From the IMG/VR virus record IMGVR_UViG_3300025018_000091: 64,000 bases of DNA. The stretch is one strand, 5' to 3'. This document shows, one piece after another, positions 1 to 64,000 of the stretch. Both the position numbers and the translations under genes were made by a program. Positions within the stretch are counted from its first letter, which is position 1. Each line of letters opens with the position of its first letter. The DNA is from a virus. Taxonomy: Duplodnaviria > Caudoviricetes. The notes below the pieces were generated by a model, which ran no database searches, was not told where the DNA came from, and saw nothing but the letters and a program-made list of their open reading frames with translations.

Positions 1-649
1 TTAATAGTTTCTTTATTCTATTGAGAACATCTTCTGGTTTAGCCATACTCTCCGATACTAAAGGTAATTGCAATGTATCATGTCGTTTTTTTCTATTGAT
101 ATGAGAATACTCAGTCTTATTCATTGTATAAACATTTCGTATTTCATAAACATCTTCACCTTCTTCTACAGATATAAATTCTGAATTAAGAATAGCACAT
201 TCAACTATCATCTCATATATGTCAAATCGTAATTGTAAGGTATAAGCATATTGCATACAATTTTTACAATCAACCCTATGTCCTTGCATAAGAATGCCGT
301 CTCTTATATCATAATCAACATTTATAGGAGACTTTACAATATGTGCTGGACTCAGAGATCCTATAGAATATATAGGTAGATAGTTAACTGACTGAGATAT
401 CGCTAACTCAATTAGTTGCTCACTATCAATGTCAAATACTATCTTATTATCTTTATCTGAGCCTGATTTAATAGTTATACGGCGGAGCACAACATCATTG
501 ATTGATTTAAATGATTTTAATGAATATGCAAAATCGTAGTTATTTAACTGAATATTATCAATTAATGATAAATTCATATTAGTGCCGCACATTGGGCAAT
601 TCTCATGATATGGATATGCATCCCTTAACTTCTCGAATATTTTTATCAC
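1..649 (-). CDS. Hypothetical Cys-motif protein, paralogue of 1872..2492; 3' end runs off the window
   Basis: Not in the ORF track. Manual translation gives an open frame from GTG at 649 to base 1: LRDAYPYHENCPMCG...DCKNCMQYAY...EDVLNRIKKLL, versus LRDFLSHRNVCPLCS...HCNSCKEYTY...ETLNRLNKLLLFS in the paralogue. Confidence 0.8.
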   Translation of the reverse strand, partial: MIKIFEKLRDAYPYHENCPMCGTNMNLSLIDNIQLNNYDFAYSLKSFKSINDVVLRRITIKSGSDKDNKIVFDIDSEQLIELAISQSVNYLPIYSIGSLSPAHIVKSPINVDYDIRDGILMQGHRVDCKNCMQYAYTLQLRFDIYEMIVECAILNSEFISVEEGEDVYEIRNVYTMNKTEYSHINRKKRHDTLQLPLVSESMAKPEDVLNRIKKLL

Positions 650-655
650 AGATTC

Positions 656-1306
656 TTACTCGTAGTATTCTTCAAATACATCTTTAGTCAATCCTGCATC
701 AATTAATACTGGCAATCCGTCTTTAGTTCCCCATGAAGAAATTCTAGCAATATCACCAGGCATTAGTTTGAATTTTTTGCCTACCGCAACTAAATCCTTA
801 TATATACTGGATTTTGAAACTTCATCGAAATTATCTGGTTCCTTCATATCTTTACTTCCAGATACTGATTTAAGTCCATAATTAATTGCTTCTCCAAAAT
901 CATCAAAATCTAAGTCTGTCATTTTTTCAAACTGCTTTACCGTAATCTTTTTTAGAAAAGATACTTCGATCCAGGCATGGTTAGAAGCTTTACGAAGAAC
1001 TTTGTTAAGATACTTTGACTTCATTTTGGAATTGGATTCCACTTTATTTTGCGCAATTCCTCGGTCGTTCTTTGCTAATTTAAGGATGGTTTTCTCGGGC
1101 GTCAAGTATACAATTCGGCTGGAGCCCGACGACAAATGTTTTAAATTTTTCTCGGCGTACTTCTTTCGCGCGTTATACGTCTCTAATTTTTGAATATTTT
1201 TCAACACCACATCTAAATCCTTAGAGTCTTCAGGCAGTTCTTCCTTCTCTGATGCTGCTAGCGACTCAAATATACTGGCAAATCTAAGGATTTTATTGAC
1301 GTTCAT
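656..1306 (-). CDS. Protein-kinase-like fold protein
   Basis: Gly-rich loop SSGSSRIVY, beta3 Lys (ILKLAK), helix-C Glu (QNKVE), catalytic-loop-like GDIARISSWG, DFG-like VLIDAG. Confidence 0.6.
   Translation of the reverse strand: MNVNKILRFASIFESLAASEKEELPEDSKDLDVVLKNIQKLETYNARKKYAEKNLKHLSSGSSRIVYLTPEKTILKLAKNDRGIAQNKVESNSKMKSKYLNKVLRKASNHAWIEVSFLKKITVKQFEKMTDLDFDDFGEAINYGLKSVSGSKDMKEPDNFDEVSKSSIYKDLVAVGKKFKLMPGDIARISSWGTKDGLPVLIDAGLTKDVFEEYYE
1077..1105 (-). promoter_or_regulatory. Sigma70-like promoter inside the kinase-like gene
   Basis: TTGACG-17 nt-TAAATT on the minus strand, pointing at the 649 ORF. Confidence 0.4.
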
Positions 1307-1353
1307 GTTATAAATACGTTCTTAGTAATATTCTCAAAGATATATAATACATT

Positions 1354-1875
1354 ATGATAACTAAAGAAGAATATCTTAAATTAATACAAAAGGCTTATCA
1401 TCAAGATGATGAATTAGATGATGGGGAAGAGCTTTTTTGGATTCCAGCTAAGCCAGAAATTAAAAAGAAACTACAAAACCTTATAAAACCAAATGGTGAT
1501 ATAAATGCTACTAAAATGAAGAAGGCAGAGTTTTCTAAACTTATCAACAAACACAACCGAATAACTATAGGAAACTTTATGGTACATATCAAATCTATAG
1601 TTAATCCAACAGGTATAGATAATGTTGTAGAAGATGCCGTAGAGATTACAGAAGAAACTAAATATAATATTGTTCTCTATGAAGTTAAAAAGACTACACC
1701 TTCTGGTATGCCGTGTAATATCCAAGTTAAGTTAAATATAGCTAAGGATAATAGATTTGATGATAGACAATGGGCTAAGGGATTTACTCAGCTTGGTGGA
1801 AGCGTATCAGATAAAACATTAATTGAATTACTTAAATGGATGCAAGCAATAACAAAATTACCAGCTTTTCTTTAA
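1354..1875 (+). CDS. Hypothetical protein ending ITKLPAFL
   Basis: 173-aa ORF, lone plus-strand gene; carries the shared C-terminal motif. Confidence 0.75.
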   Translation: MITKEEYLKLIQKAYHQDDELDDGEELFWIPAKPEIKKKLQNLIKPNGDINATKMKKAEFSKLINKHNRITIGNFMVHIKSIVNPTGIDNVVEDAVEITEETKYNIVLYEVKKTTPSGMPCNIQVKLNIAKDNRFDDRQWAKGFTQLGGSVSDKTLIELLKWMQAITKLPAFL

Positions 1876-2492
1876 GAAAAAAGCAATAATTTGTTTAGTC
1901 TGTTTAATGTTTCTTCTTTCGATACAAAATTTATTAATGCTGTTTCAATAACATATTCGTGATTTGAAAAGTTCCAAGTCTCTAAATCTATTCCTCTTTT
2001 GCCTACAGTTAGAATACTTTTTTCTCTATTATAGTTATTAACTAACCCAAATACTTTATCATCTTTATTCATTACAAAACATTCTACATTAATAAATAAA
2101 TCTCCAAAATTCTGTTTTTGCAAATCTACCAGAAACTTATTAGATTCATAAGTATATTCTTTACAAGAATTACAATGCTTGTATAACCTATAAGAACTGA
2201 GATTTTGATTAAATTCTTTAAACATATCTATTAATGATAGAGGTATAGTTTCAAACCTTTTACCATTTCTTGAATAGAACTCCATAAAAAATGAATTATC
2301 ATTAGGATTAATCGAATATCCCACTTCATATGAAGCACTATTACTTCTAAGAGAAGTCATTTGAAATGTAATAAGTAGTCTATCATCTATTATCCTGACT
2401 TTTTGTCGTTTCCTAGAGTGAAGAGCTAATGATAAGCTTGATGAACATAATGGGCAAACATTTCGATGTGATAAAAAATCTCGTAAATTCAT
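1872..2492 (-). CDS. Hypothetical CxxC...CxxC protein (possible Zn-binding)
   Basis: Start moved to MNLRDF at 2492 (GGAG RBS upstream); paralogue of 1..649. Confidence 0.75.
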   Translation of the reverse strand: MNLRDFLSHRNVCPLCSSSLSLALHSRKRQKVRIIDDRLLITFQMTSLRSNSASYEVGYSINPNDNSFFMEFYSRNGKRFETIPLSLIDMFKEFNQNLSSYRLYKHCNSCKEYTYESNKFLVDLQKQNFGDLFINVECFVMNKDDKVFGLVNNYNREKSILTVGKRGIDLETWNFSNHEYVIETALINFVSKEETLNRLNKLLLFS

Positions 2493-2642
2493 ACTTCTCC
2501 AATATCTCGTAACATACTTAATATAACCACTCTGGACATATAAGCAACCCTTCATAAATACAACATAATTGTCGCTGCCCGTATATACTTACTCCCCCTA
2601 TAAGATCCCCCATGTGTTTGTCGAGAGATTGCTCAGAAATTT

Positions 2643-2681
2643 AAAAGAAAAACGGCGACATATTTAATAAATATTGCCGTT
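2643..2681 (-). terminator. Probable intrinsic terminator
   Basis: Imperfect AACGGC...GCCGTT stem followed on the minus strand by TTTTCTTTT, downstream of the 2711 gene. Confidence 0.55.
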
Positions 2682-2710
2682 ACAATTATTGGTTATAGTT
2701 AGAAGTAATA

Positions 2711-3454
2711 TTATTTAGCAGTAGCTTGATTCTTATACTTCAATAAATTATCATAATAACTATTATATCTATCTAACAATGTTTTTATTTGATTGAATAC
2801 ACTTCCAGTATTTCCTGCTTCTTGCATAGAATTTATCATATTAGTTAATTCTTGTCTTTTAGCATTATATCTAGGAAATAGCGTATAAGCTTGCCAATTA
2901 TTTTGATCTTGTATTGCCTTATGAACAGCAGTTAATAGAGTTCTACCAGAAGTTAACAAATCGGTTGTATTAGTATTTCCACCAGCAAGTAATGTTTCAA
3001 TTCTATTTTTTATTGATTGAACATTGCCATAATTTTTCATCCACATATCATATGGTACCGATGATTCAATTGTTCTTTTATAAAAATCTATTGTTCTTTT
3101 TTCTTTTTGAACTCTATCAGGATTTGCTTCTAATGAAGTAACAAATTTTTCTGCACCAGCAATTAAATTCTTTGCATTCTGAATATTTTCTGGCGTAGAT
3201 GGAACCCTAGGTTTTTCTGGCGCTGTTGCTGCTGAAGGTGTTGTTGAAGGTGCTACTGGAGGTACTGCCAGAGGTGCTACTGGAGGTGCTGCCGGATAAC
3301 CTGAATCGCCTTCACCTGAGTCTTCTGGAGCGCCAGCAGGAACACCTGCATCTTCTTGTGCTAATACTCTTCTCATTTCTGCTTTTGTTTCGCAGAGAGC
3401 TAGTTTTTCAAAGATATTCGCAGTTTTAAGAAGTTTATCAACTTTTTTCATCAT
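2711..3454 (-). CDS. Hypothetical protein with Pro/Ala-rich linker and shared N-terminal motif
   Basis: AAGGGA RBS; N-terminus KKVDKLLKTANIFEKLAL resembles 3612..4349. Confidence 0.8.
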   Translation of the reverse strand: MMKKVDKLLKTANIFEKLALCETKAEMRRVLAQEDAGVPAGAPEDSGEGDSGYPAAPPVAPLAVPPVAPSTTPSAATAPEKPRVPSTPENIQNAKNLIAGAEKFVTSLEANPDRVQKEKRTIDFYKRTIESSVPYDMWMKNYGNVQSIKNRIETLLAGGNTNTTDLLTSGRTLLTAVHKAIQDQNNWQAYTLFPRYNAKRQELTNMINSMQEAGNTGSVFNQIKTLLDRYNSYYDNLLKYKNQATAK

Positions 3455-3482
3455 CAAATTCCCTTTACCATAGTTACTTATA

Positions 3483-3502
3483 TTTTATACTTCATTATGC
3501 CA
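3483..3502 (-). promoter_or_regulatory. 20-bp upstream motif TGGCATAATGAAGTATAAAA, copy 1 (putative phage promoter)
   Basis: Exact copy at 4378..4397; both copies lie about 30 nt upstream of related genes. Confidence 0.65.
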
Positions 3503-3508
3503 ATAAAC

Positions 3509-3538
3509 AATATGGCGATAACCAATTATCGCCATATT
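3509..3538. terminator. Perfect 13-bp hairpin (terminator or processing site)
   Basis: AATATGGCGATAA-CCAA-TTATCGCCATATT between the 3612 and 2711 genes; weak U-tract. Confidence 0.5.
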
Positions 3539-3611
3539 CTAAGTTAAGATGTTGCTAAAAACTATCGAACTTACAGACCTGATAGCGGGACTTACTTAAC
3601 GCCCTAGCTTA

Positions 3612-4349
3612 TTACCAAGTTTCTAAAACATTAAATTCTTTATCTTGTTCAGGCATTATTGTTTGAGTGCCGCCCATTCCTAATCTCTGACGAGCCTGCA
3701 TTAATATTGCTCTACCTTCTTGTATCAATTGTCTAATTTTTTGGTTACCAGGAGCACGAGCAGCAGCATCTGTCATTTGCTGTAATAAAGCTTCTACTTT
3801 CGGAATATATGCAAATGCTTGTTTCAAATTATCAGTTTCAGTTGCATTTTTTAATGCGTCAAATGTTTGTCTAATTGTTTCTTCACTACGTCTGGTAGTA
3901 GGTACACTTGGTTTAGTTACTGAAGCACCAGCAGGCATTTGTGCTGTTTCTGGAGAGGTTTCGGGTAAATTTGTTACTGAAGTTCTATATTGTTCAACTT
4001 CTTTTACTATATTACCAAGCTCATTTATTAATGTTCTAACCTTCAAGTATTTAGCTTTATCTAATTGTCCATTTTTATATCTATTATATGCGAACATAGG
4101 CAATATGCCTGCCATATATTTAGTATTAGCATAATCTGCACTTGGTAAAGCATGAGCATCTGCTGGTAATAGATCGCCTAATAATTGTTTAATTTCATCA
4201 AATTTTTGAGCAGCTCTACCAATAGTTGGTTTTATATCTCTTGGATCTAATTGTGCTACAGCATTAAGAAAATTTCTTTTTTTACCATATAATGATAATC
4301 TTTCAAATAATGCAGCTTTTTTAAGGATTATGTCAGCTTTTTTTACCAT
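3612..4349 (-). CDS. Hypothetical protein with shared N-terminal motif
   Basis: Start moved to MVKKADIILKKAALFERLSL at 4349 (AAGGT RBS); Pro/Thr-rich linker. Confidence 0.8.
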   Translation of the reverse strand: MVKKADIILKKAALFERLSLYGKKRNFLNAVAQLDPRDIKPTIGRAAQKFDEIKQLLGDLLPADAHALPSADYANTKYMAGILPMFAYNRYKNGQLDKAKYLKVRTLINELGNIVKEVEQYRTSVTNLPETSPETAQMPAGASVTKPSVPTTRRSEETIRQTFDALKNATETDNLKQAFAYIPKVEALLQQMTDAAARAPGNQKIRQLIQEGRAILMQARQRLGMGGTQTIMPEQDKEFNVLETW

Positions 4350-4377
4350 TGTGTACCTTATATCGATAGACACTACT

Positions 4378-4397
4378 TTTTATACTTCATTATGCCA
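4378..4397 (-). promoter_or_regulatory. 20-bp upstream motif, copy 2
   Basis: Identical to 3483..3502. Confidence 0.65.
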
Positions 4398-4408
4398 TAA
4401 TAATGTTA

Positions 4409-4933
4409 TTATTTTCGATTAATGAAATCTTCATTGTTATATTCATTATCTATATTTGGCTCATGAACACCACTAGTGTCTGCGCTTTGCAATGCAAATA
4501 TACCACCTAAAGGTCTAGGGAATGGATATACACTAGGTGCTGGCAAATTTACAACGTATTCAGATCTATTATATCTGAGTAATTGATGGATTTCAAGTCG
4601 TTGTAGTGGAAGCGATAAACCTGGTGGTCCAAAATTATTTTTTTCTATGGTGGCAAGCCCCTGCTTGACAAAAATAACAACGTCCGCAAGTTCTCTGTTA
4701 GTGTAGTCACGGAAGTCCGGTCTAATTACCAAAATTCTTTGTTTCCATAAATGAACTATAGTTGGATAATTTGGATCAACTATAACTCTAGCATCGAATT
4801 CTTCACCAGTCATGGTTTCATCGATATATAGTTGAGACTCCAATGTGGCTTTTCCAACACTATCTAAATCACCATAAGTGTGACCATAGCCATCAGTGTT
4901 GCCATTAACAAATATAATTGCGGGCGGGAACAT
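4409..4933 (-). CDS. Hypothetical protein
   Basis: ORF; probable start MFPPAII at 4933 (the track start at 4966 is a TTG). Confidence 0.7.
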   Translation of the reverse strand: MFPPAIIFVNGNTDGYGHTYGDLDSVGKATLESQLYIDETMTGEEFDARVIVDPNYPTIVHLWKQRILVIRPDFRDYTNRELADVVIFVKQGLATIEKNNFGPPGLSLPLQRLEIHQLLRYNRSEYVVNLPAPSVYPFPRPLGGIFALQSADTSGVHEPNIDNEYNNEDFINRK

Positions 4934-4955
4934 AAATATATGATATTTTATCCCC

Positions 4956-4983
4956 TTGACTCGCAATTCATCATAATTAACTT
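4956..4983 (+). promoter_or_regulatory. Sigma70-like promoter for the dUTPase operon
   Basis: TTGACT-16 nt-TAACTT, followed by a GAGG RBS and ATG 5004. Confidence 0.55.
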
Positions 4984-5003
4984 ATCGCAATGAGGAAAAT
5001 ATA

Positions 5004-5519
5004 ATGTTCGAACCAATTTTTAAATTTGCTATTCGAAAAGATTTGCAAGACAGTGAAATCTCCTTTCTTCCTACGCGTGCCACGCCACGTTCCGCTGGCT
5101 GGGATGTTCGTGCCGCACAACAAGATAGAAACCCAATAATTATAAGAGCTGGGATGATGGAAAAAATCCCATTGGGATTTAGAACTTTTTGTCCAGAAGG
5201 ATGGTGGTTTGAACTAAAACCAAGATCATCTACTTTTGCAAAGAAAAATCTCCATTGTTTATATGGAACGATTGATGAAGATTACGAAGGTCAATTAATA
5301 TTAGCAGTACAATATATTCCAAATTTACCTACAACTTCATATGCAAATTTTACGCCTGATTCTATACATATTGAATTTGGGGAAGCATTAGGACAAATCA
5401 TTCCTGTTAAAAGACAAGAGATGATTATTGAAAAAATACCAAATGAAGAATATGACTATTTATGTAAAAAACGCAATGCAGAAAGGGGAGCCGGAGGTTT
5501 CGGCTCTAGTGATAAATAA
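5004..5519 (+). CDS. dut: dUTPase (trimeric)
   Basis: Motifs SAGWDV, PRSS, GTIDEDYEG, C-terminal RGAGGFGSS. Confidence 0.95.
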   Translation: MFEPIFKFAIRKDLQDSEISFLPTRATPRSAGWDVRAAQQDRNPIIIRAGMMEKIPLGFRTFCPEGWWFELKPRSSTFAKKNLHCLYGTIDEDYEGQLILAVQYIPNLPTTSYANFTPDSIHIEFGEALGQIIPVKRQEMIIEKIPNEEYDYLCKKRNAERGAGGFGSSDK

Positions 5520-5520
5520 A

Positions 5521-6273
5521 ATGTCAAAAAAATCAATAGTAAAAGTAATTAAAGATATTGATTTATCAAAATTTCCTCCTACGGCAACTCCTGAACAAGA
5601 AGAAGCTATAAAGGAATTCTACGATAAACATAAAGAATTAAAAACTATTCCACAAGAGTTTGTTGGAACTGGAGATAGAAAATATAGAGTTAATGAACCG
5701 TGGATCCAGACATATACTGGAAGACGTTTTTCTCCAACAAATCCCGTTGTTGACGCAATTGTTATAGAAGACATAGCCCATCCCTTATCTATGCAATGTA
5801 GATTTAGTGGACATGTTAAAGAATTCTATTCAGTAGCGCAGCACTCAGTATTAGTTAGTTATATTTGCGATACTAAAGATGCTCTATGGGGATTACTTCA
5901 TGATGCATCAGAGGCTTATCTAGTAGATATTCCTAGACCAATAAAACAATCCGGTAAGTTTGATAATTATATGGAATTTGAGAAAGTTATGCAGGCAGCT
6001 GTATGTGAGAAATTTGGTCTTCCAAAAGATATGCCAAAGTCTGTAAAAATGGCAGATGATATGCTATTAATGACAGAAGCTAGAGATTTTATGTCTCCTT
6101 TACATACCGGGTGGACAAAGCCATGTGAGCCAATTCCATTTAAAATTGTGCCAATAACACATGAAAAAGCAAAAGTAGCCTTCTTAAGGAGATATTGTGA
6201 GCTTACAGGTGAAGCATTTACTTTATTTGATCCATCTTCAGGTGATTTAGAAGCAATAATATCTAAAAGTTAG
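5521..6273 (+). CDS. HD-domain 5'-deoxynucleotidase (YfbR-like)
   Basis: IEDIAHPLSMQCRFSGH, YSVAQHSVLV, LLHDASEAY, ADDMLL; start moved to ATG 5521. Confidence 0.88.
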   Translation: MSKKSIVKVIKDIDLSKFPPTATPEQEEAIKEFYDKHKELKTIPQEFVGTGDRKYRVNEPWIQTYTGRRFSPTNPVVDAIVIEDIAHPLSMQCRFSGHVKEFYSVAQHSVLVSYICDTKDALWGLLHDASEAYLVDIPRPIKQSGKFDNYMEFEKVMQAAVCEKFGLPKDMPKSVKMADDMLLMTEARDFMSPLHTGWTKPCEPIPFKIVPITHEKAKVAFLRRYCELTGEAFTLFDPSSGDLEAIISKS

Positions 6274-6286
6274 ATATAAATAAAGT

Positions 6287-6622
6287 ATGACTGATATTAA
6301 TGAAAATCAAAAGTGCAAGATCTGTAAAAAGATAGCTGGTAAAAATCCCAAACTTCAATGGGTAACAAAAGATTTATGTTTTGATTGCTATAATAAGCCA
6401 AAACCTAAGTTTTATTATGACGTAAAAGTTGATGTAATGTTACCAGCAATTCTTAATTACAGGGTTTTAGCAGAAGATGCTGAACAAGCGGCTAATATGA
6501 TTAAAAATATTCAGCCGAATGCTGTCAATTATAAGTTAATAGGCAAAAGAGAATTAAAATTGACTGTCTATGATGCTGGCTGTACTGTTATTAAGTTCAT
6601 GAAGAATTTAATGGGGAGATGA
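6287..6622 (+). CDS. Hypothetical protein with CxxC...CxxC
   Basis: 111-aa ORF in operon context. Confidence 0.7.
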   Translation: MTDINENQKCKICKKIAGKNPKLQWVTKDLCFDCYNKPKPKFYYDVKVDVMLPAILNYRVLAEDAEQAANMIKNIQPNAVNYKLIGKRELKLTVYDAGCTVIKFMKNLMGR

Positions 6623-6623
6623 T

Positions 6624-7118
6624 ATGTTTGACAGCTTTTTAAAAAGAGTGCCTATCGGTAATAGGAGAGGGGTAATTACTACCACGACTATACCAGCCAA
6701 TGTTCCTATATGTGAAATTAAGGGAAATACAATAACTTTTGATAAACTAAAAACATTAAAAGAAAATGAGAATGATGCGCTTCAAATTGGTCCAAATGTT
6801 TATTTGGCTCCATCAGGAAACATCACCGATCATATAAGACATAGCTGTAATCCTAATTGTATGCTACATGTTGCTGGAAGTAGATCTATTCTATATTCTA
6901 GATATGTGATTGCTGCTAATTCTGAGATTACATTTGATTATTCATCTACTTCTACTGAAGACCCTGATACTTGGGAGATGAAATGTACCTGTAAATCATT
7001 TAATTGTAGAAAAACAATTAGTGGTTTTCAACATTTAGATAGCAAAATTCAAGAAGAATATAAACAAAAAGGTATTGCTGCTTTGTTTATTAGAGCACCA
7101 ATATTTCTAAAAAAGTAA
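6624..7118 (+). CDS. SET-domain protein (putative lysine methyltransferase) with post-SET cysteines
   Basis: RRGVIT, IRHSCNPN, EITFDY, CTCKSFNCR. Confidence 0.9.
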   Translation: MFDSFLKRVPIGNRRGVITTTTIPANVPICEIKGNTITFDKLKTLKENENDALQIGPNVYLAPSGNITDHIRHSCNPNCMLHVAGSRSILYSRYVIAANSEITFDYSSTSTEDPDTWEMKCTCKSFNCRKTISGFQHLDSKIQEEYKQKGIAALFIRAPIFLKK

Positions 7119-7131
7119 GAAAGATAAAACT

Positions 7132-7773
7132 ATGGGTTTACATTTTTATGTAGTAGATACTGAAACTACAGGTTTAAAAGCAAATCATCATGAAGTTACT
7201 GAAATAGGTATAATTCGTTATAATGATAGAGTACAGTTACATAGGTGCGTGAAATGCGAATATCCTGAAAGAGCAAGTTTTGATGCTCTAAAGATAACCA
7301 AGAAGACAATGGCAGATCTTGAAAAAGGTCATAATAAAGCTGCTGTAATTGCTGAATGTAATAAGTTTTTTGCAGAAGACGGAGCCACGCCATCTGCAAG
7401 AGTAATTATTGGACACAATATAATATCATTTGATAAAAGATTTTTACATGCAATGTGGGAAAGCGAAGGTCAAGAATTTCCAGCTCATTTATGGTTAGAT
7501 ACTATCGCATTAACAAAAGAATTCCTAAAAAAAGAAGGAATAAAAACCAGAATTGTTAATTTACATGCTTCATGTGATTATGTAGGAATTAAGAAATTGT
7601 CAGAAGCCCACAATGCTAAAGTGGATAGTAGAAATAATTATCTACTATATAGAGGATTGATTGAAGATAAAAAGATAGATTATCTACCATTTATTAAATC
7701 TTTCCCTCATATATTATCACCAGTAATGGCATCAGATGACGATGGGTTAGATCCTGATTTATTAGATATATGA
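7132..7773 (+). CDS. DEDDh 3'-5' exonuclease (DnaQ/epsilon-like)
   Basis: VVDTETTGL, GHNIISFD, AHNAKVD. Confidence 0.9.
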   Translation: MGLHFYVVDTETTGLKANHHEVTEIGIIRYNDRVQLHRCVKCEYPERASFDALKITKKTMADLEKGHNKAAVIAECNKFFAEDGATPSARVIIGHNIISFDKRFLHAMWESEGQEFPAHLWLDTIALTKEFLKKEGIKTRIVNLHASCDYVGIKKLSEAHNAKVDSRNNYLLYRGLIEDKKIDYLPFIKSFPHILSPVMASDDDGLDPDLLDI

Positions 7774-8423
7774 AGAGTCCCAGTTTAGAATCTCTGTATT
7801 CAACATTACATAAACATATGCTTATGGTAGAATCCTATACAGAGATTCCTAACATTACATTTATATTTAAAGCTTGTAGACTAAAGCCATATACTTATTT
7901 CTTTGAGAAAAAGAACAATAAGATTGTATTATATACGTGGTGGTTTGATGAGTTTGGAAACTCATTCAAACTACTTAAAAATAGAAAGTTACAAATAATT
8001 TATGGTGACTTATCTATAGACAGGAATAAATTAGTATGTACTGATTTATATTACGGTCTAGATCTTAAAAAAATAGCTAAGATTAGCAAGTTTGCTTACA
8101 TAAGTTATGGAATAGATGAGGATATGTACCAAGATTGTATATTAATATCAATGTTGGGAATAGATAACTATTTTAGAACATATTTATATCTATATGGATA
8201 TTGGCAGCAAGTGTCTACACTTCTTTTAGGGACAAAAAATTTGAAAATAATTTCTAAAAATTTGGACTTAAATTATCATAAAGCGCTGTCAAATACAGAA
8301 AATTTGCGACTGCCTTGCAGCGAGGCGCAAACGTGGTTAACTTCTTTACCGATTAAAGAGGATTTTTTTCAAACCTTGGAGAAACAATGTGGTATTGTTT
8401 CATCTATAATCAAACAATACTGA
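7770..8423 (+). CDS. Hypothetical protein
   Basis: 217-aa ORF, ATGA-coupled to the upstream gene. Confidence 0.7.
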   Translation: MKSPSLESLYSTLHKHMLMVESYTEIPNITFIFKACRLKPYTYFFEKKNNKIVLYTWWFDEFGNSFKLLKNRKLQIIYGDLSIDRNKLVCTDLYYGLDLKKIAKISKFAYISYGIDEDMYQDCILISMLGIDNYFRTYLYLYGYWQQVSTLLLGTKNLKIISKNLDLNYHKALSNTENLRLPCSEAQTWLTSLPIKEDFFQTLEKQCGIVSSIIKQY

Positions 8424-8442
8424 GAGGAATAGAGTATAACAT

Positions 8443-8673
8443 ATGGCAAATCGTGATAGGGTAGAATTTGAAGGAGACGTAATTGATTCAAACAAAGGTA
8501 AATTCAAAGTAAAAGTTAGCGAAACATACGTTGTTATGTGTACGTTAAGCGGAAAGATTAGACAAAATTCTGTAAAAATCCTTCTCGGTGATCGAGTGAA
8601 AATCGAGGTATCAGAATATGATACCTCAATGGGAAGAATTACTTATAGAATGAAACAAGCTCAACAATATTAA
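8443..8673 (+). CDS. infA: Translation initiation factor IF-1
   Basis: EFEGDV, LSGKIRQNSVKILLGDRVKIEVSEYD..GRITYR; GAGGA RBS. Confidence 0.92.
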   Translation: MANRDRVEFEGDVIDSNKGKFKVKVSETYVVMCTLSGKIRQNSVKILLGDRVKIEVSEYDTSMGRITYRMKQAQQY

Positions 8674-9929
8674 GTTAAACCTTGACTTAAGTTTTTTATA
8701 AAATCTGTAATCTTAGTCATTATAGTTTTTCTCTCTGGAGAAATAGGGGTGGTTTGTGTTAATTCACTTCCGCTTGCTGGGCTTGAAACTGGTTTTGGTT
8801 TAGCGGGGGTTGGGTTTTTAGGCTCATATATGCTAATACCTGTTGGTTTATTGCTATGCTTTTCTTTTCTAGCAATATAAGTAATACCATTACTTAATGT
8901 AATAGTTATTTCAGAACCTAATGGTCTATTAAGTAAAGATTTAGCACGCGATTCAGCTTCACCAACAATAGATGGTGGTAATTGAGCAGACTTAAATCCA
9001 GGTGGCGGTCCTTTTTTATTGCTATTTATAATATAACTACGAGAACCGCTACCAGGAGAAAATGTAAGAGCTGATGATAGATCTTTATCTTCTAACGCCT
9101 TATCTAAAGTAGTATATTCTACTGTGCCATCTTTAGATGTTACAGTTACATTACCATTATCTATACCCCTTAAAAAAGTAATATACTCCTGTTGACTTAA
9201 ATCATGGGGAGTTGTTCCAATTCCACCTTGTGTTGGTTTACCTCCAGGCGTAGCCCAAATTCCATAATAAGCGGCTCTATTTTCTTTACCAGGTTCCGGC
9301 TGAACGATAGATTTAGCAAAACCATCAACTGGTTTTGATTGATCGATTTTATCTCTATTGGCAAGCTGTGAGTTAACTATATCATTATAAGCTATGGTAG
9401 CTCTAGGATCACTAATTAAGTTATCTACCACATCTTGTGGAGTATATTTTTTACCATCTATTTCAACACCAGACCCACTTAAAGGTTTAGCTGGCACTTG
9501 TTCAGAATTTCTATAAACTTCATCTGCCATTTTAGCAGTAGGTAATGACATTCCAAAATGTTGAGCAATTCTTTGTGCAATTGGTGGAGAAGGTGATACA
9601 CGAACACCATCAATAGTAAAGAAGTCTTGCATAGCCATAAAGGTTATCTTTCTTCCATCTTTAGTAGTAACTGTTACTGGAACCATTTTTGGTGGCGGCT
9701 GTTGAATTGCATACTGATAGATTAAACGATCTCTATCTTGTGGAGTTTTAGCTTTAGCGTACAATTCTTTAAAAGAAGGCTGTTTTTCGGACTCTTTTGA
9801 AGGATCAATTTTAGCAAATTTAGATATAGTGTCTTTGTTTTTAATGGTACGCAAAGCATATTTATATACTAAAGCACGACGTTCTGATTCTGTATCTAAT
9901 TTAGCTAATTTTTCTTTTAAAGTTACCAT
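8670..9929 (-). CDS. Hypothetical protein; central domain paralogous to 9991..10740
   Basis: AQRIAQHFGMSLPTAKMADEVY versus AQKIADQYDCSLPTRKMVIDIW; both have GW/GIW...GKP.QG...H...EY. Confidence 0.75.
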   Translation of the reverse strand: MVTLKEKLAKLDTESERRALVYKYALRTIKNKDTISKFAKIDPSKESEKQPSFKELYAKAKTPQDRDRLIYQYAIQQPPPKMVPVTVTTKDGRKITFMAMQDFFTIDGVRVSPSPPIAQRIAQHFGMSLPTAKMADEVYRNSEQVPAKPLSGSGVEIDGKKYTPQDVVDNLISDPRATIAYNDIVNSQLANRDKIDQSKPVDGFAKSIVQPEPGKENRAAYYGIWATPGGKPTQGGIGTTPHDLSQQEYITFLRGIDNGNVTVTSKDGTVEYTTLDKALEDKDLSSALTFSPGSGSRSYIINSNKKGPPPGFKSAQLPPSIVGEAESRAKSLLNRPLGSEITITLSNGITYIARKEKHSNKPTGISIYEPKNPTPAKPKPVSSPASGSELTQTTPISPERKTIMTKITDFIKNLSQGLT

Positions 9930-9990
9930 GATATCTCTTTAGTATTTTTGAAAGGTTAGAATTATTGAACTGGATTATGCTTCCATATTA

Positions 9991-10740
9991 TTAGTATTTA
10001 ACAAATGTTAAAATACCTTCATCACTAATAAGATAAGATAATGTAGCATCATTATATATATCTTGTATTCTAACTGGAGAATGATTAAGCATAGCATCAT
10101 TAGCAACTAATCTAATTCCATGACTATAATCTTCATAAGTATCTTCATGACTCCAGTAATTCAATCCTTGAATTGGTTTTCCGTTTGATTGAATCCACCC
10201 AAATATAACTACCTTTTTATTTGGATTGTTTGGGGCAATCTTGTTGCTTAATACAACATCTTTTTTGTGCCCAGATATAAGTTTAGATATGTCTTTGCCT
10301 ACAAGCTGATTTTGAATTCTTTGATTATGTATCTGTATTCTGTTAGTGCTCATCATACTAGCATCATATGGAGGTCCCCAAGGCAAAGGAGCTAATTGAT
10401 AAGTTGATTGCTTCCAAATATCAATCACCATTTTTCTAGTTGGTAAAGAGCAATCATATTGATCTGCTATTTTTTGAGCCGTCAAAGGATTCATGGGCAT
10501 TCTAACATAATCAGAATCAGACCCTATGGATATATAATCAGAACTAACCAAATAAGTTAAAGTATTATTATCATCAGTAACAGTAATTTGAGTAAATTTT
10601 CTAAGAAAATCTGGTATATTTCCATCAAGAAATTCTTTAAGAATATTAGTTTCTCTCACAGATCGATTTACATTCATATTGTTATTAATGAATTCTGTAC
10701 CAAAAACTGCATTAGGTTGTCTTAGGGCTATCAAAGTCAT
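9991..10740 (-). CDS. Conserved hypothetical protein, possible enzyme
   Basis: GHKKDVV, FGW, HEDTYEDYSHGIRLV motifs; paralogue of the downstream gene. Confidence 0.75.
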   Translation of the reverse strand: MTLIALRQPNAVFGTEFINNNMNVNRSVRETNILKEFLDGNIPDFLRKFTQITVTDDNNTLTYLVSSDYISIGSDSDYVRMPMNPLTAQKIADQYDCSLPTRKMVIDIWKQSTYQLAPLPWGPPYDASMMSTNRIQIHNQRIQNQLVGKDISKLISGHKKDVVLSNKIAPNNPNKKVVIFGWIQSNGKPIQGLNYWSHEDTYEDYSHGIRLVANDAMLNHSPVRIQDIYNDATLSYLISDEGILTFVKY

Positions 10741-10766
10741 AATAACATGCAGTTATAATAGAAGGG

Positions 10767-11078
10767 TTAAGTTTTGAATATATCTTTTAGTATAATATGA
10801 ACGCCTAAAATATTATTAAGCTTTTCAACAAACCTTTCTACTGTATTGATTAAATTAGGTTTTTCTTGATAAGCTTTTTGGTCTATATATGGAGATTTTA
10901 AGTCCGGAAATGTTACCTCTAAATTACATATAGGCTCATCAACACTTGCATGAAATTTTAGATCTTGAATACATCCAACAGTTTCATCACCAATAGTAAA
11001 GATTACATTACTAGGTTTAATTTGATTATTATCATCCAATGTAATAATTATTTTTAATTCTTTGGTACTATTTGTCAT
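10767..11078 (-). CDS. Hypothetical protein
   Basis: 103-aa ORF with AAGGGAG RBS. Confidence 0.7.
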   Translation of the reverse strand: MTNSTKELKIIITLDDNNQIKPSNVIFTIGDETVGCIQDLKFHASVDEPICNLEVTFPDLKSPYIDQKAYQEKPNLINTVERFVEKLNNILGVHIILKDIFKT

Positions 11079-11089
11079 AATTGTCTCCC

Positions 11090-11119
11090 TTGACAGTTAT
11101 TTAGAAATGATTATATAGT
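11090..11119 (+). promoter_or_regulatory. Sigma70-like promoter for the nucleotide-metabolism operon
   Basis: TTGACA-18 nt-TATAGT. Confidence 0.6.
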
Positions 11120-11264
11120 TATATATAACAAACTCAATGTTTTTAGATAACCATTCGATTAGAGACTTAGCAGATTTTTTATTGGTTACACATTTTACAT
11201 GAAAATCTTAAGCTTTACAAACAATGATATATGATGTATTATTGATGCCACAAAGGAATTATTT

Positions 11265-12275
11265 ATGTCTTATAGTATTAGGGATGGACTTACTTTTGAT
11301 GATGTCCTGCTTGTTCCGCAACATTCTGAGGGAGACAGTAGATCTAATGTTGATATTTCTGTTACAATTAAAGATATAATATACTCCCATCCTATTATTC
11401 CTGCCAATATGCAGACAATAACTGGTCATGAAATGGCTCAGTCTGTATCAAGAAGTGGAGGATTAGCACTTATTCACAGATTTATGCCAATAGAAGATCA
11501 GTTAAAAATAGCAAAAGCTGAAGGTGATAGATCTAAATCTATTGGGTTTTCTATTGGTGTTAAAGAAGAACATAAAGAAAATATTAAAATGTTTTATGAT
11601 CTGGGTGCCAGGATATTTTGTATAGACATAGCGCATGGAGATTCTGATAGTGCAATTAAAATGACGCAATGGATAAGTGATAAATATCTTGATGCTATTA
11701 TTATTGCAGGAAATGTAGCAACTGGTCATGGAGCTAAAAGGCTATGGCGGGCTGGTGCTGATATAGTAAAAGTCGGTGTTGGACCGGGAAGTTTATGCAC
11801 TACAAGAATAGAAACTGGAAATGGTGTTCCTCAATTAACAGCATTAATGGATGTTGCTGAAGCTAAAAAAGATTTACCATATCCAGAGTCCGTTTTTATT
11901 ATAGCTGATGGTGGGATTAAAAATGCTGGCGATATCGTTAAAGCGTTATGCTTTGCTGATATGGTAATGGCAGGAAATATATTCGCTGGCTGTAATGAAA
12001 CTCCGGGTACAATTTTATCTATTATGGGTAAAACCTATAAAGAATATAAAGGTAGTTCTACACATAAAACTAATCATGTTGAAGGTGTGGCAGCTATTGT
12101 GCCAACTAAAGGATCATATATAAATGTCCTTAATAAATTATTAGAAGGTTTACGTTCTGGTTGTTCGTATCAAGGCGCACATAATCTACAAGAATTAAAA
12201 GAAAATCCAGAGTTTGTCAAAATAACAAATGCTGGATTAGTTGAAAGTCACCCCCATAATATCATTATGGGATAA
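11265..12275 (+). CDS. IMP dehydrogenase / GMP reductase family protein, no CBS domains
   Basis: [50 protein letters not shown]; IMPDH and GMPR cannot be separated by eye. Confidence 0.92.
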
Positions 12276-12286
12276 GGAAAATAAAT

Positions 12287-12478
12287 ATGGATACTATGAA
12301 AATAGTTAGAGCTATAGTAGCGATTTTTACACTGTTAGTATTTCTTGGATGTTGGTTCTTAGCAATTATGACATTCATATCAGGTAGCTATATGGTAGGT
12401 TTTGCAATATCTGTTGTTGCATCAATGCTAGGGTATTTTATAGTTAATGATTATATGAAGTATTTTAAGGGGCAATGA
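12287..12478 (+). CDS. Small membrane protein with two hydrophobic helices
   Basis: 63 aa, two hydrophobic stretches, AAGGA RBS. Confidence 0.7.
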   Translation: MDTMKIVRAIVAIFTLLVFLGCWFLAIMTFISGSYMVGFAISVVASMLGYFIVNDYMKYFKGQ

Positions 12479-12479
12479 T

Positions 12480-13346
12480 ATGAATAATCAGACAAATGAT
12501 GAAAAGAATTATTTAAAACTACTTAACAAAATATTAACTTCTGGTGAAGAGTCTTTAGACAGAACAGGTGTTGGGACTTTTAGATTATTTGGAGAAAAAT
12601 TATCATTTTCTCTAGAAAATGATGCAATCCCGCTCATAACAACTAAACGAATGTTTATAAGAGGCATTGTTGAAGAGTTACTGTTTTTCTTAAGAGGAGA
12701 ATCTGATACTAAAAAACTAGAAGCTAAAGGGGTGAAAATCTGGAAGGGTAATACAACCAGAGAGTTTCTTGATAAAAGAGGATTACATTATCTCCCCGAA
12801 GGAAATATGGGTAAAATGTATGGAAAACAATGGAGAGATTGGGGAGGAACAAAAGATAAAAAGGGTATAGATCAAATTTCTGAAACGATTAATCTCTTAA
12901 AAAAAGATCCATATAGTCGTAGAATTACTGTTAGTGCTTTAAATGTAGCAGAACTCCCAGAAATGTCTTTACATCCATGTCATCCATTATTTCAGTTTTA
13001 TGTTAATGATGATAAATTATCATGTTTATTTTTTATGAGATCTGTAGATATGTTTTTAGGTTTTCCATTTAACATTACAAGTTATGCTATACTTACACAT
13101 ATTATAGCAAAAATTACTAATTTAAAATCACATAGACTGATTTTTATGAGTGGGGATACACATATTTACAAAAATCATATAGAACAGGTAAAAGAACAGA
13201 TTTCGCGAGAACCGTACGATTTTCCAACCTTAAGAATCACAAAAGAACTAAACTCAATAGAGGACATTGAATCTCTAGAATTTAAAGATTTTGTAATTGA
13301 AGGATATAAAAGTCATCCCTCTATTAAGGCAGAAATGGCTGTATAA
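12480..13346 (+). CDS. thyA: Thymidylate synthase
   Basis: DRTGVGT, EELLFFL, YGKQWR, LHPCH, RSVDMFLGFPFN, DTHIYKNH. Confidence 0.97.
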   Translation: MNNQTNDEKNYLKLLNKILTSGEESLDRTGVGTFRLFGEKLSFSLENDAIPLITTKRMFIRGIVEELLFFLRGESDTKKLEAKGVKIWKGNTTREFLDKRGLHYLPEGNMGKMYGKQWRDWGGTKDKKGIDQISETINLLKKDPYSRRITVSALNVAELPEMSLHPCHPLFQFYVNDDKLSCLFFMRSVDMFLGFPFNITSYAILTHIIAKITNLKSHRLIFMSGDTHIYKNHIEQVKEQISREPYDFPTLRITKELNSIEDIESLEFKDFVIEGYKSHPSIKAEMAV

Positions 13347-13738
13347 TGGCTAATATACCCGGACTATTCTATACTTTACCTGGAGTTACATACGCTACTG
13401 TGGCTGAAGAACCTCCAAAAGATTATGTGTTTACACATAATAATACTACACTAACTATAACTATAGATGGATCTATAATCATTGATGGAAATTATAGAGA
13501 TGCAGCAAAGGCATTATTTAATCACGTATTAGAGCGACTAGATTACTTAGATAGCGATAGAACTATATTGCCAAATAAAAAACTGACCTTCATGAAATTG
13601 AATAAGGTCAGCTTAAGTCTTGATAAAAAGATAATATTATCTTATCCTTGGGCAAAAGGCGATGACCCTGTGCCAGAGGAATTTTTTCGTTTACGAATAG
13701 AATTTGATAAACTAACAAAACTAATGGTATTCATATGA
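13346..13738 (+). CDS. Hypothetical protein ending KLTKLMVFI, between thyA and folA
   Basis: 130-aa ORF coupled at both ends. Confidence 0.7.
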   Translation: MANIPGLFYTLPGVTYATVAEEPPKDYVFTHNNTTLTITIDGSIIIDGNYRDAAKALFNHVLERLDYLDSDRTILPNKKLTFMKLNKVSLSLDKKIILSYPWAKGDDPVPEEFFRLRIEFDKLTKLMVFI

Positions 13739-14286
13739 TAGGAATGATAGCAGCAGCTTCAATTAATGGAGTAATTGGTGTAAATAACAAACTACCATTT
13801 CATTATCCAGATGATATGCGACATTTTAGAGAAACAACTGCAGATTCAGTTATTATTATGGGTCGCAAAACCTTTGAAAGTATTGGTAAAGCTTTGCCAA
13901 AACGAGAAAATATCGTTATCACGTCTCAAAACTTAGAAATTCCTCGCGTGACGTGTTGCTCGTCGGTAGCCCAGGCGCTTCTTAACGAAAGTATAAAAAT
14001 ACGTGAACAGTCTATAAACATATGGTTCATCGGAGGCGCTAGCATATATCAAGAAGGAATGTTATATGCAGATGAAATTCATTTAACATTAACTCCCGAT
14101 TATATCGAGGAGAAAAACGTTGTAAAATTTCCATTCATTAATCCATTAATGTTTGAATTGTGTGGATATACACAATTGTCTGACCCACCAAGCGAAAAAC
14201 TTGTGTGTGCTGTATACAAACGTAAAAAACAAAATCATTATTATGAAAAAGTCATTAGCGAAACTAAGATTAACAAAGATATCTAG
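13735..14286 (+). CDS. folA: Dihydrofolate reductase
   Basis: NGVIG..NKLP, DMRHF, IMGRKTFESIGKALPKRENIVIT, FIGGASIY. Confidence 0.95.
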   Translation: MIGMIAAASINGVIGVNNKLPFHYPDDMRHFRETTADSVIIMGRKTFESIGKALPKRENIVITSQNLEIPRVTCCSSVAQALLNESIKIREQSINIWFIGGASIYQEGMLYADEIHLTLTPDYIEEKNVVKFPFINPLMFELCGYTQLSDPPSEKLVCAVYKRKKQNHYYEKVISETKINKDI

Positions 14287-14536
14287 ACGACCTAGACCTG
14301 TAAAAGGAACTGAATGGAGAACGCCTACCATTGAACAGTATAATGGTAGCGTTTGGACAGTTAGATGCGTCTTTTTAGAAAAATTAACAGATGAGAATAC
14401 AGCAATGGTAGAAGTTCAATGCTTCGAGGAGGCAGAACCATTCATACATGTTCCCAGCAAAATTATAAAGTTGTTTACTGGGACTTATGACAAACCATAT
14501 GACTGCTCGTGTGAGATAATCAAAGAGATTTCGTAA
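14243..14536 (+). CDS. Hypothetical protein
   Basis: Probable start MKKSLAK at 14243, overlapping the folA 3' end. Confidence 0.55.
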   Translation: MKKSLAKLRLTKISRRPRPVKGTEWRTPTIEQYNGSVWTVRCVFLEKLTDENTAMVEVQCFEEAEPFIHVPSKIIKLFTGTYDKPYDCSCEIIKEIS

Positions 14537-15251
14537 TATTATAATACATATCAGCAAATTTTTCTAAACTATTTATTTTATGAGACAGAGTTTTTCTATT
14601 CTGATTTGCAAGATGCCTGCTTACATCAAATGAGCGGGTTTTTTTTTCGTCTTCATCTGATAACCACATCTTATCATCTTTTTTTGGAAGAGAATATGGT
14701 GGTACCATGATATAATCAGCTGGGTTTTTAGGAACCCCATTAATTCTAATCTCAAAGTGAATATGAGGGTAGGTTCCTTTTGCATTACCACTATCACCTA
14801 CCGTTCCTAAAACGGTACTTTTATCAACATGTTGACCAGGGTATACAGAAATAGTGCCCATGTGCATATAAGATGTTGTAAATCCTTCTGAAACGGATGG
14901 GTGTTTTATTTTCAGAATATTTCCACCTTTTGGAGCCGCCCCAACATTGGTAACAATTCCATCAGTGATAGGATATACTGGAGAACCACCAGCAATTCTT
15001 AAATCCACTCCATCATGTTTCCCTTTATGTCTTTCATCACCAACTCCAAATACTCCAGTACAATAATATGTGCCACGTATAGGATTTTGGAAATTGGTAA
15101 CTTCTGAGGTTAATTTCTTAGATTCAGGCTTCATGGATGATGGAGTTCCTCGCATATATTGTAACCAATCTTGCCATCCACTTGTTGGTGCCTTCTTATC
15201 TTTTGAAACAAGAGAAATTACTTGGCTCAATAGTTCATCTGGAGTAATCAT
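14520..15251 (-). CDS. M23-family metallopeptidase (peptidoglycan hydrolase)
   Basis: HDGVDL, YMHM, PHIHFEIRING.P.NP; probable start MITPDEL at 15251. Confidence 0.9.
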   Translation of the reverse strand: MITPDELLSQVISLVSKDKKAPTSGWQDWLQYMRGTPSSMKPESKKLTSEVTNFQNPIRGTYYCTGVFGVGDERHKGKHDGVDLRIAGGSPVYPITDGIVTNVGAAPKGGNILKIKHPSVSEGFTTSYMHMGTISVYPGQHVDKSTVLGTVGDSGNAKGTYPHIHFEIRINGVPKNPADYIMVPPYSLPKKDDKMWLSDEDEKKTRSFDVSRHLANQNRKTLSHKINSLEKFADMYYNITKSL

Positions 15252-15281
15252 AGAAATATGCTTTATTATGGGCATAGAAAC

Positions 15282-15316
15282 AAAAAAAAAAAAAAAGGCA
15301 GCCGGTTAGAGCTGCC
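15282..15316 (-). terminator. Intrinsic terminator
   Basis: GGCAGC-8 nt-GCTGCC stem followed by 15 T on the minus strand. Confidence 0.85.
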
Positions 15317-15337
15317 ATTTACAAAAACGTTTAATTA

Positions 15338-15814
15338 TTAGACTTCTTCGTAATAATATACGCTGGTTCCAGTTTTAATCATTTGTTTATCTAATAGTTG
15401 AGGTAATTCTGGTATCAAATCTACTAATAACATAGAGACGTGTACAGATGCTTTTTCATATTTTGCCATATCATTTACCTTTTTTAGGCAAACTTCTAAA
15501 GCTTCTAGGTCTGTTTGAAGCTCTTCTGTCTGGCAAAGCATATGAAGTACCCAGGTATCACTTTGTACTGCGGTTGTATTAATAGCGCCTAATTTATAAG
15601 CTCCTGTCTTTGTAGCAAACCAACCACGACTTTCTTGCTTTACCTGTCTCCATTTCTTTTCAAAAATTGGGAACAATGGATTTTCAGGTTTTCCTGCCAT
15701 ATTGTTTACAGATAGCACAAATCTAAGACCTGCATTTTCTGGAGCTAGAATTGTGCCTTTAATAGTCTTAGTCTTACCTTGGGTTTGAAATCTGTTCATA
15801 TCTACGTTTGTCAT
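15338..15814 (-). CDS. Macro-domain-like protein (degenerate)
   Basis: IKGTIL.P, NNMAGK, YKLGAI, HMLCQ, ALEVCLKKV...A..EKASVHV, VYYY follow the macro-domain pattern, but the GxGxxGG loop is absent. Confidence 0.55.
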   Translation of the reverse strand: MTNVDMNRFQTQGKTKTIKGTILAPENAGLRFVLSVNNMAGKPENPLFPIFEKKWRQVKQESRGWFATKTGAYKLGAINTTAVQSDTWVLHMLCQTEELQTDLEALEVCLKKVNDMAKYEKASVHVSMLLVDLIPELPQLLDKQMIKTGTSVYYYEEV

Positions 15815-15847
15815 ATTTTGTCCTTTATCTCCACAGATACGAATATA

Positions 15848-16528
15848 TCAATGCCTACGAGAATTTTCTTCGTCTTTTGGTTCTAAAATTATATCTCTTA
15901 TTTGTTGTAACATAGCTAAGCATTCTTTTTTAGAATTAATTTTATCTAAATCAAATTGAACTGCTCTAAATCCAAATTCTTTAGATACAAGTAAATTTTG
16001 TGATAAATCGTCTAGATATACACATCCAGTAAACTTGGGGTATCTTTGAAGGAAACTTTGATAATATAGGGATTGTGGCTTTCTGACGCCAATATCACAA
16101 CTAAAATGTCTAATTGCATGTTTGAAGATACCATGATGATGCATGTTAGTATATTCTGTATTAAAAAATCTATTTATCATTTGGGCATGATCTGTACCAA
16201 CATTTGATAATAAGGCAATATTAATCTGATTATCATCATCGTACATTTTTTCAAAGAAATCTAAAACACTCCAATCAAAAACTACAACTTCTTTATCCCA
16301 AATAGTTAAAATCTTGTCCATAATTACAGAAGATTTAATTTGAAATTCAGAAGCTAATACATCTTTCATATCTAACAAACCAACATCCCGCATCTTTTGT
16401 GAACGATTGACTCTTTGACCAACCTCCCATGTAGATATATTTGTTGCCTCTGATATTGCAAAAGTAAATTTTCTAAAATCTATTCTGCACAATACATTTC
16501 CCATATCTAAAGCTAAATATCTTTTCAT
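15848..16528 (-). CDS. HAD-superfamily hydrolase
   Basis: LALDMGNVL, LLSN, FSCDIGVRKP, YLDD. Confidence 0.85.
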   Translation of the reverse strand: MKRYLALDMGNVLCRIDFRKFTFAISEATNISTWEVGQRVNRSQKMRDVGLLDMKDVLASEFQIKSSVIMDKILTIWDKEVVVFDWSVLDFFEKMYDDDNQINIALLSNVGTDHAQMINRFFNTEYTNMHHHGIFKHAIRHFSCDIGVRKPQSLYYQSFLQRYPKFTGCVYLDDLSQNLLVSKEFGFRAVQFDLDKINSKKECLAMLQQIRDIILEPKDEENSRRH

Positions 16529-17511
16529 ATATCTTCTATTCTTTCATGTAAAAATTTAATGTTTTCATCATATCTTGTATTAACTGATTTTGAAAAATTT
16601 AAATCACTATCTAAATCATAAATAATATCACTTAATCCAAAATGTTCTGATGCCAGACTGTTAATAATGCATTCTGTATCATTATAATCTATTGTAATTA
16701 AACTATATTTACCATTGTAGTATGCATCAGCCAATAAACTTGTTTGACCACTGCAAACAAATAAGTTTGCATTATATAGATTACATGTATATTCATCAAT
16801 ATTTGACATGTCTTTCAATATAATGTTAGGATAATCTTCATTACAATCTTCAGAAAAAATAATAGAGTCTGTGTATCTTTTTAGAAGACCAATGATATTT
16901 TTATTGGGTTGAATCATTCCTGCCACAATATTATGTTTACATATCACAGATGGTTTACCAATAGTATGATAAGGTCTTATCCATTCAAATTCTTCTTTTA
17001 ATTTCAAATCACTATTTGCATCTCCTAAATGAGAATATACAAAATTATAATTGGAATTATCAATCATATTCATAATCCTTTGATTATTTAGAGGAACTTT
17101 ATGAAATAGATAATAGAATCTTTTGAAGAGACCTAAGTTATATTTCTGTTCTTGTGGCAATGCAAAATTTAATAATGAAGAGCTGCATTGCCATAATGTA
17201 GTATTCAATACCATAGCAATATGAGATGTGAAATATTCACAGTCACTTATTATCAAATCAGGATTAAAACTTTTTACTTGATGAAAATATGTTTCAAAAT
17301 TTTCATTGTCTAATGATATATGCTCTGGTTTGAACATATTATAAAGACAATCTAAGGTCCAATCTATATTGATATTATTAGGACTGGATTTTTTATATGT
17401 GGCTATTTTTAATTGATGTGGCTGATTTTTTATTGCATCAACAAATCTCTCCAATTGGATTTTAGAATTAGTATGATTAGAACATGCATACAATATTTTT
17501 AATCTATCCAT
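16525..17511 (-). CDS. Putative GT-B-fold glycosyltransferase-like protein with a replacement N-terminus
   Basis: KILYA, PDLIISDCE, FVCSGQTSLLADA resemble GT-B nucleotide-binding segments; ATG overlaps the endonuclease stop. Confidence 0.55.
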   Translation of the reverse strand: MDRLKILYACSNHTNSKIQLERFVDAIKNQPHQLKIATYKKSSPNNINIDWTLDCLYNMFKPEHISLDNENFETYFHQVKSFNPDLIISDCEYFTSHIAMVLNTTLWQCSSSLLNFALPQEQKYNLGLFKRFYYLFHKVPLNNQRIMNMIDNSNYNFVYSHLGDANSDLKLKEEFEWIRPYHTIGKPSVICKHNIVAGMIQPNKNIIGLLKRYTDSIIFSEDCNEDYPNIILKDMSNIDEYTCNLYNANLFVCSGQTSLLADAYYNGKYSLITIDYNDTECIINSLASEHFGLSDIIYDLDSDLNFSKSVNTRYDENIKFLHERIEDI

Positions 17512-18215
17512 GATTTATTGTTTTTTATTCTAGATATAGTATCTCTATGTACACCAAATAATACCGCAATTTTTTTATTAGAAACACCCCGCGTAATAAG
17601 ATATCTAATAATATTTACTTGTTCTTCAGTTAATTTAGCTGTAGCTAAACGATGTTCCTTACTTTTAGGAATACCTCTTTTAGATTGTGATATTTTATTG
17701 CAAAAATCTTGAGATCTTTTTCTGCCTTTTAATGGTGAGTTTTTATTTTGATTTGGATGTTTTCCTGGTTCATATTTATTGGTGAGAGATTTGGATATTT
17801 TTTCTTTTATATCTTCAGGTGTTGATTTACCTTTATTCCAAGGATCTTTTCCCAAATGCGCTTCAGATATTTTACGTCTAGCCTCTTTAGACATTTTATG
17901 TCCAGAAGTTCCGTCACCACCATCAGTTAAATTGTATAGGCAGTATCCATCATTCTTTAATTTTAGAATCCATTCTTGTTCAAGAGCAAATGCAATATTT
18001 TCTTCTACAATATCATCTACTATAGATGTTAATAAAAAATTATCATACCCATATTTATTTAAGGCAGCATGTAAATAATAATATGAATTTGGATATTTTG
18101 TTTTTCCACCTCTAGCGATTTTTAAGTGATCTCTAAATCTATCATGTAAATTTTTAGTTTTACCAACATAAATTTTACCATTTATTGTATTTATTAAAAA
18201 ATATATGCAATACAT
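17499..18215 (-). CDS. GIY-YIG homing endonuclease with NUMOD3 repeats and C-terminal HTH
   Basis: CIYFLINTINGKIYVGKT, YNLTDGGDG, RRKISEAHLGK, SRIKNNKSW. Confidence 0.92.
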   Translation of the reverse strand: MYCIYFLINTINGKIYVGKTKNLHDRFRDHLKIARGGKTKYPNSYYYLHAALNKYGYDNFLLTSIVDDIVEENIAFALEQEWILKLKNDGYCLYNLTDGGDGTSGHKMSKEARRKISEAHLGKDPWNKGKSTPEDIKEKISKSLTNKYEPGKHPNQNKNSPLKGRKRSQDFCNKISQSKRGIPKSKEHRLATAKLTEEQVNIIRYLITRGVSNKKIAVLFGVHRDTISRIKNNKSWID

Positions 18216-18292
18216 ATTATATTACAATAATATTGATAGAAGCAGCAAGCGCCATAATTATTTGATGCCGCATATAATATCTTTAATTTCAT
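18194..18292 (-). pseudogene. Stranded N-terminal fragment of the 16525..17511 gene
   Basis: 32-codon mini-ORF MKLKILYAASNNYGA..., ATGA-coupled to the exonuclease stop, matching MDRLKILYACSNHTNS. Confidence 0.75.
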
Positions 18293-18897
18293 CCAGTTAC
18301 AGTAGTTTTCATAAAATCTAAAATATCTTTAAAGTATTTTACTTGTTTCATAAAGAGTTCTTTAGTGGCTTTAGTATCTGATGCGGCTGTATGAGCTTTA
18401 TCATTTTTGATACCATACTTTTTGATAATAGTATTTAGATTATAGTAATTTTCAAAATCACCTTTACAATAATCTAAAAATAGCTCAATAACCATTGTAT
18501 CCATATAGCGTCTACCAAATGGATAAGTATCTTTTGAATTACATTTAATCCAAAGTTGTTCTAATCGTTCTAAGTCGAATGAAACATTATGACCGACACA
18601 TAGCCTTTGTCCAGATGGAACGCCATCTTCCATCAACCAATTTTCTATATCAACGATAGCATTATTAGCATTTTTATAAAGCTCCCTGCCTTCCTTAGTC
18701 TCATGTCTTAAATCTTCTAATTTATGACCATTGATTCTAAGAGCTGCGGGTTCGTAGTTTTCGGGATTCGTCGGTTGAATAAGCCATGTTTTTTGAGCGT
18801 CATCGTTTAATCTGTATAAAGATAATTCAATGACGTCATATTTATGAGAATCTAATCCTGTCGTTTCTGTGTCTAATACGTAAATGGTATAATCCAT
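18289..18897 (-). CDS. DEDDh 3'-5' exonuclease, second copy
   Basis: VLDTETTGL, GHNVSFD, AHTAASD; AGGAG RBS. Confidence 0.9.
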   Translation of the reverse strand: MDYTIYVLDTETTGLDSHKYDVIELSLYRLNDDAQKTWLIQPTNPENYEPAALRINGHKLEDLRHETKEGRELYKNANNAIVDIENWLMEDGVPSGQRLCVGHNVSFDLERLEQLWIKCNSKDTYPFGRRYMDTMVIELFLDYCKGDFENYYNLNTIIKKYGIKNDKAHTAASDTKATKELFMKQVKYFKDILDFMKTTVTG

Positions 18898-18926
18898 AAA
18901 AATCTCCTAAGCGTGTGCTCAGGTAT

Positions 18927-18954
18927 AAACTAATACTTAAAAATAACACGTCAA
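18927..18954 (-). promoter_or_regulatory. Sigma70-like promoter
   Basis: TTGACG-16 nt-TAGTTT; the -35 box includes the TGA stop of the upstream gene. Confidence 0.5.
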
Positions 18955-19301
18955 GTGTCGGAATTTATTTTATTTCGTATTTCTGTTTTCAAGTGATTAA
19001 ATGAATTGATGCCACTTTTATATTGAGAAATTAAGAAACTAACACCATCAACTGTTCTAAGAAATGCTTTTTCTTTTTTAGTTAACTTTGTTCCTTCTAC
19101 AACAAACATTACCTTACTATTTTCAAAAATCTTCCATCTTTCTCCATCATTTGGTAATGAATATCTTTTTACTCTAATAATCTTTTCAGCAACATCATCT
19201 TCTTCATGAAAAAGATCATATTCAAATTTACTAAGATTATACTTTAAGTTTTGATCTTTGAATTCATTTTCCACGGTTGGATCTACAGGTTTATTTGTCA
19301 T
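18951..19301 (-). CDS. Hypothetical protein
   Basis: Probable start MTNKPV at 19301 (GAGAG RBS); track start is 19364. Confidence 0.7.
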   Translation of the reverse strand: MTNKPVDPTVENEFKDQNLKYNLSKFEYDLFHEEDDVAEKIIRVKRYSLPNDGERWKIFENSKVMFVVEGTKLTKKEKAFLRTVDGVSFLISQYKSGINSFNHLKTEIRNKINSDT

Positions 19302-19360
19302 TATTCTCTCTAAAGTTTTAAAATCAAGTTTAATAGGATTTTGTAGAAAATTACCACACA

Positions 19361-20572
19361 TCATTTACACACCATATCGGCGGCGATTATGCCAGTAGTC
19401 GCTGCGGATAATATACCATGTATTCCAGCACTTTCACCAACAACATACAATCCGTCCACTTCGGTTTCTAGATTTGTTCCAATATTAATTTTAGGAGCCA
19501 TAGGTGTTATGGTTGGAACATGAAAATAAGCCTTTGTAGAAATATCTGGGATAATATTAGAAATTTCTAAAATTGTTTCTTTAAGCCATTCATATTCAGG
19601 TATAATAGAAATTTTACTTTTACCAGCAAGTATCGTAGATATTCTTTCTTTTATTATACGATCATTAGCTAATACAAAAGTTAATTTTCCAAGTCTATCT
19701 GTTTGTTCAAACCCATAATTAGGATATGTCCTATTGCCTATGATTGTAAAAGAAACCTTATCAGTTTTCCATCGATTTTCATTAGAACGAAATGCTGATA
19801 TTGCCATATCTAAATGATCTTCTGGAATTACAGTTCCATTCCAATTAAATGGTCCAATAGTTAATTTATCATCTTTAGTAATTGTGCATGTAGATTTGTT
19901 AAGCTCTTTCAATATACCAGAACTCATTTCTGCTCTAATTCCAAATCTGGCGATATCATTGCTATCTATTATACCAAAATTAGTATATAGCTCTTTAGCC
20001 CATCTCCAACCACTACGCCCAACTGCAAATATTATCTTTTTACACTTAAACTCTGCCTCTTCTGTAGAAACTATAAACATAGATTTATTCTTATATATAT
20101 TCTCTACTTCCATATCAAATGCATATGTAATATTATTGTTCTGTTCAATTATTTCTGACATATATTTAGATAAAGCATGAATATCTTTAGGATATACTTG
20201 ATAATGATCATTAAGAGATATAGAATATCCATTCTTCTTTAATCTCTTATTAAAAGCTACTGAAGGAGACTTATCCTTAATTAGCTTAAAATTATCAATA
20301 TTTGATATTGTCTTATTAAAATAATTATAAGCAGACTTAGATTTTCGGACACCAACTAATTCAGATACTTTGGATAAATCATTAAGATATAATTTACCAT
20401 CACTATTTGGTAAACAGCCTAACCAGCCCTCAAGTTGACGACGACGTTTCATTGGAGGGCGACCCAAATCAAATAGAATCGCTTTAACATTCTTATGTTC
20501 CTGTGCTAATCGCAATGCAGCAAAGGAACCTGCAACGCCTGCGCCAATAATACCAACATCATAGTTATTCAT
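19361..20572 (-). CDS. FAD-dependent oxidoreductase
   Basis: GIIGAGVAG Rossmann motif, FAVGRSG, ETEVDGLYVVGE.AG..GI..AA..G. Confidence 0.85.
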   Translation of the reverse strand: MNNYDVGIIGAGVAGSFAALRLAQEHKNVKAILFDLGRPPMKRRRQLEGWLGCLPNSDGKLYLNDLSKVSELVGVRKSKSAYNYFNKTISNIDNFKLIKDKSPSVAFNKRLKKNGYSISLNDHYQVYPKDIHALSKYMSEIIEQNNNITYAFDMEVENIYKNKSMFIVSTEEAEFKCKKIIFAVGRSGWRWAKELYTNFGIIDSNDIARFGIRAEMSSGILKELNKSTCTITKDDKLTIGPFNWNGTVIPEDHLDMAISAFRSNENRWKTDKVSFTIIGNRTYPNYGFEQTDRLGKLTFVLANDRIIKERISTILAGKSKISIIPEYEWLKETILEISNIIPDISTKAYFHVPTITPMAPKINIGTNLETEVDGLYVVGESAGIHGILSAATTGIIAADMVCK

Positions 20573-20611
20573 ATATAATACCCACTACAGACCACTGTAA
20601 CGAATATTATA

Positions 20612-21277
20612 TCATGACTGTTCTGTTATTTCAATACGATTAATTAAATCATCTATTATCTTGAATATAGGATCCTCATATGGATGCTTATTCGCTTTAA
20701 TATTTGCTACAGCTTCATTAAATTGTTTGTTTATATCGGGAAAAATCCACATAAAATAGTATGATGAACTTTTGAATTCAGACACAAAAGAATCCTTTGC
20801 TTTATCTAAATAAGGAATAAAATTCATCTTTTCAGAAAGTTTTTGAATAGCATATAATGAAACCATATATGCTCTTCTTTCAAAATACATTCTAAAATAA
20901 GCTGGTAATGGACATAAACTTAATATAGATAATATAAGGGCAATCTTCCAACTAATAAAAAATAAAGGCACAGCAACTAATAATAATGTAATTGGAAATA
21001 AATACAGCAAACTATATACAATCTTATTGTATTTTTCTGCATCATATATATGGACCAACTCGTGTAAAAATATTGTTATGGCAGAGTCAGGTCTTGTTTT
21101 AACAAACTTTTCATTGGGAAAATATATTGTATTCCCAATGGTAGTTGTATAGCTTGTCATAAATCTTTTATTGAAAAACAATATATAACCTAATAGTTTT
21201 ATAAAGGTAGAGCTATCCTTATATTTGATTTTCAAATCAGGAAAGTATTGTTTTGCGTTTCGTATTAATGAATCCAT
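20612..21277 (-). CDS. Putative HExxH zinc metallopeptidase with a hydrophobic segment
   Basis: TTTIGNTIYFP, FLHELVH, FERRAY; one long hydrophobic stretch. Confidence 0.6.
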   Translation of the reverse strand: MDSLIRNAKQYFPDLKIKYKDSSTFIKLLGYILFFNKRFMTSYTTTIGNTIYFPNEKFVKTRPDSAITIFLHELVHIYDAEKYNKIVYSLLYLFPITLLLVAVPLFFISWKIALILSILSLCPLPAYFRMYFERRAYMVSLYAIQKLSEKMNFIPYLDKAKDSFVSEFKSSSYYFMWIFPDINKQFNEAVANIKANKHPYEDPIFKIIDDLINRIEITEQS

Positions 21278-21281
21278 GATA

Positions 21282-21809
21282 TCACACTTCCATTGTTTGA
21301 ATTGGTAGGGTGTATGGTTTTATTCCTTGATATGATTGGTTATTTGCTTTTAATTGGTTATTAATGGTGTCAACTCTTTGCTGCATTGTTACACCTATTA
21401 TTGATTTATAAAGAGAATCTAATGCAGTACTTATTGCAGGCTTTAAAGATTCAGGCTCAACATCTAATGTAAAATAAACATTTTTATTTGCAAGATCAGC
21501 AGTTCCAGTTAAATTCATAGATACTGGCTCTCCTTGAGAATCATTTGCAGCTTTTGCAATTAAAATGCCTATTGGTCCTTCTCCCATAGTCTTAACATAT
21601 GTTATTTTATCTTCAGGATTGTTACTTTGTTTATCTTGTTCTGTTACCTCCGCGCCTTTCCAAACCCTACCCATACTTTTAATAAATTGTTCTTGTTTGC
21701 CTGCGATATTGGTAAAAAATATAGTAGATGCTGATAGTTCTTGTGCATATTTTCTTAATTTTACTTCAAATTTACTAGCTAATTTAACTATTTTCCCCGA
21801 ATATTTCAT
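21282..21809 (-). CDS. Hypothetical protein with shared N-terminal motif
   Basis: KIVKLASKFEVKL; GAGGA RBS. Confidence 0.75.
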   Translation of the reverse strand: MKYSGKIVKLASKFEVKLRKYAQELSASTIFFTNIAGKQEQFIKSMGRVWKGAEVTEQDKQSNNPEDKITYVKTMGEGPIGILIAKAANDSQGEPVSMNLTGTADLANKNVYFTLDVEPESLKPAISTALDSLYKSIIGVTMQQRVDTINNQLKANNQSYQGIKPYTLPIQTMEV

Positions 21810-22561
21810 TATGTTCCTCGTCTATTTTGCAAATCAGCAATTAATTTATTTCTTATTGTATCAGTAACACTAGAATTATAAATATGCATTTCTGCTAATC
21901 TTAATTCACATGCATCACCAGTAGTTCCCCATCCACCAATTACAAATTTATCAAAATTACAATAATAATAAGTTGAGCTGTAATCAGTGAAATCATAGCT
22001 CATTTCAACACCATCAACCCACATACGATGCGTACTTCCAGAAAATTCTACAACCAAATTATGTCTATTTCCATCAGCAATAAGTGGAGTGCCATAACGC
22101 CTAACATAACGAGAACTCGTACTAAAACTATATTCACAACGAAATATATCAGTTTGTACAGTATATATTTTTCTAGGCGCTAAATGTACTGGATAATTAT
22201 TTCCTGTTCCAGCTGTAAATCCCCATGGCGTATCAGCTACTCCTGTGCTTAATATTTGAACTTTAGCAGTTATTAAAAAACTTTTTTTGTTTCCTGAAAC
22301 GCGAGGACCCCAGCCATTAGCTTGTAAACTATGACCATTTATATGAATAGATGGTCCACTATCACCACCCCATCCAGTAGGCTCATATGTAGCATTAGTG
22401 CTAAATTGAATTAAATCTTCAGTACCCTGTTCATCTGATACGCTAACAACAGTTGATCCACTAACAGTAGCATTTTCAGCAAACCAATGCGATTGAATAA
22501 ATCCAGGCACAACATATGCAGGAGGCGGTGGTGCCGATGACTTTACAAAATTAATTATCAT
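21809..22561 (-). CDS. LamG/ConA-like domain protein, probably virion-associated
   Basis: RHNLVVEF...MWVDG, FVIGGW, LAEMHIYNSS; ATG at 22561. Confidence 0.6.
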   Translation of the reverse strand: MIINFVKSSAPPPPAYVVPGFIQSHWFAENATVSGSTVVSVSDEQGTEDLIQFSTNATYEPTGWGGDSGPSIHINGHSLQANGWGPRVSGNKKSFLITAKVQILSTGVADTPWGFTAGTGNNYPVHLAPRKIYTVQTDIFRCEYSFSTSSRYVRRYGTPLIADGNRHNLVVEFSGSTHRMWVDGVEMSYDFTDYSSTYYYCNFDKFVIGGWGTTGDACELRLAEMHIYNSSVTDTIRNKLIADLQNRRGT

Positions 22562-22562
22562 T

Positions 22563-23786
22563 TTACTCCAATACAAATATTAAGTTAACAGTTAAATCGT
22601 AATTCAATGATGTATAAGAATATCCCGTATTTGATATATCAATACGATCGCCTGGAAGAATTTCCGTTCTTAATGGATTTACATTATTATTTAATGATTC
22701 ATTATAATGACTTGTATTAAGTTCCATAGTTGATAGCAAAAAATCATTTCCATTTATTTGGATATTAATTCTTGGATAATAAGAACTATTAGCATATACA
22801 TTTTGAGATCTGATCTCACAATAAATTAATCTAGCTGTAGGACTTCCCCATCTTATTCCACTATACATTCCTAAAAAGGCTGATAAAATGCCAGCATCAG
22901 CGCCTGTGTGTCCTGATTCTGCATAAGCACCAGCTATAAAAATTGGCAAGAAGACTGTTCTAGTTGCTTGAGCATAATACACTTCAATTATATCACCAGC
23001 AACAGTACTTAAACTTGGTCCAGATACTTTAATACCCATGTCTCCAGGTGTATCATAATAATTCACAACAATATACCATTTAAAAAATTCTACAGTAAAT
23101 GTTTCAGTACCAAGTGGAGCGCTATTTACTCTTAATGTCCCAGTAATACCACTACCATTATCCCCAAGTATAGTTATATCCATGCCACCAGTATAACTAA
23201 ATTCTTCTGCATATAAAATTCTATTCGTTAATGCCGAATCATTATAACCGTCTAACATATATGTTGATCCAAGATTAACATATTTGAAATATATTTTTCC
23301 AGATTGGTCTAATAAACTGCCCGCTAATCCAACCAATGTATTATAACTATAAGAAATTCCAAAAGAAGTAGATGATGTAACGCCTTGTTTATCTAATACT
23401 CTTACAGCTATATTTTCTCTTAAATTGCGGCTTTGATTAGTTAATATAGTTAAATAATCAATATCTATAGCAGTAGTTTCAAAATCAGTATTGGCAATTA
23501 AAGGATTCCATTCAGGAGCACCAGTTGGACCAGCAGGACCAACAACCCCTGAATCTCCAGTAGCCCCAGTAGCCCCAGTAGCCCCAGTCGGACCTGTATC
23601 TCCATCAACACCATTAGTTCCTGCCGCCCCTGTAGCACCTGTTGGTCCTGTATCACCAGATAAACCTCTTTCACCTCTTGGTCCTTGGGTTCCAGTCGAA
23701 CCAGTAGCTCCAGTCGCTCCCCCTGCACTTGGAGTTACAGATGGAATACTTGTATTGTCATCAAAATCATATGGGTATTTTGTCAT
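22563..23786 (-). CDS. Collagen-like (G-X-Y) virion fibre protein
   Basis: About 20 G-X-Y triplets near the N-terminus, then a beta-rich body. Confidence 0.75.
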
Positions 23787-23818
23787 GTTAGTTACCTAAG
23801 ATGCATTCTCTATTAGAG

Positions 23819-23838
23819 TATACTAAACTTTTAGTATA
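23819..23838. promoter_or_regulatory. Palindromic site between divergent structural operons
   Basis: TATACTAAA-CT-TTTAGTATA, perfect 9-bp inverted repeat. Confidence 0.55.
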
Positions 23839-23854
23839 TTTACGAGGTTCTTAT

Positions 23855-24829
23855 ATGACAACCACCTATCCAGCAGCATTAGACACTAATACAACTTTAC
23901 CTAAAGTTACCGATAATTTAACTCCAGTTTCTGGATCTGTATATAATCGTTTACAAGAGGCAGTTATTAGAGTAGAATATGAATTAGGCGTTAAACCTAG
24001 CGGAACTTATTCAACCGTTCGAGCAAGATTAGATGCACTTGAAGGTATTCTTGCAAAACTAAATCTAAACCTTCAATTTGGTGGAGATATCGAAGCTCAA
24101 ACAGATCCTACTATTCAACATGTCATCGGTATTAGAGGCGAGACAATTTTAAATAATTTGTCAAAATCAGTTGGAGGATCATTAAGATGGGATGGTAGTT
24201 ATTGGAATCAGGTACAATTATATATGGACGATATATTACCTCCATTTTATGTAGAAATGAATGGACCTCCAATGCAAGAAGTAAATCAATGGCTATCATA
24301 TCCTACATTTTATGGCACATATAATTTTGAACCTCCCACTTCTATTACATTAACCGATACTGAAGGACACTCACAAATAATACCAATAGTTGATAGGGCT
24401 TTATTTTATAGTGATTATGAATTTCAAAAAACAGCATTTGATGGATACGTAACTTTTACATTAACAGCAGAACATCATCAAATAGAAAAAAGCTTTGACT
24501 ATACAGTATACTGGGGACAAAAACTTTTTTGGGGTGTTGGTCCTGCTGGTTATACTACAGCATCTGATATTACAACCAATTTAGATGGTTACGTTACAAA
24601 TAGTATTGCTTATAATTTTACTGCAACTGCAGGAGCATCTGAAAAAATCTATTTTGCATGTAGAACAGCATATGGCGCAGCAACTTTTTATGTTGGGGGA
24701 TTTGAAGGTGGGTTTACTTTAGTTAGCGATACAATCTCCATAACAAATGATTATGGATTTACTGAAAATTATGCGCTTTATGAAAGTGATAATCTTGGAT
24801 TAGGTACTACTACCGTTACAGTGAGCTAA
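23855..24829 (+). CDS. Putative virion structural protein
   Basis: Start MTTTYP at 23855 (GAGG RBS); N-terminal domain shared with 38068..39870. Confidence 0.7.
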
Positions 24830-24837
24830 AGGACAAT

Positions 24838-26043
24838 ATGACATCTAGATATTTAACTTGGACGGGATCAGACTGGGGCTTAGCTGAAAGCGGTGGCGGC
24901 GGTGGCGGAACTGGTACAATTGGACCTATTGGTCCTGCTGGTCCTACTGGAGCTACTGGTGCTACTGGAGCTACTGGAGCCGCTGGAGATACAGGCGCAA
25001 CTGGAGCCACTGGTGCTACTGGCGCTACTGGAGCTGCTGGTAGTATAGGATCAACAGGCGCTAGAGGTCCTACCGGAAATACTGGACCAACCGGACCAAC
25101 CGGACCAATTGTAGAACATAATTTATTAACATCAATACAAGGCGGTTCTGTAGCAGATGGATATTATCATTTAACTAATAGTGAACATGGCTGGTTAACA
25201 GATGGATATGTAGATGGATATTGGAATGTAGATAAAGGAGCAATTGGAATAACTGTTTATAATCCTGGAGATATAATTTATGCTAGTGCAGAAGATATAT
25301 TAAGTAAAATATCTATTGGCAATGAAGGCGAAACATTAATATCATCAGCAGGATTTCCAGTATGGGGATTTCCTACTCATAGTTTATTATCATCATTAGA
25401 GGGCGGTTCTGGAATTGATGGTTATTATCATTTAACCAACAATGAACACACTTGGTTAACAGCAGGTTATACTGCTGGTAAATGGGCTGAAAATAAAGGT
25501 GGAACAAACCAAACCACATATACTATTGGTGATTTATTATATGCCAGTGCATCTAATACATTAAGTAAATTATCAGCATCAATAGATGGTTATATTCTTA
25601 AACTAGCATCTGGAATTCCTTCATGGGATATCCATACAAATACATTAACTCAAGTAACTGTTGGAAAAGATGGTTATATTACACCTGCTTCTGATGGATA
25701 TCTAACATCTAAGTTTACAGAAGTTAATACAGAAGGATTCCCAGCATATGTGGCTAATACAACCTGCTACATTAAAAATTTTACAATTACAATGAGTGAT
25801 GTAATGTTAGCAGGACAAACAGTAGTTATTACAATAAGAAAAAACAATGTGGATACTATACTTACATTAACATTAGATAATGCAACTCCTTTGAATTCTG
25901 CGGTAACATTGCGAATAGAACAGGATATTACAAATTCTGTATCATTAGTTAATGGTGATAAAGTAACGGTTAAATATGTAGCATCTGGCACGGCTGATGC
26001 TCAAGATATTTTTGTTACTTTTGATATATTGAAGACAGTATAA
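24838..26043 (+). CDS. Collagen-like tail-fibre-type protein with an internal duplication
   Basis: G-X-Y run, then two copies of [22 protein letters not shown]...GD..YAS. Confidence 0.75.
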
Positions 26044-26056
26044 GGCTAATAATAAA

Positions 26057-26617
26057 ATGCCAATCAATCTAATCTCTAAAATAAAGTCAAAAAATGATGG
26101 GTCATTTCCTACTATTGAAGATGTAGATATATATGGCGGTTATCAAGTACGTAGTGATATTGCTGATCGTAATAGTATTCCTTCTTTAAATAGAAAAGAA
26201 GGAATGATGGTTTTTGTACAAGATGATAGCAAATATTATACTTTAAGTGGAGGCTTAACTGATGGATATTGGACAGAAATATCTTTTGGTGGCGGAAGCT
26301 CTATGGCATATGTATTAATAGAAGATGAAGATAGATTAGTTGAATCTGGAGTAAGTGAATTAATCGTATCGGCTAATACTGATTCTGTAACAAGGACTAT
26401 TACATTACCAGCTACGCCTACTGATGGTCAAGAAATAATAATAATACGTCAGGCAGAATATGCTAATGGCACGCTTATTATTGATCTAAATGATTCGTTA
26501 ATAGATTATATAATATCAAGTTGGGGATTTAATTCTTTTACTGATTCAGAATTACATTTGATATATTATGGAGATGTATGGTTACATATCTATAGCAGAA
26601 CTGAGTCTTATGGCTAA
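26057..26617 (+). CDS. Tandem paralogue 1 (conserved N-domain, variable C-domain), probable fibre/appendage
   Basis: MPINLISKIKSKNDG.FP..ED.D.YGGYQVRS...RKEGM...KYYTL.GG.T...W. Confidence 0.75.
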   Translation: MPINLISKIKSKNDGSFPTIEDVDIYGGYQVRSDIADRNSIPSLNRKEGMMVFVQDDSKYYTLSGGLTDGYWTEISFGGGSSMAYVLIEDEDRLVESGVSELIVSANTDSVTRTITLPATPTDGQEIIIIRQAEYANGTLIIDLNDSLIDYIISSWGFNSFTDSELHLIYYGDVWLHIYSRTESYG

Positions 26618-26632
26618 TATGTGGAGATTTAA

Positions 26633-27250
26633 ATGCCTATAAATATAATTTCATTATTGAAACCTAAAAATGATGGCGAATTTCCCATTGCTGAGGATGT
26701 TGATGGATATGGTGGATATCAGGTAAGATCAGATATTACAGATAGAAATCTTATACCAGAGTTAAACAGAATAGAGGGTATGTTAGTATATGTTCAATCA
26801 GATGCTAAATACTATACTTTATCTGGAGGAATAACTAATTCTGATTGGATAGAAGTAACTTTAGGGGGCGGTTCTACAACCACAAGAGAGATTGTTGTTT
26901 TAACTGAACCAACTACATATAATGTTCCCTCTGGAGTAAATCAATTTATTATTAATACATATGTACCAACTCTGGATGATCCTAGTGGAGTAGTAACTAC
27001 AGTTGCACTACCTAGTGATCCAACAGATTTGCAAGAAATTATAGTTAAAACTACAAATGCTTCTGGAAAAAATTATTGGGTTATTGATGTTAATGGTGGA
27101 ATCAATAATATTGACAATGGTAATGCTGATTTTGGAAGCCCATCTAATTCTTATCCATGGATTATATATAGTAATTATTGTTTAAAAATAAGGTGGACGG
27201 GATCAATATGGAGTGTTATCACATTTACATCTCTCACTATTCCAAAGTAA
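26633..27250 (+). CDS. Tandem paralogue 2
   Basis: Same N-terminal ~75 aa; divergent C-terminus with LPSDPTDLQEIIVK. Confidence 0.75.
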   Translation: MPINIISLLKPKNDGEFPIAEDVDGYGGYQVRSDITDRNLIPELNRIEGMLVYVQSDAKYYTLSGGITNSDWIEVTLGGGSTTTREIVVLTEPTTYNVPSGVNQFIINTYVPTLDDPSGVVTTVALPSDPTDLQEIIVKTTNASGKNYWVIDVNGGINNIDNGNADFGSPSNSYPWIIYSNYCLKIRWTGSIWSVITFTSLTIPK

Positions 27251-27263
27251 AATAGGACATTAA

Positions 27264-27845
27264 ATGCCAATCAATATAATATCTAAAATAAAGCCCAAAA
27301 ATGATGGTTTGTTTCCTACATTTGAAGATCGAGATATATTTGGTGGTTATCAAGTACGTAGTAATTCTACTGATCGCAATAATATACCAGCTTTAAATAG
27401 AAAAGAAGGCATGTTAGTTTACACACAAGATGATGATAAATATTATACTTTAAATGGTGGGCTAACTGATGGATATTGGACAGAAGTAGTATTTGGTGGC
27501 GGTGGTGGATCAGATTTTACATTAGTTCATACAGGTATAAGTTATCAAATAGTTGATACAACAAATCAGTTTATATCTGTAGAATCATTTTTAGGATTTG
27601 CTTTAACAATAACATTACCTTTAAATCCTGCTAATGGTCAAGAAGTCATTGTAAAAGATACTGATGGTGTTTGTAGTTCATTTTCTGAAATATCAATTGA
27701 AATATATGGTAATGGACATGATATAATTATTCCTTTTGAATATCGTTATTTGTGGAATGCATATGAATGCATTCATATTAAATATAATAGTACATTAGAT
27801 TTGTGGGGATTAGTAAGTGATTGGTATCCTATTATACAATCATAA
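27264..27845 (+). CDS. Tandem paralogue 3
   Basis: Same N-terminal ~75 aa; C-terminus with LPLNPANGQEVIVKD. Confidence 0.75.
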   Translation: MPINIISKIKPKNDGLFPTFEDRDIFGGYQVRSNSTDRNNIPALNRKEGMLVYTQDDDKYYTLNGGLTDGYWTEVVFGGGGGSDFTLVHTGISYQIVDTTNQFISVESFLGFALTITLPLNPANGQEVIVKDTDGVCSSFSEISIEIYGNGHDIIIPFEYRYLWNAYECIHIKYNSTLDLWGLVSDWYPIIQS

Positions 27846-28916
27846 TTCACAAAATTGTAGATTGTCTAATATTCTACTTTTTTCATTATCTGGCAACATA
27901 CCACTCTTTAATAATGCATTATTTAAAGTAGCTGCTTCTTGTTTTTTACCAATCCAATAAGCAGCAACAGCTAATTCATCTATAATCTTCCAATCATAAC
28001 AAGCCGTTTCTAAAAACAAAGCGTCCTTAGGTTTAGCTATATTACATCCAATCTTAGCATAAAAATATGACTTATGAAGTCTATCAAATCTTCTACAATA
28101 TGAACACAAATAAGACAACGCCTCAACTCTATTTGGTTGATAATTAAAAGCTTCTAGATAAGCGGATTCAATTCTTAATGCATCATGAGTATATAATGAT
28201 TCATGTAGCTTGGCTGCCTCTAATAATGATACATATATCTCTTCTATCCAGCCACCCATTTTACTGCGCTGTAGATACAATTTTAAAGATTCTTCCTTCT
28301 TTCCGGCGTCCCTGTAGCTCTGCGCCGCGTAGAAGACATAGCGGGAGTTATTTGGCTCGACAATCAATGCTTTATCGAACGTCATGGCATCCTTAAGATA
28401 CTTTTGAGGATCATTAGATCGAGACCCGTTAGCTCCAAATATAATCTTACATCCAACCAATGGTTTTGATACAATATTTATTGGCAATTCTAAATATTCA
28501 TGTAGAACACCAACATATTTAGATTTTAATTTACTACTAAATAATTGAGTTCTACTATATACAATTGGACCGTGATTAAACTCGATAGTATAAGCTGATT
28601 TTGTGAGGTTTTTAAATACATTGATATTATTTACAGCCAAATAGTCATCAGCATCCATAACTAATATATAATCTGCTTTTGGCTTTGCTAATTGTAATGC
28701 TTTATTTCTATTGGTAGAGAAGTCTTCCCATTCATGTTTATGAAGTTCACCGGGGATGTCTTTTAAACATTTTTGGATTACTTCTTCTGTGTTGTCTGTA
28801 GAGCCTGTGTCGCATATAATCCAATAGTCAATAAAAGGCTTAACAGAATTGAGGCACCTTTCAATACAGTGTGCCTCATTCTTAACAATCATAGATAAAC
28901 ATACCGTCATGTACAC
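27840..28916 (-). CDS. GT2 glycosyltransferase with TPR-like C-terminus
   Basis: CLSMIVKNEAHCIERCL, DTGSTD, DFSTNRN, MDADD; RYVFYAAQSYRD and R.EAL TPR-like helices. Confidence 0.9.
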   Translation of the reverse strand: MYMTVCLSMIVKNEAHCIERCLNSVKPFIDYWIICDTGSTDNTEEVIQKCLKDIPGELHKHEWEDFSTNRNKALQLAKPKADYILVMDADDYLAVNNINVFKNLTKSAYTIEFNHGPIVYSRTQLFSSKLKSKYVGVLHEYLELPINIVSKPLVGCKIIFGANGSRSNDPQKYLKDAMTFDKALIVEPNNSRYVFYAAQSYRDAGKKEESLKLYLQRSKMGGWIEEIYVSLLEAAKLHESLYTHDALRIESAYLEAFNYQPNRVEALSYLCSYCRRFDRLHKSYFYAKIGCNIAKPKDALFLETACYDWKIIDELAVAAYWIGKKQEAATLNNALLKSGMLPDNEKSRILDNLQFCEL

Positions 28917-28930
28917 TTATATATCAGACG

Positions 28931-29233
28931 TTATTCTTCCCACACACCAATAATAGTAATTCCTTCTACTGGATCTCCGCTAGGCGGTATTGGGCTTGGA
29001 GATCCAGTAGACGTCCATATTTCATAACTTAAAGTTACTGTATTCCAAGCTCTCATACGATAATGATATTGTGTTCCAATTGGTACAGCATAGAATTTCC
29101 AATTACCTTTTGCTCCAACATATTTAGTTCCGCTTGCAAATGGATCAGTAGGTATTGCCAATCCACCTCTAACTAAAGAGTAGTTTTCGCTATAAAAAGG
29201 TAACGAAAAATAATATCCATCTTCAGAAACCAT
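28931..29233 (-). CDS. Hypothetical protein
   Basis: Start MVSEDGY at 29233, coupled to the upstream stop; YRMRAWNT resembles YYMRAYNT at the start of 30194..32641. Confidence 0.65.
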   Translation of the reverse strand: MVSEDGYYFSLPFYSENYSLVRGGLAIPTDPFASGTKYVGAKGNWKFYAVPIGTQYHYRMRAWNTVTLSYEIWTSTGSPSPIPPSGDPVEGITIIGVWEE

Positions 29234-30189
29234 TATGCAGTCTCCGGTGCAGTTCCATTCCAAGGAAATATTATATGTCCAAATTGAACAAATTGATATG
29301 ATAAATCAGCAGGAAATGCAGTACCAACAGCTACTGCTGTACTTCCCCACCATAAATCATATATAGAACCTTTTCTTCCTCTATGAGTTCCCACTGTATT
29401 AAGAAGACCCATTGGCATAATTGGCCATTCTCCAGTATCATCATCTTGAGAAATTAAATATTCTCCAACCATTGATGTTAAAGCACCTTCACAAGTAACA
29501 TACATTCCTATTAAATCTCCAGAGACCTCTCCATATATAGTTGCTGTATCATTCCACCAAGCATATTGTGTCGCATTTGCATCGCCGGCGCGTGCGCCCC
29601 AAATACCAGTGGTAAAACCAGTAGTTGGACTACTCGGCATATCAAATAACCAAAATAATTGGCATACATTTGCTACTGTTGTTAATATGCGAGTACATTC
29701 ACCATCACTAGAGTGCATCACATGAAGTTTACCGGTATATACTGACGAATGAACAAAAGCTGCTGAATATACTTGGTGTTGGTCTCCTGCTGTTGGGGGT
29801 GATGCAGCAACACCATCTGTACCTGTACCACCAGAACCTATGGCTCCAAACTCACCATTTGGAGATACTATAATACGAACATAATTTGTTTGTGTATTAT
29901 TGTACATATAAAAACAAACTTGCATACTGGTAACTAAATTTTCTAATACAATCCATCGATTACCAGTACCTATTGCTGTAGTATCTGTCCAACGGTCAAC
30001 ACCATCATTATTTCCAACAAAATTTCCAGTAGCACTACTACCCCATACTACCCATGGATTAAGTACGAAATTTTTCATACTATTTTTAATGGCAAGTATT
30101 ATATTTCGTCCGGTATCGGTAGCTGCTGATCCACTAAATAATTGATTAACATCATATTGCCAAGTTTTTACTTTTGGAGGTAAAGCCAT
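29233..30189 (-). CDS. Hypothetical Gly/Thr-rich protein, probably structural
   Basis: 318-aa ORF in the structural operon. Confidence 0.7.
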   Translation of the reverse strand: MALPPKVKTWQYDVNQLFSGSAATDTGRNIILAIKNSMKNFVLNPWVVWGSSATGNFVGNNDGVDRWTDTTAIGTGNRWIVLENLVTSMQVCFYMYNNTQTNYVRIIVSPNGEFGAIGSGGTGTDGVAASPPTAGDQHQVYSAAFVHSSVYTGKLHVMHSSDGECTRILTTVANVCQLFWLFDMPSSPTTGFTTGIWGARAGDANATQYAWWNDTATIYGEVSGDLIGMYVTCEGALTSMVGEYLISQDDDTGEWPIMPMGLLNTVGTHRGRKGSIYDLWWGSTAVAVGTAFPADLSYQFVQFGHIIFPWNGTAPETA

Positions 30190-30193
30190 TTTA

Positions 30194-32641
30194 TTATCCT
30201 TCTATTATTATTTGTGCTGACTTACATGTTACAATATTCCCACCACCAGAATTTGCAATCCATAAACGAACTTCAAAAACTCCAACCACAGTTCCGGCAA
30301 AAGCAGCAGTAATATCTGTTTCAATCATACTTGGTATTAATTGACTGGATGCACCAGTATTATCAATTTGTGACCCAGATACTTGAGCAGTTCCACTAAT
30401 ATCATATAAATCTGCTGTTGCTGCATAAGTTGCAGTAGCATTTGTTGATTCTAATATACAACGAAATTTTACCGTTCTAGTTGTTGGCCATTGCGATGTA
30501 TCAACATAACAAGCGCCAATTGCAGTAGCAATTCCTGTAGAATCTGTAGCCAATCCCTTCAATAAATCCATTTCAATTGGGAAATTGCTACCGCTTGCAA
30601 CATTTGGAATCCAAGCGGGGACTCCAGATGCTAAAGCTAATACATAGCCATCATCTGATGCTGGTAATGCTGCTAAAATATTAGTATTGGAAGCATATAA
30701 TATATCTCCAACATTATAAGATGTTAATCCCGTTCCACCTTGAGCTGTGTGCCAATAACCATCTAAATAATTATCACTAAGGGCATTTAACATAGCTGCT
30801 GTAACATAGCCATCAACATGTGAGCCATCAATAGCGAAATTATTTGCGGAAGTAACAGAACCGCCAGGTAAATCTATATATGCACCATTCTCAGCCTTTA
30901 AGTAAGGCTCGGCACCCATTAGATTAACATATAGTTTCTGAAGACCATCAAAATAAATATGTTCAGCTTGGTTATTATTATCAAATACTATATTATCATA
31001 ACCATCAGTTCCAATCAGATGAATATCATTACTATTAGCTGCATTTCTAGCACTTAATGCAGTTAAATTATTTGGAACTCTTAATACACCAGATTGTGCG
31101 GGTGCAAGTCCAATATCAAAATAAGCGCCATTAATATCTACATTAAAATTTCCATATGATACTAATCCATATTGAAATACTATCGCTCCGCTTTGATTAC
31201 TTGGAATTCCAGCACCAGATGATAGATATAAATTTCCACCATAACCAGAAGATAATGAACTTCCAGCAATTATTGATAATACGCCACCATAGCCAACACT
31301 AGCATTACCAGCATATATTGATAACGCTCCACCGTTACCAATATTTACAGAATCTCCTGCGGCTATATTAAAAGAACCACCATCAGCCCCAATACCATTA
31401 GCATCTTGTGCATTAATTGTTAATAGTTGCCCTGAACCAGATGTTTGTAATACTTGTGAAATAACGGGGGTTACAGTATCTTTATCAAAAGTTAGATTAG
31501 ATGTATAAAATAATGTGCTAGTATCAAGTATGTGTATCTTAGGGTTAATGCCATTTTTAATTTGAACATAACCATCAGCAGTAGTTCCGCTTCCAGATCC
31601 AAGAATTAATGCTCCGCCAGTAGATCCACCAAAAGATGAAGTTTGCGCCAGTATTGTTAATGTTTGACCATTTCCAGTAGCCTGTGTTGTTTGGAAAATA
31701 CTTGGATTATTTACATCTTCATGAAATCTAACAAAACTTAGTCCAACTTCTAATTGTGGAATATCATTTACTTCGAAGGAATGAATATATCCATCTCCGA
31801 CATTGTGAGTAATACCTTCATTGGATAAATCACCAATAAGAATAAGATCTCCAAGAGTTTCTATTAGATTAAGGTTTCCAGAATCAAGATCATTTCTTAC
31901 ATGAATTCCTTCTGTATTTTGTAATCTAATAAATCCAGTAGTTGACGCGCCTGTTAATCCATGAGATATACTATCTTCAACTAACAAATCATTAGCAATA
32001 TACACCGAAGTAGTATTAGATCCTAATTGAACTCTATCAAATATATCTACTTGAAGAATATCTACATCTCCAGTATTTGTAGCATTTCTACCTCTAACAA
32101 CAGCATCTTCTGTAGCAACATTTGGAATACGAATAATGCCAGATTGCGCAGGATATGTTCCTAATGCCAAATACCCATCAATAGATAATGTTCCAGTAAA
32201 AATAGGTAAAGAAGCGCCAATAGTATAACCATCTCCACCAGTATTATATGCAAATTTCCAACCAGAAAGAGTTTCATCCCAAAACATACAAGAATGATCT
32301 CTAGGGATAAGACCTGTAGTATATCCTCTAACAGCGGCTAAACCTGTAATTTGTGGCGGAACATCTTGCGTTGTCGCATATGGCGAAGTTGGTGGATGTA
32401 TCCAGTCATAACTATTTAAATGGAAAAAATAACCATCACTAGAATTAAGTGGTTTTAAAAAATTATCTATTTTAGATTGAACTATTCTATTAACTATTAT
32501 ATTTTCAAGATTAATAGAACTATAGCCGTCAGGACAATATATTGCATTTGAATCTGGTTGATCGTTAACAATCCAATCAACGTAACCAACAGCACCTGGC
32601 GCTGCTGTATTATAAGCTCTCATGTAATATTGTATTGGCAT
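30194..32641 (-). CDS. Large fibre-like structural protein
   Basis: 815 aa, Gly-rich beta repeats (GGxLxIxAG); GGTGLTSYNVGDILYAS module shared with 24838..26043; 10 DGY. Confidence 0.7.
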   Translation of the reverse strand: MPIQYYMRAYNTAAPGAVGYVDWIVNDQPDSNAIYCPDGYSSINLENIIVNRIVQSKIDNFLKPLNSSDGYFFHLNSYDWIHPPTSPYATTQDVPPQITGLAAVRGYTTGLIPRDHSCMFWDETLSGWKFAYNTGGDGYTIGASLPIFTGTLSIDGYLALGTYPAQSGIIRIPNVATEDAVVRGRNATNTGDVDILQVDIFDRVQLGSNTTSVYIANDLLVEDSISHGLTGASTTGFIRLQNTEGIHVRNDLDSGNLNLIETLGDLILIGDLSNEGITHNVGDGYIHSFEVNDIPQLEVGLSFVRFHEDVNNPSIFQTTQATGNGQTLTILAQTSSFGGSTGGALILGSGSGTTADGYVQIKNGINPKIHILDTSTLFYTSNLTFDKDTVTPVISQVLQTSGSGQLLTINAQDANGIGADGGSFNIAAGDSVNIGNGGALSIYAGNASVGYGGVLSIIAGSSLSSGYGGNLYLSSGAGIPSNQSGAIVFQYGLVSYGNFNVDINGAYFDIGLAPAQSGVLRVPNNLTALSARNAANSNDIHLIGTDGYDNIVFDNNNQAEHIYFDGLQKLYVNLMGAEPYLKAENGAYIDLPGGSVTSANNFAIDGSHVDGYVTAAMLNALSDNYLDGYWHTAQGGTGLTSYNVGDILYASNTNILAALPASDDGYVLALASGVPAWIPNVASGSNFPIEMDLLKGLATDSTGIATAIGACYVDTSQWPTTRTVKFRCILESTNATATYAATADLYDISGTAQVSGSQIDNTGASSQLIPSMIETDITAAFAGTVVGVFEVRLWIANSGGGNIVTCKSAQIIIEG

Positions 32642-32698
32642 TATCTCTCCCTATCCAAGATATCTATTTATTACTAAATACAGATATAACATCAATAT

Positions 32699-33391
32699 TT
32701 AGATAGCGATTACATGAATTGTTACAACTGCTGTTCTAACTTCAGCATTATCGTATGTTACAGTTACAGTTAAATCATATGATCCACCATTTAAACTAAC
32801 AAAACCATCACCTTCCCAAGTATCACCAGTTTGTGTATATAATTGAGAATCTCCACCATCTAAATTACCAGAAAATAACACAACATGTTCACCACTTTCA
32901 ATAGTTCCATAAGCATAAAAAGGAGCGGTTGGATTATACGATGGAGATTCGTCTGTGGGATCAGTTATTGTAATTCCCATCAAATATGTAAACCCAGTAT
33001 TCTCTACTTGGTAAATTGTACTAAATGTTGAAAGCCTAAATGTATCTGTGCTCGTTTGATTCGCCACAAATACAACATCATATCCATCAGTCGATATGCT
33101 AATTGTCATTTCCGTCAATATACCAGAAGCGTTATAAATAGAACCATACCCGTCCAAACCAAGTCCACCAGCAATATAAGCATTTCCAATTTCTCTTACA
33201 ACTAAAGCGTCCAACCAATAAGAATATCCATCAGAAGCTGTTGATTGATTTTGAATAAAACATAACGTATTAATTCTTGTATCTGTATTTGCCGGAACAG
33301 TAAACCTACAGACTTCAACACCATGTGTCGAGGTCACAACCGTTCCTGTAATTAATCTTCCATTTTGTATTGCATATCCATCATTAGGCAT
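32699..33391 (-). CDS. Structural protein sharing its N-domain with the LamG proteins
   Basis: G...TGTV.T..HGVEVC.F.VP.NT..R. Confidence 0.65.
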   Translation of the reverse strand: MPNDGYAIQNGRLITGTVVTSTHGVEVCRFTVPANTDTRINTLCFIQNQSTASDGYSYWLDALVVREIGNAYIAGGLGLDGYGSIYNASGILTEMTISISTDGYDVVFVANQTSTDTFRLSTFSTIYQVENTGFTYLMGITITDPTDESPSYNPTAPFYAYGTIESGEHVVLFSGNLDGGDSQLYTQTGDTWEGDGFVSLNGGSYDLTVTVTYDNAEVRTAVVTIHVIAI

Positions 33392-33403
33392 AATATCCTC
33401 TTA

Positions 33404-35872
33404 TCAGGGTGGAGTGTCTTTTATAATATCAGCTTCTTCCATATTTGTCATTGTTCCGTTGAAGCCAACCCCATCTCCCATCTTCCAATATCCTACAAGG
33501 TTTGCTGAACTCGTTAAGTCTGTTGGTATTCCTGCGTTGTATATTGCTTCAACTTCTGATAAGGAAAGAACTTTATCCCAAATTGATATGTCTTTTAAAT
33601 TTCCAATCCAATAATTTTGATTATCAGGTCTTCTTCCAATATTAAAATTAGCCGCATTGGATATTGATAATGTTAAAGTATCGTGTCCTACGGTTGCTGG
33701 AACTAAAACTCCATTCATATAGAATATAACACCAGCTCCTGTTTTGCTTCCATCATAAGTAACAACACCATGTCTCCAAACACTATCTCTGTAACTTCCA
33801 AATCCTGTTGTTGTATTTGTAAAAATATAATTGTTTCCCGCCCCAGCGTCATTTATTAAGTATACTTGAATTCTATGTAAAGAATCAATAAATATAAAAT
33901 ACCCAGTGTATGTAGTACTACCTAAATTTTTTGCTATAATATTAGTATTTGTTCCACCTGTACATTTGAACCAAAAGGACCAAGAACGAGTTTCCGTTCC
34001 GTTTAAATCATGAACATCTCCCATGTCAATAAATTCGTCGGAGCCATCAAATACCATAGAGTTTCCAATATATGTTCTTGACTCAACGTCAGTGATTTCC
34101 ATATTGACCTGAGTTCCATGCAGTCCGTTGCCCGAGAAGTCAGGAACTCCATTTGCTGCAAGACTATAATTTTCTCCACACCTCCACCAAGCCGCAAGAT
34201 TAGCTGCGCAAGATGTTGTAGTTAAATCAATCGGAACCTTATTGTTATAAATTTCTGTTACTTCAGTTGGAGAAAGCTCTTTATCCCATACCGATACGTC
34301 AGAAAGAGAACCTTTATACCATAAATCATTATGATTTCTTGCCCCTAACCTAAAATCACTGGCATTTGCTGCTGTTGCCGATAACGTATCATAATTTGTA
34401 GTTGTTGCAACTGGAGCATTATCTATATAAAAAACAACACCTGCTGCTTTTCCTGTAGAATCTTTTGTTATCATACAATAATGCCAATTATTATCATTGT
34501 ATGAATTATTAGTTTGTATTTCAAGAGTATTTGTAAAATATGTATTTATTTGAAAAAAAGCTATTTTATTAGTATTCGTACAAAGTATTTGATATCCGGG
34601 GGCGCCAGCCGCTACACTAATTTTTGATACAAAAATCCCAGTATGTGTGATTGACCATTTAAACCAAAAACTAATAGAAAAAGCATCGTTATAATCAAAA
34701 TCTAATATATCTCCCATATTTACATATTCGTTTGTTCCACCAAACACTAAAGCTTGACTTCCAGGACTCGCAAACTGAATATCAGAAACTTCCATGTTAG
34801 TTGCTGTTCCATCATATCCATTTGTTGATTCATCAGGAATTACAGGAAACTGATAATCTGAACTATGATCTAAAATAGTTGGATATGTATCTCCATCTCC
34901 ACATCTCCAATAAGCTACCATATTAGAGGCTGATGAAAGGTTCTTTATGTTAGTTGGAATCCCTGAATTATAAATAGCTTCAACTTCAGAAAGAGAAAGC
35001 TCTTTATTATATATAGATGCTTCATCTATGTTACCAATCATATAATCAAGAGTTCCATTCATAGAACCAATGGTGCAAGGCATCGTATCTTGAATAGTTG
35101 ATGTTAAATTATTAATATTTGTAACAGGAGCTTCATATCCCCCGTCAACATAAAAAGCCGTTCCAGAAACATTACTACTTCCATCATAAGTAGCAACAAT
35201 ATGATGCCAATTTCCATCATTCAAAATAGAAGATGTGCTTACTGATAACTGACTTGTATTTGCTACGCTTACAATATCAAATCTAATTGATCCAATAACT
35301 CCCCCAAGTCCTTCTTTTTTCAAACCCCATCCTCTATAATTTCCAGCTGGACCTTCCTTACCAATAAAAAAATTCCAAGGGTTTACATCCGATGTTTTAA
35401 ACCAACAACTAATACTAAAAGCATCAGTCCTCTCAAAACTTAACACATTTCCCATTGTTACAAATTCATTAGTTCCACCAAACAACAAAGAATATCCATC
35501 AATAAATTGTTCAACAGAATAAATTTCCATCGAACATGCTACTCTATATATATTCCCATCCGCCGAAGCTGTTGTGGCATAAATATTATCATTCGTAACA
35601 GCTAAAATTACTTCAAAACCTGATGTTGTTCCTTCTTCATTATACTTAGATACATCTCCAACAATCGTTGCATATCCATCTTGATTATATACATTTGCTG
35701 CTAATTTATAAGAACTGCTTATTTGTCCGTTTACTTTTTGAAATAAACATGTTGCTTCTACCCTTGCAAAAGTTTCCAGTGGAACCGCCCAAGAGCATAC
35801 ATTTACTCCATTAGCTGCCGTTGCAACTGTTCCGGTAGTTTTAATTCCTTGTATTAATTGTCCATCAGCCAT
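33404..35872 (-). CDS. Multi-LamG/ConA-domain protein (three lectin-like domains)
   Basis: Three repeats of FGGTNE.V.MG...FSIS.WFK...NWH......G.IDE.SIYNKELS..EV..IYN. Confidence 0.85.
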   Translation of the reverse strand: MADGQLIQGIKTTGTVATAANGVNVCSWAVPLETFARVEATCLFQKVNGQISSSYKLAANVYNQDGYATIVGDVSKYNEEGTTSGFEVILAVTNDNIYATTASADGNIYRVACSMEIYSVEQFIDGYSLLFGGTNEFVTMGNVLSFERTDAFSISCWFKTSDVNPWNFFIGKEGPAGNYRGWGLKKEGLGGVIGSIRFDIVSVANTSQLSVSTSSILNDGNWHHIVATYDGSSNVSGTAFYVDGGYEAPVTNINNLTSTIQDTMPCTIGSMNGTLDYMIGNIDEASIYNKELSLSEVEAIYNSGIPTNIKNLSSASNMVAYWRCGDGDTYPTILDHSSDYQFPVIPDESTNGYDGTATNMEVSDIQFASPGSQALVFGGTNEYVNMGDILDFDYNDAFSISFWFKWSITHTGIFVSKISVAAGAPGYQILCTNTNKIAFFQINTYFTNTLEIQTNNSYNDNNWHYCMITKDSTGKAAGVVFYIDNAPVATTTNYDTLSATAANASDFRLGARNHNDLWYKGSLSDVSVWDKELSPTEVTEIYNNKVPIDLTTTSCAANLAAWWRCGENYSLAANGVPDFSGNGLHGTQVNMEITDVESRTYIGNSMVFDGSDEFIDMGDVHDLNGTETRSWSFWFKCTGGTNTNIIAKNLGSTTYTGYFIFIDSLHRIQVYLINDAGAGNNYIFTNTTTGFGSYRDSVWRHGVVTYDGSKTGAGVIFYMNGVLVPATVGHDTLTLSISNAANFNIGRRPDNQNYWIGNLKDISIWDKVLSLSEVEAIYNAGIPTDLTSSANLVGYWKMGDGVGFNGTMTNMEEADIIKDTPP
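34862..35032. repeat. 171-bp direct repeat, copy A (about 89% identical to 35953..36123)
   Basis: Manual alignment: 18 mismatches in 171 nt, no gaps. Confidence 0.8.
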
Positions 35873-35883
35873 ATTAATCCTTA

Positions 35884-36960
35884 TTACGGAGGTGCATCAG
35901 CAATTATATCTCCAGATTCCATATTAGTCATTGTTCCATTGAAACCAGAATCACTATGATCTAAAATAGTTGGATAAGTGTCTCCATCTCCACATCTCCA
36001 ATAAGCTACCATATTTGAAGCAGATGAAAGATTTTTTAGATTAGTTGGAATCCCTGAATTATAAATCGCTTCAACCTCAGGAAGAGAAAGTTCTTTATTG
36101 TATACTGATGTTTCGTCTATGTTGCCTTCAAATGCATAACCAGTGCCATCCCATTGACCAATTCTAAATGGAGCAGTTGTAATAATAGAGCCTGTTAAAG
36201 TATTTTTCCATATTGTAAGGTCAACAATTTCACCATCAATATAAATATGCATGCCAGATACAAGTGATGATCCATCATAGGTACATATACAATGATGCCA
36301 ATTACCATTATTTATTGTTGCTGTAGTTGTAAAAACCTGAAACTCATTAGTTGATGATGTATTTGATAATAAGAAAGTAATAGCTCCAGTATAAGTACCA
36401 CCATTGAGATATACAGCATAGCCTGCATATGGTGCCGTGCCAGAATTTTTAGCAATAAGAAACTTATCATTTGTAGTTGTTTTACACCACAAACTTATAG
36501 AAAAAGCATCAGTTCTCTCAAAATTCAACACATTTCCCATATTCACATATTCGTTCGTTCCTCCAAACAGCAAAGAATAATAGTTCCCAAATTGTTCAAC
36601 AACATAAATTTCCATAAAACATGTAACTCTATATTCTTCTCCATCTGTTGTTGCCGTTATAACTGATAACGTAGATCCACTTGCAAATAATGTTACAGTC
36701 ATTGCAACAGAACTCTCTTCCGTATTTACAACAGTCGGTCCTGAAACAATTGAAACATCCGCATCGTCTCTTCTAACAGTCGCTATTAATTTATATGAAC
36801 TTTTAGCCGTATTATCGTAAACTTGTTGAACAGTACAATGAACTTCAACCCTTGCAGTAGTATTTATTGGAATACTCCATACACAAACCTCAACACCATT
36901 TGAAGATGTTTGTATACTTCCTGCTGTTTTTCTTCCTAAAATTATATCTCCATCAGCCAT
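35884..36960 (-). CDS. Single-LamG-domain paralogue
   Basis: Same N-domain (MADG...) and LamG pattern as 33404..35872. Confidence 0.85.
   Translation of the reverse strand: MADGDIILGRKTAGSIQTSSNGVEVCVWSIPINTTARVEVHCTVQQVYDNTAKSSYKLIATVRRDDADVSIVSGPTVVNTEESSVAMTVTLFASGSTLSVITATTDGEEYRVTCFMEIYVVEQFGNYYSLLFGGTNEYVNMGNVLNFERTDAFSISLWCKTTTNDKFLIAKNSGTAPYAGYAVYLNGGTYTGAITFLLSNTSSTNEFQVFTTTATINNGNWHHCICTYDGSSLVSGMHIYIDGEIVDLTIWKNTLTGSIITTAPFRIGQWDGTGYAFEGNIDETSVYNKELSLPEVEAIYNSGIPTNLKNLSSASNMVAYWRCGDGDTYPTILDHSDSGFNGTMTNMESGDIIADAPP
35953..36123. repeat. 171-bp direct repeat, copy B
   Basis: See copy A. Confidence 0.8.
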
Positions 36961-36974
36961 GATTAATTACCTTA

Positions 36975-38063
36975 TTATGCTGGCGCAATGTCAGTTACTG
37001 TTCCACTACTTCCTTTAAATTTTAATGCACCACCCTCAACAAATAAATAACCGCCAGAAGTCGCACTGCCTGTTGGAACTGCATCTACATCTTTAATAAA
37101 AATCGCTCCCTGAGCACCTTGCATATTTGTTCCATTAGCACCATTTATAATTAAGTTACCCATATTGGAATTGCCTGCTTTAAGATAAATATTACCAGCA
37201 GTAAGTCCGTCACCACTCCAAATCAAAATATCACCACCAGCATAAGTATTGGTATAGTCTGATTGTCCAAAAACAATTAATCTTATTCCATTATGAGAAG
37301 ATGAAGGAGCAATTCCAAATACTGGAAGAGGAAAATCTGATTCAATTAATAAATATCCGTCACATATTACAGATGAACCTCCAAATGGTGTTGGAGATGC
37401 ACTAGTAAAAAATATCGGTGCAGTAGCTAAATATAATGTTGTTGGATAAGTATCCCCAGGACCAGCAGGACCTGTAGCTCCTGTAACACCAGCTACTCCT
37501 GTAGGACCAGCTGTTCCTGTAGCTCCTTGAGGTCCCGTTGCGCCTTGAGGTCCAGTAGCTCCAGCTACCCCAGTAGGACCGGCTGTTCCTGTAGCTCCTT
37601 GTGGTCCTGTAACTCCAGCAGGACCAGTAGCTCCAGCAGGACCAGTAGCTCCTGTAGCACCATCAACTCCAGCAGGACCAGTAGCTCCTGTAGCACCATC
37701 AACTCCAGCAGGACCAGTAGCTCCTGTAACTCCAGCAGGACCAGTAGGACCACCATAAGGACCTGTAGCACCTTGTGGTCCAGTAACTCCATCTATTCCA
37801 GCAGAACCGGCAGGTCCAGTAGGACCAGCAGGACCTGTCATTCCAATTCCAGCCGGTCCAGTTGGACCAGCAGCACCAGTAGGTCCAGCAATACCGGCAG
37901 GACCAGCAGGACCAGTTGCTCCAGCGGGACCAGGAGAACCAGTTGGTCCAAAAGATGGACTGCGAGGATCCCAACGTTCTGCAGCTGCATTATAAGCTAA
38001 GATGTATCCATCAGCAGGAACTTCAAAGGAGCCAATAATTGTTTTGTTTTTAGTATTAGCCAT
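36975..38063 (-). CDS. Collagen-like protein with a long G-X-Y tract
   Basis: About 160 aa of GPAG/GATG triplets flanked by globular ends. Confidence 0.85.
37639..37728. repeat. 36-bp tandem repeat (2.5 copies) in the collagen tract
   Basis: GGACCAGTAGCTCCTGTAGCACCATCAACTCCAGCA at 37639 and 37675, partial third copy. Confidence 0.85.
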
Positions 38064-38067
38064 TTAT

Positions 38068-39870
38068 TTATAACCTCGAAAGCTCTCTCCACTCAATAGT
38101 AGCTGAAGCCCTTCTATCATCTGTACCATATGAGTCTACTTGAATTATTAATTCGGAACCAGATGTATCAACAGTAACCGACCAATTGGTTCCGTTATCA
38201 TCTATTAAGTCATCATTAAGAATATCTATTACTAATACTCCACTCTCCTGATGTGCTAAAGCATTATACTTAAATCTTGCACAAGTTGATGCTCCAGTAG
38301 TATTTACAACAATTATTCTAATGTTAATGTCATAAGATTTTCCATCTTCCATTTCTATATTATTTAGTGTGCCAGGTATTGTCAAGTTAAATTGACCACC
38401 ATTTACTTGGTAACCATCTAATAATATTCTTGAGAATTGAGAATCTCCTGGATTTGTAAAGTAATTTACAGCATGAGATTTTTGTCCTATAATTCTTGCA
38501 TCAGCAGCATAACCAAAAACTGCACAATGTATTGCAGAAGTTGTATTGCCATATCCTTCAGCACGAGAATAATTACCAGTAACAATATTAGAATCACCAT
38601 TAATAAATACACCATTAGAATTTGATGTATTATTTTGACCAGCAATTAAAGAGTGCTGAGAACTAATAATATTGCTAGATCCTAATAATACAAGACTATT
38701 AGTTCCAGTTATGCTATTTAACATTCCATTAATAACAGTAGAATAATTTCCTGATACTGTATTTGATAATCCATTTAATATAGTAGATTCGTTTCCAGTA
38801 GCTTGGTTTCCGTAACCATCAGCAACAAAGGAAGAATCTCCTTGGGCTCTATTTCCAGAACCACCTAAAATTACAGACAAATACCCATCAGCTAAATTGG
38901 TATTACCACCAAGAACTGATGAATAATATCCGTCAGCAGTATTACTTAACCCGCCACCAATCATTGTATATTGTTGTGTAGCAGAGTTTGAGCTACCACC
39001 TAAAATTGATGAATATATAGCAGAGGCAGTATTGTCTAAGCCGCCACCTATAATAGAATAATTTGCGGTTACTTGATTTCTGTATCCACCAACTGAGGTA
39101 GAATAATCGCCAGTTACACCAATTGATAAATTACTACTTGCTAAATTAACAATACCAACTTTAGTATTATCTATTGTTGATTGATTAATTGGTCTATTGG
39201 CTACAATATTTTGCGACTCATAAATAGGGTCAAAAACAACCGGTAATCTTGTAGGATACCAAGTTCCAGACCTATATAATAAGGCATATCCATCTATTGG
39301 AGTTGATGAAGATATTGGAACTCCTTGAATTCCTATAACTGTTTGATTTATCTTTGTACCAGATAGATCTCCAGAGGCATAGAAACCAATTTGAGATTCC
39401 CAATAACCATCTGTATCATTCCAAGTAAGATGATATCCATCTAAGGGCATTGTCGATACTAATGGTCTATCTTGTAAACCAATTACAGTCTGGCTGTAAT
39501 ATCCTCCTGACAGATCTCCCCCTGCTAACCAAAGATCGGTAGGTATAAGTTGCCATGCACCATCTCTTCTTTCATATAGACCTTCATAGACATATCCGTC
39601 ACGTCTTAGGTAAAGAGAGCCATCAACTCTATCTTCTGTTGGATATCCATCACCAACACTAATAGAAACACCGCCATATCCATCAACATAAAATGGATTG
39701 GTTACGTTAGGAGCTGGTGCATTAGGGTTATTTATTCTTGCCTCAAGAATATCCAAACGTACCCTAACATCAGCATAAACTCCATATGGAGTAATACCAA
39801 GAGCCCTCTCTATCGCTTCTACTGCATCAGTTAATGCACTAATTGCTGCTGCTTTATCATCAATAACCAT
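38068..39870 (-). CDS. Fibre/adhesin-like structural protein with Gly-rich beta-roll repeats
   Basis: Repeats of type S.I.GG..N.A...YS; GDLSG...QTVIGLQ repeats; 10 DGY. Confidence 0.75.
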   Translation of the reverse strand: MVIDDKAAAISALTDAVEAIERALGITPYGVYADVRVRLDILEARINNPNAPAPNVTNPFYVDGYGGVSISVGDGYPTEDRVDGSLYLRRDGYVYEGLYERRDGAWQLIPTDLWLAGGDLSGGYYSQTVIGLQDRPLVSTMPLDGYHLTWNDTDGYWESQIGFYASGDLSGTKINQTVIGIQGVPISSSTPIDGYALLYRSGTWYPTRLPVVFDPIYESQNIVANRPINQSTIDNTKVGIVNLASSNLSIGVTGDYSTSVGGYRNQVTANYSIIGGGLDNTASAIYSSILGGSSNSATQQYTMIGGGLSNTADGYYSSVLGGNTNLADGYLSVILGGSGNRAQGDSSFVADGYGNQATGNESTILNGLSNTVSGNYSTVINGMLNSITGTNSLVLLGSSNIISSQHSLIAGQNNTSNSNGVFINGDSNIVTGNYSRAEGYGNTTSAIHCAVFGYAADARIIGQKSHAVNYFTNPGDSQFSRILLDGYQVNGGQFNLTIPGTLNNIEMEDGKSYDINIRIIVVNTTGASTCARFKYNALAHQESGVLVIDILNDDLIDDNGTNWSVTVDTSGSELIIQVDSYGTDDRRASATIEWRELSRL

Positions 39871-39885
39871 GGATTACCGTTCCAA

Positions 39886-39929
39886 ACTAAAATTTACGCT
39901 GCTGTCTCACTATATACGTAAATTTTAGT
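39886..39929. promoter_or_regulatory. 13-bp perfect inverted repeat upstream of the structural operon
   Basis: ACTAAAATTTACG-18 nt-CGTAAATTTTAGT. Confidence 0.55.
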
Positions 39930-39956
39930 ATACCACGATAATTCAATAAAATGAAA

Positions 39957-40511
39957 TTAAAATACTAAATATACTCCTAAAGATGTTGATGATAAAACTT
40001 TAACAGTGGCAGCATAATTAGTAGTAAGTAATCCATCTCCAGAAATTTGAATTTCTACTAATCCAGACCCTAAATGACTAATACTAAATGTATATGGGCT
40101 TATAGATGTACTAGGATATGATGTAATAACATTAGAATAAAAATTTCCAGAATAATAAGTAGCAGTAAATACCATTTGAAAAGCAAATCTTTCATCAAAA
40201 CTATTTTGAATTGCAGTAACAGTTATTGAGTTGGTAGTATTTGCATCTAATTGAATTTGTATTGCTGGAGAGAATGATATTGGATAAGTATCAACTCCAG
40301 TTTCATATGAAGCATAATATACTGTCTCTTCATAAGGCGCTCCAGCGGGACCTGTGGCTCCTGTATCTCCAGCGGGACCTGTGGCTCCTACGGAACCTGT
40401 AGCACCAACCGCACCAGTAGGTCCAGTGGCTCCAGTTTCCACTTCAATTACCGGAACAAGAACATATTTTATTCCATCCCATTTAAGATAGCCAGGCTCA
40501 GGTAAACTCAT
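39957..40511 (-). CDS. Short collagen-like protein
   Basis: GATGPTGAVG... tract; GAGGA RBS. Confidence 0.75.
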   Translation of the reverse strand: MSLPEPGYLKWDGIKYVLVPVIEVETGATGPTGAVGATGSVGATGPAGDTGATGPAGAPYEETVYYASYETGVDTYPISFSPAIQIQLDANTTNSITVTAIQNSFDERFAFQMVFTATYYSGNFYSNVITSYPSTSISPYTFSISHLGSGLVEIQISGDGLLTTNYAATVKVLSSTSLGVYLVF

Positions 40512-40558
40512 ATTATCCTCACAACAAAGTACAATATGATGTCATAAAAATAGTATGA

Positions 40559-40930
40559 TCAAAGGAATGCTTTTAATTTTGACATTTTACGGATTCGTCT
40601 GGCAGATTCTTTTAGATTTCTTCTTGAAAATATAATTATGCAATAAGATTTATTCTTACGACTAGTATTTACACATCTTATATACTCAAAATCATTACCA
40701 GTTTTATCGTTAACTATAGATGCAAAAGTTAAAGCATCAGAAACATAATTTCTAGACATATCAATATCAGGAATCCAAGTGAAATCACCTTTAATCATTT
40801 TACATAATTCTTGATCAGTCCATCTGTCTTTATCAATTATCTTTTGAAGAAAAGCTGCTTTTTTAAAAGTAACACGCTTTTTACATTTCTTTCTAATTGT
40901 TCGTCGTAATTCATTAAAATCATATATCAA
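40559..40930 (-). CDS. Hypothetical protein ending KMSKLKAFL
   Basis: 123-aa ORF with TTG start; carries the shared C-terminal motif. Confidence 0.65.
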   Translation of the reverse strand: MIYDFNELRRTIRKKCKKRVTFKKAAFLQKIIDKDRWTDQELCKMIKGDFTWIPDIDMSRNYVSDALTFASIVNDKTGNDFEYIRCVNTSRKNKSYCIIIFSRRNLKESARRIRKMSKLKAFL

Positions 40931-41087
40931 ATAATAACTCTTTAAATTCTTCAGGAGATAATTCTACTGCATTTGTAATTTTCTTGAGTGGATTTTCATG
41001 ATCTTTAGCTTGAATTATTATTAAGATTTTTCCACCCTCTATCTTTTTTGCTTCTATAAAAGATTTATCTGTAAATTGAATTTTCAT
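40920..41087 (-). CDS. Small hypothetical protein (55 aa)
   Basis: Below the track cutoff; MKIQFTDKSFIEAKK...KELLFDI, ATGA-coupled to map. Confidence 0.65.
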   Translation of the reverse strand: MKIQFTDKSFIEAKKIEGGKILIIIQAKDHENPLKKITNAVELSPEEFKELLFDI

Positions 41088-41884
41088 ATAGAACTCCTAT
41101 CTGTAATAATTTCTACACGATCTTTATGAACATATACAGAATGTTCTGCATGAGCACAAATCCCATCTGCTTTAACTGTCCATCCGTCAGACAATACTCG
41201 TGTATGAGTGGAGCCCATAACTAACATAGGTTCTATAGCAATTACTAATCCTGGTTGGATTCTAATTCCACTATCCAATTCAGATTTATTATCTACAAAT
41301 GGTGGAGTATGAGGTGCATTCCATGATAAACCATGACCTCCGTATTTGGTTATTACAGTAAATCCATTACCTTTAGCAGATTTATGAATAGCATCACCGA
41401 TTACACCTAAGTGTTTATCAATTTCAATAGCGGCAATTCCTTTAGCCAAAGCCTCTTCTGTTGCCTCTATAATCTTTTTGTGCCATTCATATTTTGGTTG
41501 ACCATAGATACAAGTAATTGCAGTATCTGCAATTGCTTTCTCATAAGTTACACCAACATCAAATGTAATAACATCACCATCTTGTAAATAATAATCTTTA
41601 GGAATGCCATGAACCAGTTGTTCATTAACAGAAACACATAAAGCTGATGGAAAGCCTTTATATCCTTTGAATGTAGGGAAGCCGCCCTGATCTATAATCA
41701 GAAGTTCTGCTAGATCATTTAAGGAAGTTAATGATAGTTTAGTTTTATCATTAACTTCCTTTTCTAATCTTTTAAGAACTTTTGCGGCAATAATACCGGC
41801 ACATCTTTGTTTTTGTAACCAATTATTATCCTGCAAAGGAAAAAAGCCGCTTGATTCAAACGACTCTTTTGATATAACTTTCAT
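41084..41884 (-). CDS. map: Methionine aminopeptidase, type I
   Basis: CVSVNEQLVHGIP, DVGV...ADTA, YGGHG, IAIEPM, CAHAEHSV. Confidence 0.95.
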   Translation of the reverse strand: MKVISKESFESSGFFPLQDNNWLQKQRCAGIIAAKVLKRLEKEVNDKTKLSLTSLNDLAELLIIDQGGFPTFKGYKGFPSALCVSVNEQLVHGIPKDYYLQDGDVITFDVGVTYEKAIADTAITCIYGQPKYEWHKKIIEATEEALAKGIAAIEIDKHLGVIGDAIHKSAKGNGFTVITKYGGHGLSWNAPHTPPFVDNKSELDSGIRIQPGLVIAIEPMLVMGSTHTRVLSDGWTVKADGICAHAEHSVYVHKDRVEIITDRSSI

Positions 41885-41900
41885 TTATCTTACCTCTATA

Positions 41901-42161
41901 TTAAGAATTATTTTTCATACCGAATTTTATGTTAGTTGTACGCGCTGCTTCTTCTACAACTTTTCTAACATCTTCATATCCAATATATTCTTTAAATGAC
42001 TCTGTTTTTAATAAACCAACTATTTTTTTGTCAATTAGAATCAAAGTATTATTCATTTCATTGACAGTGGGCTTATCTAATACTGGATTTCCCATTGTAT
42101 TAGATAAATATTGTCTAATTTGTATTAGATCTGTTATTTCTTTTATTTCTACTGGATACAT
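41901..42161 (-). CDS. Hypothetical protein
   Basis: 86-aa ORF in the operon. Confidence 0.7.
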   Translation of the reverse strand: MYPVEIKEITDLIQIRQYLSNTMGNPVLDKPTVNEMNNTLILIDKKIVGLLKTESFKEYIGYEDVRKVVEEAARTTNIKFGMKNNS

Positions 42162-42167
42162 ATCAAC

Positions 42168-42437
42168 TCACTTCTGTGATTGATTGGCTGCGCCTCTCAG
42201 AATCTTACCACTTTCATCAATAGCATCAGCTTCAGTCAATCCATACTTCATATATAATTGTAGAACTACATATTTATAGGATATATCTGCTGTATCATTT
42301 TGAGCTAAAGCTTTTTCTGCCTGCGCTAAAGCTAAATGTCTTTTAGACTTAGCTAATTCCAAAGCCATTCTATCTAATTCTTTAAGTTGCTCAACCTGTG
42401 GCACAGGCTTTACTTCCTTAGTTTCTTCATCGCCCAT
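42168..42437 (-). CDS. Hypothetical coiled-coil protein
   Basis: 89-aa ORF; AAGGAG RBS. Confidence 0.7.
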   Translation of the reverse strand: MGDEETKEVKPVPQVEQLKELDRMALELAKSKRHLALAQAEKALAQNDTADISYKYVVLQLYMKYGLTEADAIDESGKILRGAANQSQK

Positions 42438-42446
42438 AATAACTCC

Positions 42447-43757
42447 TTACAATATCTCTGCTGCTAATGTTGCTAATTTACTACGCTCACCTTGTGTAAA
42501 TGTAATATGACCAGCTAAATCTGACTTCTTAAATTTTTCAATTACATAAGTCAAACCATTACTGGTTGCATCTAACACAGAGTTGTCAATTTGCTCTATA
42601 TCACCTGTAAGAATAATTTTGGTTCCTTCTCCAGCACGAGTTAATACGGTTTTGACATCTTCTTTAGAAAGATTTTGACATTCATCAAGCAAAATTATAG
42701 AATTAGGAATGCTTCTACCACGAACATATGTAATGGCTTCCATTTCAACTCTACCCTTTTTCTGATACATCTCTAGCTCACGTTTCCAGTCGCCACCATT
42801 CTTACTATGAAATAAAGTTTCAAAATTATCCATGATGGCTTGGAACCAAGGTGCTAGTTTTTCTTCCATAGTACCAGGTAAGAATCCAATATCACTTCCA
42901 ACTGGTTGAATTGGACGATAGATAATGAATTTTTCATATTCTTTTCTATTGATAACTAGTTCTAATGCTGCAGCTAAAACAATTAAACTTTTACCAGTTC
43001 CAGCTCTTCCAATTAATGTAACTAGATCAATTTTCTTATCCATAATCATATCGACTGCAAAAGACTGTTCCTTATTTCTACAAGCAATATTCCATGGATA
43101 TGTTTTCTTAATTAGTTTTAATTTGTTAGGTTCAACTTTACGAGCCAGAGCTATTCCGCCGCCAGATGTATCTTCAAAAAACGCGCACTCATTAGGATTT
43201 AGCTCTATTCCATACAATTCAGGATCAATGAATCCCTTCTTTTGTAAATCTAAACCAGCATCTTCATCAACAATAACTTGGCTACCAGCATATAGATCAC
43301 TCAAAGAGCATTTTGGAGCTTCATGAGCTATAGCATTAATGCCTCTTGCCTTAGCTTTAATGCGTAAATTTACGTCATTACTTACTAATGTTACGTCATC
43401 ATTAACATTTACGCAATGAGCGTTATAGGCAGCAACCAATATATGAGTATCTGGATAATATGGATCTCCAAATCCTTTATATGTATCTGATTTTAAATCA
43501 TAATATGTAGCATCTACTCTTAATAGAATATCACTATCTAATAAAACTCCGGTACTAATATCTCCAAGGTCGCTGGCTTTATCTAGAAGTCTGCAACAAA
43601 CTCTAGCATTTCTTCCTGCTTCTCCTATAGATAACTTCTTTTTATCTAATTCATTAACTACTATAATTGGAATTATTACATCACTATTAGTGAAATGTTT
43701 GTAGGCACTAGGATCATCAATCAAAACTGAAGTGTCTAATATGTATATTTTTCTCAT
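42447..43757 (-). CDS. phoH: PIN-domain plus PhoH-family ATPase
   Basis: N-terminal ILDTSVL...EL PIN motifs; GRAGTGKS, YVRGRSI, DECQN, TGD.EQID. Confidence 0.93.
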   Translation of the reverse strand: MRKIYILDTSVLIDDPSAYKHFTNSDVIIPIIVVNELDKKKLSIGEAGRNARVCCRLLDKASDLGDISTGVLLDSDILLRVDATYYDLKSDTYKGFGDPYYPDTHILVAAYNAHCVNVNDDVTLVSNDVNLRIKAKARGINAIAHEAPKCSLSDLYAGSQVIVDEDAGLDLQKKGFIDPELYGIELNPNECAFFEDTSGGGIALARKVEPNKLKLIKKTYPWNIACRNKEQSFAVDMIMDKKIDLVTLIGRAGTGKSLIVLAAALELVINRKEYEKFIIYRPIQPVGSDIGFLPGTMEEKLAPWFQAIMDNFETLFHSKNGGDWKRELEMYQKKGRVEMEAITYVRGRSIPNSIILLDECQNLSKEDVKTVLTRAGEGTKIILTGDIEQIDNSVLDATSNGLTYVIEKFKKSDLAGHITFTQGERSKLATLAAEIL

Positions 43758-44125
43758 TATTGCTCTTGTTCTTCAAAGATTGTCCAAAAATTAATTGTCA
43801 TTTCCATGTATAATTGTTTTTTAGGATCAAGCTCACGTAAATCGCGTTTTAGCTTGTATGTACTTTTGAACCATTCTCCTACTAATTCTCGTTCAACATA
43901 AACTTGCATGTGTCCATCTAAATCGTCTATAACTTGAATACCATAAGTTGCCAAGATAGTTCTTAATTTAACTCTCTGGTCAATAGACAAACTGGTGCCC
44001 GTCGTCCAGAAATCATCGACTGTGACACCCATTTGTTCCAACAAATTTCTAAGAAAACTAAGTTTCTCTTCTTCCTCAATTTGTTTTACATTCTCATTAT
44101 AGTTGAGAAGAATTGTTCCTTGCAT
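43757..44125 (-). CDS. Hypothetical protein
   Basis: 122-aa ORF coupled to phoH. Confidence 0.7.
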   Translation of the reverse strand: MQGTILLNYNENVKQIEEEEKLSFLRNLLEQMGVTVDDFWTTGTSLSIDQRVKLRTILATYGIQVIDDLDGHMQVYVERELVGEWFKSTYKLKRDLRELDPKKQLYMEMTINFWTIFEEQEQ

Positions 44126-44167
44126 TTGCTATAATACCAATTAATTCGTAGTGTTATATTTATTTCG

Positions 44168-46684
44168 TTATCCACACTTACTATTTTTACAGGCAGTACA
44201 TAATACACAGCCTTCTTGATATACTAATGTCCCTTGTGCGCCACATGCAAGACATTTCTTCTCTGCAGTGAACGTACTTCCATCTTTAATATAAGTTTTT
44301 AGAACCCTAGCTATAACTCTAGAAAATGAAGTCATCTCAGAAAACTTATCTTTTGTTAATTGTTCAACAACAAATTGAATTGGAGTTCCATGACGCATTG
44401 CTAATGAAATTGTTCTTGTAAATGCTCCATAATTCTTATTTTCAAAGATGTTCGCAATATCTTTTAATATCATCTGATCGTCATCCTCACCTACGACTAA
44501 ATTATAAGCAGTAATTCCATCAGAATTTTTACCATTTTTAACAATTTTTCCAGTTTTATATTTATTGGGTATGTCAATATACTTAGATAATCCGCCAAAG
44601 ACTTCATATGGTTTGCCATTAATTAACCCAATAAAGATAGTCCAAGCTTCTCCATCAACCTTAGACTTCTTAATATGACATGGTAGTTCTAATGGTCTTT
44701 TTGGAGCAGTATTATATCCAATTTCATCGGGTCTATCAGATAATGATTTGTTTTTCTGAGAAGATTCTTCTTTAATCAATACTCCTGCACGACAACCATC
44801 ACGATATACTGTAAATCCTTTACATCCTAATTCCCAAGCTTTCATATAAACTTCAGATACTAATTCTTTTGTTGCATCAGCTGGAAGGTTACATGTTTTA
44901 CTAATAGAATGATCTACAGATTTTTGTGCAGCAGCTTGTACTTCAACAGAGGCTAACCAATCAATTTCTGTAGCTGTTGCGCCCCAATAGGGAGACTCTT
45001 CAATGTTAGTGTTACCAGTTATCTCCATCCATTTCTTAACACCAGGATGGTATATTGTAAATTCTTGCCATCTATCTCCCATTGCATCTATAAAATCAAC
45101 TCTGGCATTTTTGTCAGACGGATTTATCTTCTTACGACGAACATACGTTAACATATATGCAGGCTCAATTCCAGATGTTGTTTGAGTTAAAGTAGATACA
45201 GAACCGGTTGGTGCAGTAGTAGTTAAAGCAATATTACGACGACCAGTATTTTTCCACATAGCTTTAACTGTTCTTCCAGCATCCTTCATAATACTATTTA
45301 AATAATTATGATTCTTTTCTTTCTTAAAATTAAAGATAGGGAAAGCACCACGTTCTTTAGCAAGAATACAAGAGGATGTATGGGCAGCAACAGCTAATGC
45401 TCTATAAATATCATAAGTTAATTTTACAGATTCTGGAGAGCCATATCTAACACCCATCATAGCCATAGTATCACCGAGAGCGGTTGGTCCTAGACCAGTT
45501 CTACGTCCACCCATGATAGCTTTTCTAATCTTTTCCCATAGATTAAGCTCAACAATTTTTGCCTCCATAGGTTCAGGATCTGCTTTAACTTTAGCTATAA
45601 TTCTATCAATACATTCAATTTCTAAATCAACGATATCATCCATTAATCTTTGAGCAATGATAGCATGTTTATGAAACAATTTATAATCGAAAGAGGCTTT
45701 AGGAGTAAATGGATTTTTCACATAAGATGAAATATTCAAGACTAATAATCTACAGGCATCATAAGCTGATAGAACAATTTCTCCACATGGATTTGTAGAA
45801 ATTGATCCATAGCCTTCTTCTTCATAGATATCTGAAGGTGTATTATCTTTTACATGGTCCCAAAATAATAAACCAGGTTCTGCATTATTCCAGGCAGAAT
45901 CAACTATTTGATCCCATATATCTTTGGCTTTGATTTGTTTTATAATTCGTGCATCTTTTGCATTTTTATCAACTGGCCAACGGAGAGTATAGTCTTCATT
46001 ATCTTTTACTGCATTCATAAATTCATTGTATAAACGAATAGATATGTTTGCGCCAGTTACTCTCTTGCGATCACGTTTGATATTGATAAAAGTTTCAATC
46101 TCCGGATGTTTTCCAGAGATTGTAAGCATTTCGGCACCTCTTCGTCCATTTTGAGCGACCTCTCTACATGTATTAGAGAAGCGATCCATGAATACTCCAA
46201 GACCATCTGTAGTTTTTGCTGCGTTATTTGTTATAGCATCTTTTGGTCTTATTCCAGAAATATCTGCTCCACATCCACCACGACGTTTCATGATTTGTGC
46301 CAGCTCTTGATCAGCCAGCATAATACCACCATATGAATCTAATTTATCTGTATACACACCCTGAATTACAAAACAATTAGAAAGGCTTTGTAATTGATAT
46401 TTATTTCCAATAGCAGACATTGGACTTCCTTGCGGAACAATATATTTAAAACGTTCTAATAGACTAAAAATTTCCTCTTCTGTTAATGGATTTGGATATT
46501 TAGATTCTATTCTAGCAAATTCTTTTGCCAAACGATGGTGCATATCTTCTGGAGTTAATTCCAAATAAATGCCTTCTTGATTTTGTAAAGCATATTTATC
46601 AACAAAAACTTTGGCGGCGAACTCATCTCCGTTAAAATAATCTAGAGTCGCATCAAAAACCTGAGAGTATACGTATCCTGTCAT
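44168..46684 (-). CDS. nrdJ: Class II (adenosylcobalamin-dependent) ribonucleotide reductase
   Basis: SLSNCFV, RRGAEM, STNPCGEI, TTAPTGS, HSISKTCN, VYRDG.R; C-terminal Cys pairs; no beta-subunit gene nearby. Confidence 0.92.
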   Translation of the reverse strand: MTGYVYSQVFDATLDYFNGDEFAAKVFVDKYALQNQEGIYLELTPEDMHHRLAKEFARIESKYPNPLTEEEIFSLLERFKYIVPQGSPMSAIGNKYQLQSLSNCFVIQGVYTDKLDSYGGIMLADQELAQIMKRRGGCGADISGIRPKDAITNNAAKTTDGLGVFMDRFSNTCREVAQNGRRGAEMLTISGKHPEIETFINIKRDRKRVTGANISIRLYNEFMNAVKDNEDYTLRWPVDKNAKDARIIKQIKAKDIWDQIVDSAWNNAEPGLLFWDHVKDNTPSDIYEEEGYGSISTNPCGEIVLSAYDACRLLVLNISSYVKNPFTPKASFDYKLFHKHAIIAQRLMDDIVDLEIECIDRIIAKVKADPEPMEAKIVELNLWEKIRKAIMGGRRTGLGPTALGDTMAMMGVRYGSPESVKLTYDIYRALAVAAHTSSCILAKERGAFPIFNFKKEKNHNYLNSIMKDAGRTVKAMWKNTGRRNIALTTTAPTGSVSTLTQTTSGIEPAYMLTYVRRKKINPSDKNARVDFIDAMGDRWQEFTIYHPGVKKWMEITGNTNIEESPYWGATATEIDWLASVEVQAAAQKSVDHSISKTCNLPADATKELVSEVYMKAWELGCKGFTVYRDGCRAGVLIKEESSQKNKSLSDRPDEIGYNTAPKRPLELPCHIKKSKVDGEAWTIFIGLINGKPYEVFGGLSKYIDIPNKYKTGKIVKNGKNSDGITAYNLVVGEDDDQMILKDIANIFENKNYGAFTRTISLAMRHGTPIQFVVEQLTKDKFSEMTSFSRVIARVLKTYIKDGSTFTAEKKCLACGAQGTLVYQEGCVLCTACKNSKCG

Positions 46685-46728
46685 AATTCATCCTTGATAA
46701 GAATTAAGTTCAAACAAACAACATTACT

Positions 46729-47358
46729 TTATATTCTAATATGCTCTTTCATTATTGACAGAGAAGAATTAATCAATTTAATACAACTTATTCTAGAGAT
46801 ATTAAGTTTCTTGCAAATTTTATTGATAGACATTGGCTTGTCTCCATCAAACCCATAAGCAAGGCTAATAATTTCTTTTTGGTCATTATTTAAGAAAGAT
46901 AGTGCTCCTTGAATAGCACGATTCACTTGAATTTCTTCCAATTCTTTATCTGGACAATATTTTTCTTCAATCAAAGTTGGCATTAATGCTTCTTTATGAG
47001 GAGTATTATTTTTAGCAACTTTTAATGGAAATCTAATTGTAGTATGTAGATTAGCGCTTCTAGAAATTCTAGTATCAATATATTTGTGTGCCCACCAGAA
47101 AAAAGATCCTTTATTCTTATCGTAGTTATTCATAGACTTAATCAAGGCTTCAAAACCTTCTTGATTAAGATCATCATAATTGCTAAACGCCTTATAACGT
47201 CCCGTTTTCATTGTAACTAAATACTTGAATTTTGACATGCAAATACGTTCATGCTTTGTTAGCTGCTTTTTTATAGAGGGATCATCAGAGTTTTTGCTCT
47301 TTTCTCTGAGATCAATTAACGTAGTCATCAGGTCTTGGGCTTCTTGTTCTGTCAACAT
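46729..47358 (-). CDS. RNA polymerase sigma-70-family factor
   Basis: DDLNQEGFEAL...NYD.NKG.F..WA (region 2); region 4 HTH with EIISLAYG...SI. Confidence 0.88.
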   Translation of the reverse strand: MLTEQEAQDLMTTLIDLREKSKNSDDPSIKKQLTKHERICMSKFKYLVTMKTGRYKAFSNYDDLNQEGFEALIKSMNNYDKNKGSFFWWAHKYIDTRISRSANLHTTIRFPLKVAKNNTPHKEALMPTLIEEKYCPDKELEEIQVNRAIQGALSFLNNDQKEIISLAYGFDGDKPMSINKICKKLNISRISCIKLINSSLSIMKEHIRI

Positions 47359-47439
47359 TCTTATCTCTCTCTCGAATAAAGTACTGATATACTTAATTAT
47401 TGATACTAGTATAATATTACTAATTACTAATGAATTTCA

Positions 47440-47598
47440 CTAATTTCTTTTAGAAATCTCTTCTTCTAATAATTCAATAACCGATTCAATAGATGATTTT
47501 ATAATCTCATCATCATCTAACTCTAATACAAATTTTAATAGATCTGCAATATGTTGCAAACGTTGTTTTGAATTTCTATTAGAAGGTGTTTTGGGCAT
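47440..47598 (-). CDS. Small hypothetical protein (52 aa)
   Basis: Below the track cutoff; MPKTPSNRNSKQRLQHIADLL...EEEISKRN fills the gap. Confidence 0.6.
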   Translation of the reverse strand: MPKTPSNRNSKQRLQHIADLLKFVLELDDDEIIKSSIESVIELLEEEISKRN

Positions 47599-47601
47599 AA
47601 G

Positions 47602-47802
47602 TTAACTATAGCCATTGCTAGCCCAGCCGGAACCTCCGCGTTTTAATACGAAAATTCCGCCTGATGCGATTAATCTGGTTACCTTGTTGGGAGGATCAAT
47701 ATTTTCTTCCTTACACAATGGACATTCTGTAAGTTCCTCTTTTATAGAATGAGACTCCTCGAATTCTCCATGAATTTCACACTTGTATAAATACGTTGGC
47801 AT
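47602..47802 (-). CDS. FmdB-family zinc-ribbon protein
   Basis: MPTY.YKC..H...E......CP.C...RLI...F. Confidence 0.8.
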   Translation of the reverse strand: MPTYLYKCEIHGEFEESHSIKEELTECPLCKEENIDPPNKVTRLIASGGIFVLKRGGSGWASNGYS

Positions 47803-47813
47803 ATTATCCCTAT

Positions 47814-47841
47814 AATCTAATTATGATATTTTTATTGTCAA
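47814..47841 (-). promoter_or_regulatory. Sigma70-like promoter
   Basis: TTGACA-16 nt-TAGATT; shares ATCATAATTA at the same offset with the 4956 promoter. Confidence 0.6.
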
Positions 47842-47856
47842 TCCCGACATTTTTTA

Positions 47857-48162
47857 TTATCTTTTTCTACGGTCCATTTTTGTCTGTAATTCATGATACT
47901 TAGATTCACCAAGCATATTTGCATATACATTAGTGTTATTAGCCATCTCTTTTTTAAGTTGCTTGGCGTCATTTTTACATTTATCAATTAAATCTTGACC
48001 GGTTAATTCGACAACCCCTTTACCACCAAGAGATATCATTCTTTTAGCTGTTTCTTGTAAACATTTTGGACATTGTGTTGGAGGATCCTGTTTAATTGAA
48101 TATTCATCTTCCCATTCGTGTTTACACTCAGGGTTTTGACACTGATGCTCGTAAATAGCCAT
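47857..48162 (-). CDS. FmdB-family zinc-ribbon protein, second copy
   Basis: MAIYEHQC...C.HEWE......CPKC...KRMIS. Confidence 0.8.
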   Translation of the reverse strand: MAIYEHQCQNPECKHEWEDEYSIKQDPPTQCPKCLQETAKRMISLGGKGVVELTGQDLIDKCKNDAKQLKKEMANNTNVYANMLGESKYHELQTKMDRRKR

Positions 48163-48350
48163 TATCTTTCCTTTGTTTCATTGACCAATAATCGATCTAT
48201 TAGTCTATATTCTATATCATTAACCCAATTAGACTTTATAAAATTCTTGTGCTTTTCATTCTTAATTTCAAAAACTATAAATAGCTTTCCTGTTGTTTCT
48301 TCATATTCTAATCTAACAGCTTCACCAATGATTTCTTCATAATTTTTCAT
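48162..48350 (-). CDS. Hypothetical protein
   Basis: 62-aa ORF; GAGG RBS. Confidence 0.65.
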   Translation of the reverse strand: MKNYEEIIGEAVRLEYEETTGKLFIVFEIKNEKHKNFIKSNWVNDIEYRLIDRLLVNETKER

Positions 48351-48376
48351 GATTACCTCATTAGTTAAATGCCTTA

Positions 48377-49786
48377 TTATATGTCTAATAGTTCAATTTT
48401 TTCAGATATATCATCTGGGTCTCTCATGATAAATTCTGTAGTATCTTCATCAATCTTGTCATCCAATAATGTGCCATTAGCCAAATTTTTAATAATACGA
48501 CCTTTACCTAATTCACCATCTCTATTCTTTATTAAATGATACAACATGTCAGGATATTGTTTTTCATTTGGTCTAGTTTCGATTTGTACAGCAATATTTG
48601 CGTTTTGTAAAATTAATGCTGAACGTCCGACTCTATGAAGACCAATCTTTTCTTCTGCATCTTTAGATGGTTTTGCTCTATTAAGTTGAACTGCACTCAA
48701 TACTATACAATTATGAACTCTAGCAAATTCATGGATTTTTTCAGCAATCTTACCTAGCTTTAACCAATCTTCCATGTCTGCGCCTTCATACGCCATTAAA
48801 CCCAGATAGTCAATTACAATAATTTTTGGATCGTAATTAGCTCGAACATCCTCGTAAATAAGTTCAAGACTTTCCATCGTTGCACCACGAGGAATGTCTA
48901 TAATCTCAAACTCATAAGGATAGTTTTTAATAAAACGCAAAACCTTTTTAAGCTTTATTGCCTCATCAGGGTTTAAAGAGGCATTTCTAATTTTCTTTGA
49001 AGGGTTTCCGGACATACGCGATAATACACGGTTTAAACATGGTTTAAATGGCATCTCCAAAGAGAAATATAAAACATTATTTCCTGATTTCCAGTCACCA
49101 GTCATGTCTATATTATTTTCTTGTAGCCACATCTGTACTGCTATGTTCATCAATAACATTGATTTACCAGCACCAGATTCAGCCCCAATCAATAAAAGCT
49201 CTCCATCACGCAAACCATCCGTAGCATAATCTAAATATGAATATCCCGTCTTTATCCCCCTATCAAAATTGGGATCGGTCATTTTTGCATTATATTCATC
49301 TCTAAAAATTGGAATCGCTTCTTTTAAAGTCTTTCTTTCATATGCTTTAACTTCGCTCAAGCTTTTTATTGATTGCAAGGTTTTTTGCATATCTAAAACG
49401 GCTCTGCCTACATCCATGCTTCCTGGTTGTAATTTTACAAACTTATCCTTCATCGAAGAAAGCTCTCGTTCAGCATATCTGTTCTTAAACTTCTCAAGAT
49501 CATGCTTAAACTCTGAGTCGACAATGTTTACCTTATCTAATTGCTCCCAAATTCCCTTAATATAAGCAATAAGTTTGTCGTTATTTCCTTTTTCAAGCTT
49601 TTCAGTTATTACTCTTAATGTTGGAATATCTTTATAAGTTTTGGTATAGCCAACTATTAAATTGGCTGCATTCCAGGCTTCTGCTGAAAATAATTTGGTA
49701 TCACATTCATTTGCAAAATCTAATGCATGCTTCTTATTTGTGATAAGGTTTTTAAGAATAGTTAAATCTAACTCTGGTAAACTCAT
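48377..49786 (-). CDS. dnaB: DnaB-like replicative helicase
   Basis: KTGYSYLD...GL, GAESGAGKS, FSLEM, IDYLGLM, AVQLNR, L.KNRDG. Confidence 0.92.
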   Translation of the reverse strand: MSLPELDLTILKNLITNKKHALDFANECDTKLFSAEAWNAANLIVGYTKTYKDIPTLRVITEKLEKGNNDKLIAYIKGIWEQLDKVNIVDSEFKHDLEKFKNRYAERELSSMKDKFVKLQPGSMDVGRAVLDMQKTLQSIKSLSEVKAYERKTLKEAIPIFRDEYNAKMTDPNFDRGIKTGYSYLDYATDGLRDGELLLIGAESGAGKSMLLMNIAVQMWLQENNIDMTGDWKSGNNVLYFSLEMPFKPCLNRVLSRMSGNPSKKIRNASLNPDEAIKLKKVLRFIKNYPYEFEIIDIPRGATMESLELIYEDVRANYDPKIIVIDYLGLMAYEGADMEDWLKLGKIAEKIHEFARVHNCIVLSAVQLNRAKPSKDAEEKIGLHRVGRSALILQNANIAVQIETRPNEKQYPDMLYHLIKNRDGELGKGRIIKNLANGTLLDDKIDEDTTEFIMRDPDDISEKIELLDI

Positions 49787-50487
49787 TATTTCTTCTTTCT
49801 AAAATCTTCACCAAAAACAGGAAATGTTTTTAGATAACCATGCATTAAACTATCAATGCTTTGTTTTAATGGACCATTAAAACTCTCAACTATATTGGGA
49901 CTATTTGTACACATAAGCGTTGGTAATTTATTTTGACTACGACTTCTAAATACTCCCTCTAAACTGCGCGCATATAAATCAGCAGCATTTTCAGATGGCA
50001 TAAATCTAGAATCAAACTCATCAATTACTAAAAAATCAACTAAAGCAAGTTCTCTCTTAGCTAAAAACTTATCTTCGCCTATTCCTTGAGTTACAACATT
50101 AACAATGTCACTCAGCGTAGAATACAAACAAGAAAATCCCTTTTGACTAGCTTTCTTTAATATACATGTAACAGTCATTGTTTTACCCAAACCATGACCT
50201 CCAGCAAAACATATTGAATTACCATTAATATATGATGATTTTAAATCTGCTGTATATTCATCGTATTTAACCAATAATCTTGGGTCGCCATGAAAATCTC
50301 TTTCCATCTTAAGAGTCCAATATTCTATTGGGATATTACTTTCGGCATATCGATTAACCGCAATCATTTTTATTATTTTATCTTTAGGTTCGTCACTCCC
50401 ATGTTCAATAACTGATAGAAGTTCTAATAGTTTTTTTCTAGGAATACTATTAAGAGATTTACTCCTTACAAAATCTAATGAATCCAT
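49786..50487 (-). CDS. DnaC/IstB-like ATPase (putative helicase loader)
   Basis: GGHGLGKT Walker A, LVIDE Walker B, TLMCTN; directly upstream of the helicase. Confidence 0.8.
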   Translation of the reverse strand: MDSLDFVRSKSLNSIPRKKLLELLSVIEHGSDEPKDKIIKMIAVNRYAESNIPIEYWTLKMERDFHGDPRLLVKYDEYTADLKSSYINGNSICFAGGHGLGKTMTVTCILKKASQKGFSCLYSTLSDIVNVVTQGIGEDKFLAKRELALVDFLVIDEFDSRFMPSENAADLYARSLEGVFRSRSQNKLPTLMCTNSPNIVESFNGPLKQSIDSLMHGYLKTFPVFGEDFRKKK

Positions 50488-50933
50488 TATTTATTACCTT
50501 TTTTATTCAGTATATTTGGATAACCATATTGAACTGGTTTGACTTCAGTGATTTTATGATTATTCAGTCTAGCTGCAATTATTTTTTTTTCTTCTTCTAT
50601 TGCGGCTAAGTGTAATTCTGATATTTTTTTAGCACGTAATGATATAGGATTTATTTCTGAAAAATCTGGATCTTCATTCTCATCTTTTTGTGTGGGAATA
50701 AATGGTTTAGGTCTATTTTCTCGATCTTCATATACACTTTCAGCTTTCGGGTTTTCCTCTTTCATAACCTTAACAAGCATTATATCTTGCTCAGGATTTT
50801 GTATAATTAGATAGCTTTTACTATCTTCAGATCGTAAAATGAAATCTTCATCCCAAATATCTACAATTCCTTCAACACTCGTTCCATTTCGAAATAATAT
50901 CTTAACTAATTGACCTGGTACTAATTTTTTCAT
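50487..50933 (-). CDS. Hypothetical protein
   Basis: 148-aa ORF with an Sm-like N-terminal pattern. Confidence 0.65.
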   Translation of the reverse strand: MKKLVPGQLVKILFRNGTSVEGIVDIWDEDFILRSEDSKSYLIIQNPEQDIMLVKVMKEENPKAESVYEDRENRPKPFIPTQKDENEDPDFSEINPISLRAKKISELHLAAIEEEKKIIAARLNNHKITEVKPVQYGYPNILNKKGNK

Positions 50934-51250
50934 AAAAATGCCTTTAACTTTTTTGTTTTCTTAAATAAACGAATTAATTCAGACTCTTTTGCATGAAGAA
51001 TAGCGCACCGTGCCATAGAATCATTTAAAGTGATGTCATAGATATAATAAATAACTGTTATATCATCTGAGGACCAATCATAATCATTATTTTCTAATTC
51101 TGATAAACATATTTCTGCTATATCTTCTCTATCAATATTAACATGTATTGTAGCAAATCCAATATTATATATGTTAATTACATCTACAATAAATTTGGAA
51201 CTACAAACACCAACTTTAGAAAAAAAATCTATACAATTAAGTATCTTCAT
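50930..51250 (-). CDS. Hypothetical protein ending KTKKLKAFL
   Basis: 106-aa ORF, ATGA-coupled on both sides. Confidence 0.65.
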   Translation of the reverse strand: MKILNCIDFFSKVGVCSSKFIVDVINIYNIGFATIHVNIDREDIAEICLSELENNDYDWSSDDITVIYYIYDITLNDSMARCAILHAKESELIRLFKKTKKLKAFL

Positions 51251-51849
51251 ACAACTCTATCTAATATAGACATATCTAAACCTAAACCTTCTACACTAAC
51301 AAATGCATAATCTAGATCTGCTGGTTTATCTGTCATTTGTTTTAGAAATGCTAAATCACCATATGTAGAAATATTAAACCCAAAGGAACTGAAAATATCT
51401 TTATATTTATCGGGAAGCGGAGTTGAGCGATCAATAGAATTATTACTTAATTTACTATTCAATAACACATTAAATTTGTATTCATTCATTATGCCTTCAA
51501 CAGTCATAAAAGATATAGAGGTAAGCCTACGCTTAGCTTTAGTTACCTTATTTAAATAAACCCAATCAATATATTCTTTTAGAAGAACGGGGTCAGAGGT
51601 TAGGTTTGATGCCAACTTTTTAACTTGAAAAACCTCAAAAGATTTTGATGGCGCGGGGCTATTGAATTTGAATTTGTACTTCACTTTATATGTGTCATAA
51701 TACTTTTTGCAAAAATAACCTAAAATATGCGGGACTTTCCATTTAGAAGTATCTAAAGAATCAATCTCTTCAAATTTCTCAAAAAGCCGTTTATATTTCT
51801 CATTGGGAACATCATTTAAGTTATAATAAGAATCATTTAGTGAGTTCAT
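51247..51849 (-). CDS. Conserved hypothetical protein in the replication operon, with a replacement N-terminus
   Basis: 200-aa ORF; ATG overlaps the HNH gene stop. Confidence 0.75.
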   Translation of the reverse strand: MNSLNDSYYNLNDVPNEKYKRLFEKFEEIDSLDTSKWKVPHILGYFCKKYYDTYKVKYKFKFNSPAPSKSFEVFQVKKLASNLTSDPVLLKEYIDWVYLNKVTKAKRRLTSISFMTVEGIMNEYKFNVLLNSKLSNNSIDRSTPLPDKYKDIFSSFGFNISTYGDLAFLKQMTDKPADLDYAFVSVEGLGLDMSILDRVV

Positions 51850-52652
51850 TGTATATTTCCTGAGTGTCTAGATCTTGTTACGCCGTCTAGAACATTTTGT
51901 TTTGAAGGATATGGTCTAAGATTTGTAAGACACCAACATTTATTGAAATTATCATCTGCCATAGACATATATGGCAAATCAGATTGTGGAATAATATGGT
52001 CTATATTCCATGTCCATGTAGATTGATCATTGTCATTCCAAGTTTTTGAATCATATTTACCATAATTGCTCCAGTTCATCCAAGGCTCAAAGTGTTGTTC
52101 AAGATGTTGTTTTAGTTCCATTATTGTATAGGGCAAATACTGTAATATAGATTTCCCTGATTTTGATCTATTATTGGCAGCTAAAGATATCCAAATACTT
52201 GTAGACAATCTGGATCTTAATTTAAAAGCAGGATCTATAGATTTTCTATTTTTTGAATATGAATTGTTTTTAAGGCGAATTTTATCTATGTTATTTTGAG
52301 CATATTGTTTTTGGTATTCTGCTATTTCTTGTTTATGATCTAAAATATATTGTTTGTGATATTCTTCAATCTTCTCTTTATTGTCTTTTGCATATTTTTT
52401 ATTTCTAGATAATTCGCGTTCTTTATTGGTGATATAGAAATTTTTCCTGTAGACACTTCGCTCTTTTTGATGCTTAAGATAATATTCTTTATTATTTTTT
52501 GATATAGTCATCTTATTTTTTAATTTATATTCTTGCACTCTTTTATTATAGCACTCTTTACAACATTTTCTATACGCTTTAGAGTCGGCTCTAAAATGGA
52601 AACTATCTAATTCCTTGTCTTTACCACACATGTTGCACTTTATTGTATCCAT
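51846..52652 (-). CDS. HNH-type endonuclease (putative homing endonuclease)
   Basis: N-terminal CxxC...CxxC, basic helical repeats, FEPWMNW.NYG, WNIDHIIP, NLRP. Confidence 0.85.
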   Translation of the reverse strand: MDTIKCNMCGKDKELDSFHFRADSKAYRKCCKECYNKRVQEYKLKNKMTISKNNKEYYLKHQKERSVYRKNFYITNKERELSRNKKYAKDNKEKIEEYHKQYILDHKQEIAEYQKQYAQNNIDKIRLKNNSYSKNRKSIDPAFKLRSRLSTSIWISLAANNRSKSGKSILQYLPYTIMELKQHLEQHFEPWMNWSNYGKYDSKTWNDNDQSTWTWNIDHIIPQSDLPYMSMADDNFNKCWCLTNLRPYPSKQNVLDGVTRSRHSGNIQ

Positions 52653-52655
52653 GTT

Positions 52656-52763
52656 TTACCTCTGATTGCATACAATAATATGTACGGGTTTCCAATATAA
52701 TTTGCGATAGTTTTCGTTCGGCGCGTCTGTCAACGAGCCGCCCGTGGTATCTTTTTCTTTCAT
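52656..52763 (-). pseudogene. Stranded N-terminal fragment of the 51247..51849 gene
   Basis: GGAG RBS plus 35-codon ORF MKEKDTTGGSLTDAPNENYRKLY..., matching LNDVPNEKYKRLF. Confidence 0.78.
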
Positions 52764-52805
52764 TATTAATCTCCAAATTACAATGTAATTACGAATGTTT
52801 ACGCG

Positions 52806-54275
52806 TCAACCACTCTTCATTTCTTTGCATTTGATGACTCTGAAGCCTTTTTCTGAAGAATAAATTTCGGATCTAATTACCGAATGTTTTTTGAGAAATT
52901 TTATCTGATCGTAAAAATCAACAATAGCTGCAAACTTTTTACCAGGAAAATATCTAATAACTCTACCTATTCTTTGTAACGCTCTTATACTGCTCTTACC
53001 ACCACCACATAACACTAAAGCATTTAACATAGGAATATCAACACCAAGATCAAAAATGGTACTGGCAAGAATAGCTTGAATTTCACCAGCAACTAACATT
53101 TCTTTTACTTCTGTACGCCTTTTAATAGAATCATTACCATACAGCATTTCACATTTAATACCAGCGTCAGTCATCATATCAAATAATAATTGACCATGTT
53201 TAATATGTTTAAACAAAATAAGTGGAGTATATTTTTTATCTAAAAGTTCTTTAGTTTGATCTATAATAATTATATTTCTTATATCATTTTCAGTTATATA
53301 GCTTTTATATACTGTTTGATATTGTGCTAACGGCATACTCATATGTGGTACTGCAATAAACTTAATGATAGGCTGAGCTAAGATTTTCTTTTCTATTAAT
53401 TCAGATGCAGATACATCTACAATTTGTTCACCAAGAATACCATTAATTAATAAATCAGTGTTATCATCTCTATATGGAGTTCCACTAAAACCATATATGT
53501 GTTCTGGATCAATGTTTTTATGTATTGATTGAATAGTATCACAAGTAACAACATGACACTCATCAAATATATGTACTTTAGTTTGTTTTAATAACTTTAT
53601 AATCTTCTCTTTTTGAGTTAAATCTACTTTTTCTTCACAAGAAATTTCGTCATCAGTACAAATGTTTTTCTTATTAATATTTAAAGCACTTCCAATTGTC
53701 CAAATACTAGCAATATTAATTCTCTCTATATTGCAAACACCATCACCAATATACCCTATTTTTTCCTTAAATAGAGTTGTAAATAAATCATGAGTTTGTT
53801 TTAATAAGTCTAAACCTATTACATATATAATGGTGGGTTTATTTAATCTGGCAGCTATCATAGCTGTGCAAAGTGTTTTGCCAGATCCAGTACAAGCTCT
53901 TACAATACCGTTACGAGAATTACAAGTAGCATCAACTATTCTATCTTGATAATCTCTGGGGACCATCTTAATCTTTTTCAATACTTTAGATAGATCTATT
54001 GGTTTATTTACTTTTAATGGCGGTCTTAAATCTTCAATAATATAAGTTTCATGATGATCTTTTAGAAACTCTTCAACTACAGAAAGTAGTCCATAGAAAA
54101 AATTTCCTTTCTTACCTATTAGATAGGTTACGCCATTCCATCCATTTTTATATGCCTCGGTGTATTCAACACCATTCATCTTATAGGATAATTTTGAGCG
54201 TAATACTCTGAATAGACTGGCATCTTCTGTCACAAATTGACATGCCTTGTTGTCATGAATTATTATTTTATGCAT
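52806..54275 (-). CDS. Superfamily-2 DNA helicase (UvsW/XPB-like)
   Basis: RDYQ, CTGSGKT, DECH, GFSGTP, IFDLGVDIP, QRIGRVIR. Confidence 0.92.
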   Translation of the reverse strand: MHKIIIHDNKACQFVTEDASLFRVLRSKLSYKMNGVEYTEAYKNGWNGVTYLIGKKGNFFYGLLSVVEEFLKDHHETYIIEDLRPPLKVNKPIDLSKVLKKIKMVPRDYQDRIVDATCNSRNGIVRACTGSGKTLCTAMIAARLNKPTIIYVIGLDLLKQTHDLFTTLFKEKIGYIGDGVCNIERINIASIWTIGSALNINKKNICTDDEISCEEKVDLTQKEKIIKLLKQTKVHIFDECHVVTCDTIQSIHKNIDPEHIYGFSGTPYRDDNTDLLINGILGEQIVDVSASELIEKKILAQPIIKFIAVPHMSMPLAQYQTVYKSYITENDIRNIIIIDQTKELLDKKYTPLILFKHIKHGQLLFDMMTDAGIKCEMLYGNDSIKRRTEVKEMLVAGEIQAILASTIFDLGVDIPMLNALVLCGGGKSSIRALQRIGRVIRYFPGKKFAAIVDFYDQIKFLKKHSVIRSEIYSSEKGFRVIKCKEMKSG

Positions 54276-54278
54276 ATC

Positions 54279-55127
54279 TTACTTAATGCCAAATATCTTA
54301 TGAAAAAATTCTACAAATTTATTTTTTGGAACTGTAAGCATCTCCATTGGGGTCTCTATAACGTCATGGTCAGAGATTAAATCTAAATCAATTGGCAATG
54401 GCGGCGTAATTGTTATTCTTTCCGACTCTTTATGATGTAAGCTTTCGGCAAATGCTTTAAATTCTTCGACAGTCCCCTTATACTGATTCCTATCCACAAC
54501 AACATTGATACCAGGAACACGCAGAACTGTATCACCTTTTGCGCATTGATCTCCAGATCTTTGCCAAATAGTCCAGCCTTTTGTTTTCCATATATAAGGA
54601 ACATATATATCTGGAGTTTTAGTATAAGCAGCTAACCATAAAGGATAGCGATTTAGCTTTTTAACTAATTCATCGCCAGGATACCACTCACCTTTATCGT
54701 TTTCTTTTCCACCATACTTATCAAAATATGGTCCACCAGTATAAACAATTGGCATTACATTTGTTTCTCTCTCCACGGTCTCTAAAAATGTAATTACCCA
54801 ATTAATAAATTGTTGTTTTGATAATTTATTTCGGTCATCTTCTATATCAAGAACAAGCATATCGCCTTTATCTAAAGGACCTACTGTTTTAATAAAGTTC
54901 TTTACTTCTTTCACAGGATCATTTATAGTTCGGGCAAAATGATAGGCACCTCTAATTAGCCCAGCGTCTTTTATTCCCTTCCAATTATAAGAGAATCTTT
55001 TAGTAACATACGTTTCGCCCTCAGTGGCTTTACAGAAAGCATATTCAATACCGCTAGCTTTTACTTTATCCCATTTAGGAAATCCTTGAACATCAGAGAC
55101 ATCAATACCTTCTAACATATTACCCAT
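54279..55127 (-). CDS. GH25 lysozyme (endolysin candidate)
   Basis: GIDVSDVQG, KATEG, GAYHF, LDIE, LWLA.Y, WTIWQ, VDRN; start at 55127 with GAGGGG RBS. Confidence 0.92.
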   Translation of the reverse strand: MGNMLEGIDVSDVQGFPKWDKVKASGIEYAFCKATEGETYVTKRFSYNWKGIKDAGLIRGAYHFARTINDPVKEVKNFIKTVGPLDKGDMLVLDIEDDRNKLSKQQFINWVITFLETVERETNVMPIVYTGGPYFDKYGGKENDKGEWYPGDELVKKLNRYPLWLAAYTKTPDIYVPYIWKTKGWTIWQRSGDQCAKGDTVLRVPGINVVVDRNQYKGTVEEFKAFAESLHHKESERITITPPLPIDLDLISDHDVIETPMEMLTVPKNKFVEFFHKIFGIK

Positions 55128-55314
55128 ATTTTTTCCCCTCAATTCCTAAAACTCTAGCAACAAAGCCATCTGCCAGCGTTAACTCGCCAGCAGATAGCTT
55201 TTTAATTACAGGATATAGTTCTGCCCCACACGAACATTCATCAGATTTTGAATTTTTACTCAATATCCATATTCTTCCACAATGCACGCAATGTGCAACG
55301 CTATATCTTCTCAT
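55120..55314 (-). CDS. Small Cys-motif protein
   Basis: CVHC...CSC; probable start MRRYSV at 55314. Confidence 0.55.
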   Translation of the reverse strand: MRRYSVAHCVHCGRIWILSKNSKSDECSCGAELYPVIKKLSAGELTLADGFVARVLGIEGKKYG

Positions 55315-55318
55315 GAAA

Positions 55319-56674
55319 TTACTTTCTGCGGTCAACAACCCCACCAACTAATTTTCCAAATGCTGATTGTTTCTGAGAAATCTTATCTTTTATTTTTTGA
55401 GCAGCAGATACATTTTCTTCTGTTCCAGTATCTAATTGTAAACTAAGATTTCTACTATCATCTTTGCCCTTAACAATCTTCATATGATCCTGAGCATCTT
55501 TCTTCAATTGAGTTACTCTGGATTCTGGCAATCCCAATCCTGTAAATATAGAGTATATCTTTACAACTGGTTCAGGAATATCTATAGTATAAATACCCTT
55601 GTATACTCCCTTTGGAGATCCACATTGATCATTTACAATAGCCATTGCATAGTTAACACTAGAACTTGGAATTTGCGCCCAAACTTCTTTGTTTGCAGCA
55701 ATAATTACACCAACATATTTTGATTGCTTTAAATCAAAACCACCAGCAAGTAAGTTTCCATTCAAATTATTGATGACAGCCTCTGCAATAGCAGTATCTT
55801 CAGCATAATTTTCAACAGTCAACTCACCATAAATGGTTAAGCCTTCGCCGTCTGTAAATAACTTTCCCCACTCCATCGGATCAAGTCCCTTAACAGAAGA
55901 TGCCATAGATGATAGAGTATTAAACATATCAATTGGTTCAACAATAGCCTTGTTAGCTGTTGGATAGAAATCAACTTGGCTTATATGTTGATAAATAGAT
56001 TCAATCTTAGCATTATCAACAACAATAAGGTTATTGACTCTCTTTGTTTGAGTGAACTTTGCTAATTTAGAAAGCGTCTCTAATGCGTTTGATTTGGTTT
56101 GCGCATCTTCTGTTTCCATTGGCAATGCAGCGATAACAACTAATGGCTTGCCACTATCTGCTAATAGATCTACTAAGGTTTCACATGAACCTGCGCCTGA
56201 ACCGCCGCCTAAACTTAAGCATAAAACATTTACTAATGCATTTGCAAGCTTATCATTAATTAGTTGTAACATCTCACCACGATGTGACTCAGCAGCAGCT
56301 TTACCAATTTCTATTTCTTTAGCTGCGCCACCAAGTCCATACTCTAACAAAAGCTTATTAGAATCTGGAATATCAATATACTTTAAATCTTGCATAGCCG
56401 TATTAATAGCAATAGCGTCATAACCCAATTTATAAAATGATTCAGCTATTCTGGAGCCAGCTTGCCCGGTTCCTATAATACCTAATACTAAACTTCTTTC
56501 TTTCTTTGCAACAATTTTTGCTGCCATGGGAGTCTCCTGTTTTGCTTGACTTTTTGCTTTAAGGGCTGCTAATTTATCCATATCAACCGAATCTTCAGAT
56601 GGTTTTGTTTCTTGAGAAACGTCATCTATTAGTTCTTCTGGTTTTGTTTCATCTGTAATCGAAGTTGCCGACAT
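55319..56674 (-). CDS. Tubulin/FtsZ-family GTPase (PhuZ/TubZ/CetZ-like)
   Basis: IIGTGQAGSRIA, AINTA..DL, GLGGA, signature SLGGGSGAG, LIVVDN, T7-like LDPME. Confidence 0.92.
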   Translation of the reverse strand: MSATSITDETKPEELIDDVSQETKPSEDSVDMDKLAALKAKSQAKQETPMAAKIVAKKERSLVLGIIGTGQAGSRIAESFYKLGYDAIAINTAMQDLKYIDIPDSNKLLLEYGLGGAAKEIEIGKAAAESHRGEMLQLINDKLANALVNVLCLSLGGGSGAGSCETLVDLLADSGKPLVVIAALPMETEDAQTKSNALETLSKLAKFTQTKRVNNLIVVDNAKIESIYQHISQVDFYPTANKAIVEPIDMFNTLSSMASSVKGLDPMEWGKLFTDGEGLTIYGELTVENYAEDTAIAEAVINNLNGNLLAGGFDLKQSKYVGVIIAANKEVWAQIPSSSVNYAMAIVNDQCGSPKGVYKGIYTIDIPEPVVKIYSIFTGLGLPESRVTQLKKDAQDHMKIVKGKDDSRNLSLQLDTGTEENVSAAQKIKDKISQKQSAFGKLVGGVVDRRK

Positions 56675-56689
56675 TAAAATTCTCCTAAT

Positions 56690-56887
56690 TTATTCAGTTA
56701 AACTTTGGCTAGTAGCTAATAATACAGAGTTATCTGCACTCTGCCTTAAAACAACAAAGTCTTTTTCCATGCGTATTACGTTGATCGCCTCATCATTTGC
56801 AGATACCGTATAAAAAGAATACATCAATTCAACATTTGCTTCCGGATCTTGACTAGATAATTGGCTTATTAGGTCTTTCACTTTCAT
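56690..56887 (-). CDS. Hypothetical protein
   Basis: MKVKDLISQLS..DPEA.V, a common small phage protein pattern; AAGGG RBS. Confidence 0.7.
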   Translation of the reverse strand: MKVKDLISQLSSQDPEANVELMYSFYTVSANDEAINVIRMEKDFVVLRQSADNSVLLATSQSLTE

Positions 56888-56922
56888 GTAATTTCCCTTA
56901 TTTATGCAATAATATTGCTTAC

Positions 56923-57051
56923 TTATCTCAAATTATTTAACAACTCCGACCACTCTCTTCTAGTTAAAGGTACTTGTAAATTTTCTTTAAAGTTTTGGAT
57001 ATTTACTGGAAAATCATCAAATCTTTTATTTACTTGTTTTATATCATTCAT
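56923..57051 (-). CDS. Small hypothetical protein (42 aa)
   Basis: Below the cutoff; MNDIKQVNKRFDDF...WSELLNNLR, start overlaps the endonuclease stop. Confidence 0.5.
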   Translation of the reverse strand: MNDIKQVNKRFDDFPVNIQNFKENLQVPLTRREWSELLNNLR

Positions 57052-57748
57052 TTGTATTCCATGTTTTTCCAGAGATAATATTTCCTATTGTGACAGCCGA
57101 AACTCTATACTCTTTAGATAAAGCAACTTTAGTATAATTTCCTGTCTTCCATTTCTCACGAATCTCTTTCACTTTCTGTATTGTAAGTTTTGAATGAGCA
57201 TTATTTTCGCCAGCACACCTACCTTTTGATGAATCTCCAATTTTCTTTTTTGACCATTCTGAGTGTGTTCGTCCAAAAAATGGATTACCATCTCCAGAGA
57301 ACATAATACTCATTTTCCGTAATGTTTCTAGAGATTTTTTCTTACCAAACATGGGATTTCCTTCTCCACTCATTTTCAATGACATTCTTCGTTTATGATC
57401 ATTGGACAAACTTATTGAGTCAAAAACCTGACCTTTTTCGTTATATCCGTATCCATCATCTTCTGAGTTATAAAACTTAATATAGTATAGTTCCCTGTCA
57501 CAACTATCACCAAAACTATTACATTTCTCAAAAACTTCAAAAATAAAATGTTCTGACCCTACAGAACTAATTTCTCTATGTATTTTTTGATGTGTTAAGT
57601 TGTTATCTAATATATGTTCAGCATAATAGTTATGTTGTCTATACCTATATCTGGGATTTTTTGTCCTACCAATATAAACCTTATTATTAAGTAAGTTTGT
57701 TATTTTGTATAAATAGTAAACATCATTAAAGGGACATATATATCTCAT
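57044..57748 (-). CDS. GIY-YIG homing endonuclease with NUMOD3 repeats
   Basis: YLYKITNLLNNKVYIGRT, GYNEK, GEGNPMFGK, GNPFFGRTHS, HTH; ATG 57748 overlaps the rfbB stop. Confidence 0.9.
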   Translation of the reverse strand: MRYICPFNDVYYLYKITNLLNNKVYIGRTKNPRYRYRQHNYYAEHILDNNLTHQKIHREISSVGSEHFIFEVFEKCNSFGDSCDRELYYIKFYNSEDDGYGYNEKGQVFDSISLSNDHKRRMSLKMSGEGNPMFGKKKSLETLRKMSIMFSGDGNPFFGRTHSEWSKKKIGDSSKGRCAGENNAHSKLTIQKVKEIREKWKTGNYTKVALSKEYRVSAVTIGNIISGKTWNTNE

Positions 57749-58701
57749 TTCAAAAACCACTGGTTTGCAAGATACCATTGCACTGTTTGCTGTATACCAT
57801 TAGGAAAAGTGTACTCTGGCATCCAACCTAAAGCTCGAATTTTAGACGAATCAACACTATATCTAAAATCATGCCCAGGTCTATCCTTTGTAAAGGATAT
57901 GAGTTTATGCCCGTCCTTCATAACATTACAGACTTTTTGCACAACTTCTATATTACTTAACTCTTGATTAGCTGAGATATTATAAGTTTCATTTGGTTCA
58001 CCTTTAGCAAGAATAGTTAACAAAGCTGAACAATTGTCAAAGACATGAAGCCAATCTCTCATTTGTAATCCTTGACCATAGATAGGTATCGGATTACCTT
58101 CCAATATGTTTTTTATTACTTTAGGTAAGAGCTTTTCCGGTGTCTGCCTATGTCCATAGTTATTGGAAGATCTTGTAATGTTGTAAATTAAACCATGAGA
58201 TTCATGAGCGGCTTTTACCATTAGCTCTCCAGACGCTTTAGATGCTGAATAAGGGTTTCTGGGATTTAACGGCGCATCTTCAGTCCAAGAAGGCTCTGCT
58301 TCGCTTTTTAAATGACCATATACCTCATCAGTAGATATATAAATCAATTTTTGTACACCATACTTAATGCAAGCATTTGTTATTACTTGAGTTCCCAATA
58401 CATTGGAAGTTACAAATGAATTGGGATCACTTAAAGAATAATCAACAAACGTCTCTGCTGCACCATGTATAACAATATCTGGCTTTTCAAACTGGAAAAT
58501 TGTATCAATAACGTGTTGGTCTCGAATATCAGCTATATGAAAAGTATGATTCTTATTCCAATACATTGAGTTAATTGCATTTGAATTAACTCTATCTATA
58601 CTTACGAAAGTATATGGATGTTTTTCATAAATAGCTTTACGTATAAAATTACCAAATATGAATCCGCAGGATCCAGTAATTAAAACTTTTGGTTTACTCA
58701 T
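57745..58701 (-). CDS. rfbB: dTDP-glucose 4,6-dehydratase
   Basis: LITGSCGFI, HGAAETFVD, ISTDEVYG, PYSASK, NNYG..Q.PEK, RDWLHV, DRPGHDFRY. Confidence 0.93.
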   Translation of the reverse strand: MSKPKVLITGSCGFIFGNFIRKAIYEKHPYTFVSIDRVNSNAINSMYWNKNHTFHIADIRDQHVIDTIFQFEKPDIVIHGAAETFVDYSLSDPNSFVTSNVLGTQVITNACIKYGVQKLIYISTDEVYGHLKSEAEPSWTEDAPLNPRNPYSASKASGELMVKAAHESHGLIYNITRSSNNYGHRQTPEKLLPKVIKNILEGNPIPIYGQGLQMRDWLHVFDNCSALLTILAKGEPNETYNISANQELSNIEVVQKVCNVMKDGHKLISFTKDRPGHDFRYSVDSSKIRALGWMPEYTFPNGIQQTVQWYLANQWFLK

Positions 58702-58704
58702 AAC

Positions 58705-59532
58705 TTACCTGTTGTAAAGATTAAACTTTCTATCTTTTTCGTATATATCTTGGTCTAAGCAATAATGCTTTTCCCACTTATTTTTTAAATAGATTAGGTT
58801 GTGATTCAAAAACAATCTATTTGTTGGCACTTTTTTAAGAGAGCTACTGTCTTCATGATAGATATTGGTGCCACCACAGTACACAATCTTTTTTTCCATA
58901 TTATACTTAATAGCTAAACATAAATCAACATCATCAAATCCCCAATGATATTTTTCATCCATACCATTATTACCTGATTTTTGATTGTGATGTGCTGCCT
59001 TAAAGTATTTAGCTTTAGTTAAAAGAACTGCCCCCGTAACTACCTGAAATAAACGGTTTTTTTCAGCATCATTATCAGATTCATCATTTAATCTAAAATG
59101 TGCTGGTGCTTTATGATTATTATTGAAAACAACACCTGCATGCTGTAATTTATTAGTATCTGTAAATAATAATCTAGCCCCAACTACACCAATATGAGAA
59201 TCTTCTTCCATTAATTTAATCATTTTATTGATTGATGTAGTGTCATTAAATATAACATCATTATTTAACAATAACACATAATCATTATCATTTGGGGCAG
59301 CCTCATTAAAACACATATTGGTGCCTTGTGAAAAATTCTGCAAATTATTGTGATATGGTATTAATTTTATATTACCTTCCCAGTCAGACACAACATCTAT
59401 TGTCCCGTCTGTTGATGCATTGTCTTTGATAAACCAAGTATAATCAATATCAGATAAAGAATGCAGCAGCGATTCTTTTAATTTAGTTAGTTTATCTATT
59501 CCGTTCCAAGTTAGTGTTAATATATGTAACAT
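58705..59532 (-). CDS. GT2 glycosyltransferase
   Basis: LTWN, DNASTDG, NFSQG.N, LLLNND, VTGAVLL, DDVDLC. Confidence 0.9.
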   Translation of the reverse strand: MLHILTLTWNGIDKLTKLKESLLHSLSDIDYTWFIKDNASTDGTIDVVSDWEGNIKLIPYHNNLQNFSQGTNMCFNEAAPNDNDYVLLLNNDVIFNDTTSINKMIKLMEEDSHIGVVGARLLFTDTNKLQHAGVVFNNNHKAPAHFRLNDESDNDAEKNRLFQVVTGAVLLTKAKYFKAAHHNQKSGNNGMDEKYHWGFDDVDLCLAIKYNMEKKIVYCGGTNIYHEDSSSLKKVPTNRLFLNHNLIYLKNKWEKHYCLDQDIYEKDRKFNLYNR

Positions 59533-59541
59533 ATTCTACCT

Positions 59542-60549
59542 TTATAAAGCGGTTCTTAATCCACCCATAACCGCTATATCTCCGTTTGTTCCAAAATATA
59601 ATGATGGACCCACGTATGTATTATTCATAAGAGGAATGTGTTTTCCTACATTATACGCAAACGGCGTAACTACTCCTTGCAGTTTGCCGCTAACTATTCC
59701 ATAACCAAATCCAAGTTGTAAGAATGAAAAATCAGGCTGATTTTTATATCTTCCATATGACATAAACCCTATATCCAGGTTAGGCGCAAATTCAGCATTC
59801 ATTTGTGACAAATTTAAACCAGTATCAACCCCCATAAATAACCTGGGGTTCCAAAAACTAAAACCAGCTTCAGGATACTCCTGCTTAGAAACTGCTTTAT
59901 CAATTCTTAAATCATATGATCTGCCATCTACAACTACAGTGAATTTATTATAAATGTATTCTCTTTGATTTTCATCAACTCCAGTAACCGTGGTTACTCT
60001 ATATTGTCTCGGTAATACATTTATATACCATGGATCTTTTTTCCATGCAGAAAATCCAACCTGACCAAATGGCACAGATGTATTTCCAAATTGTTCTGAT
60101 AAATCTAAATCTTTACGTGCCGCCATATATCCAAAAGGATCTGCATTAGGACACGGAACTTGGGTTCCATTACAATCTACTGTTGGTGTTTGTGGATTAG
60201 GATTAGTAGGACCCGTATTGGTACTTGGTACATTATCCTTTTTTGTTCCATTACTTACAACCGTAACAACATTTATGGATTTAATCTCTGCATGCAACTT
60301 ATCCATATCATTTCGAATTGCATCTAATGCTACACCATTATTTTTAGCAAATACTTCAATATCTTTTCTTGTGGCATATTCGCCCATACTACGAGTTATT
60401 CCGTCAGTTAATTCTTTTTGTTTAATAACTTCAGTTTCTATAGCTTTCTGTCTTTCTGAAATTTCAAATTGCTTATATATTATTAATGAAGTTGCACACA
60501 AAGCAACAATAACGCCAACTGTAATTAATATTTTTGTTAGTAATGACAT
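59542..60549 (-). CDS. Membrane-anchored protein with a coiled coil and beta-strand-rich C-terminus
   Basis: N-terminal hydrophobic helix ILITVGVIVALCATSLIIY; alternating-pattern strands in the last ~100 aa. Confidence 0.7.
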   Translation of the reverse strand: MSLLTKILITVGVIVALCATSLIIYKQFEISERQKAIETEVIKQKELTDGITRSMGEYATRKDIEVFAKNNGVALDAIRNDMDKLHAEIKSINVVTVVSNGTKKDNVPSTNTGPTNPNPQTPTVDCNGTQVPCPNADPFGYMAARKDLDLSEQFGNTSVPFGQVGFSAWKKDPWYINVLPRQYRVTTVTGVDENQREYIYNKFTVVVDGRSYDLRIDKAVSKQEYPEAGFSFWNPRLFMGVDTGLNLSQMNAEFAPNLDIGFMSYGRYKNQPDFSFLQLGFGYGIVSGKLQGVVTPFAYNVGKHIPLMNNTYVGPSLYFGTNGDIAVMGGLRTAL

Positions 60550-60597
60550 GATAACCTTAGAGGTATATAATTCCTGTACACCTCCACCTATACCAAA

Positions 60598-60654
60598 TCA
60601 TTTCATCCATTTATTTACAAAAATATCTCTGGCTGATTTATACAATTGGTAACT
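60598..60654 (-). pseudogene. Stranded C-terminal fragment of the 61594..62280 glycosyltransferase
   Basis: Frame reads SYQLYKSARDIFVNKWMK-stop, matching TYKLYKNARSIFIKKWEK. Confidence 0.78.
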
Positions 60655-61597
60655 TTTTTCTATTTCCAGCACAATCGGGGCACCAATGTCCCCTTTCTAT
60701 AGAATATCCAATAGCTGTCCATATATGTCCATTTTTACATTTCCAAATTAATTTTGTATTATAATTAATATATATATTACTCAAACACTCGCCATCCCTA
60801 TTTTTTGCCAACTCTTTATATTTTTGGATTTTATCAGAGTATAATTTGGTTAAATCCAAAAAAATATCTCTAGGTATAAATCCATATTCTATTAAAATAT
60901 TATTAATTATATCAGTAATTGATTTTAAATTAACATGATTATTGAAATATGGAATTAAAATCAATAAAACATTATTTTCTGAACATAATTTTTGTTTAAG
61001 TAAATCATCTTCTTTTCTTTTATCTAATTGTTTTTGAGTTTTAATAAAAAAACCATCTATTTCATAATGTTGAATTCCTTGATATTCAAAAGCAATTTTT
61101 AATTCAGAATTAAATCCATCTAATTCTAATAATGATCCTGATTTTTTTCTTAACCATTTTGGTTTAGCCTTAGAAAACGGTTTTTTAAAAAATTGTTCAA
61201 AAAATAATCTACATATATTCTCTCCAACATGAGTATTGCAAATAGGGCACCAAGAATTTTTTGATTTCACATTATTAAAATTTGCCTTCCATATATGTCC
61301 AAATTTGCACTCCCATTTTAATGCTGTGGCAGAATTTACATATTTTGTAGATCTACAATAACCATCTTTGGATTTAGCAAAATATATACAGTCTTGTAAT
61401 GTTAATTTTTTATTTTGAGAACAAACTGGACACCATTTACCACATTTAATATTTGCTGGAGATGCCCGCCAAATATGACCAAACTCACATTCCCATAATA
61501 ATTTAGAATGAATAGATACATACTCTTTAGATAAACATTTTCCGCCTTTATCTACTGCATATTTATTGCAAATAGATAAAAAATCATATTTGGTCAT
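60638..61597 (-). CDS. PD-(D/E)xK-type endonuclease with repeated zinc-ribbon modules (putative homing endonuclease)
   Basis: Three GxCLS..Y...KL.W.C..GH.W...WCP.C modules around ELDGF...IAFEYQG.QHY; ATG 61597 overlaps the GT stop. Confidence 0.8.
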   Translation of the reverse strand: MTKYDFLSICNKYAVDKGGKCLSKEYVSIHSKLLWECEFGHIWRASPANIKCGKWCPVCSQNKKLTLQDCIYFAKSKDGYCRSTKYVNSATALKWECKFGHIWKANFNNVKSKNSWCPICNTHVGENICRLFFEQFFKKPFSKAKPKWLRKKSGSLLELDGFNSELKIAFEYQGIQHYEIDGFFIKTQKQLDKRKEDDLLKQKLCSENNVLLILIPYFNNHVNLKSITDIINNILIEYGFIPRDIFLDLTKLYSDKIQKYKELAKNRDGECLSNIYINYNTKLIWKCKNGHIWTAIGYSIERGHWCPDCAGNRKKLPIV

Positions 61598-62280
61598 TTT
61601 ATTATATGTTTTTCCCATTTTTTTATGAAAATACTTCTTGCATTTTTATATAGTTTATAAGTATTTAACTGCTTACTACTGATTTTACCAAAATGAACAA
61701 CCGGAATATCTACGACACTTAATTGTATTCCCTTTTCTCGTGCTCTAAAAGATAAATCGGTATCTTCAAAGTAACAAAAGAACTCTTCACTAAATATCTC
61801 TTTATTACCAGAAATATCTAATTTTTGCCATATTTCTTTTGAACTAGCAATACACCAACCAGATAGATATGACCTTTTAGTTGGAAGTTGCCCATCTGCT
61901 TCCATTACAAATTCTAATTTATCATTCAATAATCCCATTGTTGGTCCACATAAAGCATCTGAACACTTATCAATAAGCGGCTTTGTCCAATCAGAATAAT
62001 TAGATTTAACTCTGATATCATTGTTTAAAAACAAAACATTAGGGGCGCTGGAATATAAATAACCATAATTACACCCACTTGCAAATCCTGAATTATGACC
62101 CATTTCTTTATACACAATTTCTTTTGAATTTTTTAATTGAGATTTTGTTTCATCTGTACTACCATTATCTATGATAATTATCTCATGATCATTTGATAGT
62201 TGAGATAAGTCTTTTAAACATGATTTTGTAAAGTTATATTTATTAAATACAGGAATAACTATACTTAATATCTTATTCAT
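61594..62280 (-). CDS. GT2 glycosyltransferase with a replacement C-terminus
   Basis: SIVIPVFN, IDNGSTD, GFASGCN.G, FLNND, YFEDTDL. Confidence 0.9.
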   Translation of the reverse strand: MNKILSIVIPVFNKYNFTKSCLKDLSQLSNDHEIIIIDNGSTDETKSQLKNSKEIVYKEMGHNSGFASGCNYGYLYSSAPNVLFLNNDIRVKSNYSDWTKPLIDKCSDALCGPTMGLLNDKLEFVMEADGQLPTKRSYLSGWCIASSKEIWQKLDISGNKEIFSEEFFCYFEDTDLSFRAREKGIQLSVVDIPVVHFGKISSKQLNTYKLYKNARSIFIKKWEKHIIK

Positions 62281-62695
62281 TAAGATTCTCCATTTTACTT
62301 AACTTAGTTATTGCTTCAGGATTTACTAAACTCATACTAATTGTTTCATGTACAGCCCATCCAAGTAATAAATGTCTATTAGATTTAATTATTCTTTTTC
62401 TTGGATCAATAATTATAGTATTATGATCAAATGGTTCTAATTTTGGAATATCTGGTCCTAAAACTTCAATATCCATTCTAACAGAAACTTCCTCAAGTAA
62501 TTTTAAATCTTCAAGTTCTATAATTTCTCCGGGAAAACATAGCTTATTTTCTTTAAGATACAAATTAGATTTAGGAAGATATGTAATACTATCTTCATTT
62601 ACAGAGGTTAATAATTTTTTGTGTAACTTTTCCCCAAGTATATTCAGTAACCAGTTCTTGCATTTTAGGAGAGAATTTTGCATGGTAGCCTCCAT
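62273..62695 (-). CDS. Hypothetical protein, start uncertain
   Basis: The track ORF overlaps the GT4 gene by 101 nt; the true start is probably downstream of 62595. Confidence 0.5.
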   Translation of the reverse strand: MEATMQNSLLKCKNWLLNILGEKLHKKLLTSVNEDSITYLPKSNLYLKENKLCFPGEIIELEDLKLLEEVSVRMDIEVLGPDIPKLEPFDHNTIIIDPRKRIIKSNRHLLLGWAVHETISMSLVNPEAITKLSKMENLNE

Positions 62696-63722
62696 AATTA
62701 TTCACAACATCTTTTAACGCCTGAGCCGCTTTATCAACATCAGGTTCAAATACTTTTGCATATGGCGATGGTTCCCAATATTGCATTCTTTTATCTGCTC
62801 TAATTTCTTTTCCATCTATTAGAACGGAATTATCATCGTTCATAAAATCTAATTGACCACCATAACGAGGCGCAACAACAATTTTATTAGCTCCAAATCC
62901 TTCTAAACCTGGCATCCAAAAACATTCAGCATGAGACATTGAAAATACAATATCACAAGCATTGTATAATGATTCAATATCTGTAATAAAATGATCAATT
63001 ATCTCTACTTCACCACGCTTTTTATATTCCATACAAAAATCTCTATAAATATCATTGAATGGTATACTGCTCGTATGAGTATGTGATTGTGGGCTGGTTC
63101 TTGATACCTTCAAAACCAAACAAACATCATCACTTTTAGTAAAAGCTTTACCATATGCTTTCAAAACATTTGGAATATTCTTTCTAAGATGTGGTTGAGC
63201 TATATTAACTAATATTTTATATTTCTTTTTAGTTTTTAGTGGATATTTATCTGCCGATTTAAACTTATCTAAATGTATACCATGTGGAATAACAACTTGA
63301 TGATCTGATGGCATGCCATTATCTGTAAATATCTTTTTAGAAAAATTAGATGACGGTAATACTTTATCTACAGATTTATAATATTTTGCAAAAGCAGGTG
63401 GTAAAACTGTTGTCTCGTAATTCCAAATTCCAAATCTATTTTTATCGCCTCTTACAAAATAATAAGGAAAATTCTTAAGTGCAGTATAGGATAGTTGACA
63501 TTCGTATAATTTATCTGGCTCTCTACCGAAAATATGTTGAGGTTCATTTTCATTTATGAATCCAACTAAATTATTTTTAAGATCATTTGGGAAATATGTA
63601 TTTCCATTTGTTGAAAATATATGTACTTCATTATTTTGTTTAATCAACTCTCTACATATATTTTGAGCTACAATTGACCAAGAAAAGTTTTTGGCAGCAA
63701 AACCATACCATAAAATCTTCAT
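62595..63722 (-). CDS. GT4 (GT-B) glycosyltransferase
   Basis: VIPHGI, RKN, YNACD..F..S.AECF.MP.LE, YGGQLDF, YTW. Confidence 0.9.
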   Translation of the reverse strand: MKILWYGFAAKNFSWSIVAQNICRELIKQNNEVHIFSTNGNTYFPNDLKNNLVGFINENEPQHIFGREPDKLYECQLSYTALKNFPYYFVRGDKNRFGIWNYETTVLPPAFAKYYKSVDKVLPSSNFSKKIFTDNGMPSDHQVVIPHGIHLDKFKSADKYPLKTKKKYKILVNIAQPHLRKNIPNVLKAYGKAFTKSDDVCLVLKVSRTSPQSHTHTSSIPFNDIYRDFCMEYKKRGEVEIIDHFITDIESLYNACDIVFSMSHAECFWMPGLEGFGANKIVVAPRYGGQLDFMNDDNSVLIDGKEIRADKRMQYWEPSPYAKVFEPDVDKAAQALKDVVNNYGGYHAKFSPKMQELVTEYTWGKVTQKIINLCK

Positions 63723-64000
63723 CTTCTATTCCCGTTTTTAATATTTTCTTTAGCAGAATAAGGTCTCAAATTTTCCAATGACCAACATTTCTTAAAATTT
63801 TCATCATTCATCGATGTATATGGTAATTTACTTTGTGGAATTATATGATCTATATTCCATTTCCAAGTATTTTTATCTTGATCATTCCAATTACTTAGAT
63901 CATATTTACCATGATTGTCCCAATTCATCCATGGCTCAAATAAAGATTCTAGATAACTTTTTAACTCATCAATAGTATAATCTAGATAATTTATACAAGA
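63719..64000 (-). CDS. HNH-type endonuclease, paralogue of 51846..52652; 5' end beyond the window
   Basis: Frame open to 64000: YTIDELKSYLESLFEPWMNWDNHGKYD...WNIDHIIP...NLRP. Confidence 0.85.
   Translation of the reverse strand, partial: SCINYLDYTIDELKSYLESLFEPWMNWDNHGKYDLSNWNDQDKNTWKWNIDHIIPQSKLPYTSMNDENFKKCWSLENLRPYSAKENIKNGNRR

Follow-up and report, generated by a model that had tools for sequence, protein, structure and literature searches.

A probable mobile GIY-YIG endonuclease cassette that replaces the N-terminus of a glycosyltransferase-like phage gene

The window, by which we mean the whole 64,000-nt stretch of DNA analysed here, from an uncultured phage, very probably carries a recently gained mobile cassette that is specific to one site: it centres on a free-standing gene for a GIY-YIG homing endonuclease and is lodged inside the 5′ end of a glycosyltransferase-like (GT) gene. 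Its parts would be an old remnant of the GT gene, covering about the first 13 codons, then a conserved short spacer, the ORF of the endonuclease and fresh first codons whose start overlaps the endonuclease stop. Because the cassette brings this fresh copy of the start, the host gene would stay intact with neither an intron nor an intein. The clade that holds such cassettes appears to be one of giant phages from groundwater-type metagenomes.

Anatomy of the locus and its genes

All genes of the locus lie on the minus strand of the window. The upstream partner is a DEDDh (RNase T-type) exonuclease gene (18289..18897; Pfam RNase_T, E = 2.6e-13), which is preceded by a strong AGGAG ribosome-binding site and is syntenic across all related loci. 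Its TGA (18291-18289) overlaps the next ATG (18292-18290) as ATGA, and from there a 32-codon mini-ORF (18194..18292), defined from the ORF list and its geometry, reads MKLKILYAASNNYGACCFYQYYCNIICIAYIF and stops at 18196-18194, 19-21 nt beyond the endonuclease ATG (18215). Codons 1 to 13-14 of this mini-ORF represent the original N-terminus of the GT-B-fold gene, whose present start is at 17511. This displaced 5′ end, identified with an N-terminus profile, runs from the ATG to codon 14 (MKLKILYAASNNYG; 18252..18292) and is called relic 1; the remainder of the mini-ORF is out-of-context sequence. A second stretch, relic 2 with a conserved block (GCTGCTTCT ATCAATAT; 18230..18246), was recognised by its identity to upstream DNA in other carrier loci, and a spacer with no Shine-Dalgarno (SD) motif (18216..18229) leads from it to the endonuclease ATG. 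The endonuclease gene itself (17499..18215) encodes 238 aa. The GT ATG lies 13 nt within its 3′ end and is formed by the last base of a Ser codon together with the TG of a conserved Trp codon. Codons 1-17 of the GT gene (MDRLKILYACSNHTNSK; 17461..17511) constitute the replacement N-terminus, delimited by its likeness to the allele type of relative L008. The host gene (16525..17511, 328 aa) is succeeded by a gene of 226 aa without a family match (15848..16528), which is ATGA-coupled to the GT stop; overlapping stop and start codons are thus routine in this operon. All coordinates and reading frames of the first-pass annotation proved correct, and both the ATGA coupling of the exonuclease stop to a mini-ORF running into the endonuclease gene and the GT ATG in the last endonuclease codons, as it had described them, are seen directly in the sequence.

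A blastn search of 16400-19000 against GenBank phages returned no match. Scanning for sigma-70-type promoters and terminators gave nothing above shuffles within the cassette, the sole terminator-like hairpin being located upstream of the exonuclease gene, and CTATCAATAT is not recurrent as a promoter-like motif at gene starts of the window.

Pfam assigns the endonuclease a GIY-YIG domain (PF01541, 3.8e-10) as well as NUMOD3 (2.2e-11) and a helix-turn-helix, HTH_38 (3e-6), the latter two giving a modular DNA-binding region. A profile of its family matches the I-TevI catalytic domain (1MK0, 2.6e-7; 1LN0 was also matched), and the residues equivalent to those of the I-TevI active site (Y5, Y16, R26, H30, E79 and N95) are invariant in 11 homologues. 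By domains and catalytic residues the product is therefore predicted to be a homing endonuclease of the I-TevI/Seg type. Origin within a group I intron was rejected, given that an Rfam search of 16000-19500 found no intron family match at E <= 1 and that a separate start for the host gene follows the endonuclease. There is neither intron nor intein: endonuclease and GT are separate, overlapping ORFs. The nearest full-length relatives of the endonuclease are at most 63% identical, and one near-identical copy exists on a 1.3-kb contig.

The GT gene has more than 450 homologues, some labelled as TIGR00661 family or matching PF13528; the latter is precomputed for many homologues and falls below cutoff for the window protein. 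An AlphaFold2 model (pLDDT 91.3, pTM 0.89) matches GT1-family glycosyltransferases in Foldseek (probability 1.0, TM about 0.6), and the product is confidently modelled as a GT-B fold with two Rossmann-like domains. This bears out the earlier label 'glycosyltransferase-like', although the same fold is that of UDP-GlcNAc 2-epimerases and GT activity is hence putative. The cassette site falls in the region encoding strand β1, the following loop and helix α1.

The displaced start and its relatives

To score the relic, a position-specific profile was built from 119 homologous GT-family N-termini and all six frames of the window were scanned. Relic 1 was the top match at 35.2 bits, ahead of the working start (28.0) and a next-best match of 3.7. 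The first-pass annotation had asked whether such a match arises in shuffled sequence: across 100 dinucleotide-preserving shuffles of the 64-kb window the maximum was 15.9 bits, and 0/100 reached the relic score. Pairwise comparison alone might still suggest a chance resemblance in AT-rich DNA, with a mini-ORF unrelated to the GT gene, because tblastn of the GT protein against the window gave only a weak 11-residue match to the relic (E = 6.9). However, relic 1 agrees at 33/36 nt with L009, the nearest of the endonuclease-free relatives, and over its first 22 nt it is indistinguishable from L227; moreover, four other loci have the same relic at a constant spacing from the endonuclease. The shuffles, this fixed distance and the L227 identity refute coincidence, to which we assign practically no probability. 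All differences between relic 1 and L009 are synonymous, and relic 1 was thus under coding constraint until recently. Over 30 nt the old and new starts of the window differ at 8 bases; six codons are affected, four of them synonymously, while the other two replace A by C and N by H. The changes, previously described as mainly synonymous, are so by codon count (4 vs 2) and only in that sense.

Ten related loci (L002-L010 and L227) are endonuclease-free. There the exonuclease gene is directly followed by the GT gene, with the exonuclease stop overlapping the GT start or lying <=5 nt from it in 9/10; in the tenth, L004, a single unrelated small ORF stands between them. Consequently there is no room for a second N-terminal copy in any of the ten, and a profile scan of L002-L010 (L007 being too diverged to score) found none. 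Retention of both copies in such relatives, which had been named as evidence against a displaced terminus, is therefore not what they show. On the contrary, they couple the exonuclease to a full GT gene as had been anticipated, and L227 has exactly the predicted ATGA-coupled MKLKILYAASNN start. These comparative data support the earlier view that the native coupled start has been stranded and that the 3′ end of the endonuclease gene supplies the working one. The ACSNH variant found at the working start is a natural allele of endonuclease-free L008, which reads ACSNHANS, and of L010.

Besides the window, same-site carriers comprise seven loci with DNA (L011-L014 and L095-L097) and two contigs available as gene tables only; endonuclease homologues 53-63% identical lie between exonuclease and GT in every locus examined. 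Ten empty loci thus stand against seven other occupied loci with DNA and the window, all with the same two flanking genes, a presence/absence polymorphism. An IMG/VR scan with the endonuclease alignment revealed no further same-site carriers, its matches being distant endonucleases at other sites only (<=52% identity over part of the protein). In 7/7 of the other carriers with DNA, endonuclease stop and GT start overlap; the window and three other loci build the GT start codon out of the Trp codon conserved at the endonuclease C-terminus. An intact relic ORF is kept in 4/7, its ATG lying exactly 47 nt upstream of the endonuclease ATG in three and 47-50 nt in the fourth. It has decayed in L012 and L013 and is only a trace in L096, so that the relic is not indispensable.

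The relic 2 block matches the DNA just 5′ of the endonuclease ATG in L011, L014, L095 and L097 at 13-16/17 nt, and the endonucleases of these loci are only 56-61% identical to that of the window. We read relic 2 as a remnant of the same N-terminus that is older and travels with the cassette; it reads AAS and then diverges. Since the cassette, including this older block, is common to endonucleases of such low identity, it predates the window lineage. A pattern scan for the relic block matched more than 119 metagenome and at least 10 viral loci; among the matches listed none encodes an exonuclease, endonuclease or GT gene, and they are regarded as chance. Comparison between cassettes gives 75-92% identity for the 24-nt block that precedes the endonuclease ATG, against only 45-49% for third-codon positions of the endonuclease gene, and the variable positions of the block fall mostly at codon third positions. 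This conservation, the third-position variation and the fixed 47-nt spacing are what suggest, tentatively and with the odds somewhat against it, that the stranded relic is a selected working part of the cassette and not a mere scar. As a short leader ORF it might pass ribosomes arriving from the upstream gene on to the endonuclease start, which lacks an SD motif; alternatively, it might be an uncleavable target half-site bound by the endonuclease to limit its own expression, by analogy with the I-TevI operator.

Probable recent gain and proposed translational coupling

A GT tree that omits the first 25 residues groups the window as a pair with L009 (98/95 support), which has no endonuclease; within its clade the window is the sole carrier, alongside five endonuclease-free relatives. 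The distribution of the endonuclease is patchy, the well-supported branches forcing at least 3 changes of presence. The first 20 codons of the working gene tell of a different ancestry, being 81% identical at the nucleotide level to L008 vs 65% to L009, while over the rest of the gene the order is reversed and L009 is closer. With a breakpoint placed at about nt 53-57, the ratio of L008-like to L009-like informative sites is 14:6 on the 5′ side and 65:166 on the 3′ side (Fisher p = 2.6e-4; as this breakpoint is the best of about 57 positions, p is ~0.015 after correction). The first ~17 codons of the working gene thus look imported from an L008-type allele, as by co-conversion of flanking host sequence, and the window cassette looks like a recent gain by homing or gene conversion.

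The first-pass annotation implied instead that the new copy had been recoded. Here the endonuclease would have inserted in its own lineage's gene, after which the working copy of the duplicated start changed, mostly silently, as selection favoured escape from self-cleavage. Four of the six codons differing between old and new copies do so synonymously, and the AAS triplet appears in 0 carrier working starts, S being found there in 77/119 family members. However, the new start agrees with the natural L008 allele, as does that of L010 in its ACSNH, and the relic agrees with the window's closest relative, L009; moreover, the window is nested among endonuclease-free relatives and its cassette, with the older relic block, predates the lineage. 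We therefore consider recoding in place improbable for the window, though the ancestral cassette may well have originated in this way. That endonuclease presence goes with a non-Ser codon after YAA was also weighed as evidence of an immune allele and dropped: the start travels with the cassette, so carriers are not independent for this purpose. As the ACSNH start is also found in endonuclease-free relatives, nothing marks the replacement start as cleavage-resistant.

Slightly less probable still is static vertical inheritance, whereby an endonuclease of long residence, perhaps inactive or domesticated, was lost repeatedly, giving the patchy distribution. The association is certainly old, given the deep divergence of same-site homologues, and the aquifer data contain no endonuclease-free variant of the window phage: contigs from four aquifer runs show only the carrier form, carrier junctions occur in two further samples, and no contig of the four runs crosses an empty site, although with contigs only this absence proves nothing. 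Against this, losses would have to restore the exonuclease/GT stop/start overlap precisely, at least 4 times in the window's clade. Moreover, the catalytic residues are intact, relic 1 was constrained until recently, and the first 17 codons are of other ancestry than the rest of the gene.

Under the preferred reading of a recent gain, the window lineage would have acquired the cassette from a diverged donor by double-strand-break repair or gene conversion, with the endonuclease cleaving endonuclease-free alleles near codons 8-14. The recipient's own start would have been left stranded as relic 1, still ATGA-coupled to the exonuclease, and about 17 donor codons would now head the working GT gene. 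An imprecise left junction may account for the two relics in tandem. Expression would proceed by a translational relay from the exonuclease through the relic mini-ORF to the SD-less endonuclease and on to GT. SD motifs are absent from the endonuclease and GT genes and present in 22/65 ORFs of the window vs 7.8% in the background; this absence, with the 13-nt overlap, suggests that GT translation depends on endonuclease translation. In T4, free-standing endonuclease genes commonly have no initiation region and overlap the ORF upstream (PMC2988022). When RNA folding was predicted for the endonuclease start region of six loci, no structure surpassed those of shuffles (z -0.04 to +1.42), leaving a start-masking hairpin there unsupported.

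Taken together, the young and old relics in tandem, the relatives with empty sites and the homologues at the occupied site make one homing event unusually easy to read, down to the approximate place of the break (codons 12-17) and a conversion tract of only about 50 nt. The locus is suited to the study of GIY-YIG target recognition at a conserved GT-B motif, of how such elements avoid harm to the host gene and of whether the relic regulates the endonuclease. It also carries a warning for annotation, in that short 'orphan' ORFs beside endonuclease genes of giant phages can be displaced gene termini.

Relation to known mobile elements

Accounts of free-standing homing endonucleases in phages usually place them between genes or have them split the genes that they enter. 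The locus points to a third solution, in which a spare gene terminus and a copied local stop/start overlap leave the invaded gene whole and translational coupling in register. Replacement of a terminus with the stop/start overlaps kept may be a general third route into coding sequence of giant phages, beside introns and inteins.

With I-TevI, the GIY-YIG endonuclease encoded in the T4 td intron, the window enzyme shares a homologous catalytic domain with conserved equivalent residues; it differs in having no group I intron and in a C-terminal domain of another helix-turn-helix type (HTH_38). A second comparison is with the seg (GIY-YIG) and mob (HNH) genes of T4-like phages and their 'intronless homing'. 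The likeness extends to an N-terminal GIY-YIG domain, linker and C-terminal DNA-binding domain, to presence/absence polymorphism between related phages with co-conversion of flanks, and to the lack of an own initiation region with overlap of neighbouring ORFs, suggesting translational coupling (PMC2988022). However, the T4 elements are intergenic and cut a neighbouring gene, whereas the window cassette is intragenic, and where seg or mob genes do lie inside genes they split them into two polypeptides, as with mobE in Aeh1 nrdA, mobA in T4 39/60 and a seg gene in gene 43 of phage 25 (PMC2988022). The window GT gene is kept whole because its terminus is duplicated.

The closest precedent is C-terminus replacement by the mobile ORF elements (mORFs) of fungal mitochondria; we found no such design described for phages. 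Cases are Allomyces macrogynus atp6, Glomus sp. atp6, atp9, cox2 and nad3, Rhizopus atp9 and Mortierella cox2 (PMC3630166 and work cited there). There, too, a free-standing LAGLIDADG or GIY-YIG endonuclease ORF lies in a protein-coding gene without an intron, the inserted foreign terminus is the one used, and the displaced native terminus is closer to a near relative (PMC3630166); correspondingly, the window relic agrees with L009 at 33/36 nt, compared with 65% for the working copy. Those mORFs replace the C-terminus in organelle genomes (PMC3630166), whereas in the window it is the N-terminus and start codon, in a giant phage. Moreover, unlike in mORFs, the final endonuclease codons contain the new start, coupling to the upstream gene persists at the old one, and the cassette bears a conserved older relic. 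The window cassette therefore works like a mORF but stands outside the described set, which concerns the C-terminus of mitochondrial genes.

A stranded start at the exonuclease/glycosyltransferase junction

The locus lies in AT-rich DNA (window G+C 32.7%) and runs on the minus strand from an FAD oxidoreductase-like gene (20572..19361) through a 137-aa ORF, a DEDDh exonuclease gene (18897..18289), a GIY-YIG endonuclease gene (18215..17499) and a glycosyltransferase (GT)-like gene of 328 aa (17511..16525) to a 226-aa ORF (16528..15848). An ATG at 18292-18290, overlapping the exonuclease TGA (18291-18289), is the first codon of a mini-ORF of 32 codons; this ORF begins MKLKILYAASNNYG and ends 19-21 nt beyond the endonuclease ATG. 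The GT-like ORF itself starts MDRLKILYACSNHTNS, and its ATG lies inside the endonuclease 3′ end, which the GT-like ORF overlaps by 13 nt, as the first-pass annotation had described; the mini-ORF had been read there as the original GT start, stranded by the insertion. A pairwise search gave this relic an E of only 6.9, unconvincing alone, and therefore we built a profile of 11 positions from 119 homologous N-termini. Across all six frames of the window the relic was the top match (35.2 bits), ahead of the working GT start (28.0 bits), with the next match at 3.7 bits. A chance resemblance in AT-rich DNA had been named as the alternative; the maximum score among 100 dinucleotide-preserving shuffles was 15.9 bits, with none higher.

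Endonuclease-free relatives bear out the stranded start. In 10/10 such loci (L002-L010 and L227) the GT gene comes straight after the exonuclease gene, mostly with an ATGA or longer stop/start overlap. L227 matches exactly the predicted arrangement of a full, ATGA-coupled GT gene, which starts MKLKILYAASNN and shares its first 22 nt with the window relic. The closest relative of the window, L009 (GT 84% identical), starts LKILYAASNNYG and matches the relic at 33/36 nt, all three differences being synonymous. Relatives retaining both N-terminal copies would have spoken against the reading, and no second copy was found in the nine empty-site loci scanned.

The host protein has a confident predicted GT-B fold (pLDDT 91.3), and its closest structural neighbours are GT1 natural-product glycosyltransferases, which supports the GT-like assignment. 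The insertion falls in codons for strand beta1, the loop after it and the beginning of helix alpha1, the most conserved N-terminal stretch of the family. The endonuclease has GIY-YIG, NUMOD3 and HTH domains, and a profile of its family hits the catalytic domain of I-TevI. Residues equivalent to the catalytic ones of I-TevI do not vary among 11 homologues, suggesting that the enzyme is probably active. Rfam comparison of 16000-19500 returned no intron.

A recurrent cassette and its probable recent gain

Full-length endonuclease homologues form a tight group (53-63% identity), and every one with readable context sits between the exonuclease and GT genes. Occupied loci comprise L011-L014 and L095-L097, for which DNA is available, and two contigs known from gene tables alone. 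In 7/7 occupied loci with DNA the GT start overlaps the stop of the endonuclease, by ATGA or GTGA in L011, L012/L013 and L014; for L095-L097 and the window, the GT ATG arises from the conserved (T/S)-W codons at the endonuclease C-terminus. Moreover, L011, L014 and L097 carry an upstream relic ORF that reads MKILYAA[S/P] and continues with ININA-like codons; its ATG lies exactly 47 nt from the endonuclease ATG (47-50 nt in L095). L012/L013 keep the relic block, its start being absent, and L096 shows only a trace. Among L011, L014, L095 and L097 a 24-nt block, GCN GCN YCT ATC AAT ATN AAY GCA, is 75-92% identical; identity across their endonuclease genes is only 62-68%, and 45-49% at third codon positions.

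The window holds two relics in tandem. The first (18292..18252), followed by five bases of filler, is young and of recipient type, ending in codon 14. Directly after it lies the 3′ part of an old relic travelling with the cassette (18246..18230; GCTGCTTCT ATCAATAT), since 13-16/17 of its positions match the cassette-borne block of other carriers. On this left side, recipient sequence is kept to ~codon 14 and is absent only across ~codons 14-17, which would place the break there.

On the right, the first 20 codons of the working GT gene are 81% identical in nucleotides to L008, an endonuclease-free locus starting MDKIKILYACSNHANS, and 65% to L009, whilst for almost all of the remaining gene L009 is closest (75-93%, sliding windows). 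Of the sites that distinguish L008 from L009, the first 20 include 14 at which the window agrees with L008, and the other 231 include 166 at which it agrees with L009; the best breakpoint falls at ~nt 53-57 (Fisher p = 2.6e-4, ~0.015 after allowing for breakpoint choice). In a maximum-likelihood GT protein tree for 17 loci, computed with residues 1-25 left out, the window paired with L009 (support 98/95), nested in a clade (90/90) of five endonuclease-free relatives; given the well-supported branches, endonuclease presence must have changed at least three times. Taken together, the mosaic start, the tree and the relic comparison indicate that the window lineage gained the cassette recently and that the conversion tract to the right was short. 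Recoding of the new GT copy, which the first-pass annotation had implied, was not borne out: ACSN(H) starts occur naturally in L008, L010 and P0034, relatives lacking the endonuclease, and the start tract looks imported.

Phage type and other insertions

A protein identical to the GT-like product is encoded on a 444-kb contig and related loci lie on viral contigs of 350-450 kb; therefore the window phage is a giant phage. A tubulin/FtsZ-family protein with a TubZ-like C-terminal domain (55319-56674, minus strand) is a PhuZ/TubZ-type phage tubulin, in keeping with a giant phage. Window DNA is present in public aquifer and groundwater metagenome runs.

The exonuclease/GT junction is an insertion hotspot. 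Some relatives, with or without the endonuclease, carry there, before the GT gene or relic, an optional small basic-protein ORF of 70-91 aa ending ...[RK]LKAFL (L004 4604-4833; L011 2682-2957; L095 406-700, decayed); L012/L013 and L096 have unrelated 108-123-aa ORFs in the same place. The surrounding region is densely colonised by endonuclease genes. Further GIY-YIG genes lie at varied positions within a few kb of the locus in L004, L010, L011, L012 and L014, and on a P0122 contig one separates the 137-aa-type ORF from the exonuclease. In L010 a dihydrofolate reductase gene lies immediately upstream of the exonuclease, adjoining another GIY-YIG gene, whereas in the window a 130-aa ORF lies between the thymidylate synthase and dihydrofolate reductase genes (12480-14286, plus strand); gene order near nucleotide-metabolism genes thus differs among relatives. 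Elsewhere on the minus strand of the window, a second GIY-YIG/NUMOD3 gene (Pfam; 57044-57778) has its start inside an RmlB-like NDP-sugar 4,6-dehydratase gene (58701..57745), 34 nt from the 3′ end of that gene. An HNH-type endonuclease ORF (52652..51846) is preceded by a mini-ORF (52763..52656) containing LTDAPNENYRKLY, which is similar to the beginning of a 200-aa gene downstream (LNDVPNEKYKRLF); the mini-ORF copy has an unusually high G+C for the genome. This locus (51247-52763) appears to share the terminus-replacement design of the GIY-YIG cassette.

Proposed mechanism and known systems

The cassette, consisting of old relic, spacer, endonuclease and replacement start, is found at a single site across diverged phages; it is absent from close relatives, and its flank in the window is mosaic. 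By analogy with homing biology (PMC2988022), the enzyme would cut empty-site alleles in co-infections and repair would copy the cassette. The GT gene would survive because the cassette brings its first codons and start. Shine-Dalgarno motifs are absent at the endonuclease and GT starts but present at 22/65 window ORFs (7.8% background), and the exonuclease gene has a strong AGGAG site. Judging by the geometry, ribosomes probably pass from exonuclease to relic mini-ORF, endonuclease and GT. Folding around the endonuclease start at six loci supported no RNA hairpin for an alternative control.

The N-terminus-replacing endonuclease cassette is a well-supported, real feature. A limited literature search, which leaves absence unproven, found no phage example of terminus replacement. 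Free-standing endonucleases of T4 type are described as intergenic or gene-splitting, and for several of them low-level translational coupling has been proposed (PMC2988022), the same as the relay suggested here. The closest known parallel comes from fungal mitochondria, where terminus-replacing mobile ORFs (Allomyces atp6; Glomus atp6, atp9, cox2 and nad3) bring in a foreign C-terminus that the gene then uses, while the native C-terminus, nearer to the sister taxon, is displaced (PMC3630166). The window cassette follows the same logic and diagnostic pattern; however, it replaces an N-terminus, in a phage, and keeps the stop/start overlaps.

Follow-up and report, generated by a model that had tools for sequence, protein, structure and literature searches.

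The window analysed here is a 64,000-nucleotide stretch from an uncultured, 444-kb groundwater phage. At 22563–39870 it carries a block of open reading frames (ORFs) that make up the module for tail fibres and tailspikes, the phage being a huge one of myovirus type. On the minus strand, 38068–39870 encodes a tailspike-like fibre protein of 600 aa with 10 copies of the tripeptide Asp-Gly-Tyr (DGY), made up of an N-terminal adaptor, two DGY hairpins and a beta-roll/beta-helix. This protein matches the Pfam beta roll LbR_Ice_bind, its closest PDB folds are phage tailspikes (e.g. AM24, APK09 and Kp9 gp42) and it has 718 homologues in huge-phage contigs. Its AF2 model has a mean pLDDT of 68, with values of 80–94 in the beta-roll. 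The same strand encodes a collagen-like tail-fibre protein of 362 aa with 2 DGY (36975–38063; Pfam Collagen E = 2e-21, phrog_6320 tail fiber E = 2e-51), a fibre protein of 358 aa, free of DGY, whose distal domain is ConA-like (Laminin_G_3) (35884–36960), and an 822-aa fibre protein with three Laminin_G_3 domains (33404–35872). Both DGY of the latter fall within its N-terminal 125 residues, and its lectin-like domains carry none.

Also on the minus strand are a 230-aa protein with 4 DGY (32699–33391), which profile searches assign to no known family and for which no homologue was found in six related genomes, and an 815-aa fibre protein, likewise of no known family (30194–32641), with 10 DGY in ten differing contexts and homologues in the related genomes G004, G001 and G005. 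Two small minus-strand ORFs of 318 aa (no DGY) and 110 aa (1 DGY) at 28931–30189 are flanked by the genes for the 815-aa fibre protein and for GT2-TPR; in the six related genomes the longer of the two has a homologue, in G004, and the shorter has none. GT2-TPR itself (27840–28916, minus strand), a SunS/ThuS/GmaR-like protein glycosyltransferase with no DGY, is the last gene of this fibre operon. On the plus strand are three paralogous small virion proteins of 186, 205 and 193 aa with 1 DGY each (26057–27845; PHROG 23630, 25379 and 24134, which are tail and virion structural families), a collagen-like tail-fibre protein of 401 aa with 7 DGY, assigned by profile matches (24838–26043), and a 342-aa fibre-associated protein with 2 DGY and 82% identity to a G004 protein (23801–24829). 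A further collagen-like tail-fibre protein of 407 aa with 1 DGY, again assigned by profile matches, lies on the minus strand at 22563–23786.

Counted ORF by ORF, the 15 ORFs of the block (5707 aa) contain 42 DGY, and the window's remaining 59 ORFs contain 4. Both totals are those given in the initial annotation, whose figures for the richest ORFs (10 in 30194–32641, 10 in 38068–39870, 7 in 24838–26043 and 4 in 32699–33391) were also reproduced; the block's other ORFs contain 0–2 each. Composition predicts 2.0 DGY in the block, in keeping with the earlier guess of only a few, and the observed number is about 20 times that. Shuffling each protein of the block (n = 5000) gave a mean of 2.0 and a maximum of 9, and a first-order Markov model gave an expectation of 9.3 (Poisson p = 4e-15). 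Among the block's over-represented tripeptides DGY ranks first by a wide margin, and the motif is strict: DGF, NGY, EGY, SGY and DSY occur once each, and DAY and DGW not at all.

Merging sites whose 20 flanking residues share at least 7 identities leaves 38 independent contexts among the 42 sites. The enrichment therefore persists after homologous repeats are collapsed and is not an internal-repeat effect, and the contexts differ as first claimed. Moreover, all 46 GAYGGNTAY nonamers on both strands of the window are in-frame sense DGY codons and DGY codon usage equals bulk codon usage, which places the selection on the protein and not on the DNA. An artefact can thus be dismissed, whether from skewed composition, repeats within proteins, a motif at the DNA level or the wrong genetic code: although Gly, Asp and Tyr are abundant in the fibre proteins, this reading is refuted by the shuffles, the Markov model, the context merging and the reading-frame and codon tests (no antisense or out-of-frame DGY nonamers), and related genomes have coding densities of 0.85–0.92 with table 11. 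Nor do the flanks suit the calcium-binding turn first suggested, as acidic ligands are not in excess and Asp is depleted just upstream. Of the four DGY outside the block, three fall in ORFs for homing endonucleases, two of them GIY-YIG genes and the third a zinc-finger endonuclease; GIY-YIG domains have a conserved (N/D)GYN-type motif, which may account for both GIY-YIG sites.

The enrichment is clade-wide. All six related huge-phage genomes show it (observed/expected 73/15.6, 44/17.8, 88/16.2, 81/20.9, 58/17.8 and 73/17.4), and neither of two unrelated jumbo phages does (11/8.4 and 19/11.9). DGY is hence enriched both against shuffled proteins and across related phages, the two comparisons that the initial annotation had proposed, and the clustering that it saw in structural proteins is confined to those of fibre type. 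Per genome, multi-copy DGY are found mostly in 7–18 tail or fibre proteins (22–70 of each genome's total), the sheath being among the multi-copy proteins of the related genomes. A beta-roll fibre of an unrelated phage (L021 in G003) has 1 DGY against 0.85 expected.

Homologues of the 600-aa fibre reveal how the motif is maintained. In 120 of them, 1101 DGY (22 expected) are spread over 89 alignment columns; two columns are near-invariant, and most others are sporadic, DGY replacing SGN, NGN or TGN turns. DGY is kept intact in 0.34, 0.68 and 0.83 of sequence pairs in three identity bands, against 0.10, 0.22 and 0.44 expected from non-motif D, G and Y residues; judged by these alignments, it is conserved or lost as one unit. 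In motif-less sequences, the columns aligned to the motif Tyr are 62% polar and 5% Phe (18% Phe in columns aligned to a non-motif Tyr), and the Tyr hydroxyl appears to be required. The AF2 model puts D-G in two-residue turns at 144, 154, 313, 328 and 351, with Tyr starting the next strand. Substitution patterns and the secondary structure of this monomer model together suggest that DGY is exposed.

These positions raise the possibility that DGY is a structural or assembly motif, either a D-G type I' turn with Tyr clamping the hairpin or a fibre-assembly chaperone code; DGY would then be the clade's standard nucleator of beta-hairpins and beta-solenoid corners in trimeric fibres. We consider this a serious proposal, albeit an unlikely one. 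Besides the turn geometry, it is consistent with a mild enrichment of the beta-formers Y, T, I and V before Asp and of W and V after Tyr, with the spacing of sites 313 and 328 (exactly one 15-residue coil), and with the invariance of R-DGY at 91 and DGYPT at 74 even in lineages with DGY-poor fibres. Yet N-G is generally held to be the better type I' turn and NGY is nearly absent (1 in the block), and DGF and DGW are as rare even though Phe is the commonest replacement of other tyrosines. Beta-roll fibres of unrelated phages (L021, and the fibres of Tunturi_5) are also not enriched. Finally, homologous hairpins and solenoid corners exist that lack the motif: the window's hairpin L-DGY-HLTWNDT-DGY-W reads NVNDVVSWDGTQW or NANEVLTWDGSQW in relatives. 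Since the same hairpins are formed without it in some relatives, DGY does not seem to be a folding requirement and looks instead like a recognition mark, whose partner would be common to the clade. D-G is a favoured beta-turn, and DGY at hairpin turns may also contribute structurally.

The reading that we prefer, tentatively, is that DGY tags the proteins for recognition and may be a sequon for Tyr glycosylation. In the cytoplasm, while the tail is being assembled or earlier, a phage glycosyltransferase would modify the Tyr hydroxyl of DGY, and the outer tail would become coated with sugar. We know of no enzyme that reads D-G-Y, and no description of a DGY mark was found in the literature searched; it looks like an undescribed surface mark on the tail-fibre proteins of a whole clade.

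Transferases are at hand in the window. Where the initial annotation had placed rfbB and further glycosyltransferases (57.7–63.7 kb), Pfam and NCBIfam matches define a minus-strand sugar cassette (57745–63722) of an RmlB-like dTDP-glucose 4,6-dehydratase, a GT2, a 335-aa protein (conserved, without assigned function), a second GT2, split by an endonuclease gene, and a GT4. Six genomes share the cassette in synteny. A GT-B transferase of the MJ1255/VC2487 family (16525–17511, minus strand; NCBIfam TIGR00661 E = 6.5e-10) was found by BLAST in all six clade genomes, near the fibre block in five, and the GT4 (62595–63722), the RmlB-like gene and the 335-aa protein are likewise present in six of six. 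Together with the fold of GT2-TPR, this gene set makes the virion glycosylation system first proposed a reasonable candidate.

The GT4 lies directly downstream of a 1340-aa tail protein in 57 of the 57 listed loci with enough sequence, and is the only transferase always adjoining the clade's giant DGY-rich tail proteins. This constant linkage proves nothing by itself, and the universality of the GT4 says nothing either, since no natural case without it exists for comparison. The two cassette GT2 genes were rejected as a requirement for DGY, both being dispensable for enrichment. In the same tail proteins DGY density varies about eight-fold (0.8–6.5 per 1000 aa), unrelated to cassette content: one locus (L305) lacks both GT2 genes and has 23 DGY, and another (L290) has every transferase and only 4. 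The cassette could serve another target, e.g. the host envelope or DNA. If DGY is a glycosylation tag, the enzyme candidates that remain would be the universally linked GT4 and the universal GT-B.

That every testable transferase fails to track DGY would also suit a docking site, or a site of some other modification, read by a decoration or cement protein, by a host enzyme or through a different Tyr or Asp modification. A motif that is strict, apparently exposed and conserved as a unit fits such a role, which we nevertheless hold to be doubtful: profile searches of five genomes (97–100% complete) for a sulfotransferase (PF13469), a GT8 (PF01501) and a 2OG-oxygenase (PF13640) found no candidate gene, a single weak 2OG match falling below the cut-off.

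Alternatively, DGY might act in adhesion directly, its exposed Asp and Tyr forming many weak sugar- or surface-binding sites for host polysaccharide. The restriction of DGY to outward-facing tail and fibre proteins, the apparent need for the Tyr hydroxyl, the numerous and movable sites and the tailspike-like, polysaccharide-binding kind of fold of the 600-aa protein all point this way. However, a generic sugar-binding pair would not be expected to keep a fixed Gly between its Asp and its Tyr, the lectin-like distal domains (Laminin_G_3) have no DGY and the sheath has it too, and direct adhesion seems improbable.

A more specific version of the glycosylation idea, in which the block's own GT2-TPR enzyme takes DGY as its sequon, is very improbable. 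The gene is what it was first taken to be, and more precisely encodes, by structure, a protein or peptide glycosyltransferase of the SunS/ThuS/GmaR type. It matches Pfam Glycos_transf_2 and, over its full length, phrog_13126. Its nearest PDB sequences are GmaR, SunS and ThuS (18–23% identity), and it scores 61 bits against the NCBIfam SunS equivalog model, far under the cut-off of 350. The AF2 model (pLDDT 91) has a GT-A domain (1–155) and helical repeats (164–349), SunS and ThuS are the top Foldseek matches over the whole length (TM 0.62–0.64), and 20 homologues all retain the DADD motif. The gene adjoins fibre genes in the window, in G004 and G010, and in Tunturi_5, a cultured Tunturiibacter phage. 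Yet gene and motif dissociate in both directions, which contradicts the link between them as a general explanation. GT2-TPR is absent from the complete DGY-rich relatives G005 and G011 and also from G001 and G002, where genome-wide DGY is 3.9–4.7 times expected (G005, G011 and G001) or, more weakly, 2.5 times (G002). Conversely, in Tunturi_5 the gene stands beside tail-fibre genes with 0 DGY in about 3500 aa, in a genome where DGY is not enriched. GT2-TPR is not the DGY reader. Its known relatives SunS, ThuS and GmaR use Cys, Ser or Thr as acceptors and not Tyr, and its putative activity is probably the modification of neighbouring fibre proteins on some other acceptor.

Among known systems, SunS and ThuS (PDB 7MSN and 7MSK) and GmaR resemble GT2-TPR in having an N-terminal GT-A (GT2) domain with DxD followed by TPR-like helices. 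Working in the cytoplasm, they attach sugars to peptides or to a filament protein, and GT2-TPR is likened to them by fold. GmaR is the Listeria flagellin O-GlcNAc transferase, and its TPR domain has been proposed to recognise flagellin (PMC9638930). GT2-TPR departs from them in its low identity, its sub-threshold score against the SunS model and its lack of an antirepressor domain; no glycocin-like precursor gene was found near it, and it does not co-occur with DGY.

In bacterial S-layer Tyr O-glycosylation, Tyr is the O-glycan acceptor on a self-assembling surface protein. The glycans are lipid-linked there and are transferred by an extracytoplasmic oligosaccharyltransferase, and to our knowledge there is no DGY consensus. 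In mycobacteriophages, transferases reportedly O-glycosylate Ser/Thr-rich C-terminal extensions of capsid and tail-tube subunits (Freeman et al. 2023). Here, by contrast, the candidate mark, recognised from sequence, is a strict tripeptide within the chain, carried by fibres, the sheath and giant tail proteins; the two cases share phage-encoded transferases beside structural genes, proposed to decorate virion surface proteins.

A further comparison is with sequon-directed glycosylation, which includes N-X-S/T, the Bacteroidota O-glycosylation motif D-S/T-A/I/L/V/M/T and cytoplasmic HMW1C/NGT-type enzymes. Bacteroidota O-glycosylation is periplasmic; the cytoplasm is where phage tail proteins are made. 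The putative acceptor in DGY also differs, being Tyr, or conceivably Asp, with Gly before the Tyr, and we know of no sequon with a Gly-preceded Tyr or an Asp acceptor of this type. Nevertheless, as in sequon systems, a strict three-residue motif recurs on many unrelated surface proteins at apparently exposed positions, its sites are freely gained and lost, and transferase genes adjoin the genes of the putative substrates.

The Asp-Gly-Tyr tripeptide (DGY) is strongly concentrated in a tail-fibre/tailspike module at 22563-39870, which we call the fibre block. The gene set, 74 window ORFs with a length of 80 aa or more, was translated and DGY was counted per ORF. The fibre block carries 42 DGY (15 ORFs, 5707 aa) versus 4 in the remaining 59 ORFs, a contrast between fibre proteins and non-structural proteins, since outside the block the window encodes functions in replication, nucleotide metabolism and lysis, a tubulin and homing endonucleases. 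This recount reproduces the distribution reported in the initial annotation. Composition predicts 2.0 DGY for the block; 5000 per-protein shuffles give a mean of 2.0 and a maximum of 9, and a first-order Markov model, in which the excess of DG and GY is already accounted for, predicts 9.3. Judged by Poisson p, DGY leads all other tripeptides of the block in over-representation, by ~27 orders of magnitude. Near-variants are scarce (DGF, NGY, EGY, SGY and DSY occur once each, DAY never), 42 of the 80 DG dipeptides continue with Y, and 42 of the 64 GY dipeptides are preceded by D. Both in the window and clade-wide, DGY is thus over-represented on the candidate substrates and scarce elsewhere, as a sequon-type consensus is.

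Internal repeats are ruled out as the source of this excess. When sites sharing at least 7 identical residues among 20 flanking positions are merged, only four of the 42 DGY are lost, so that the earlier claim of enrichment beyond homologous repeats holds with 38 independent contexts. A DNA-level motif or codon artefact is likewise excluded: all 46 GAYGGNTAY nonamers on either strand of the 64-kb window are in-frame sense DGY codons, and in the fibre block these codons track bulk usage (GAT 36/42, TAT 37/42, GGA 23, GGT 13). Selection therefore acts on the protein and not on the DNA. Three of the four DGY outside the block lie in homing-endonuclease ORFs (57044-57778, 17499-18215 and 60638-61618; two GIY-YIG and one zinc-finger endonuclease), which interrupt or flank transferase genes.

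Pfam and PHROGs assign the block proteins to a few types. Four are collagen-like tail-fibre proteins (22563, 24838, 36975 and 39957), combining G-X-Y repeats with a match to PHROG tail-fibre families in all four cases; Pfam Collagen scores above cut-off in the first three and below it in 39957. Two more fibre proteins, 33404 and 35884, have ConA-like domains of the Laminin_G_3 family, and 26057-27845 encodes three small virion paralogues. The block also has a beta-roll protein of 600 aa (the 600-aa fibre, 38068..39870, minus strand) and a GT2 enzyme, GT2-TPR (27840-28916, minus strand). The AF2 model of the 600-aa fibre has a mean pLDDT of 68, rising to 80-94 within the beta-roll, and its best PDB matches are phage tailspikes. 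In the two Laminin_G_3 fibre proteins (33404-36960, minus strand), the N-terminal adaptor parts carry DGY and the distal ConA-like domains do not; neither protein has a homologue in six related genomes, and the domains may have been imported too recently to have gained DGY. Just upstream of the block, in the window as in locus L001 and several other relatives, lies a type-I methionine-aminopeptidase-like gene (Peptidase_M24, 266 aa, 41084-41884, minus strand) that is conserved in all six clade genomes. Among INPHARED phage records, we found no match to the 20-kb block, the 815-aa fibre (30194..32641, minus strand), the 600-aa fibre or a 2387-aa tail protein, and no cultured member of the DGY clade.

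The enrichment extends across a clade of huge phages. Seven IMG/VR records were taken whole and DGY was counted genome-wide. In the six related genomes, the observed and expected counts are 73 and 15.6 in G001 (ratio 4.7), 44 and 17.8 in G002 (2.5), 88 and 16.2 in G004 (5.4), 81 and 20.9 in G005 (3.9), 58 and 17.8 in G010 (3.3), and 73 and 17.4 in G011 (4.2). The unrelated 198-kb genome G003 has 11 DGY versus 8.4 expected (1.3), and the genome of Tunturi_5, another unrelated jumbo phage, has 19 versus 11.9. In a comparison of G005 with G001, G002, G010, G011 and G003, it has 194-278 of its 648 proteins in common with each of the first four, versus 7 with G003; G004 proteins are 52-82% identical to their window counterparts. 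In each genome, the excess is concentrated in 7-18 proteins, namely fibres, conserved giants of ~1340, ~2380 and ~1960 aa, a ~530-aa protein and the tail sheath. The fibre loci of G001 and G002 (L004 and L014) look DGY-poor, yet their core tail proteins are enriched, and the difference between these two genomes and the others is one of degree. A gene-content contrast between ‘DGY-poor’ and ‘DGY-rich’ genomes was dropped, as G001 and G002 are still enriched genome-wide. At the other extreme, two or three giant tail proteins (together ~3300-4400 aa) in L302/L216 (IMGVR_UViG_3300041432_000006) and L232 carry 23-29 DGY, and the density of these loci (6.5-7.8 per 1000 aa) is about twice the usual clade level.

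Homologues of the 600-aa fibre reveal how the motif evolves. There are 718 of them, many on 200-510 kb contigs, and the best 120 contain 1101 DGY, where 22 are expected, and hardly any DGF or NGY. When 115 of these 120 are aligned, DGY starts at 89 different columns. Two sites are near-invariant (R-DGY at 91 and P-x-DGY at 144) and site 193 is also frequent; most others are sporadic and take the place of SGN, NGN or TGN beta-roll corners. Between pairs at 30-45%, 45-60% and 60-90% identity, intact DGY is retained at 0.34, 0.68 and 0.83, versus 0.10, 0.22 and 0.44 predicted from D, G and Y residues outside the motif. That is, DGY is conserved as a unit. Its flanks (267 non-redundant sites) show weak preferences only and no extended consensus: the Tyr tends to be followed by W, V, H or G, and K, R, E and P are depleted.

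In the AF2 model of the 600-aa fibre, D-G forms a two-residue turn and the Tyr begins the next strand, a geometry in keeping with a structural or assembly role of DGY, which we regard as a possible but rather unlikely explanation of the pattern. A generic preference for such turns is countered by the missing NGY and DGF and by similar folds in unrelated phages without DGY enrichment. The window hairpin L-DGY-HLTWNDT-DGY-W becomes NVNDVVSWDGTQW or NANEVLTWDGSQW in P0036, L003 and L004, relatives with few DGY in their fibres; the same fold thus forms where DGY is missing. In sequences lacking the motif, polar residues make up 62% and Phe 5% of the column aligned to the DGY Tyr, whereas in columns aligned to other tyrosines Phe reaches 18% and hydrophobic residues 42%. 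Together with the turn-to-strand position in the model, these polar substitutes suggest that DGY may be exposed.

DGY is thus strict, conserved as a unit, limited to the outer tail, specific to the clade and dispensable for the fold, as expected of a motif that a specific partner recognises. We tentatively take it, at somewhat less than even confidence, to be a recognition tag whose likeliest reader would be a phage glycosyltransferase acting on Tyr. A narrower form of this reading, to which we give distinctly less credence, is that DGY is a sequon for cytoplasmic Tyr O-glycosylation by one of two phage glycosyltransferases, GT4 (62595-63722, minus strand) or an MJ1255-family GT-B (16525-17511, minus strand); the enzyme would then lay sugar over the entire outer tail throughout a large clade of huge phages. 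Another partner or another modification at DGY we consider unlikely, and direct adhesion by DGY itself seems slightly less probable again.

A sugar cassette at 57.7-63.7 kb (57745..63722, minus strand) consists, in order, of an RmlB-like gene, a GT2, a 335-aa protein, a second GT2 that an endonuclease divides in two, and GT4. The cassette is syntenic in all six genomes and adjoins the giant tail proteins. The RmlB-like gene (57745-58701) matches TIGR01181 over its full length, at 357.1 bits versus a cut-off of 365.1. We gathered 58 distinct loci around GT4 and, with the 1340-aa tail protein as the anchor, 57 usable ones; GT4 lies downstream of this protein in every collected locus with sufficient sequence. 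Whatever the cassette content, DGY is enriched in the collected loci (0.8-7.8 per 1000 aa versus ~0.2 expected), and the two GT2 genes, the RmlB-like gene and the 335-aa protein are therefore not required. Loci without the two GT2 genes (GT2a and GT2N) had ~30% fewer DGY in a first data set, a hint that was gone in a second, where L305 has 23 DGY and no GT2 genes, and L290 all transferases and 4 DGY. GT2a and GT2N, which do not covary with DGY, were accordingly rejected as its readers. GT4 and GT-B are universal in the clade, so presence and absence neither exclude nor support them.

The cassette itself is modular. Several lineages have lost both GT2 genes (G002 358574-364393, L048-L049; also L174, L175, L177, L210 and L215) and kept GT4, the 335-aa protein and the RmlB-like gene; lineages at a greater distance lack the RmlB-like and 335-aa genes but have GT4 and both GT2 genes. 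The 335-aa protein (59542-60549, minus strand) sits between transferase genes in all six genomes, is 39-65% identical to the window copy and matches nothing in Pfam, NCBIfam or the PDB; it could be a component, so far undescribed, of a sugar pathway or a transferase. No sulfotransferase (PF13469), GT8 (PF01501) or 2OG-oxygenase (PF13640) was found in the five genomes searched. A 403-aa FAD-dependent oxidoreductase (19361-20572, minus strand) is, like GT-B, present in all six related genomes, and both are close to fibre genes in five of them; a 221-aa ORF (20612-21277, minus strand) is present in four (G004, G001, G005 and G011). A role for the oxidoreductase as a Tyr hydroxylase or halogenase is unsupported, its look-alikes being unnamed FAD-dependent proteins and its matches only Rossmann-level, with no PDB relative.

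GT2-TPR, the transferase inside the block, matches Pfam PF00535 (E = 3.6e-13), and its D80-A-D82-D83 motif is invariant in 20 homologues. The AF2 model (pLDDT 91) has the GT-A strand/helix pattern over residues 1-155 and ten TPR-like helices over residues 164-349, so that a GT-A domain with a DxD motif is joined to a C-terminal TPR-like domain, as in SunS, ThuS and GmaR, its nearest solved sequences. Foldseek aligns SunS and ThuS over the whole length (365-372 columns, TM 0.62-0.64), followed by the TPR domains of OGT and GmaR. The best NCBIfam match, the SunS family TIGR04195, reaches 61.3 bits versus a cut-off of 350; GT2-TPR is therefore a relative of SunS in architecture and not its orthologue. 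GmaR moves GlcNAc onto flagellin, which its TPR domain is proposed to bind (PMC9638930). Because of this activity and the sequence and fold matches to SunS, ThuS, OGT and GmaR, GT2-TPR is very probably a protein glycosyltransferase. It lies amid fibre genes in the window, G004 and G010, and a copy of 40% identity in Tunturi_5, gp35, adjoins tail-fibre genes gp28-gp33; this position in four distant phages suggests a putative protein or peptide acceptor.

The initial annotation had linked GT2-TPR to DGY, but the two dissociate in both directions, which makes a GT2-TPR sequon very improbable and led us to reject the enzyme as the reader: the gene is missing from G001, G002, G005 and G011, all DGY-enriched, and the Tunturi_5 fibres beside it have 0 DGY in ~3500 aa. 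A predicted complex between GT2-TPR and the 600-aa fibre (residues 60-210) offered no support, and has no weight either way. GT2-TPR may be a separate fibre-associated protein glycosyltransferase, apart from DGY. Tunturi_5 (Tunturiibacter phage, PP885688.1; L251 19995-30066, gp28-gp35) is an acidobacterial phage of 309 kb that is in culture and has no relation to the clade. Its region also has four ~285-aa paralogues, and the phage is a tractable system to learn what this family modifies.

These negative results, which set aside GT2-TPR and both cassette GT2 genes as the reader of DGY, narrow the search to GT4 and GT-B, both conserved throughout the clade, or a host factor. A literature search found no published description of the motif. 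That a clade keeps a strict tripeptide at 20- to 50-fold the chance level on its outer tail proteins implies an undescribed reader or chemistry. If the Tyr-sequon reading is true, the sequon itself and its acceptor chemistry, for soluble transferases of bacterial type, would both be new, and the glycosylation code would span the virion. As a modification sequon, DGY would show how giant phages dress their tails (possibly for shielding, host recognition or stability in groundwater) and provide a minimal tag with which biotechnology could modify proteins at specific sites.

Calcium-binding turns of the DxDxDG or RTX GGxGxD type place several acidic or Asn ligands at set spacing, whereas the flanks of the 267 sites show no acidic enrichment and are depleted of Asp and Asn at the two positions before the motif; the calcium-turn role proposed earlier is thus not borne out. 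GmaR, the flagellin GlcNAc transferase, has a TPR domain whose fold GT2-TPR matches. In sequon-directed protein glycosylation, the consensus is piled on the substrates, as DGY is on the block, and a dedicated transferase co-occurs with it; GT2-TPR, GT2a and GT2N do not covary with DGY, and GT4 and GT-B are present throughout the clade.

Follow-up and report, generated by a model that had tools for sequence, protein, structure and literature searches.

How can a nuclease gene come to lie within the coding sequence of another gene and leave the latter with a full-length reading frame? The question is raised by a locus in the genome of an uncultured aquifer jumbo phage, of which we analysed a stretch of 64,000 nucleotides (hereafter the window) that holds tubulin-like, DnaB, baseplate and related genes and has relatives on viral contigs of 350-470 kb. 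In a replication cluster on the minus strand, a short open reading frame (mini-ORF), a nuclease gene and a gene for a protein of 200 amino acids (aa) follow one another downstream of a helicase gene. The original prediction was that an HNH endonuclease gene had entered the 5' end of the 200-aa gene together with a replacement for the end that it displaced; the stranded mini-ORF, the HNH reading frame, the 200-aa gene and the ATGA overlap are all present as described. From comparison with related phages, we hold with good confidence that the insert is a free-standing homing endonuclease element, which would consist of a leader with a ribosome site, an HNH-type gene and about 45 foreign codons.

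Layout of the locus

The locus comprises the following features, all on the minus strand.

52806..54275 (-): helicase of the UvsW/ResIII-type superfamily 2 (Pfam ResIII, Helicase_C, DEAD, UvsW_N)
52782..52809 (-): promoter-like site TTGACG-N16-TACATT from a consensus scan, preceding the resident start
52698..52763 (-): stranded resident 5' end, codons 1-22, MKEKDTTGGSLTDAPNENYRKL, with the original GGAG ribosome site just upstream
52677..52694 (-): retained WKPVHI codons (about codons 38-43 of the resident gene), adjoining the element's left end
52653..52676 (-): left end of the proposed element, a short leader that has an AGG ribosome site of its own
51846..52652 (-): nuclease gene, 268 aa, with a CxxC...CxxC zinc ribbon, YxxxNKE repeats and DH...N...N
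51709..51849 (-): proposed replacement 5' end of the 200-aa gene, codons 1 to about 47, delimited by nucleotide identities of segments and by N-terminus type
51247..51708 (-): body of the 200-aa gene, with codons 48-130 at resident identity levels

The insert thus lies inside the 200-aa gene of the replication cluster, about 45 codons in and just after the WKPVHI codons, and the resident promoter-like site, ribosome site and first codons remain upstream of the nuclease gene. The upstream neighbour, the helicase, served as the flank by which 'resident' levels of identity were gauged: it is 88-92% identical in amino acids and 79-82% in nucleotides to its counterparts at L020 and L021, two related loci that are free of the nuclease gene. 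The TTGACG-N16-TACATT site is probably the promoter of the resident gene, from which the remnant, the nuclease gene and the 200-aa gene would now be expressed together. This assignment is based on conservation judged by eye, a TTGAC...TTACATTGTAA-like string being found ahead of the gene or its remnant in four relatives (L018, L046, L019 and L007), and the consensus scan of the region returned a number of sites not above chance.

The region gave no blastn match in 50,697 GenBank phage records. Sequencing runs containing the stretch were of aquifer and groundwater DNA only, with no RNA run among those listed, and contigs from four runs showed the window's own form and small fragments, none of which joins across the nuclease gene.

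A stranded start upstream of the nuclease gene

The mini-ORF (52763..52656, minus strand) reads MKEKDTTGGSLTDAPNENYRKLYWKPVHIIVCNQR and has GGAG 8 nt before its ATG. Its resemblance to the start of the 200-aa gene, first noted over 13 codons (SLTDAPNENYRKL against NLNDVPNEKYKRL), does comprise 7 identities, six of them with different codons, and by itself could be chance. We nonetheless accept homology of the termini, because the mini-ORF peptide matches the N-termini of nuclease-free homologues (P0010-P0014) at 24-25 of 30 residues, tblastn against L020 and L021 gives an E value of about 1e-12, and blastn identity to these two loci (79-82%) extends without a break from the helicase to window position 52699, within the mini-ORF. 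At both loci the helicase runs directly into the 200-aa gene, the start of which, MLEKDTTGGSLTDAPNENYRK, is of the mini-ORF type. This is the uninterrupted allele that had been predicted, with a MKEKDTTGG-type terminus joined to the conserved body, and a single position in it maps to both 52699 and 51785 of the window.

The mini-ORF is not a simple truncation. It is composed of resident codons 1-22, a gap of about 15 codons and then the WKPVHI codons, and its stop codon lies within the leader, 3 nt before the ATG of the nuclease gene. In relatives the remnant has been eroded by a frameshift (L018, L046), by loss of the ATG (L019) or by partial deletion, and every remnant that retains the WKPVHI stretch keeps WKPVHI or a near variant of it. 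Moreover, AAACCnnTACATATT directly precedes the nuclease leader at all five loci that still have this region (the window, L018, L048, L005 and L007), including L005, where only some 20 nt of the remnant is left. These comparisons support the reading of the mini-ORF as resident sequence that is non-functional and decaying.

A foreign 5' end on a resident gene body

The 200-aa gene (51849..51247, minus strand) begins with an ATG that overlaps the stop codon of the nuclease gene (ATGA). Relative to L020 and L021, its nucleotide identity is 40-43% over codons 1-21, 69-71% over codons 22-37 and 63-67% over codons 38-47, and it reaches 83-90%, i.e. the level of the flank, over codons 48-130. The boundary is sharp near codon 47, although it can be placed only within codons 44 to 48 because the sequence is conserved there. 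These identities support a foreign origin for codons 1 to about 47 and for no other part of the gene; a foreign 5' end, coupled to the nuclease stop through ATGA, is joined to a resident body in one full-length reading frame. For codons 131-200 (51247..51459), identity is about 60% whichever relative is compared, a sign of a separate mosaic segment.

It had been proposed that the new start was a synonymously recoded copy of the old one. This was not borne out: third-position identity between codons 1-21 of the new copy and close relatives is 24-29%, and the differences are no more than an old foreign allele shows once ordinary divergence has reached saturation. The more general proposal of an endonuclease that travels with a replacement terminus fared better, as the approximately 47 foreign codons diverge together with the nuclease gene and the arrangement recurs in diverged phages. 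The MNSLND-type N-terminus was seen only at loci with a nuclease gene or nuclease scars, and across distant genomes the type of new start co-varies with the nuclease lineage. The 200-aa protein itself has 535 homologues, all of about 200 aa, and no match in Pfam, PHROG, PDB or the named entries of AlphaFold-DB.

The nuclease gene

The nuclease protein has an N-terminal zinc ribbon, helical YxxxNKE repeats and a C-terminal DH...N...N arrangement of the HNH / His-Me finger type. It belongs to a family with at least 559 homologues, across which C6, C9, C31, C34, D218, H219, N244 and N253 are invariant. Weak Pfam matches to HNH_4 were obtained for 9 of 34 family members and to HNH_5 for 3 of 34, and the window's own protein matched nothing in Pfam at threshold. 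PHROG matches were to 'endonuclease' and 'HNH endonuclease', and the top AlphaFold-DB cluster matches were HNH endonucleases (E values of 1.6e-6 to 1e-3). Sequence searches of PDB gave a single weak match, between Hpy99I and the N-terminal zinc ribbon, and in comparisons of a structural model with PDB (Foldseek and VIA-align) zinc fingers and long helices dominated, so that an HNH fold was neither supported nor excluded. Together, these lines of evidence give moderate support to an HNH-type assignment, with site-specific cleavage as a putative activity. A motif in the leader, ATTG(T/C)AT..AA, is common to the window, L018, L048 and L005.

Empty, occupied and decayed sites

The same site is empty in some related genomes and occupied in others. 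It is empty at L020, L021 and at least 20 other loci, and occupied in the window, L018, L007/L008, L005 and the P0016 contig. The layout of the window is repeated at the same junction (…AAACCnGTACATATT|) in L007/L008 and L005, and three nuclease lineages, 51-55% identical to one another, are found at this junction, each with its own replacement 5' end. At L007, where the nuclease gene has a premature stop, the gene body is closest to P0096 and P0097 (70-84%), the remnant is 67-76% identical to the same two, and the new N-terminus is 37-40% identical to them. Judged by these identities, L007 is an independent replicate, in which the new start stands apart from the lineage that remnant and body match. 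In both cases the foreign codons, 1 to about 47 in the window, lie between resident flanks, as in a co-conversion tract.

Other loci carry the nuclease gene in successive states of decay, with the replacement start retained throughout: an interior deletion at L019, loss of the N-terminal half at L048 and L049, and only the last 26 nuclease codons at L050. L046/L047 have no nuclease gene, and keep a 24-nt scar of its 3' end, the MNSLND-type start and the remnant. According to the original prediction, homologues of this last kind, free of the endonuclease but with the new start and the upstream mini-ORF, would speak against the proposed history. Such homologues do exist, yet the scar, the remnant frameshift that they share with L018 and the deletion series of L019, L048, L049 and L050 show that they have lost the nuclease gene secondarily. 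Nuclease breakdown with a persisting replacement start was found at five loci, as in a cycle of invasion, degeneration and loss.

A member of the same nuclease family is present in the same layout at a second target, a glycosyltransferase gene (L044). At the genomic copy (L051) of the HNH gene on the window's edge, the stranded GT4 start that would be expected is not clearly present, amounting to 4 codons at most (KILIL). Two further cases of the same architecture had been suggested within the window; the one with a GIY-YIG nuclease holds, a nuclease-free relative being available, and the one with a 326-aa protein is a candidate.

Proposed route of insertion and alternatives to it

We propose that, upon co-infection, the nuclease would cut naive alleles at or near the WKPVH codons, with the cut predicted at or near TGGAAACCnGTnCAT of an allele of the L020/L021 type. 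The break would be repaired from the element-bearing genome, with the conserved gene body as the right homology arm; the left arm would be the whole remnant or, at the minimum, its final 20 nt or so. The recipient would thereby gain both the nuclease gene and the replacement 5' end, its own start being left stranded. The carrier would be protected, its old copy being interrupted at the site and its new copy having altered WKPVH codons. Later the nuclease gene would decay and be deleted, whereas the replacement start would stay.

The WKPVH codons are the likely target, rather than the stretch compared in the original prediction, and the changes that determine resistance would likewise be expected there, about 20 codons beyond that stretch. 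The motif reads WKVPH in the window's replacement end; it is altered in all ten distinct element-linked alleles (KVPH, S/NVTH, GPAH) and kept in 10 of 15 distinct naive ones, an association that is statistically weak since only three independent lineages stand behind the ten element-linked alleles. The WKPVHI codons at 52677..52694 would then provide the left half of the target and, for repair, a short homology arm on that side.

The main alternative takes the nuclease for a free-standing homing endonuclease of the ordinary intergenic kind (T4 Seg/Mob, 'intronless homing') that cuts the neighbouring gene remotely, with co-conversion of the 5' part of that gene; the remnant would then be the accidental by-product of one imprecise repair, with no role in mobility. 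Co-conversion of flanks is standard in phage homing (PMC2988022), remnants decay freely, and at L005 the nuclease gene, flanked by the helicase and the 200-aa gene, looks much like an ordinary intergenic free-standing gene and is nearly without a remnant (about 20 nt), so that the remnant may indeed be dispensable for mobility. However, each remnant resembles the resident allele of its own lineage (L020/L021 for the window, P0096/P0097 for L007), which a single inherited accident does not explain, and the final 15-20 nt of the resident 5' stretch are retained beside the leader at all five loci that have the region, which fits insertion at a fixed point inside the gene. We regard this alternative as unlikely.

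It is far less probable still that the 5' end of the gene was duplicated in tandem on the spot, one copy diverging fast and the nuclease gene landing between the two, so that the new end would not be borne by the element. The two copies are homologous and adjacent, as a duplication would leave them, but the third-position identity given above for codons 1-21 contrasts with 79-90% in the flanks and codons 48-130, a saturation divergence with a sharp boundary; furthermore, the type of new start follows the nuclease lineage across distant genomes, and L007 replicates the pattern. In-situ duplication and divergence was rejected on these grounds.

A self-splicing intron or intein, with the mini-ORF as exon 1 or N-extein and the nuclease encoded within, would suit a nuclease gene in a coding region behind a short ORF with a good ribosome site, but we dismiss it as the least probable reading of all, in agreement with the original prediction: across the entire window no Rfam family, those of group I and II introns among them, reached the gathering score, and the 200-aa gene starts at an ATG of its own, its N-terminus being complete and alignable with those of its homologues. 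The upstream fragment duplicates residues and supplies no missing ones; as a decaying duplicate, it has a gap of 15 codons in the window, is frameshifted in L018 and L046 and lacks an ATG in L019. The nuclease ORF, for its part, is read separately, from its own start codon to its own stop codon.

Implications

If insertion with a replacement start operates as proposed, short stretches of coding sequence could be exchanged by homing even between phages whose divergence would otherwise prevent recombination. The layout would also explain unannotated mini-ORFs and unexpectedly divergent gene termini beside phage nuclease genes, which can mislead gene calling, pangenome clustering and phylogenies. 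In addition, the series of empty, occupied and decayed sites provides a defined candidate target for a nuclease family that lies outside Pfam coverage.

Whether terminus replacement is a general route by which phage homing endonucleases of any family enter coding sequence, with neither intron nor intein, is in our judgement evenly balanced. On that broader reading, three or four nuclease genes in the window would use the layout (two HNH, one GIY-YIG and one 326-aa zinc-ribbon gene), and the HNH family would have two or more different target genes. The final 20 nt or so of the target sequence, preserved beside the leader, may then be under selection as a part of the element, namely its left homology arm. 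The unit would act as a natural 'cleave-and-rescue' gene drive, and gene starts, together with their start-codon and ribosome-site context, would move between distant phages.

Comparison with known systems

The closest counterparts are the mORF 'gene hybrids' of fungal mitochondria, described for atp6 of Allomyces macrogynus, atp6, atp9, cox2 and nad3 of Glomus sp., atp9 of Rhizopus oryzae and cox2 of Mortierella verticillata (PMC3630166). There too, an endonuclease ORF lies inside a protein-coding gene without an intron or intein, a foreign terminus completes the reading frame and the native terminus stays adjacent as a duplicate. Identities to relatives are likewise unequal, at 91-98% for the native against 64-81% for the inserted copy in the mORF cases (PMC3630166) and about 80% against 40-70% here. 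The fungal analogy drawn in the original prediction therefore stands as regards a foreign terminus and a persisting native one, and fails on the particulars: the mORF cases replace the 3' (C-terminal) end, encode LAGLIDADG or GIY-YIG enzymes and are found in mitochondrial genomes, whereas here, in a jumbo phage, an HNH-type gene is coupled through its stop codon to a replaced 5' end with its start codon, and expression of the whole unit would fall to the resident promoter-like site and ribosome site. By its layout, the element appears to work like an mORF without being a member of the mitochondrial group. We found no description of terminus replacement in phages in the open-access literature searched, and as far as we could find the layout, known from fungal mitochondria, is unreported there for phages.

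Among phages, the free-standing homing endonucleases of T4-like genomes are known for intronless homing and marker exclusion (PMC2988022). Their seg and mob genes resemble the present case in being free-standing within replication or nucleotide-metabolism clusters, present or absent among relatives, associated with a co-converted foreign flank and overlapping the reading frame of a neighbour (PMC2988022). They normally lie between genes with no duplicated gene end, in contrast to the position inside coding sequence and the duplicate terminus observed here.

Phage genes can also be split by endonuclease insertion, as in nrdA of Aeh1 (mobE), the topoisomerase genes 39/60 of T4 (mobA) and gene 43 of Aeromonas phage 25 (PMC2988022; see also PMC3045599), and there are 'fractured genes' with split inteins (PMC2677866). 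These share with our locus a free-standing nuclease gene that is tolerated in an important coding region without an intron. Split genes, however, yield two polypeptides that reassemble or are joined by split inteins, while the gene studied here would yield one full-length polypeptide by way of its replaced terminus, the displaced piece being junk. Beside self-splicing carriers (introns and inteins) and split genes, a spare gene end would thus constitute a third route into phage coding sequence.

Locus organisation and the target gene

The putative element lies within the 5' part of the 200-aa gene. By the first reading of the locus, an endonuclease had entered the gene's 5' end together with a replacement N-terminus, leaving the old start stranded as a mini-ORF.

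Features of the locus, from upstream to downstream
54275..52806, minus: UvsW/ResIII-type helicase, the most upstream feature in this order
52809..52782, minus: promoter-like site, a scan match not significant by itself
52763..52656, minus: mini-ORF of 35 codons, with GGAG 8 nt ahead of its ATG (the remnant)
52652..51846, minus: nuclease ORF of 268 aa, following the mini-ORF
51849..51247, minus: 200-aa ORF, its ATG overlapping the stop of the 268-aa ORF (ATGA)
downstream of the 200-aa ORF, minus: a pair of small ORFs, followed by an IstB/DnaC-like ATPase and a DnaB-type helicase

Rfam families gave no match anywhere in the window, and the region showed no DNA-level resemblance to any GenBank phage. 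Two genes upstream of the helicase, in a position kept in relatives, is a gene of the tubulin/FtsZ family (window 55319-56674, minus; Pfam Tubulin and TubZ-like_C).

Homologues of the 200-aa gene (n=535) are nearly all 196-206 aa long, and most are on large viral contigs in the range of 350-470 kb. Searches for a family or a named fold gave nothing for the protein, the model of which is confident and mostly helical. Its fixed position between UvsW-like helicase and DnaC/DnaB-like genes in hundreds of contigs suggests a candidate role in replication. In most homologues the N-terminus reads '...TGG(E/S)LTD.PN..Y.KFF....EI..L.....WKPVH.L.YFC', while the window gene and the homologues P0002-P0006, P0009 and P0016 begin 'MNSLNDSYY.LNDVPNEKYKQLFEKF...SKWKVPHILGYFC'. 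The mini-ORF (MKEKDTTGGSLTDAPNENYRKLYWKPVHII...), unlike the gene just downstream, fits this majority type and has 24-25 of 30 residues in common with homologues P0010-P0014, with around 15 codons missing between ...NYRKL and WKPVHI. The peptide comparison of the original prediction was correct: SLTDAPNENYRKL and NLNDVPNEKYKRL agree in 7 residues over 13 codons, six of the seven shared residues being specified by different codons.

Empty sites and a chimeric gene

Two closely related phage loci, L020 and L021, have helicases 88-92% identical to that of the window at the amino acid level, and lysozyme-like genes 79% identical. Their gene follows the helicase directly and starts MLEKDTTGGSLTDAPNENYRKFF... 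or MQEKDTTGG..., which is the mini-ORF-type terminus that had been foreseen for endonuclease-free relatives; the same direct succession of helicase and gene was seen at more than 20 further loci. By blastn, window 55200..52699 matches L020/L021 up to position 3538 at 79-82% identity, and the match resumes from window 51785 onward at the same position 3538, so that resident sequence runs without a break from the helicase flank through codon 22 of the mini-ORF. Relative to these loci the insert measures approximately 0.9-1.0 kb.

Nucleotide identity of the window gene to L020/L021 in the codon alignment, by segment
codons 1-21: 40-43%; third positions 24-29%, i.e. saturated
codons 22-37: 69-71%
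codons 38-47: 63-67%
codons 48-90: 83-85%
codons 91-130: 87-90%

Identity over codons 48-130 equals or exceeds that of the helicase flank, and L020 and L021 compared with each other are uniformly similar across the gene (81-87%). Given the low identity of codons 1-47 against this background, the window's working gene is a chimera of a foreign 5' end of approximately 47 codons and a body at resident level. Codons 131-200 (51247-51459, minus) show only about 60% nt identity (range some 57-70%) to any of the relatives. This holds also for L018, a locus 85-90% identical to the window upstream of codon 131; among themselves, L018, L020 and L021 are around 80% identical over codons 131-165. This pattern suggests a separate recombination patch at the gene's 3' end, which adjoins a variable small ORF (51250..50930).

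Recurrence at the same site

The structure seen in the window is repeated in L018 (85% nt identical over the region), the remnant there having a 1-nt deletion. More distant is the pair L007/L008, in which a nuclease only 55% identical to that of the window, its ORF bearing a premature TAA, is preceded by a full 45-codon remnant (MPKKKEIDLTGGILNEVPNEYYKKFFDKFEEIKILEIEKWKPVHIF) and followed by a whole gene whose N-terminus is of a third type (MKNDNINIKLEGAPNEKYEKFF...SSWSVTHLLGYFC). A fourth type (...EKWGPAHLLGYFC) occurs in L005, with a nuclease 51% identical and a remnant of only about 20 nt, and on the contig of P0016 a 265-aa ORF (P0123, 71% identical to the window nuclease) lies directly 5' of the YY-type gene. 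The nuclease leader in the window, L018, L048, L005 and L007 is always preceded by AAACCnnTACATATT and then (A/T)TTG(T/C)A, and this constant junction in five loci places the insertion at a fixed point, immediately behind the WKPVHI codons.

The L007 locus also serves as a replicate of the chimera. With the sister locus P0089/L050 set aside, its body is closest to homologues P0096/P0097 (81-84% over the conserved part, 70-76% over the variable C-terminal one, against at most 56% for all others), and the best N-terminus matches of its remnant are these same two (67-76%), yet its working N-terminus is only 37-40% identical to theirs. As in the window, body and remnant are of one lineage and the working start is of another. 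An ORF of 116-123 aa lies between helicase and remnant in L007/L008 (L007:4667-5038) and similarly in L050 (2575-2925), and is absent in the window.

The nuclease and its decay

The nuclease belongs to a family of at least 559 members, almost none of them annotated in Pfam. Invariant positions in the family alignment are C6, C9, C31 and C34 (a zinc ribbon) and, within W.IDHIIPqS...NLRP...N, D218-H219...N244...N253; helical YxxxNKE repeats are also present. The window protein itself had no Pfam match at threshold, while 9 of 34 family members weakly match HNH_4 and three match HNH_5. Its PHROG matches are named 'endonuclease', 'endonuclease VII' and 'HNH endonuclease', and the best AlphaFold-DB clusters for its model (mean pLDDT 85.9) are named HNH endonuclease (E 1.6e-6 to 1e-3), several covering the C-terminal part only; PDB searches were uninformative. 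An HNH-type enzyme is the best reading, held with moderate confidence. Members of the family, some truncated, also occur elsewhere in the replication cluster of relatives (L003:7703-8263, L004:3522-4199, L050:162-795); their positions are upstream of the helicase and between an orf148 homologue and the DnaC-like gene.

Wherever the start is non-standard, the locus retains the nuclease gene or its scars. In L019/L001 the gene is reduced to about 60 nt of its 5' end and about 75 nt of its 3' end, and the remnant has lost its ATG; in L048 and L049 nothing before residue 123 or so is left, and L049 is frameshifted as well; L050 keeps the last 26 codons. In L046/L047, the remnant (frameshifted as in L018) is followed by 24 nt, 20 of which agree with the 3' end of the nuclease gene, and then by the ATG. 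Formally, L046 is the endonuclease-free homologue with an MNSLND start and an upstream mini-ORF that the original prediction had set against itself; the scar and the graded series of deletions mark it as a secondary loss. The replacement start outlives the nuclease gene. Also in L001, a 354-kb relative, the helicase is broken after about residue 134 by approximately 1 kb of extra sequence (L001:3600-4651, equivalent to L019:1100-2151), possibly a further mobile insertion in this cluster, such as an intron, an intein or a nuclease gene.

Further cases

Two more instances, with different nuclease families, had been proposed in the window. The first stands: upstream of a GIY-YIG/NUMOD3/HTH gene (18215..17499, minus) a stranded MKLKILYAASNNY... 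fragment begins at 18292, ATGA-coupled to the upstream DEDDh exonuclease gene; the 328-aa gene that follows the nuclease starts MDRLKILYACSNHT, and in L052, which is without this nuclease, the same gene starts MNSLKILYAASNNY, the stranded type. The second is a candidate mirror image at a 3' end (site 60598-62280), where the start of a 326-aa zinc-ribbon protein with DUF4379 repeats (61618..60638, minus) overlaps a GT2 gene ending ...YKLYKNARSIFIKKWEKHIIK and a stranded ...YQLYKSARDIFVNKWMK-stop follows; the 326-aa gene is present in L058 and L059 and absent in seven other relatives. In addition, the HNH family is represented again at the window edge (64000..63719), by a copy coupled through ATGA to the start of a GT4 glycosyltransferase. 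At the homologous site in L044 (2900-3760) the nuclease gene is frameshifted, with a clear stranded MRIKIQQFLFGANHSW on its upstream side and MRIKIQQFLFGQGAHSW downstream; in L051 (2100-3004), the window's own genome, at most some four codons (KILIL) could be a remnant.

Proposed target and mechanism

Among 15 distinct naive alleles, those without the element, WKPVH occurs in ten and WKP(L/G)H in two more, whereas all ten distinct element-linked alleles, representing only three independent lineages, are altered there: KVPH (AAA GTn CCn) replaces the WKPVH-type codons in the window group, S/NVTH stands at this position in L007 and L050, and GPAH in L005. Remnants retaining the stretch all end in WKPVHI or a near variant. 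These data suggest a candidate recognition site spanning the WKPVH codons, where insertion would take place at or beside the cut. A carrier would be immune on two grounds, its old copy being interrupted at WKPVH and its new copy altered there. Synonymous 'recoding' upstream of WKPVH, to which cleavage resistance had been attributed, is what any anciently diverged allele would show.

At the level of sequence, comparison of relatives demonstrates a foreign 5' tract of around 47 codons, a resident remnant, a fixed insertion point, a site occupied or empty depending on the relative, and a nuclease and replacement end that diverge together. The original observation is confirmed and its interpretation supported, with high confidence as to architecture and history; cleavage specificity and homing pathway we infer. 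The nuclease would cut naive alleles during co-infection, and the carrier would supply the template for repair. The right arm would be the conserved body, which even distant phages share at 83-90% nt identity; the left arm would be the remnant or, at a minimum, roughly its final 20 nt. Expression may proceed from the resident promoter-like site, with translation of the nuclease starting 3 nt past the stop of the remnant, by means of an AGG site of its own, and that of the 200-aa gene by coupling at ATGA.

The main surviving alternative, which we consider unlikely, is an ordinary intergenic Seg/Mob-type nuclease beside which the remnant is accidental. Both readings have the nuclease and the 5' end of the gene moving together; they differ on whether insertion took place inside the gene and on the remnant's importance for mobility. 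The WKPVHI piece is still present even in L005, and in the window it has been kept beyond the 15-codon gap, which suggests that it may be useful to the element. Duplication in situ followed by divergence was rejected because the boundary is sharp, the divergence is saturated and L007 replicates the pattern. An intron or intein was likewise rejected, since the gene downstream is whole, the piece upstream duplicates part of it and is decaying, Rfam gave no match and the nuclease has a separate frame.

Comparison with known systems

According to a report on 'fractured genes', split inteins are said to rescue the product of a phage gene invaded by a nuclease. In the phage literature covered, free-standing nucleases are intergenic, with co-conversion of their flanks, and those landing inside a gene split it, as in Aeh1 nrdA, T4 39/60 and phage 25 gene 43 (PMC2988022). 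Terminus replacement was not reported in the phage literature that we searched. Within this phage group the layout seems to recur. The closest match is of the fungal mitochondrial kind originally proposed, the mORF 'gene hybrids' of Allomyces atp6, Glomus atp6, atp9, cox2 and nad3, Rhizopus atp9 and Mortierella cox2, in which an endonuclease ORF lies inside a gene with a foreign replacement terminus and the native duplicate alongside; identity to relatives is 91-98% for the native copy, against 64-81% for the inserted one (PMC3630166). Unlike these hybrids, the window element resides in a phage, has an HNH-type enzyme and replaces the 5' end including the start codon. The phage, 5'-end, HNH-type variant is new, and of a kind already known from fungal mitochondria.

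Follow-up and report, generated by a model that had tools for sequence, protein, structure and literature searches.

A putative free-standing homing endonuclease gene beside a repeated glycosyltransferase C-terminus in an uncultured jumbo phage

The window analyzed here, by which we mean the whole stretch of 64,000 nucleotides, comes from an uncultured phage of an aquifer metagenome, and the clade to which it belongs consists of aquatic jumbo phages of roughly 350-480 kb. All the features of the locus lie on the minus strand. The gene at 61594..62280 encodes a glycosyltransferase of 228 aa (GT2; Pfam Glycos_transf_2, E 1.3e-15) with the C-terminus ..TYKLYKNARSIFIKKWEKHIIK, its last residues before the stop codon being ..KQLNTYKLYKNARSIFIKKWEKHIIK. 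It is followed by a free-standing endonuclease gene (60638..61618) and by the gene of a membrane-anchored protein of 335 aa (59542..60549), which is syntenic across nearly all of the about 55 related loci that were compared. For the endonuclease, the gene caller chose the ATG at 61618, within the Lys-Trp codons of GT2, which gives a protein of 326 aa (P0001), and an alternative start at 61597 gives 319 aa. The ATGA coupling of the two genes, mentioned in the preliminary description of this DNA, is present, as the TGA of GT2 overlaps the ATG at 61597, though the longer endonuclease frame opens at 61618. A DNA search of positions 59500-63000 against 50,697 GenBank phage records gave no match, and tblastn with GT2 retrieved only relatives of 25-31% identity.

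The endonuclease is composed of two zinc-finger modules, a Vsr-like nuclease domain, and a third zinc-finger module. The fingers are three treble-clef modules of the DUF4379/CapR type, about 60 aa each, and three stretches match Pfam DUF4379 (PF14311; E 6.4e-12, cut-off 24.5 bits). There are 364 homologues, many of which, the longer ones, also match the CapR domain PF21817. In an AlphaFold model of the protein (pLDDT 87), the nuclease domain (residues 126-248; 60875..61243) was resolved only by a full VIA-align pass, in which it aligned with Vsr (1cw0_A, Z 8.9, 107 aa, 3.2 A), with the catalytic domain of I-Bth0305I (3r3p_B, Z 7.8, 98/98 aa, 3.3 A), and with RAP domains (Z 7.9-8.6); Foldseek with the whole model against the PDB returned nothing at E 0.001 or better. 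Residues E133, R137, E141, E165, D167, E178, Q183, H184, D205, and K208, conserved in 30 homologues, are all present here, and E165, D167, E178, H184, and D205 could constitute a candidate E-D-x-H-D motif. Because the domain had no meaningful match in Pfam and only chance-level matches in a profile search of PDB sequences, its assignment as a nuclease rests on fold and architecture. The earlier label of PD-(D/E)xK zinc-ribbon endonuclease is right in a broad sense, the domain being Vsr-like PD-(D/E)xK and the fingers treble-clef.

With its Vsr-like fold and three DUF4379 modules, the protein has the make-up of a DNA endonuclease with DNA-binding modules. The combination of CapR/DUF4379/DUF723 repeats with an EDxHD/Vsr-like domain has been described from phage group II introns as one type of homing endonuclease (PMC12350094). 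The EDxHD/Vsr-like enzymes (I-Bth0305I, 3r3p, and the type of PMC12350094) share with the present protein the Vsr-like fold and the repeated treble-clef zinc fingers of ~60 aa. In contrast to the intron-encoded type, however, the gene is free-standing, and its nuclease domain is located between the zinc-finger modules (2 + 1) instead of at the C-terminus; it differs from I-Bth0305I in that no match to the solved domain exists at the sequence level. It is part of the best explanation of the locus that this ORF is a free-standing homing endonuclease gene, predicted to combine CapR/DUF4379 zinc-finger repeats with a Vsr/EDxHD-like nuclease, and it would then add a free-standing member to a newly noticed type of zinc-finger and Vsr-like endonucleases.

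Downstream, the segment 60598..60654 reads SYQLYKSARDIFVNKWMK followed by a stop codon, with no start codon and in a frame different from that of the endonuclease. As had been noticed before, this stump repeats the end of GT2 and overlaps the last codons of the endonuclease; the last four of these (LPIV) and the stop lie in the junction and stump sequence, and the stop itself (TAA, 60640..60638) is inside the stump. The working GT2 end and the stump are identical at 11/18 residues and 34/51 bases. In an ungapped BLOSUM62 comparison of the GT2 end with all six frames of the 64 kb, the stump scored 61 and the next best segment 29. When 146 gene termini were scanned against their own 1.5-kb flanks, the GT2-stump match scored 67, against a maximum of 40 and a 99th percentile of 33 in the null set (n = 292). 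Only tandem paralogues, the GT2 case, and two other endonuclease cases exceeded the null, and the GT2-stump pair was the sole non-paralogue match of such strength in the window. A chance origin of this match is excluded.

The preliminary description held that the stump is the old C-terminus of GT2, displaced downstream, and that the working end was brought in. The comparison with related loci agrees with this, as the best matches of the stump are the GT2 ends of L039 and L038 (..TYQLYKSAREIFVNKW(K/Q)K before the stop), neither of which carries the endonuclease of the window. The stump matches the GT2 end of L039 at 43/51 nt and 14/17 aa and that of L038 at 42/51 nt, whereas the working GT2 end matches those of L038/L039 at only 35/51 nt. 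The difference between 43 and 35 matches over 51 nt is not significant on its own (Fisher p = 0.10), and it is all the lines of evidence taken together that carry the case. The native stop and spacer are still attached to it: the stop codon and the 13 bases that follow (60600..60585, TGATTTGGTATAGGTG) are identical at 16/16 positions to the sequence after the GT2 stop of L038, and they lead into the native spacer (60550..60597) before the membrane-protein gene. The flanks also have their closest relatives in L038/L039, with 75% identity to L038 for GT1, 80/81% aa identity for a second GT2, and, for the membrane protein, 65% (L038) and 62% (L039) aa identity vs 43% to the endonuclease-bearing L053, which places this gene in the resident context. 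In L038 nothing lies between GT2 and the membrane-protein gene, and in L039 a different homing endonuclease gene, of the GIY-YIG family, occupies this position. The right joint falls in an A-rich stretch, a few bases at most from 60655-60660, where a check by eye found no convincing microhomology.

The two ends of the working GT2 gene have different affinities. Its 5' two-thirds (codons 1 to about 150; 61831..62280) are 75/74% identical in nucleotides to L038/L039 and at most 68% to all others (codons 1-150), and in the tree of this part the window forms a clade with L038 and L039 (UFBoot 98). Over codons 160-204, by contrast, the identity is 76-80% to the endonuclease-bearing L118, L122, L123, and L125 vs 62-64% to L038/L039; an indel and an FFCY motif are common to the window and these four alleles, and in the tree of the 3' segment splits of 81-88 separate the window from L038/L039. 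Codons about 158-228 group with alleles carrying the same endonuclease. Maximum chi-square breakpoints were located at GT2 nt 445-490 (about 61791-61836 in the window), with two comparisons at 542-557 (p = 0.0005-0.05). The mosaic boundary is thus near codons 150-160, which indicates that flanking host sequence was co-transferred. The working gene is, on these identities and trees, a chimera of a resident 5' part and an imported 3' third (codons about 151-228; 61594..61830), to which the working end ..TYKLYKNARSIFIKKWEKHIIK and its stop belong. That the replacement terminus came from the endonuclease side, as proposed earlier, holds, with the difference that the replacement is larger, about 70 GT2 codons and not just 18. 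The FFCY type, as opposed to G(I/L)AY, was found in 8/9 intact carriers of the endonuclease vs about 8/28 non-carriers; as evidence of a target site this motif pair was set aside, as the association may be one of simple linkage or phylogeny.

The same endonuclease occupies the same site in L053/L054, L079, L085, L096, L118, and L122-L125, a decayed copy is found there in L080, and it is absent from L038, L039, and about 35 others. Presence and absence thus alternate at one locus among close relatives, as expected for homing. Additional copies or fragments were found at other intergenic sites in L042, L047, L053, L067, L118, and L123. Stumps of GT2 are present in two further situations: that of L053/L054 has 22 aa and is closest to endonuclease-free alleles, and that of L096 (KWTGRADAILRK before the stop) is 12/12 identical to the end of L068. 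The same gene therefore carries three different stumps, in the window, in L053/L054, and in L096, and in both the window and L053 the transferred tract ends a few bases from the endonuclease stop. Downstream of the endonuclease no stump was detected at E < 1e-3 in L079, L085, L118, L122, L123, and L125, and L124 gave only a doubtful gapped match (E 0.03). Because stumpless copies occur at the same site, the duplication is the scar of the arrival of this copy and not a requirement. From the same aquifer sample, a contig of 305 nt connects 61741 and 60642 through exactly 90 intervening bases, the number expected for an uninterrupted GT2, and so has the geometry of an allele free of the endonuclease. 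In three other aquifer runs, contigs covered the stretch only in part, in no interpretable pattern. The best donor sampled is 80% identical in nucleotides across the imported part of GT2, and in the endonuclease the aa identity is 66%. Since no close donor is among the sampled loci, the event is not recent, and its order is read from distant relatives.

The window contains other endonuclease genes, and the GIY-YIG and HNH-like cases pointed out in the preliminary description also match endonuclease-free relatives. The HNH label of the gene at 51846 comes from a D-H..N..N motif read by eye, Pfam giving no HNH model match, and behind a second GIY-YIG gene (57044..57778) the terminus scan found no stump. 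The check proposed earlier, for an enrichment of flank-to-terminus matches beside endonuclease genes, was run on the window and the related loci. Three such matches exceeded the null in the window, each of them spanning an endonuclease gene, and they fall among 8 endonuclease-adjacent termini out of about 140 (p about 1.3e-4), while none of the about 130 other termini had a non-paralogue match above the null. What had been called a strategy shared by three nuclease folds is probably the survivorship of those insertions that kept the host gene whole. The duplication itself is probably a scar, a dedicated device being improbable. The opposite reading is that the stumps are not mere scars but signs of a selected lifestyle: endonucleases of at least three families in this clade would target conserved gene-end codons and travel as "rescue cassettes", in which a replacement terminus immune to cleavage accompanies the nuclease gene. 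The candidate immune difference here would be FFCY vs G(I/L)AY, immediately ahead of the YFEDT motif in GT2. We consider this doubtful. If it were true, the invasion of overlapping-gene operons would be made possible, and stumps would record the positions of joints and targets, making target sites readable genome-wide from sequence.

The arrangement is best explained by arrival of the endonuclease through lateral exchange, with a homologous left joint and an illegitimate right joint, that is, intronless homing with co-conversion, to which we give a probability of roughly 0.78. In this clade the endonuclease resides at the very end of GT2, overlapping its last codons. About 1.2 kb would have been copied in from an endonuclease-bearing relative, comprising the last ~70 GT2 codons of the donor and the whole endonuclease gene. 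On the left, homologous recombination within GT2 would have formed the joint at about codons 150-160, and on the right the last endonuclease codons would have been fused illegitimately to the resident GT2 at a point 18 codons from the stop of that gene. The working GT2 thus remains whole, with a donor-type end, and the resident end persists as an untranslated stump before the native spacer and the next gene. An active enzyme may have cut an endonuclease-free allele in or near the 3' region of GT2 during co-infection, and repair of the break with co-conversion, one end being joined without homology, would have given the structure observed. The conserved residues of the nuclease fold are intact; the activity of the enzyme and its cutting of the empty allele are what we infer.

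Patchwork recombination between related phages, of the homology-facilitated illegitimate type, could also have made the joint, with the endonuclease as a passenger and not the cause. One homologous and one illegitimate joint would suffice, and the divergence of the endonuclease between phages is about that of its neighbour genes, a level also compatible with a long vertical history and occasional loss. L088, moreover, has a complete GT2 between stranded N- and C-terminal GT2 pieces and, close by, no more than a decayed zinc-finger relic, and because of this case such scars can be said to arise or persist without an intact endonuclease. Against a passenger role are the restriction of above-null, non-paralogue matches to termini across endonuclease genes (three, compared with 0 of about 130 other termini), the end of the tract a few bases from the endonuclease stop in the window and L053, as expected if the complete gene spreads, and the recurrence of the same gene with three different stumps. 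We regard this reading as improbable.

Far less probable is that the ORF is a resident domesticated nuclease, for instance a Vsr-like repair or anti-defence enzyme acting with an Fpg/Nei glycosylase, and the stump a relic of an unrelated rearrangement. A mismatch-repair nuclease has this fold, and the order GT2-endonuclease-Fpg is stable in L118, L122, L123, and L125, but the window has no Fpg gene, close relatives alternately have and lack the endonuclease, other intergenic sites hold extra copies and fragments, the copy of L080 is decayed, and the architecture matches that of proposed homing endonucleases (PMC12350094). An Fpg/Nei glycosylase gene follows the endonuclease in many relatives. 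If the last 18 GT2 codons had been duplicated locally in tandem, with insertion of the endonuclease between the copies, later divergence, and no foreign GT2, direct repeats flanking an inserted gene and their only moderate identity (34/51 nt) would be accounted for. This reading is already disfavoured and very unlikely, as it is the untranslated copy, and not the working one, that comes closer to the nearest relatives, and the foreign ancestry runs about 50 codons upstream of the repeat, including the shared indel.

Read as lateral exchange by homing, the locus would preserve, in an uncultured jumbo phage, a clean natural record of an invasion by a homing endonuclease and of its polarity, with a donor-type tract and a recipient-type stump visible alongside empty alleles, decayed copies, and an empty allele that co-occurs. 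Its signature, a gene terminus repeated beyond a nuclease gene with the untranslated copy nearer to the relatives, could be used to find recent endonuclease-driven exchanges and their direction, and to guide the choice of candidate target sites for new rare-cutting enzymes. Annotation would gain from it as well, as stumps and chimeric genes are prone to mis-calling. A full-text search, incomplete in coverage, found no phage paper on replacement and stranded termini at free-standing endonuclease genes.

Several known systems share parts of this arrangement. At loci of the Rhs/CdiA type, gene ends are displaced by homology-facilitated illegitimate recombination, and, as here, one homologous anchor and one non-homologous joint displace the old end downstream; those loci, however, swap toxin tips under diversifying selection, whereas here the exchanged end is equivalent in function and what is delivered is a selfish nuclease gene. 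In T-even phages, SegF, SegG, SegB, and MobE are free-standing endonucleases that undergo intronless homing with co-conversion of flanking markers. Their genes, like the present one, lie between or at the ends of conserved genes and are patchy among relatives, with a mosaic boundary at the nuclease gene and a tract of the flanking host gene carried along. In the classical cases homology repair operates on both sides and no gene end is duplicated, in contrast to the illegitimate right joint and stump described here. Free-standing homing endonucleases of T-even phages are cited in passages of PMC8351571 and PMC10448857.

The closest likeness is with mobile endonuclease ORFs (mORFs) of fungal mitochondria, which make gene hybrids in atp6 of Allomyces macrogynus and in atp6, atp9, cox2, and nad3 of Glomus (PMC3630166, citing Paquin et al. 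1994). In those hybrids, as in the window, an endonuclease ORF lies behind the host gene, a C-terminal piece of foreign ancestry continues the reading frame of the gene core, and downstream there remains a stranded native C-terminus that resembles that of a close relative more than the inserted end does (here 43/51 and 42/51 vs 35/51 nt). mORFs are organellar and encode LAGLIDADG or GIY-YIG enzymes, whereas the present element belongs to a tailed jumbo phage and encodes a Vsr-like enzyme with zinc fingers; they are fused in frame, while this endonuclease overlaps GT2 out of frame, and the stump here has only 18 codons. By this comparison, the element of the window appears to work like a mORF, yet stands outside that group. 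The mechanism is not new, and the locus is a clear example of a process known from fungal mitochondria.

The endonuclease ORF (326 aa; 60638..61618) belongs to a tightly packed sugar-modification operon on the minus strand of the window, which comprises genes for a GT4-like transferase (62595..63722), a 140-aa ORF listed between it and the GT2, the GT2 (61594..62280), the endonuclease, a 335-aa membrane-anchored protein (59542..60549), a second GT2 (58705..59532), and an epimerase/dehydratase (57745..58701). The GT2 ends in ..KQLNTYKLYKNARSIFIKKWEKHIIK, and its TGA stop is shared with an ATGA whose ATG lies at 61597. The longer endonuclease frame, which has the gene-caller start (database protein P0001, 326 aa), opens at 61618 in the GT2 Lys-Trp codons (A-ATG-G); in L053, L096, and L122-L124, the longest frame likewise starts at the ATG in these invariant codons (AAA TGG). 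Directly 3' of the ORF, in a different frame, 60654..60598 reads SYQLYKSARDIFVNKWMK followed by a stop, and the stop of the ORF (60640..60638) falls within this fragment, hereafter the stump. Both the ATGA coupling and the terminus-like fragment in another frame read as the preliminary description had claimed. P0001, the window's own protein, was found on a 444-kb contig, and the window's relatives come from IMG/VR and from metagenomes, on contigs of 350-480 kb; the phage is an uncultured jumbo phage.

Ungapped alignment of the GT2 end with the stump scored 61 (BLOSUM62), against 29 for the runner-up in the six frames of the window. For an unbiased scan, all 146 gene termini were compared, each with the 1.5-kb flank next to it, and 292 random regions served as the null (99th percentile, 33; maximum, 40). 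The scores above this null came from tandem paralogues (95, 81, 66, 55, and 51) and from three matches to non-genic fragments, namely the GT2 stump (67), an HNH-like case (44), and a GIY-YIG case (41), all of which span an endonuclease gene. With eight endonuclease-adjacent termini among ~140, 3/3 corresponds to p ~1.3e-4, so that within the window flank-to-terminus matches were indeed enriched beside endonuclease genes. An HNH-like gene at the window edge was left out of this judgement, and the flank scan found no stranded terminus on either side of a fifth nuclease gene (GIY-YIG/NUMOD3, 57044..57778, minus strand). The latter shares 34 nt with the 3' end of the epimerase gene.

At the flanking genes, the nearest relatives are L038 and L039 (amino acid identity: GT4-like, 75% in L038; membrane protein, 65 and 62%; second GT2, 80 and 81%), both without the window's endonuclease and with a GT2 C-terminus of the form ..TYQLYKSAREIFVNKW(K/Q)K-stop. 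The stump agrees with L039 at 43/51 nt (14/17 aa) and with L038 at 42/51, whereas the working end agrees with both at 35/51 and best with L043/L046 (41/51), a difference that over these 51 nt alone is not significant (p = 0.10). The GT2 stop and 13 spacer bases (TGATTTGGTATAGGTG) are identical between window 60600..60585 and L038:4203-4218. These 16 bases, identical despite a coding-DNA identity of only ~75%, may be a signal ahead of the membrane-protein gene. Because it is continuous with the native stop and spacer and resembles the L038/L039 ends, the stump is the GT2 end of the resident allele, still at its native position, as expected if the old C-terminus was displaced downstream.

The working GT2 is composed differently. 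Over codons 1-150, it is closest to L038/L039 (75/74% nucleotide identity), with all other loci at 68% or less and the endonuclease-bearing alleles (carriers) at 59-65%, whereas over codons 160-204, L038/L039 reach 62-64% and the carriers L118, L123, L122, and L125 reach 80, 79, 77, and 76%. Window and carriers also have in common a deletion of ~10-19 codons and the motif FFCYFEDT, against FGIAYFEDT in L038/L039. Maximum chi-square breakpoints fell at GT2 nt 445-490, which is window ~61791-61836 (542-557 in two comparisons), with permutation p values of 0.0005-0.05. In maximum-likelihood trees, the 5' part formed a clade with L038 and L039 (UFBoot 98), and the 3' part was placed with L118 and other carriers, with splits of 81-88 from L038/L039. 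By these sequence comparisons the working GT2 is a chimera, and identities, breakpoints, and trees together delimit an imported tract from ~61830 to ~60655, which takes in ~70 codons of GT2 together with the entire endonuclease gene; the grouping of the two parts agrees with the proposal that the working C-terminus was brought in with the endonuclease. The right end of the tract lies a few bases from the natural end of the endonuclease, which closes with ..CAGNRKKII in L118, ..CAGNRKKIK in L125, and ..CAGNRKK followed by LPIV in the window, these last residues being encoded by the junction and the stump. Carrier GT2 ends tend to KWxxRIKK-stop, the last 5-13 residues (often ..RIKK) being encoded in the other frame by the endonuclease 5' end (window 61594-61618).

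The order GT4-like, GT2, variable slot, membrane protein, second GT2, epimerase is kept in ~55 related loci. The slot is empty in L038, L043, L044, L046, L050, L067, and others, is occupied in many loci by an Fpg/Nei-like glycosylase gene, and holds a homologue of the 326-aa ORF in L053/L054, L079, L085, L096, L118, and L122-L125. The glycosylase gene (start MPEGPEV..) is found with or without an endonuclease in L001-L005, L118, L122, L123, and L125, and is missing from the window and L038. Since the close relative L039 has a GIY-YIG gene in the same spacer (L039:4299-5153), the spacer is a hot spot in which endonuclease genes unrelated to each other lodge. In L080:4184-5325, the homologue has decayed into three ORFs (76, 140, and 147 aa); in the GT2 of this locus the motif reads GIAY, the form usual in empty alleles. 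Further DUF4379 endonuclease homologues, full or fragmentary, occur between genes elsewhere in the operon (L053:3162-3527, L067:3333-3473, L118:9525-10688, and L123:1357-2379) and upstream of GT2 in L042 and L047. L118, a 150-kb contig, also has an IS605 OrfB/TnpB-like gene between the GT4-like gene and GT2 (L118:2544-3689, minus strand), whose protein occurs on a 479-kb contig too. The C-terminal GT2 helix, LY..A(R/K)..F..KW, is kept in all compared loci, and truncation upstream of it is probably harmful.

Stumps recur at this site. In L053/L054, an endonuclease orthologue (61% amino acid identity) is followed by GQLNTHELYSKARKIFIQKWQK and a stop, which is closer to the endonuclease-free ends of L050 (76%), L067 (75%), and L001 (79%) than is the working end of L053, ..TYSLYCKSRIVFINKW... 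In L096, a 40%-identical homologue is followed by KWTGRADAILRK, a stop, and the next gene, whose start overlaps; the stump is 12/12 identical to the L068 end. The stumps measure 18 (window), 22 (L053/L054), and 12 (L096) codons, each resembling a different resident allele type, and we read them as probable separate events. No stump was found downstream of the endonuclease gene in L118 and L122-L125, so duplication is not needed for residence at the GT2 site. Among contigs from one aquifer metagenome run that contains the window DNA in full, mapped onto this stretch, one of 305 nt (depth 4.7 vs 17) matches 61774..61741 and 60642..60584, two segments that it separates by exactly 90 bases, the gap expected for an uninterrupted GT2 running into a stump-type end (61741 - 61650 - 1 = 90). 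Being short, 86-91% identical, and from a related phage, it hints only weakly that carrier and empty alleles co-occur in one sample.

In the 326-aa protein, Pfam recognized only three DUF4379 treble-clef zinc-finger modules, to which longer homologues add a CapR homology domain, and sequence and profile searches gave no link to solved structures or Pfam nuclease families. The structure model (30 homologues, pLDDT 87) has two zinc-finger modules, then a central alpha/beta domain at residues 126-248, then a third module. Structural alignment matched the modelled alpha/beta domain with the Vsr endonuclease at Z 8.9 (107 aa, 3.2 A), with the homing endonuclease I-Bth0305I, over its catalytic domain, at Z 7.8 (98/98 aa), and also with RAP domains; the family-conserved residues E133, R137, E141, E165, D167, E178, Q183, H184, D205, and K208 are intact in the window. 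The ORF is a putative homing endonuclease with a predicted Vsr-like fold and DUF4379 zinc fingers. The same combination characterizes a homing endonuclease type of phage group II introns, in which CapR/DUF4379/DUF723 repeats accompany an EDxHD/Vsr-like domain, with thousands of unannotated relatives (PMC12350094); CapR was defined as a module by which phage homing endonucleases bind DNA (PMC10448857).

The two other cases concern stranded starts. Upstream of a GIY-YIG/NUMOD3 gene (17499..18215, region 16525-18292, minus strand) lies the mini-ORF MKLKILYAASNNYGA. In the endonuclease-free relative L126, from the L038 genome (L126:1912-3490), the corresponding gene follows the exonuclease gene in direct coupling and starts MNSLKILYAASNNYSS, which agrees with the stranded start at 11/11 residues (LKILYAASNNY), the working start being MDRLKILYACSNHT; this makes the stranded copy the native start. 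At the HNH-like gene (51846..52652, region 51247-52763, minus strand), which has no Pfam HNH match, endonuclease-free relatives (among L128-L136) start M..K.D.TGGELT.(A/V)PNE.., like the stranded MKEKDTTGGSLTDAPNENYRKLY, and the working start MNSLNDSYYNLNDVPNEKYKRLF resembles L127. L133:1542-3064 offers a parallel, with a 58-aa stranded fragment, an HNH-like gene, and then the working gene.

The simplest account would be homing of the intronless kind, or lateral exchange, in which co-conversion upstream is paired with an illegitimate joint downstream, i.e., homology-facilitated illegitimate recombination presumably triggered by the endonuclease's own cut. The GT2 would stay working only if the event brought a complete replacement end, and the insertions surviving in an operon of overlapping genes would be those. 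The pattern common to the three endonucleases, as the preliminary description generalised it, does hold in the window. A dedicated strategy is made less likely by the stump-free carriers and by L088, where stranded GT2 pieces have only a decayed zinc-finger relic nearby. There (L088:3477-4620), a 54-aa N-terminal GT2 fragment fused to a GT4-like C-terminal fragment (..AAKQILELCVK-stop) is followed by a complete GT2, a second GT2 C-terminal copy (QKLKLSNLYNQSRKTFLELWEKR), and a stop-riddled DUF4379 relic, an arrangement that looks like the replacement of a cassette, scarred at either end.

A full-text literature search found no phage paper describing replacement together with stranded termini. 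The proposed mechanism is not new, the present case being a well-documented one at the sequence level, and the signature is useful for annotation and target-finding. Mobile ORFs of fungal mitochondria bear the same signature in Allomyces atp6 and in Glomus atp6, atp9, cox2, and nad3, the native downstream C-terminus being 91-98% identical to a close relative and the inserted one 64-81% (PMC3630166). As in the window, the native C-terminus lies downstream of the endonuclease ORF and is nearer to the close relative than the inserted one.
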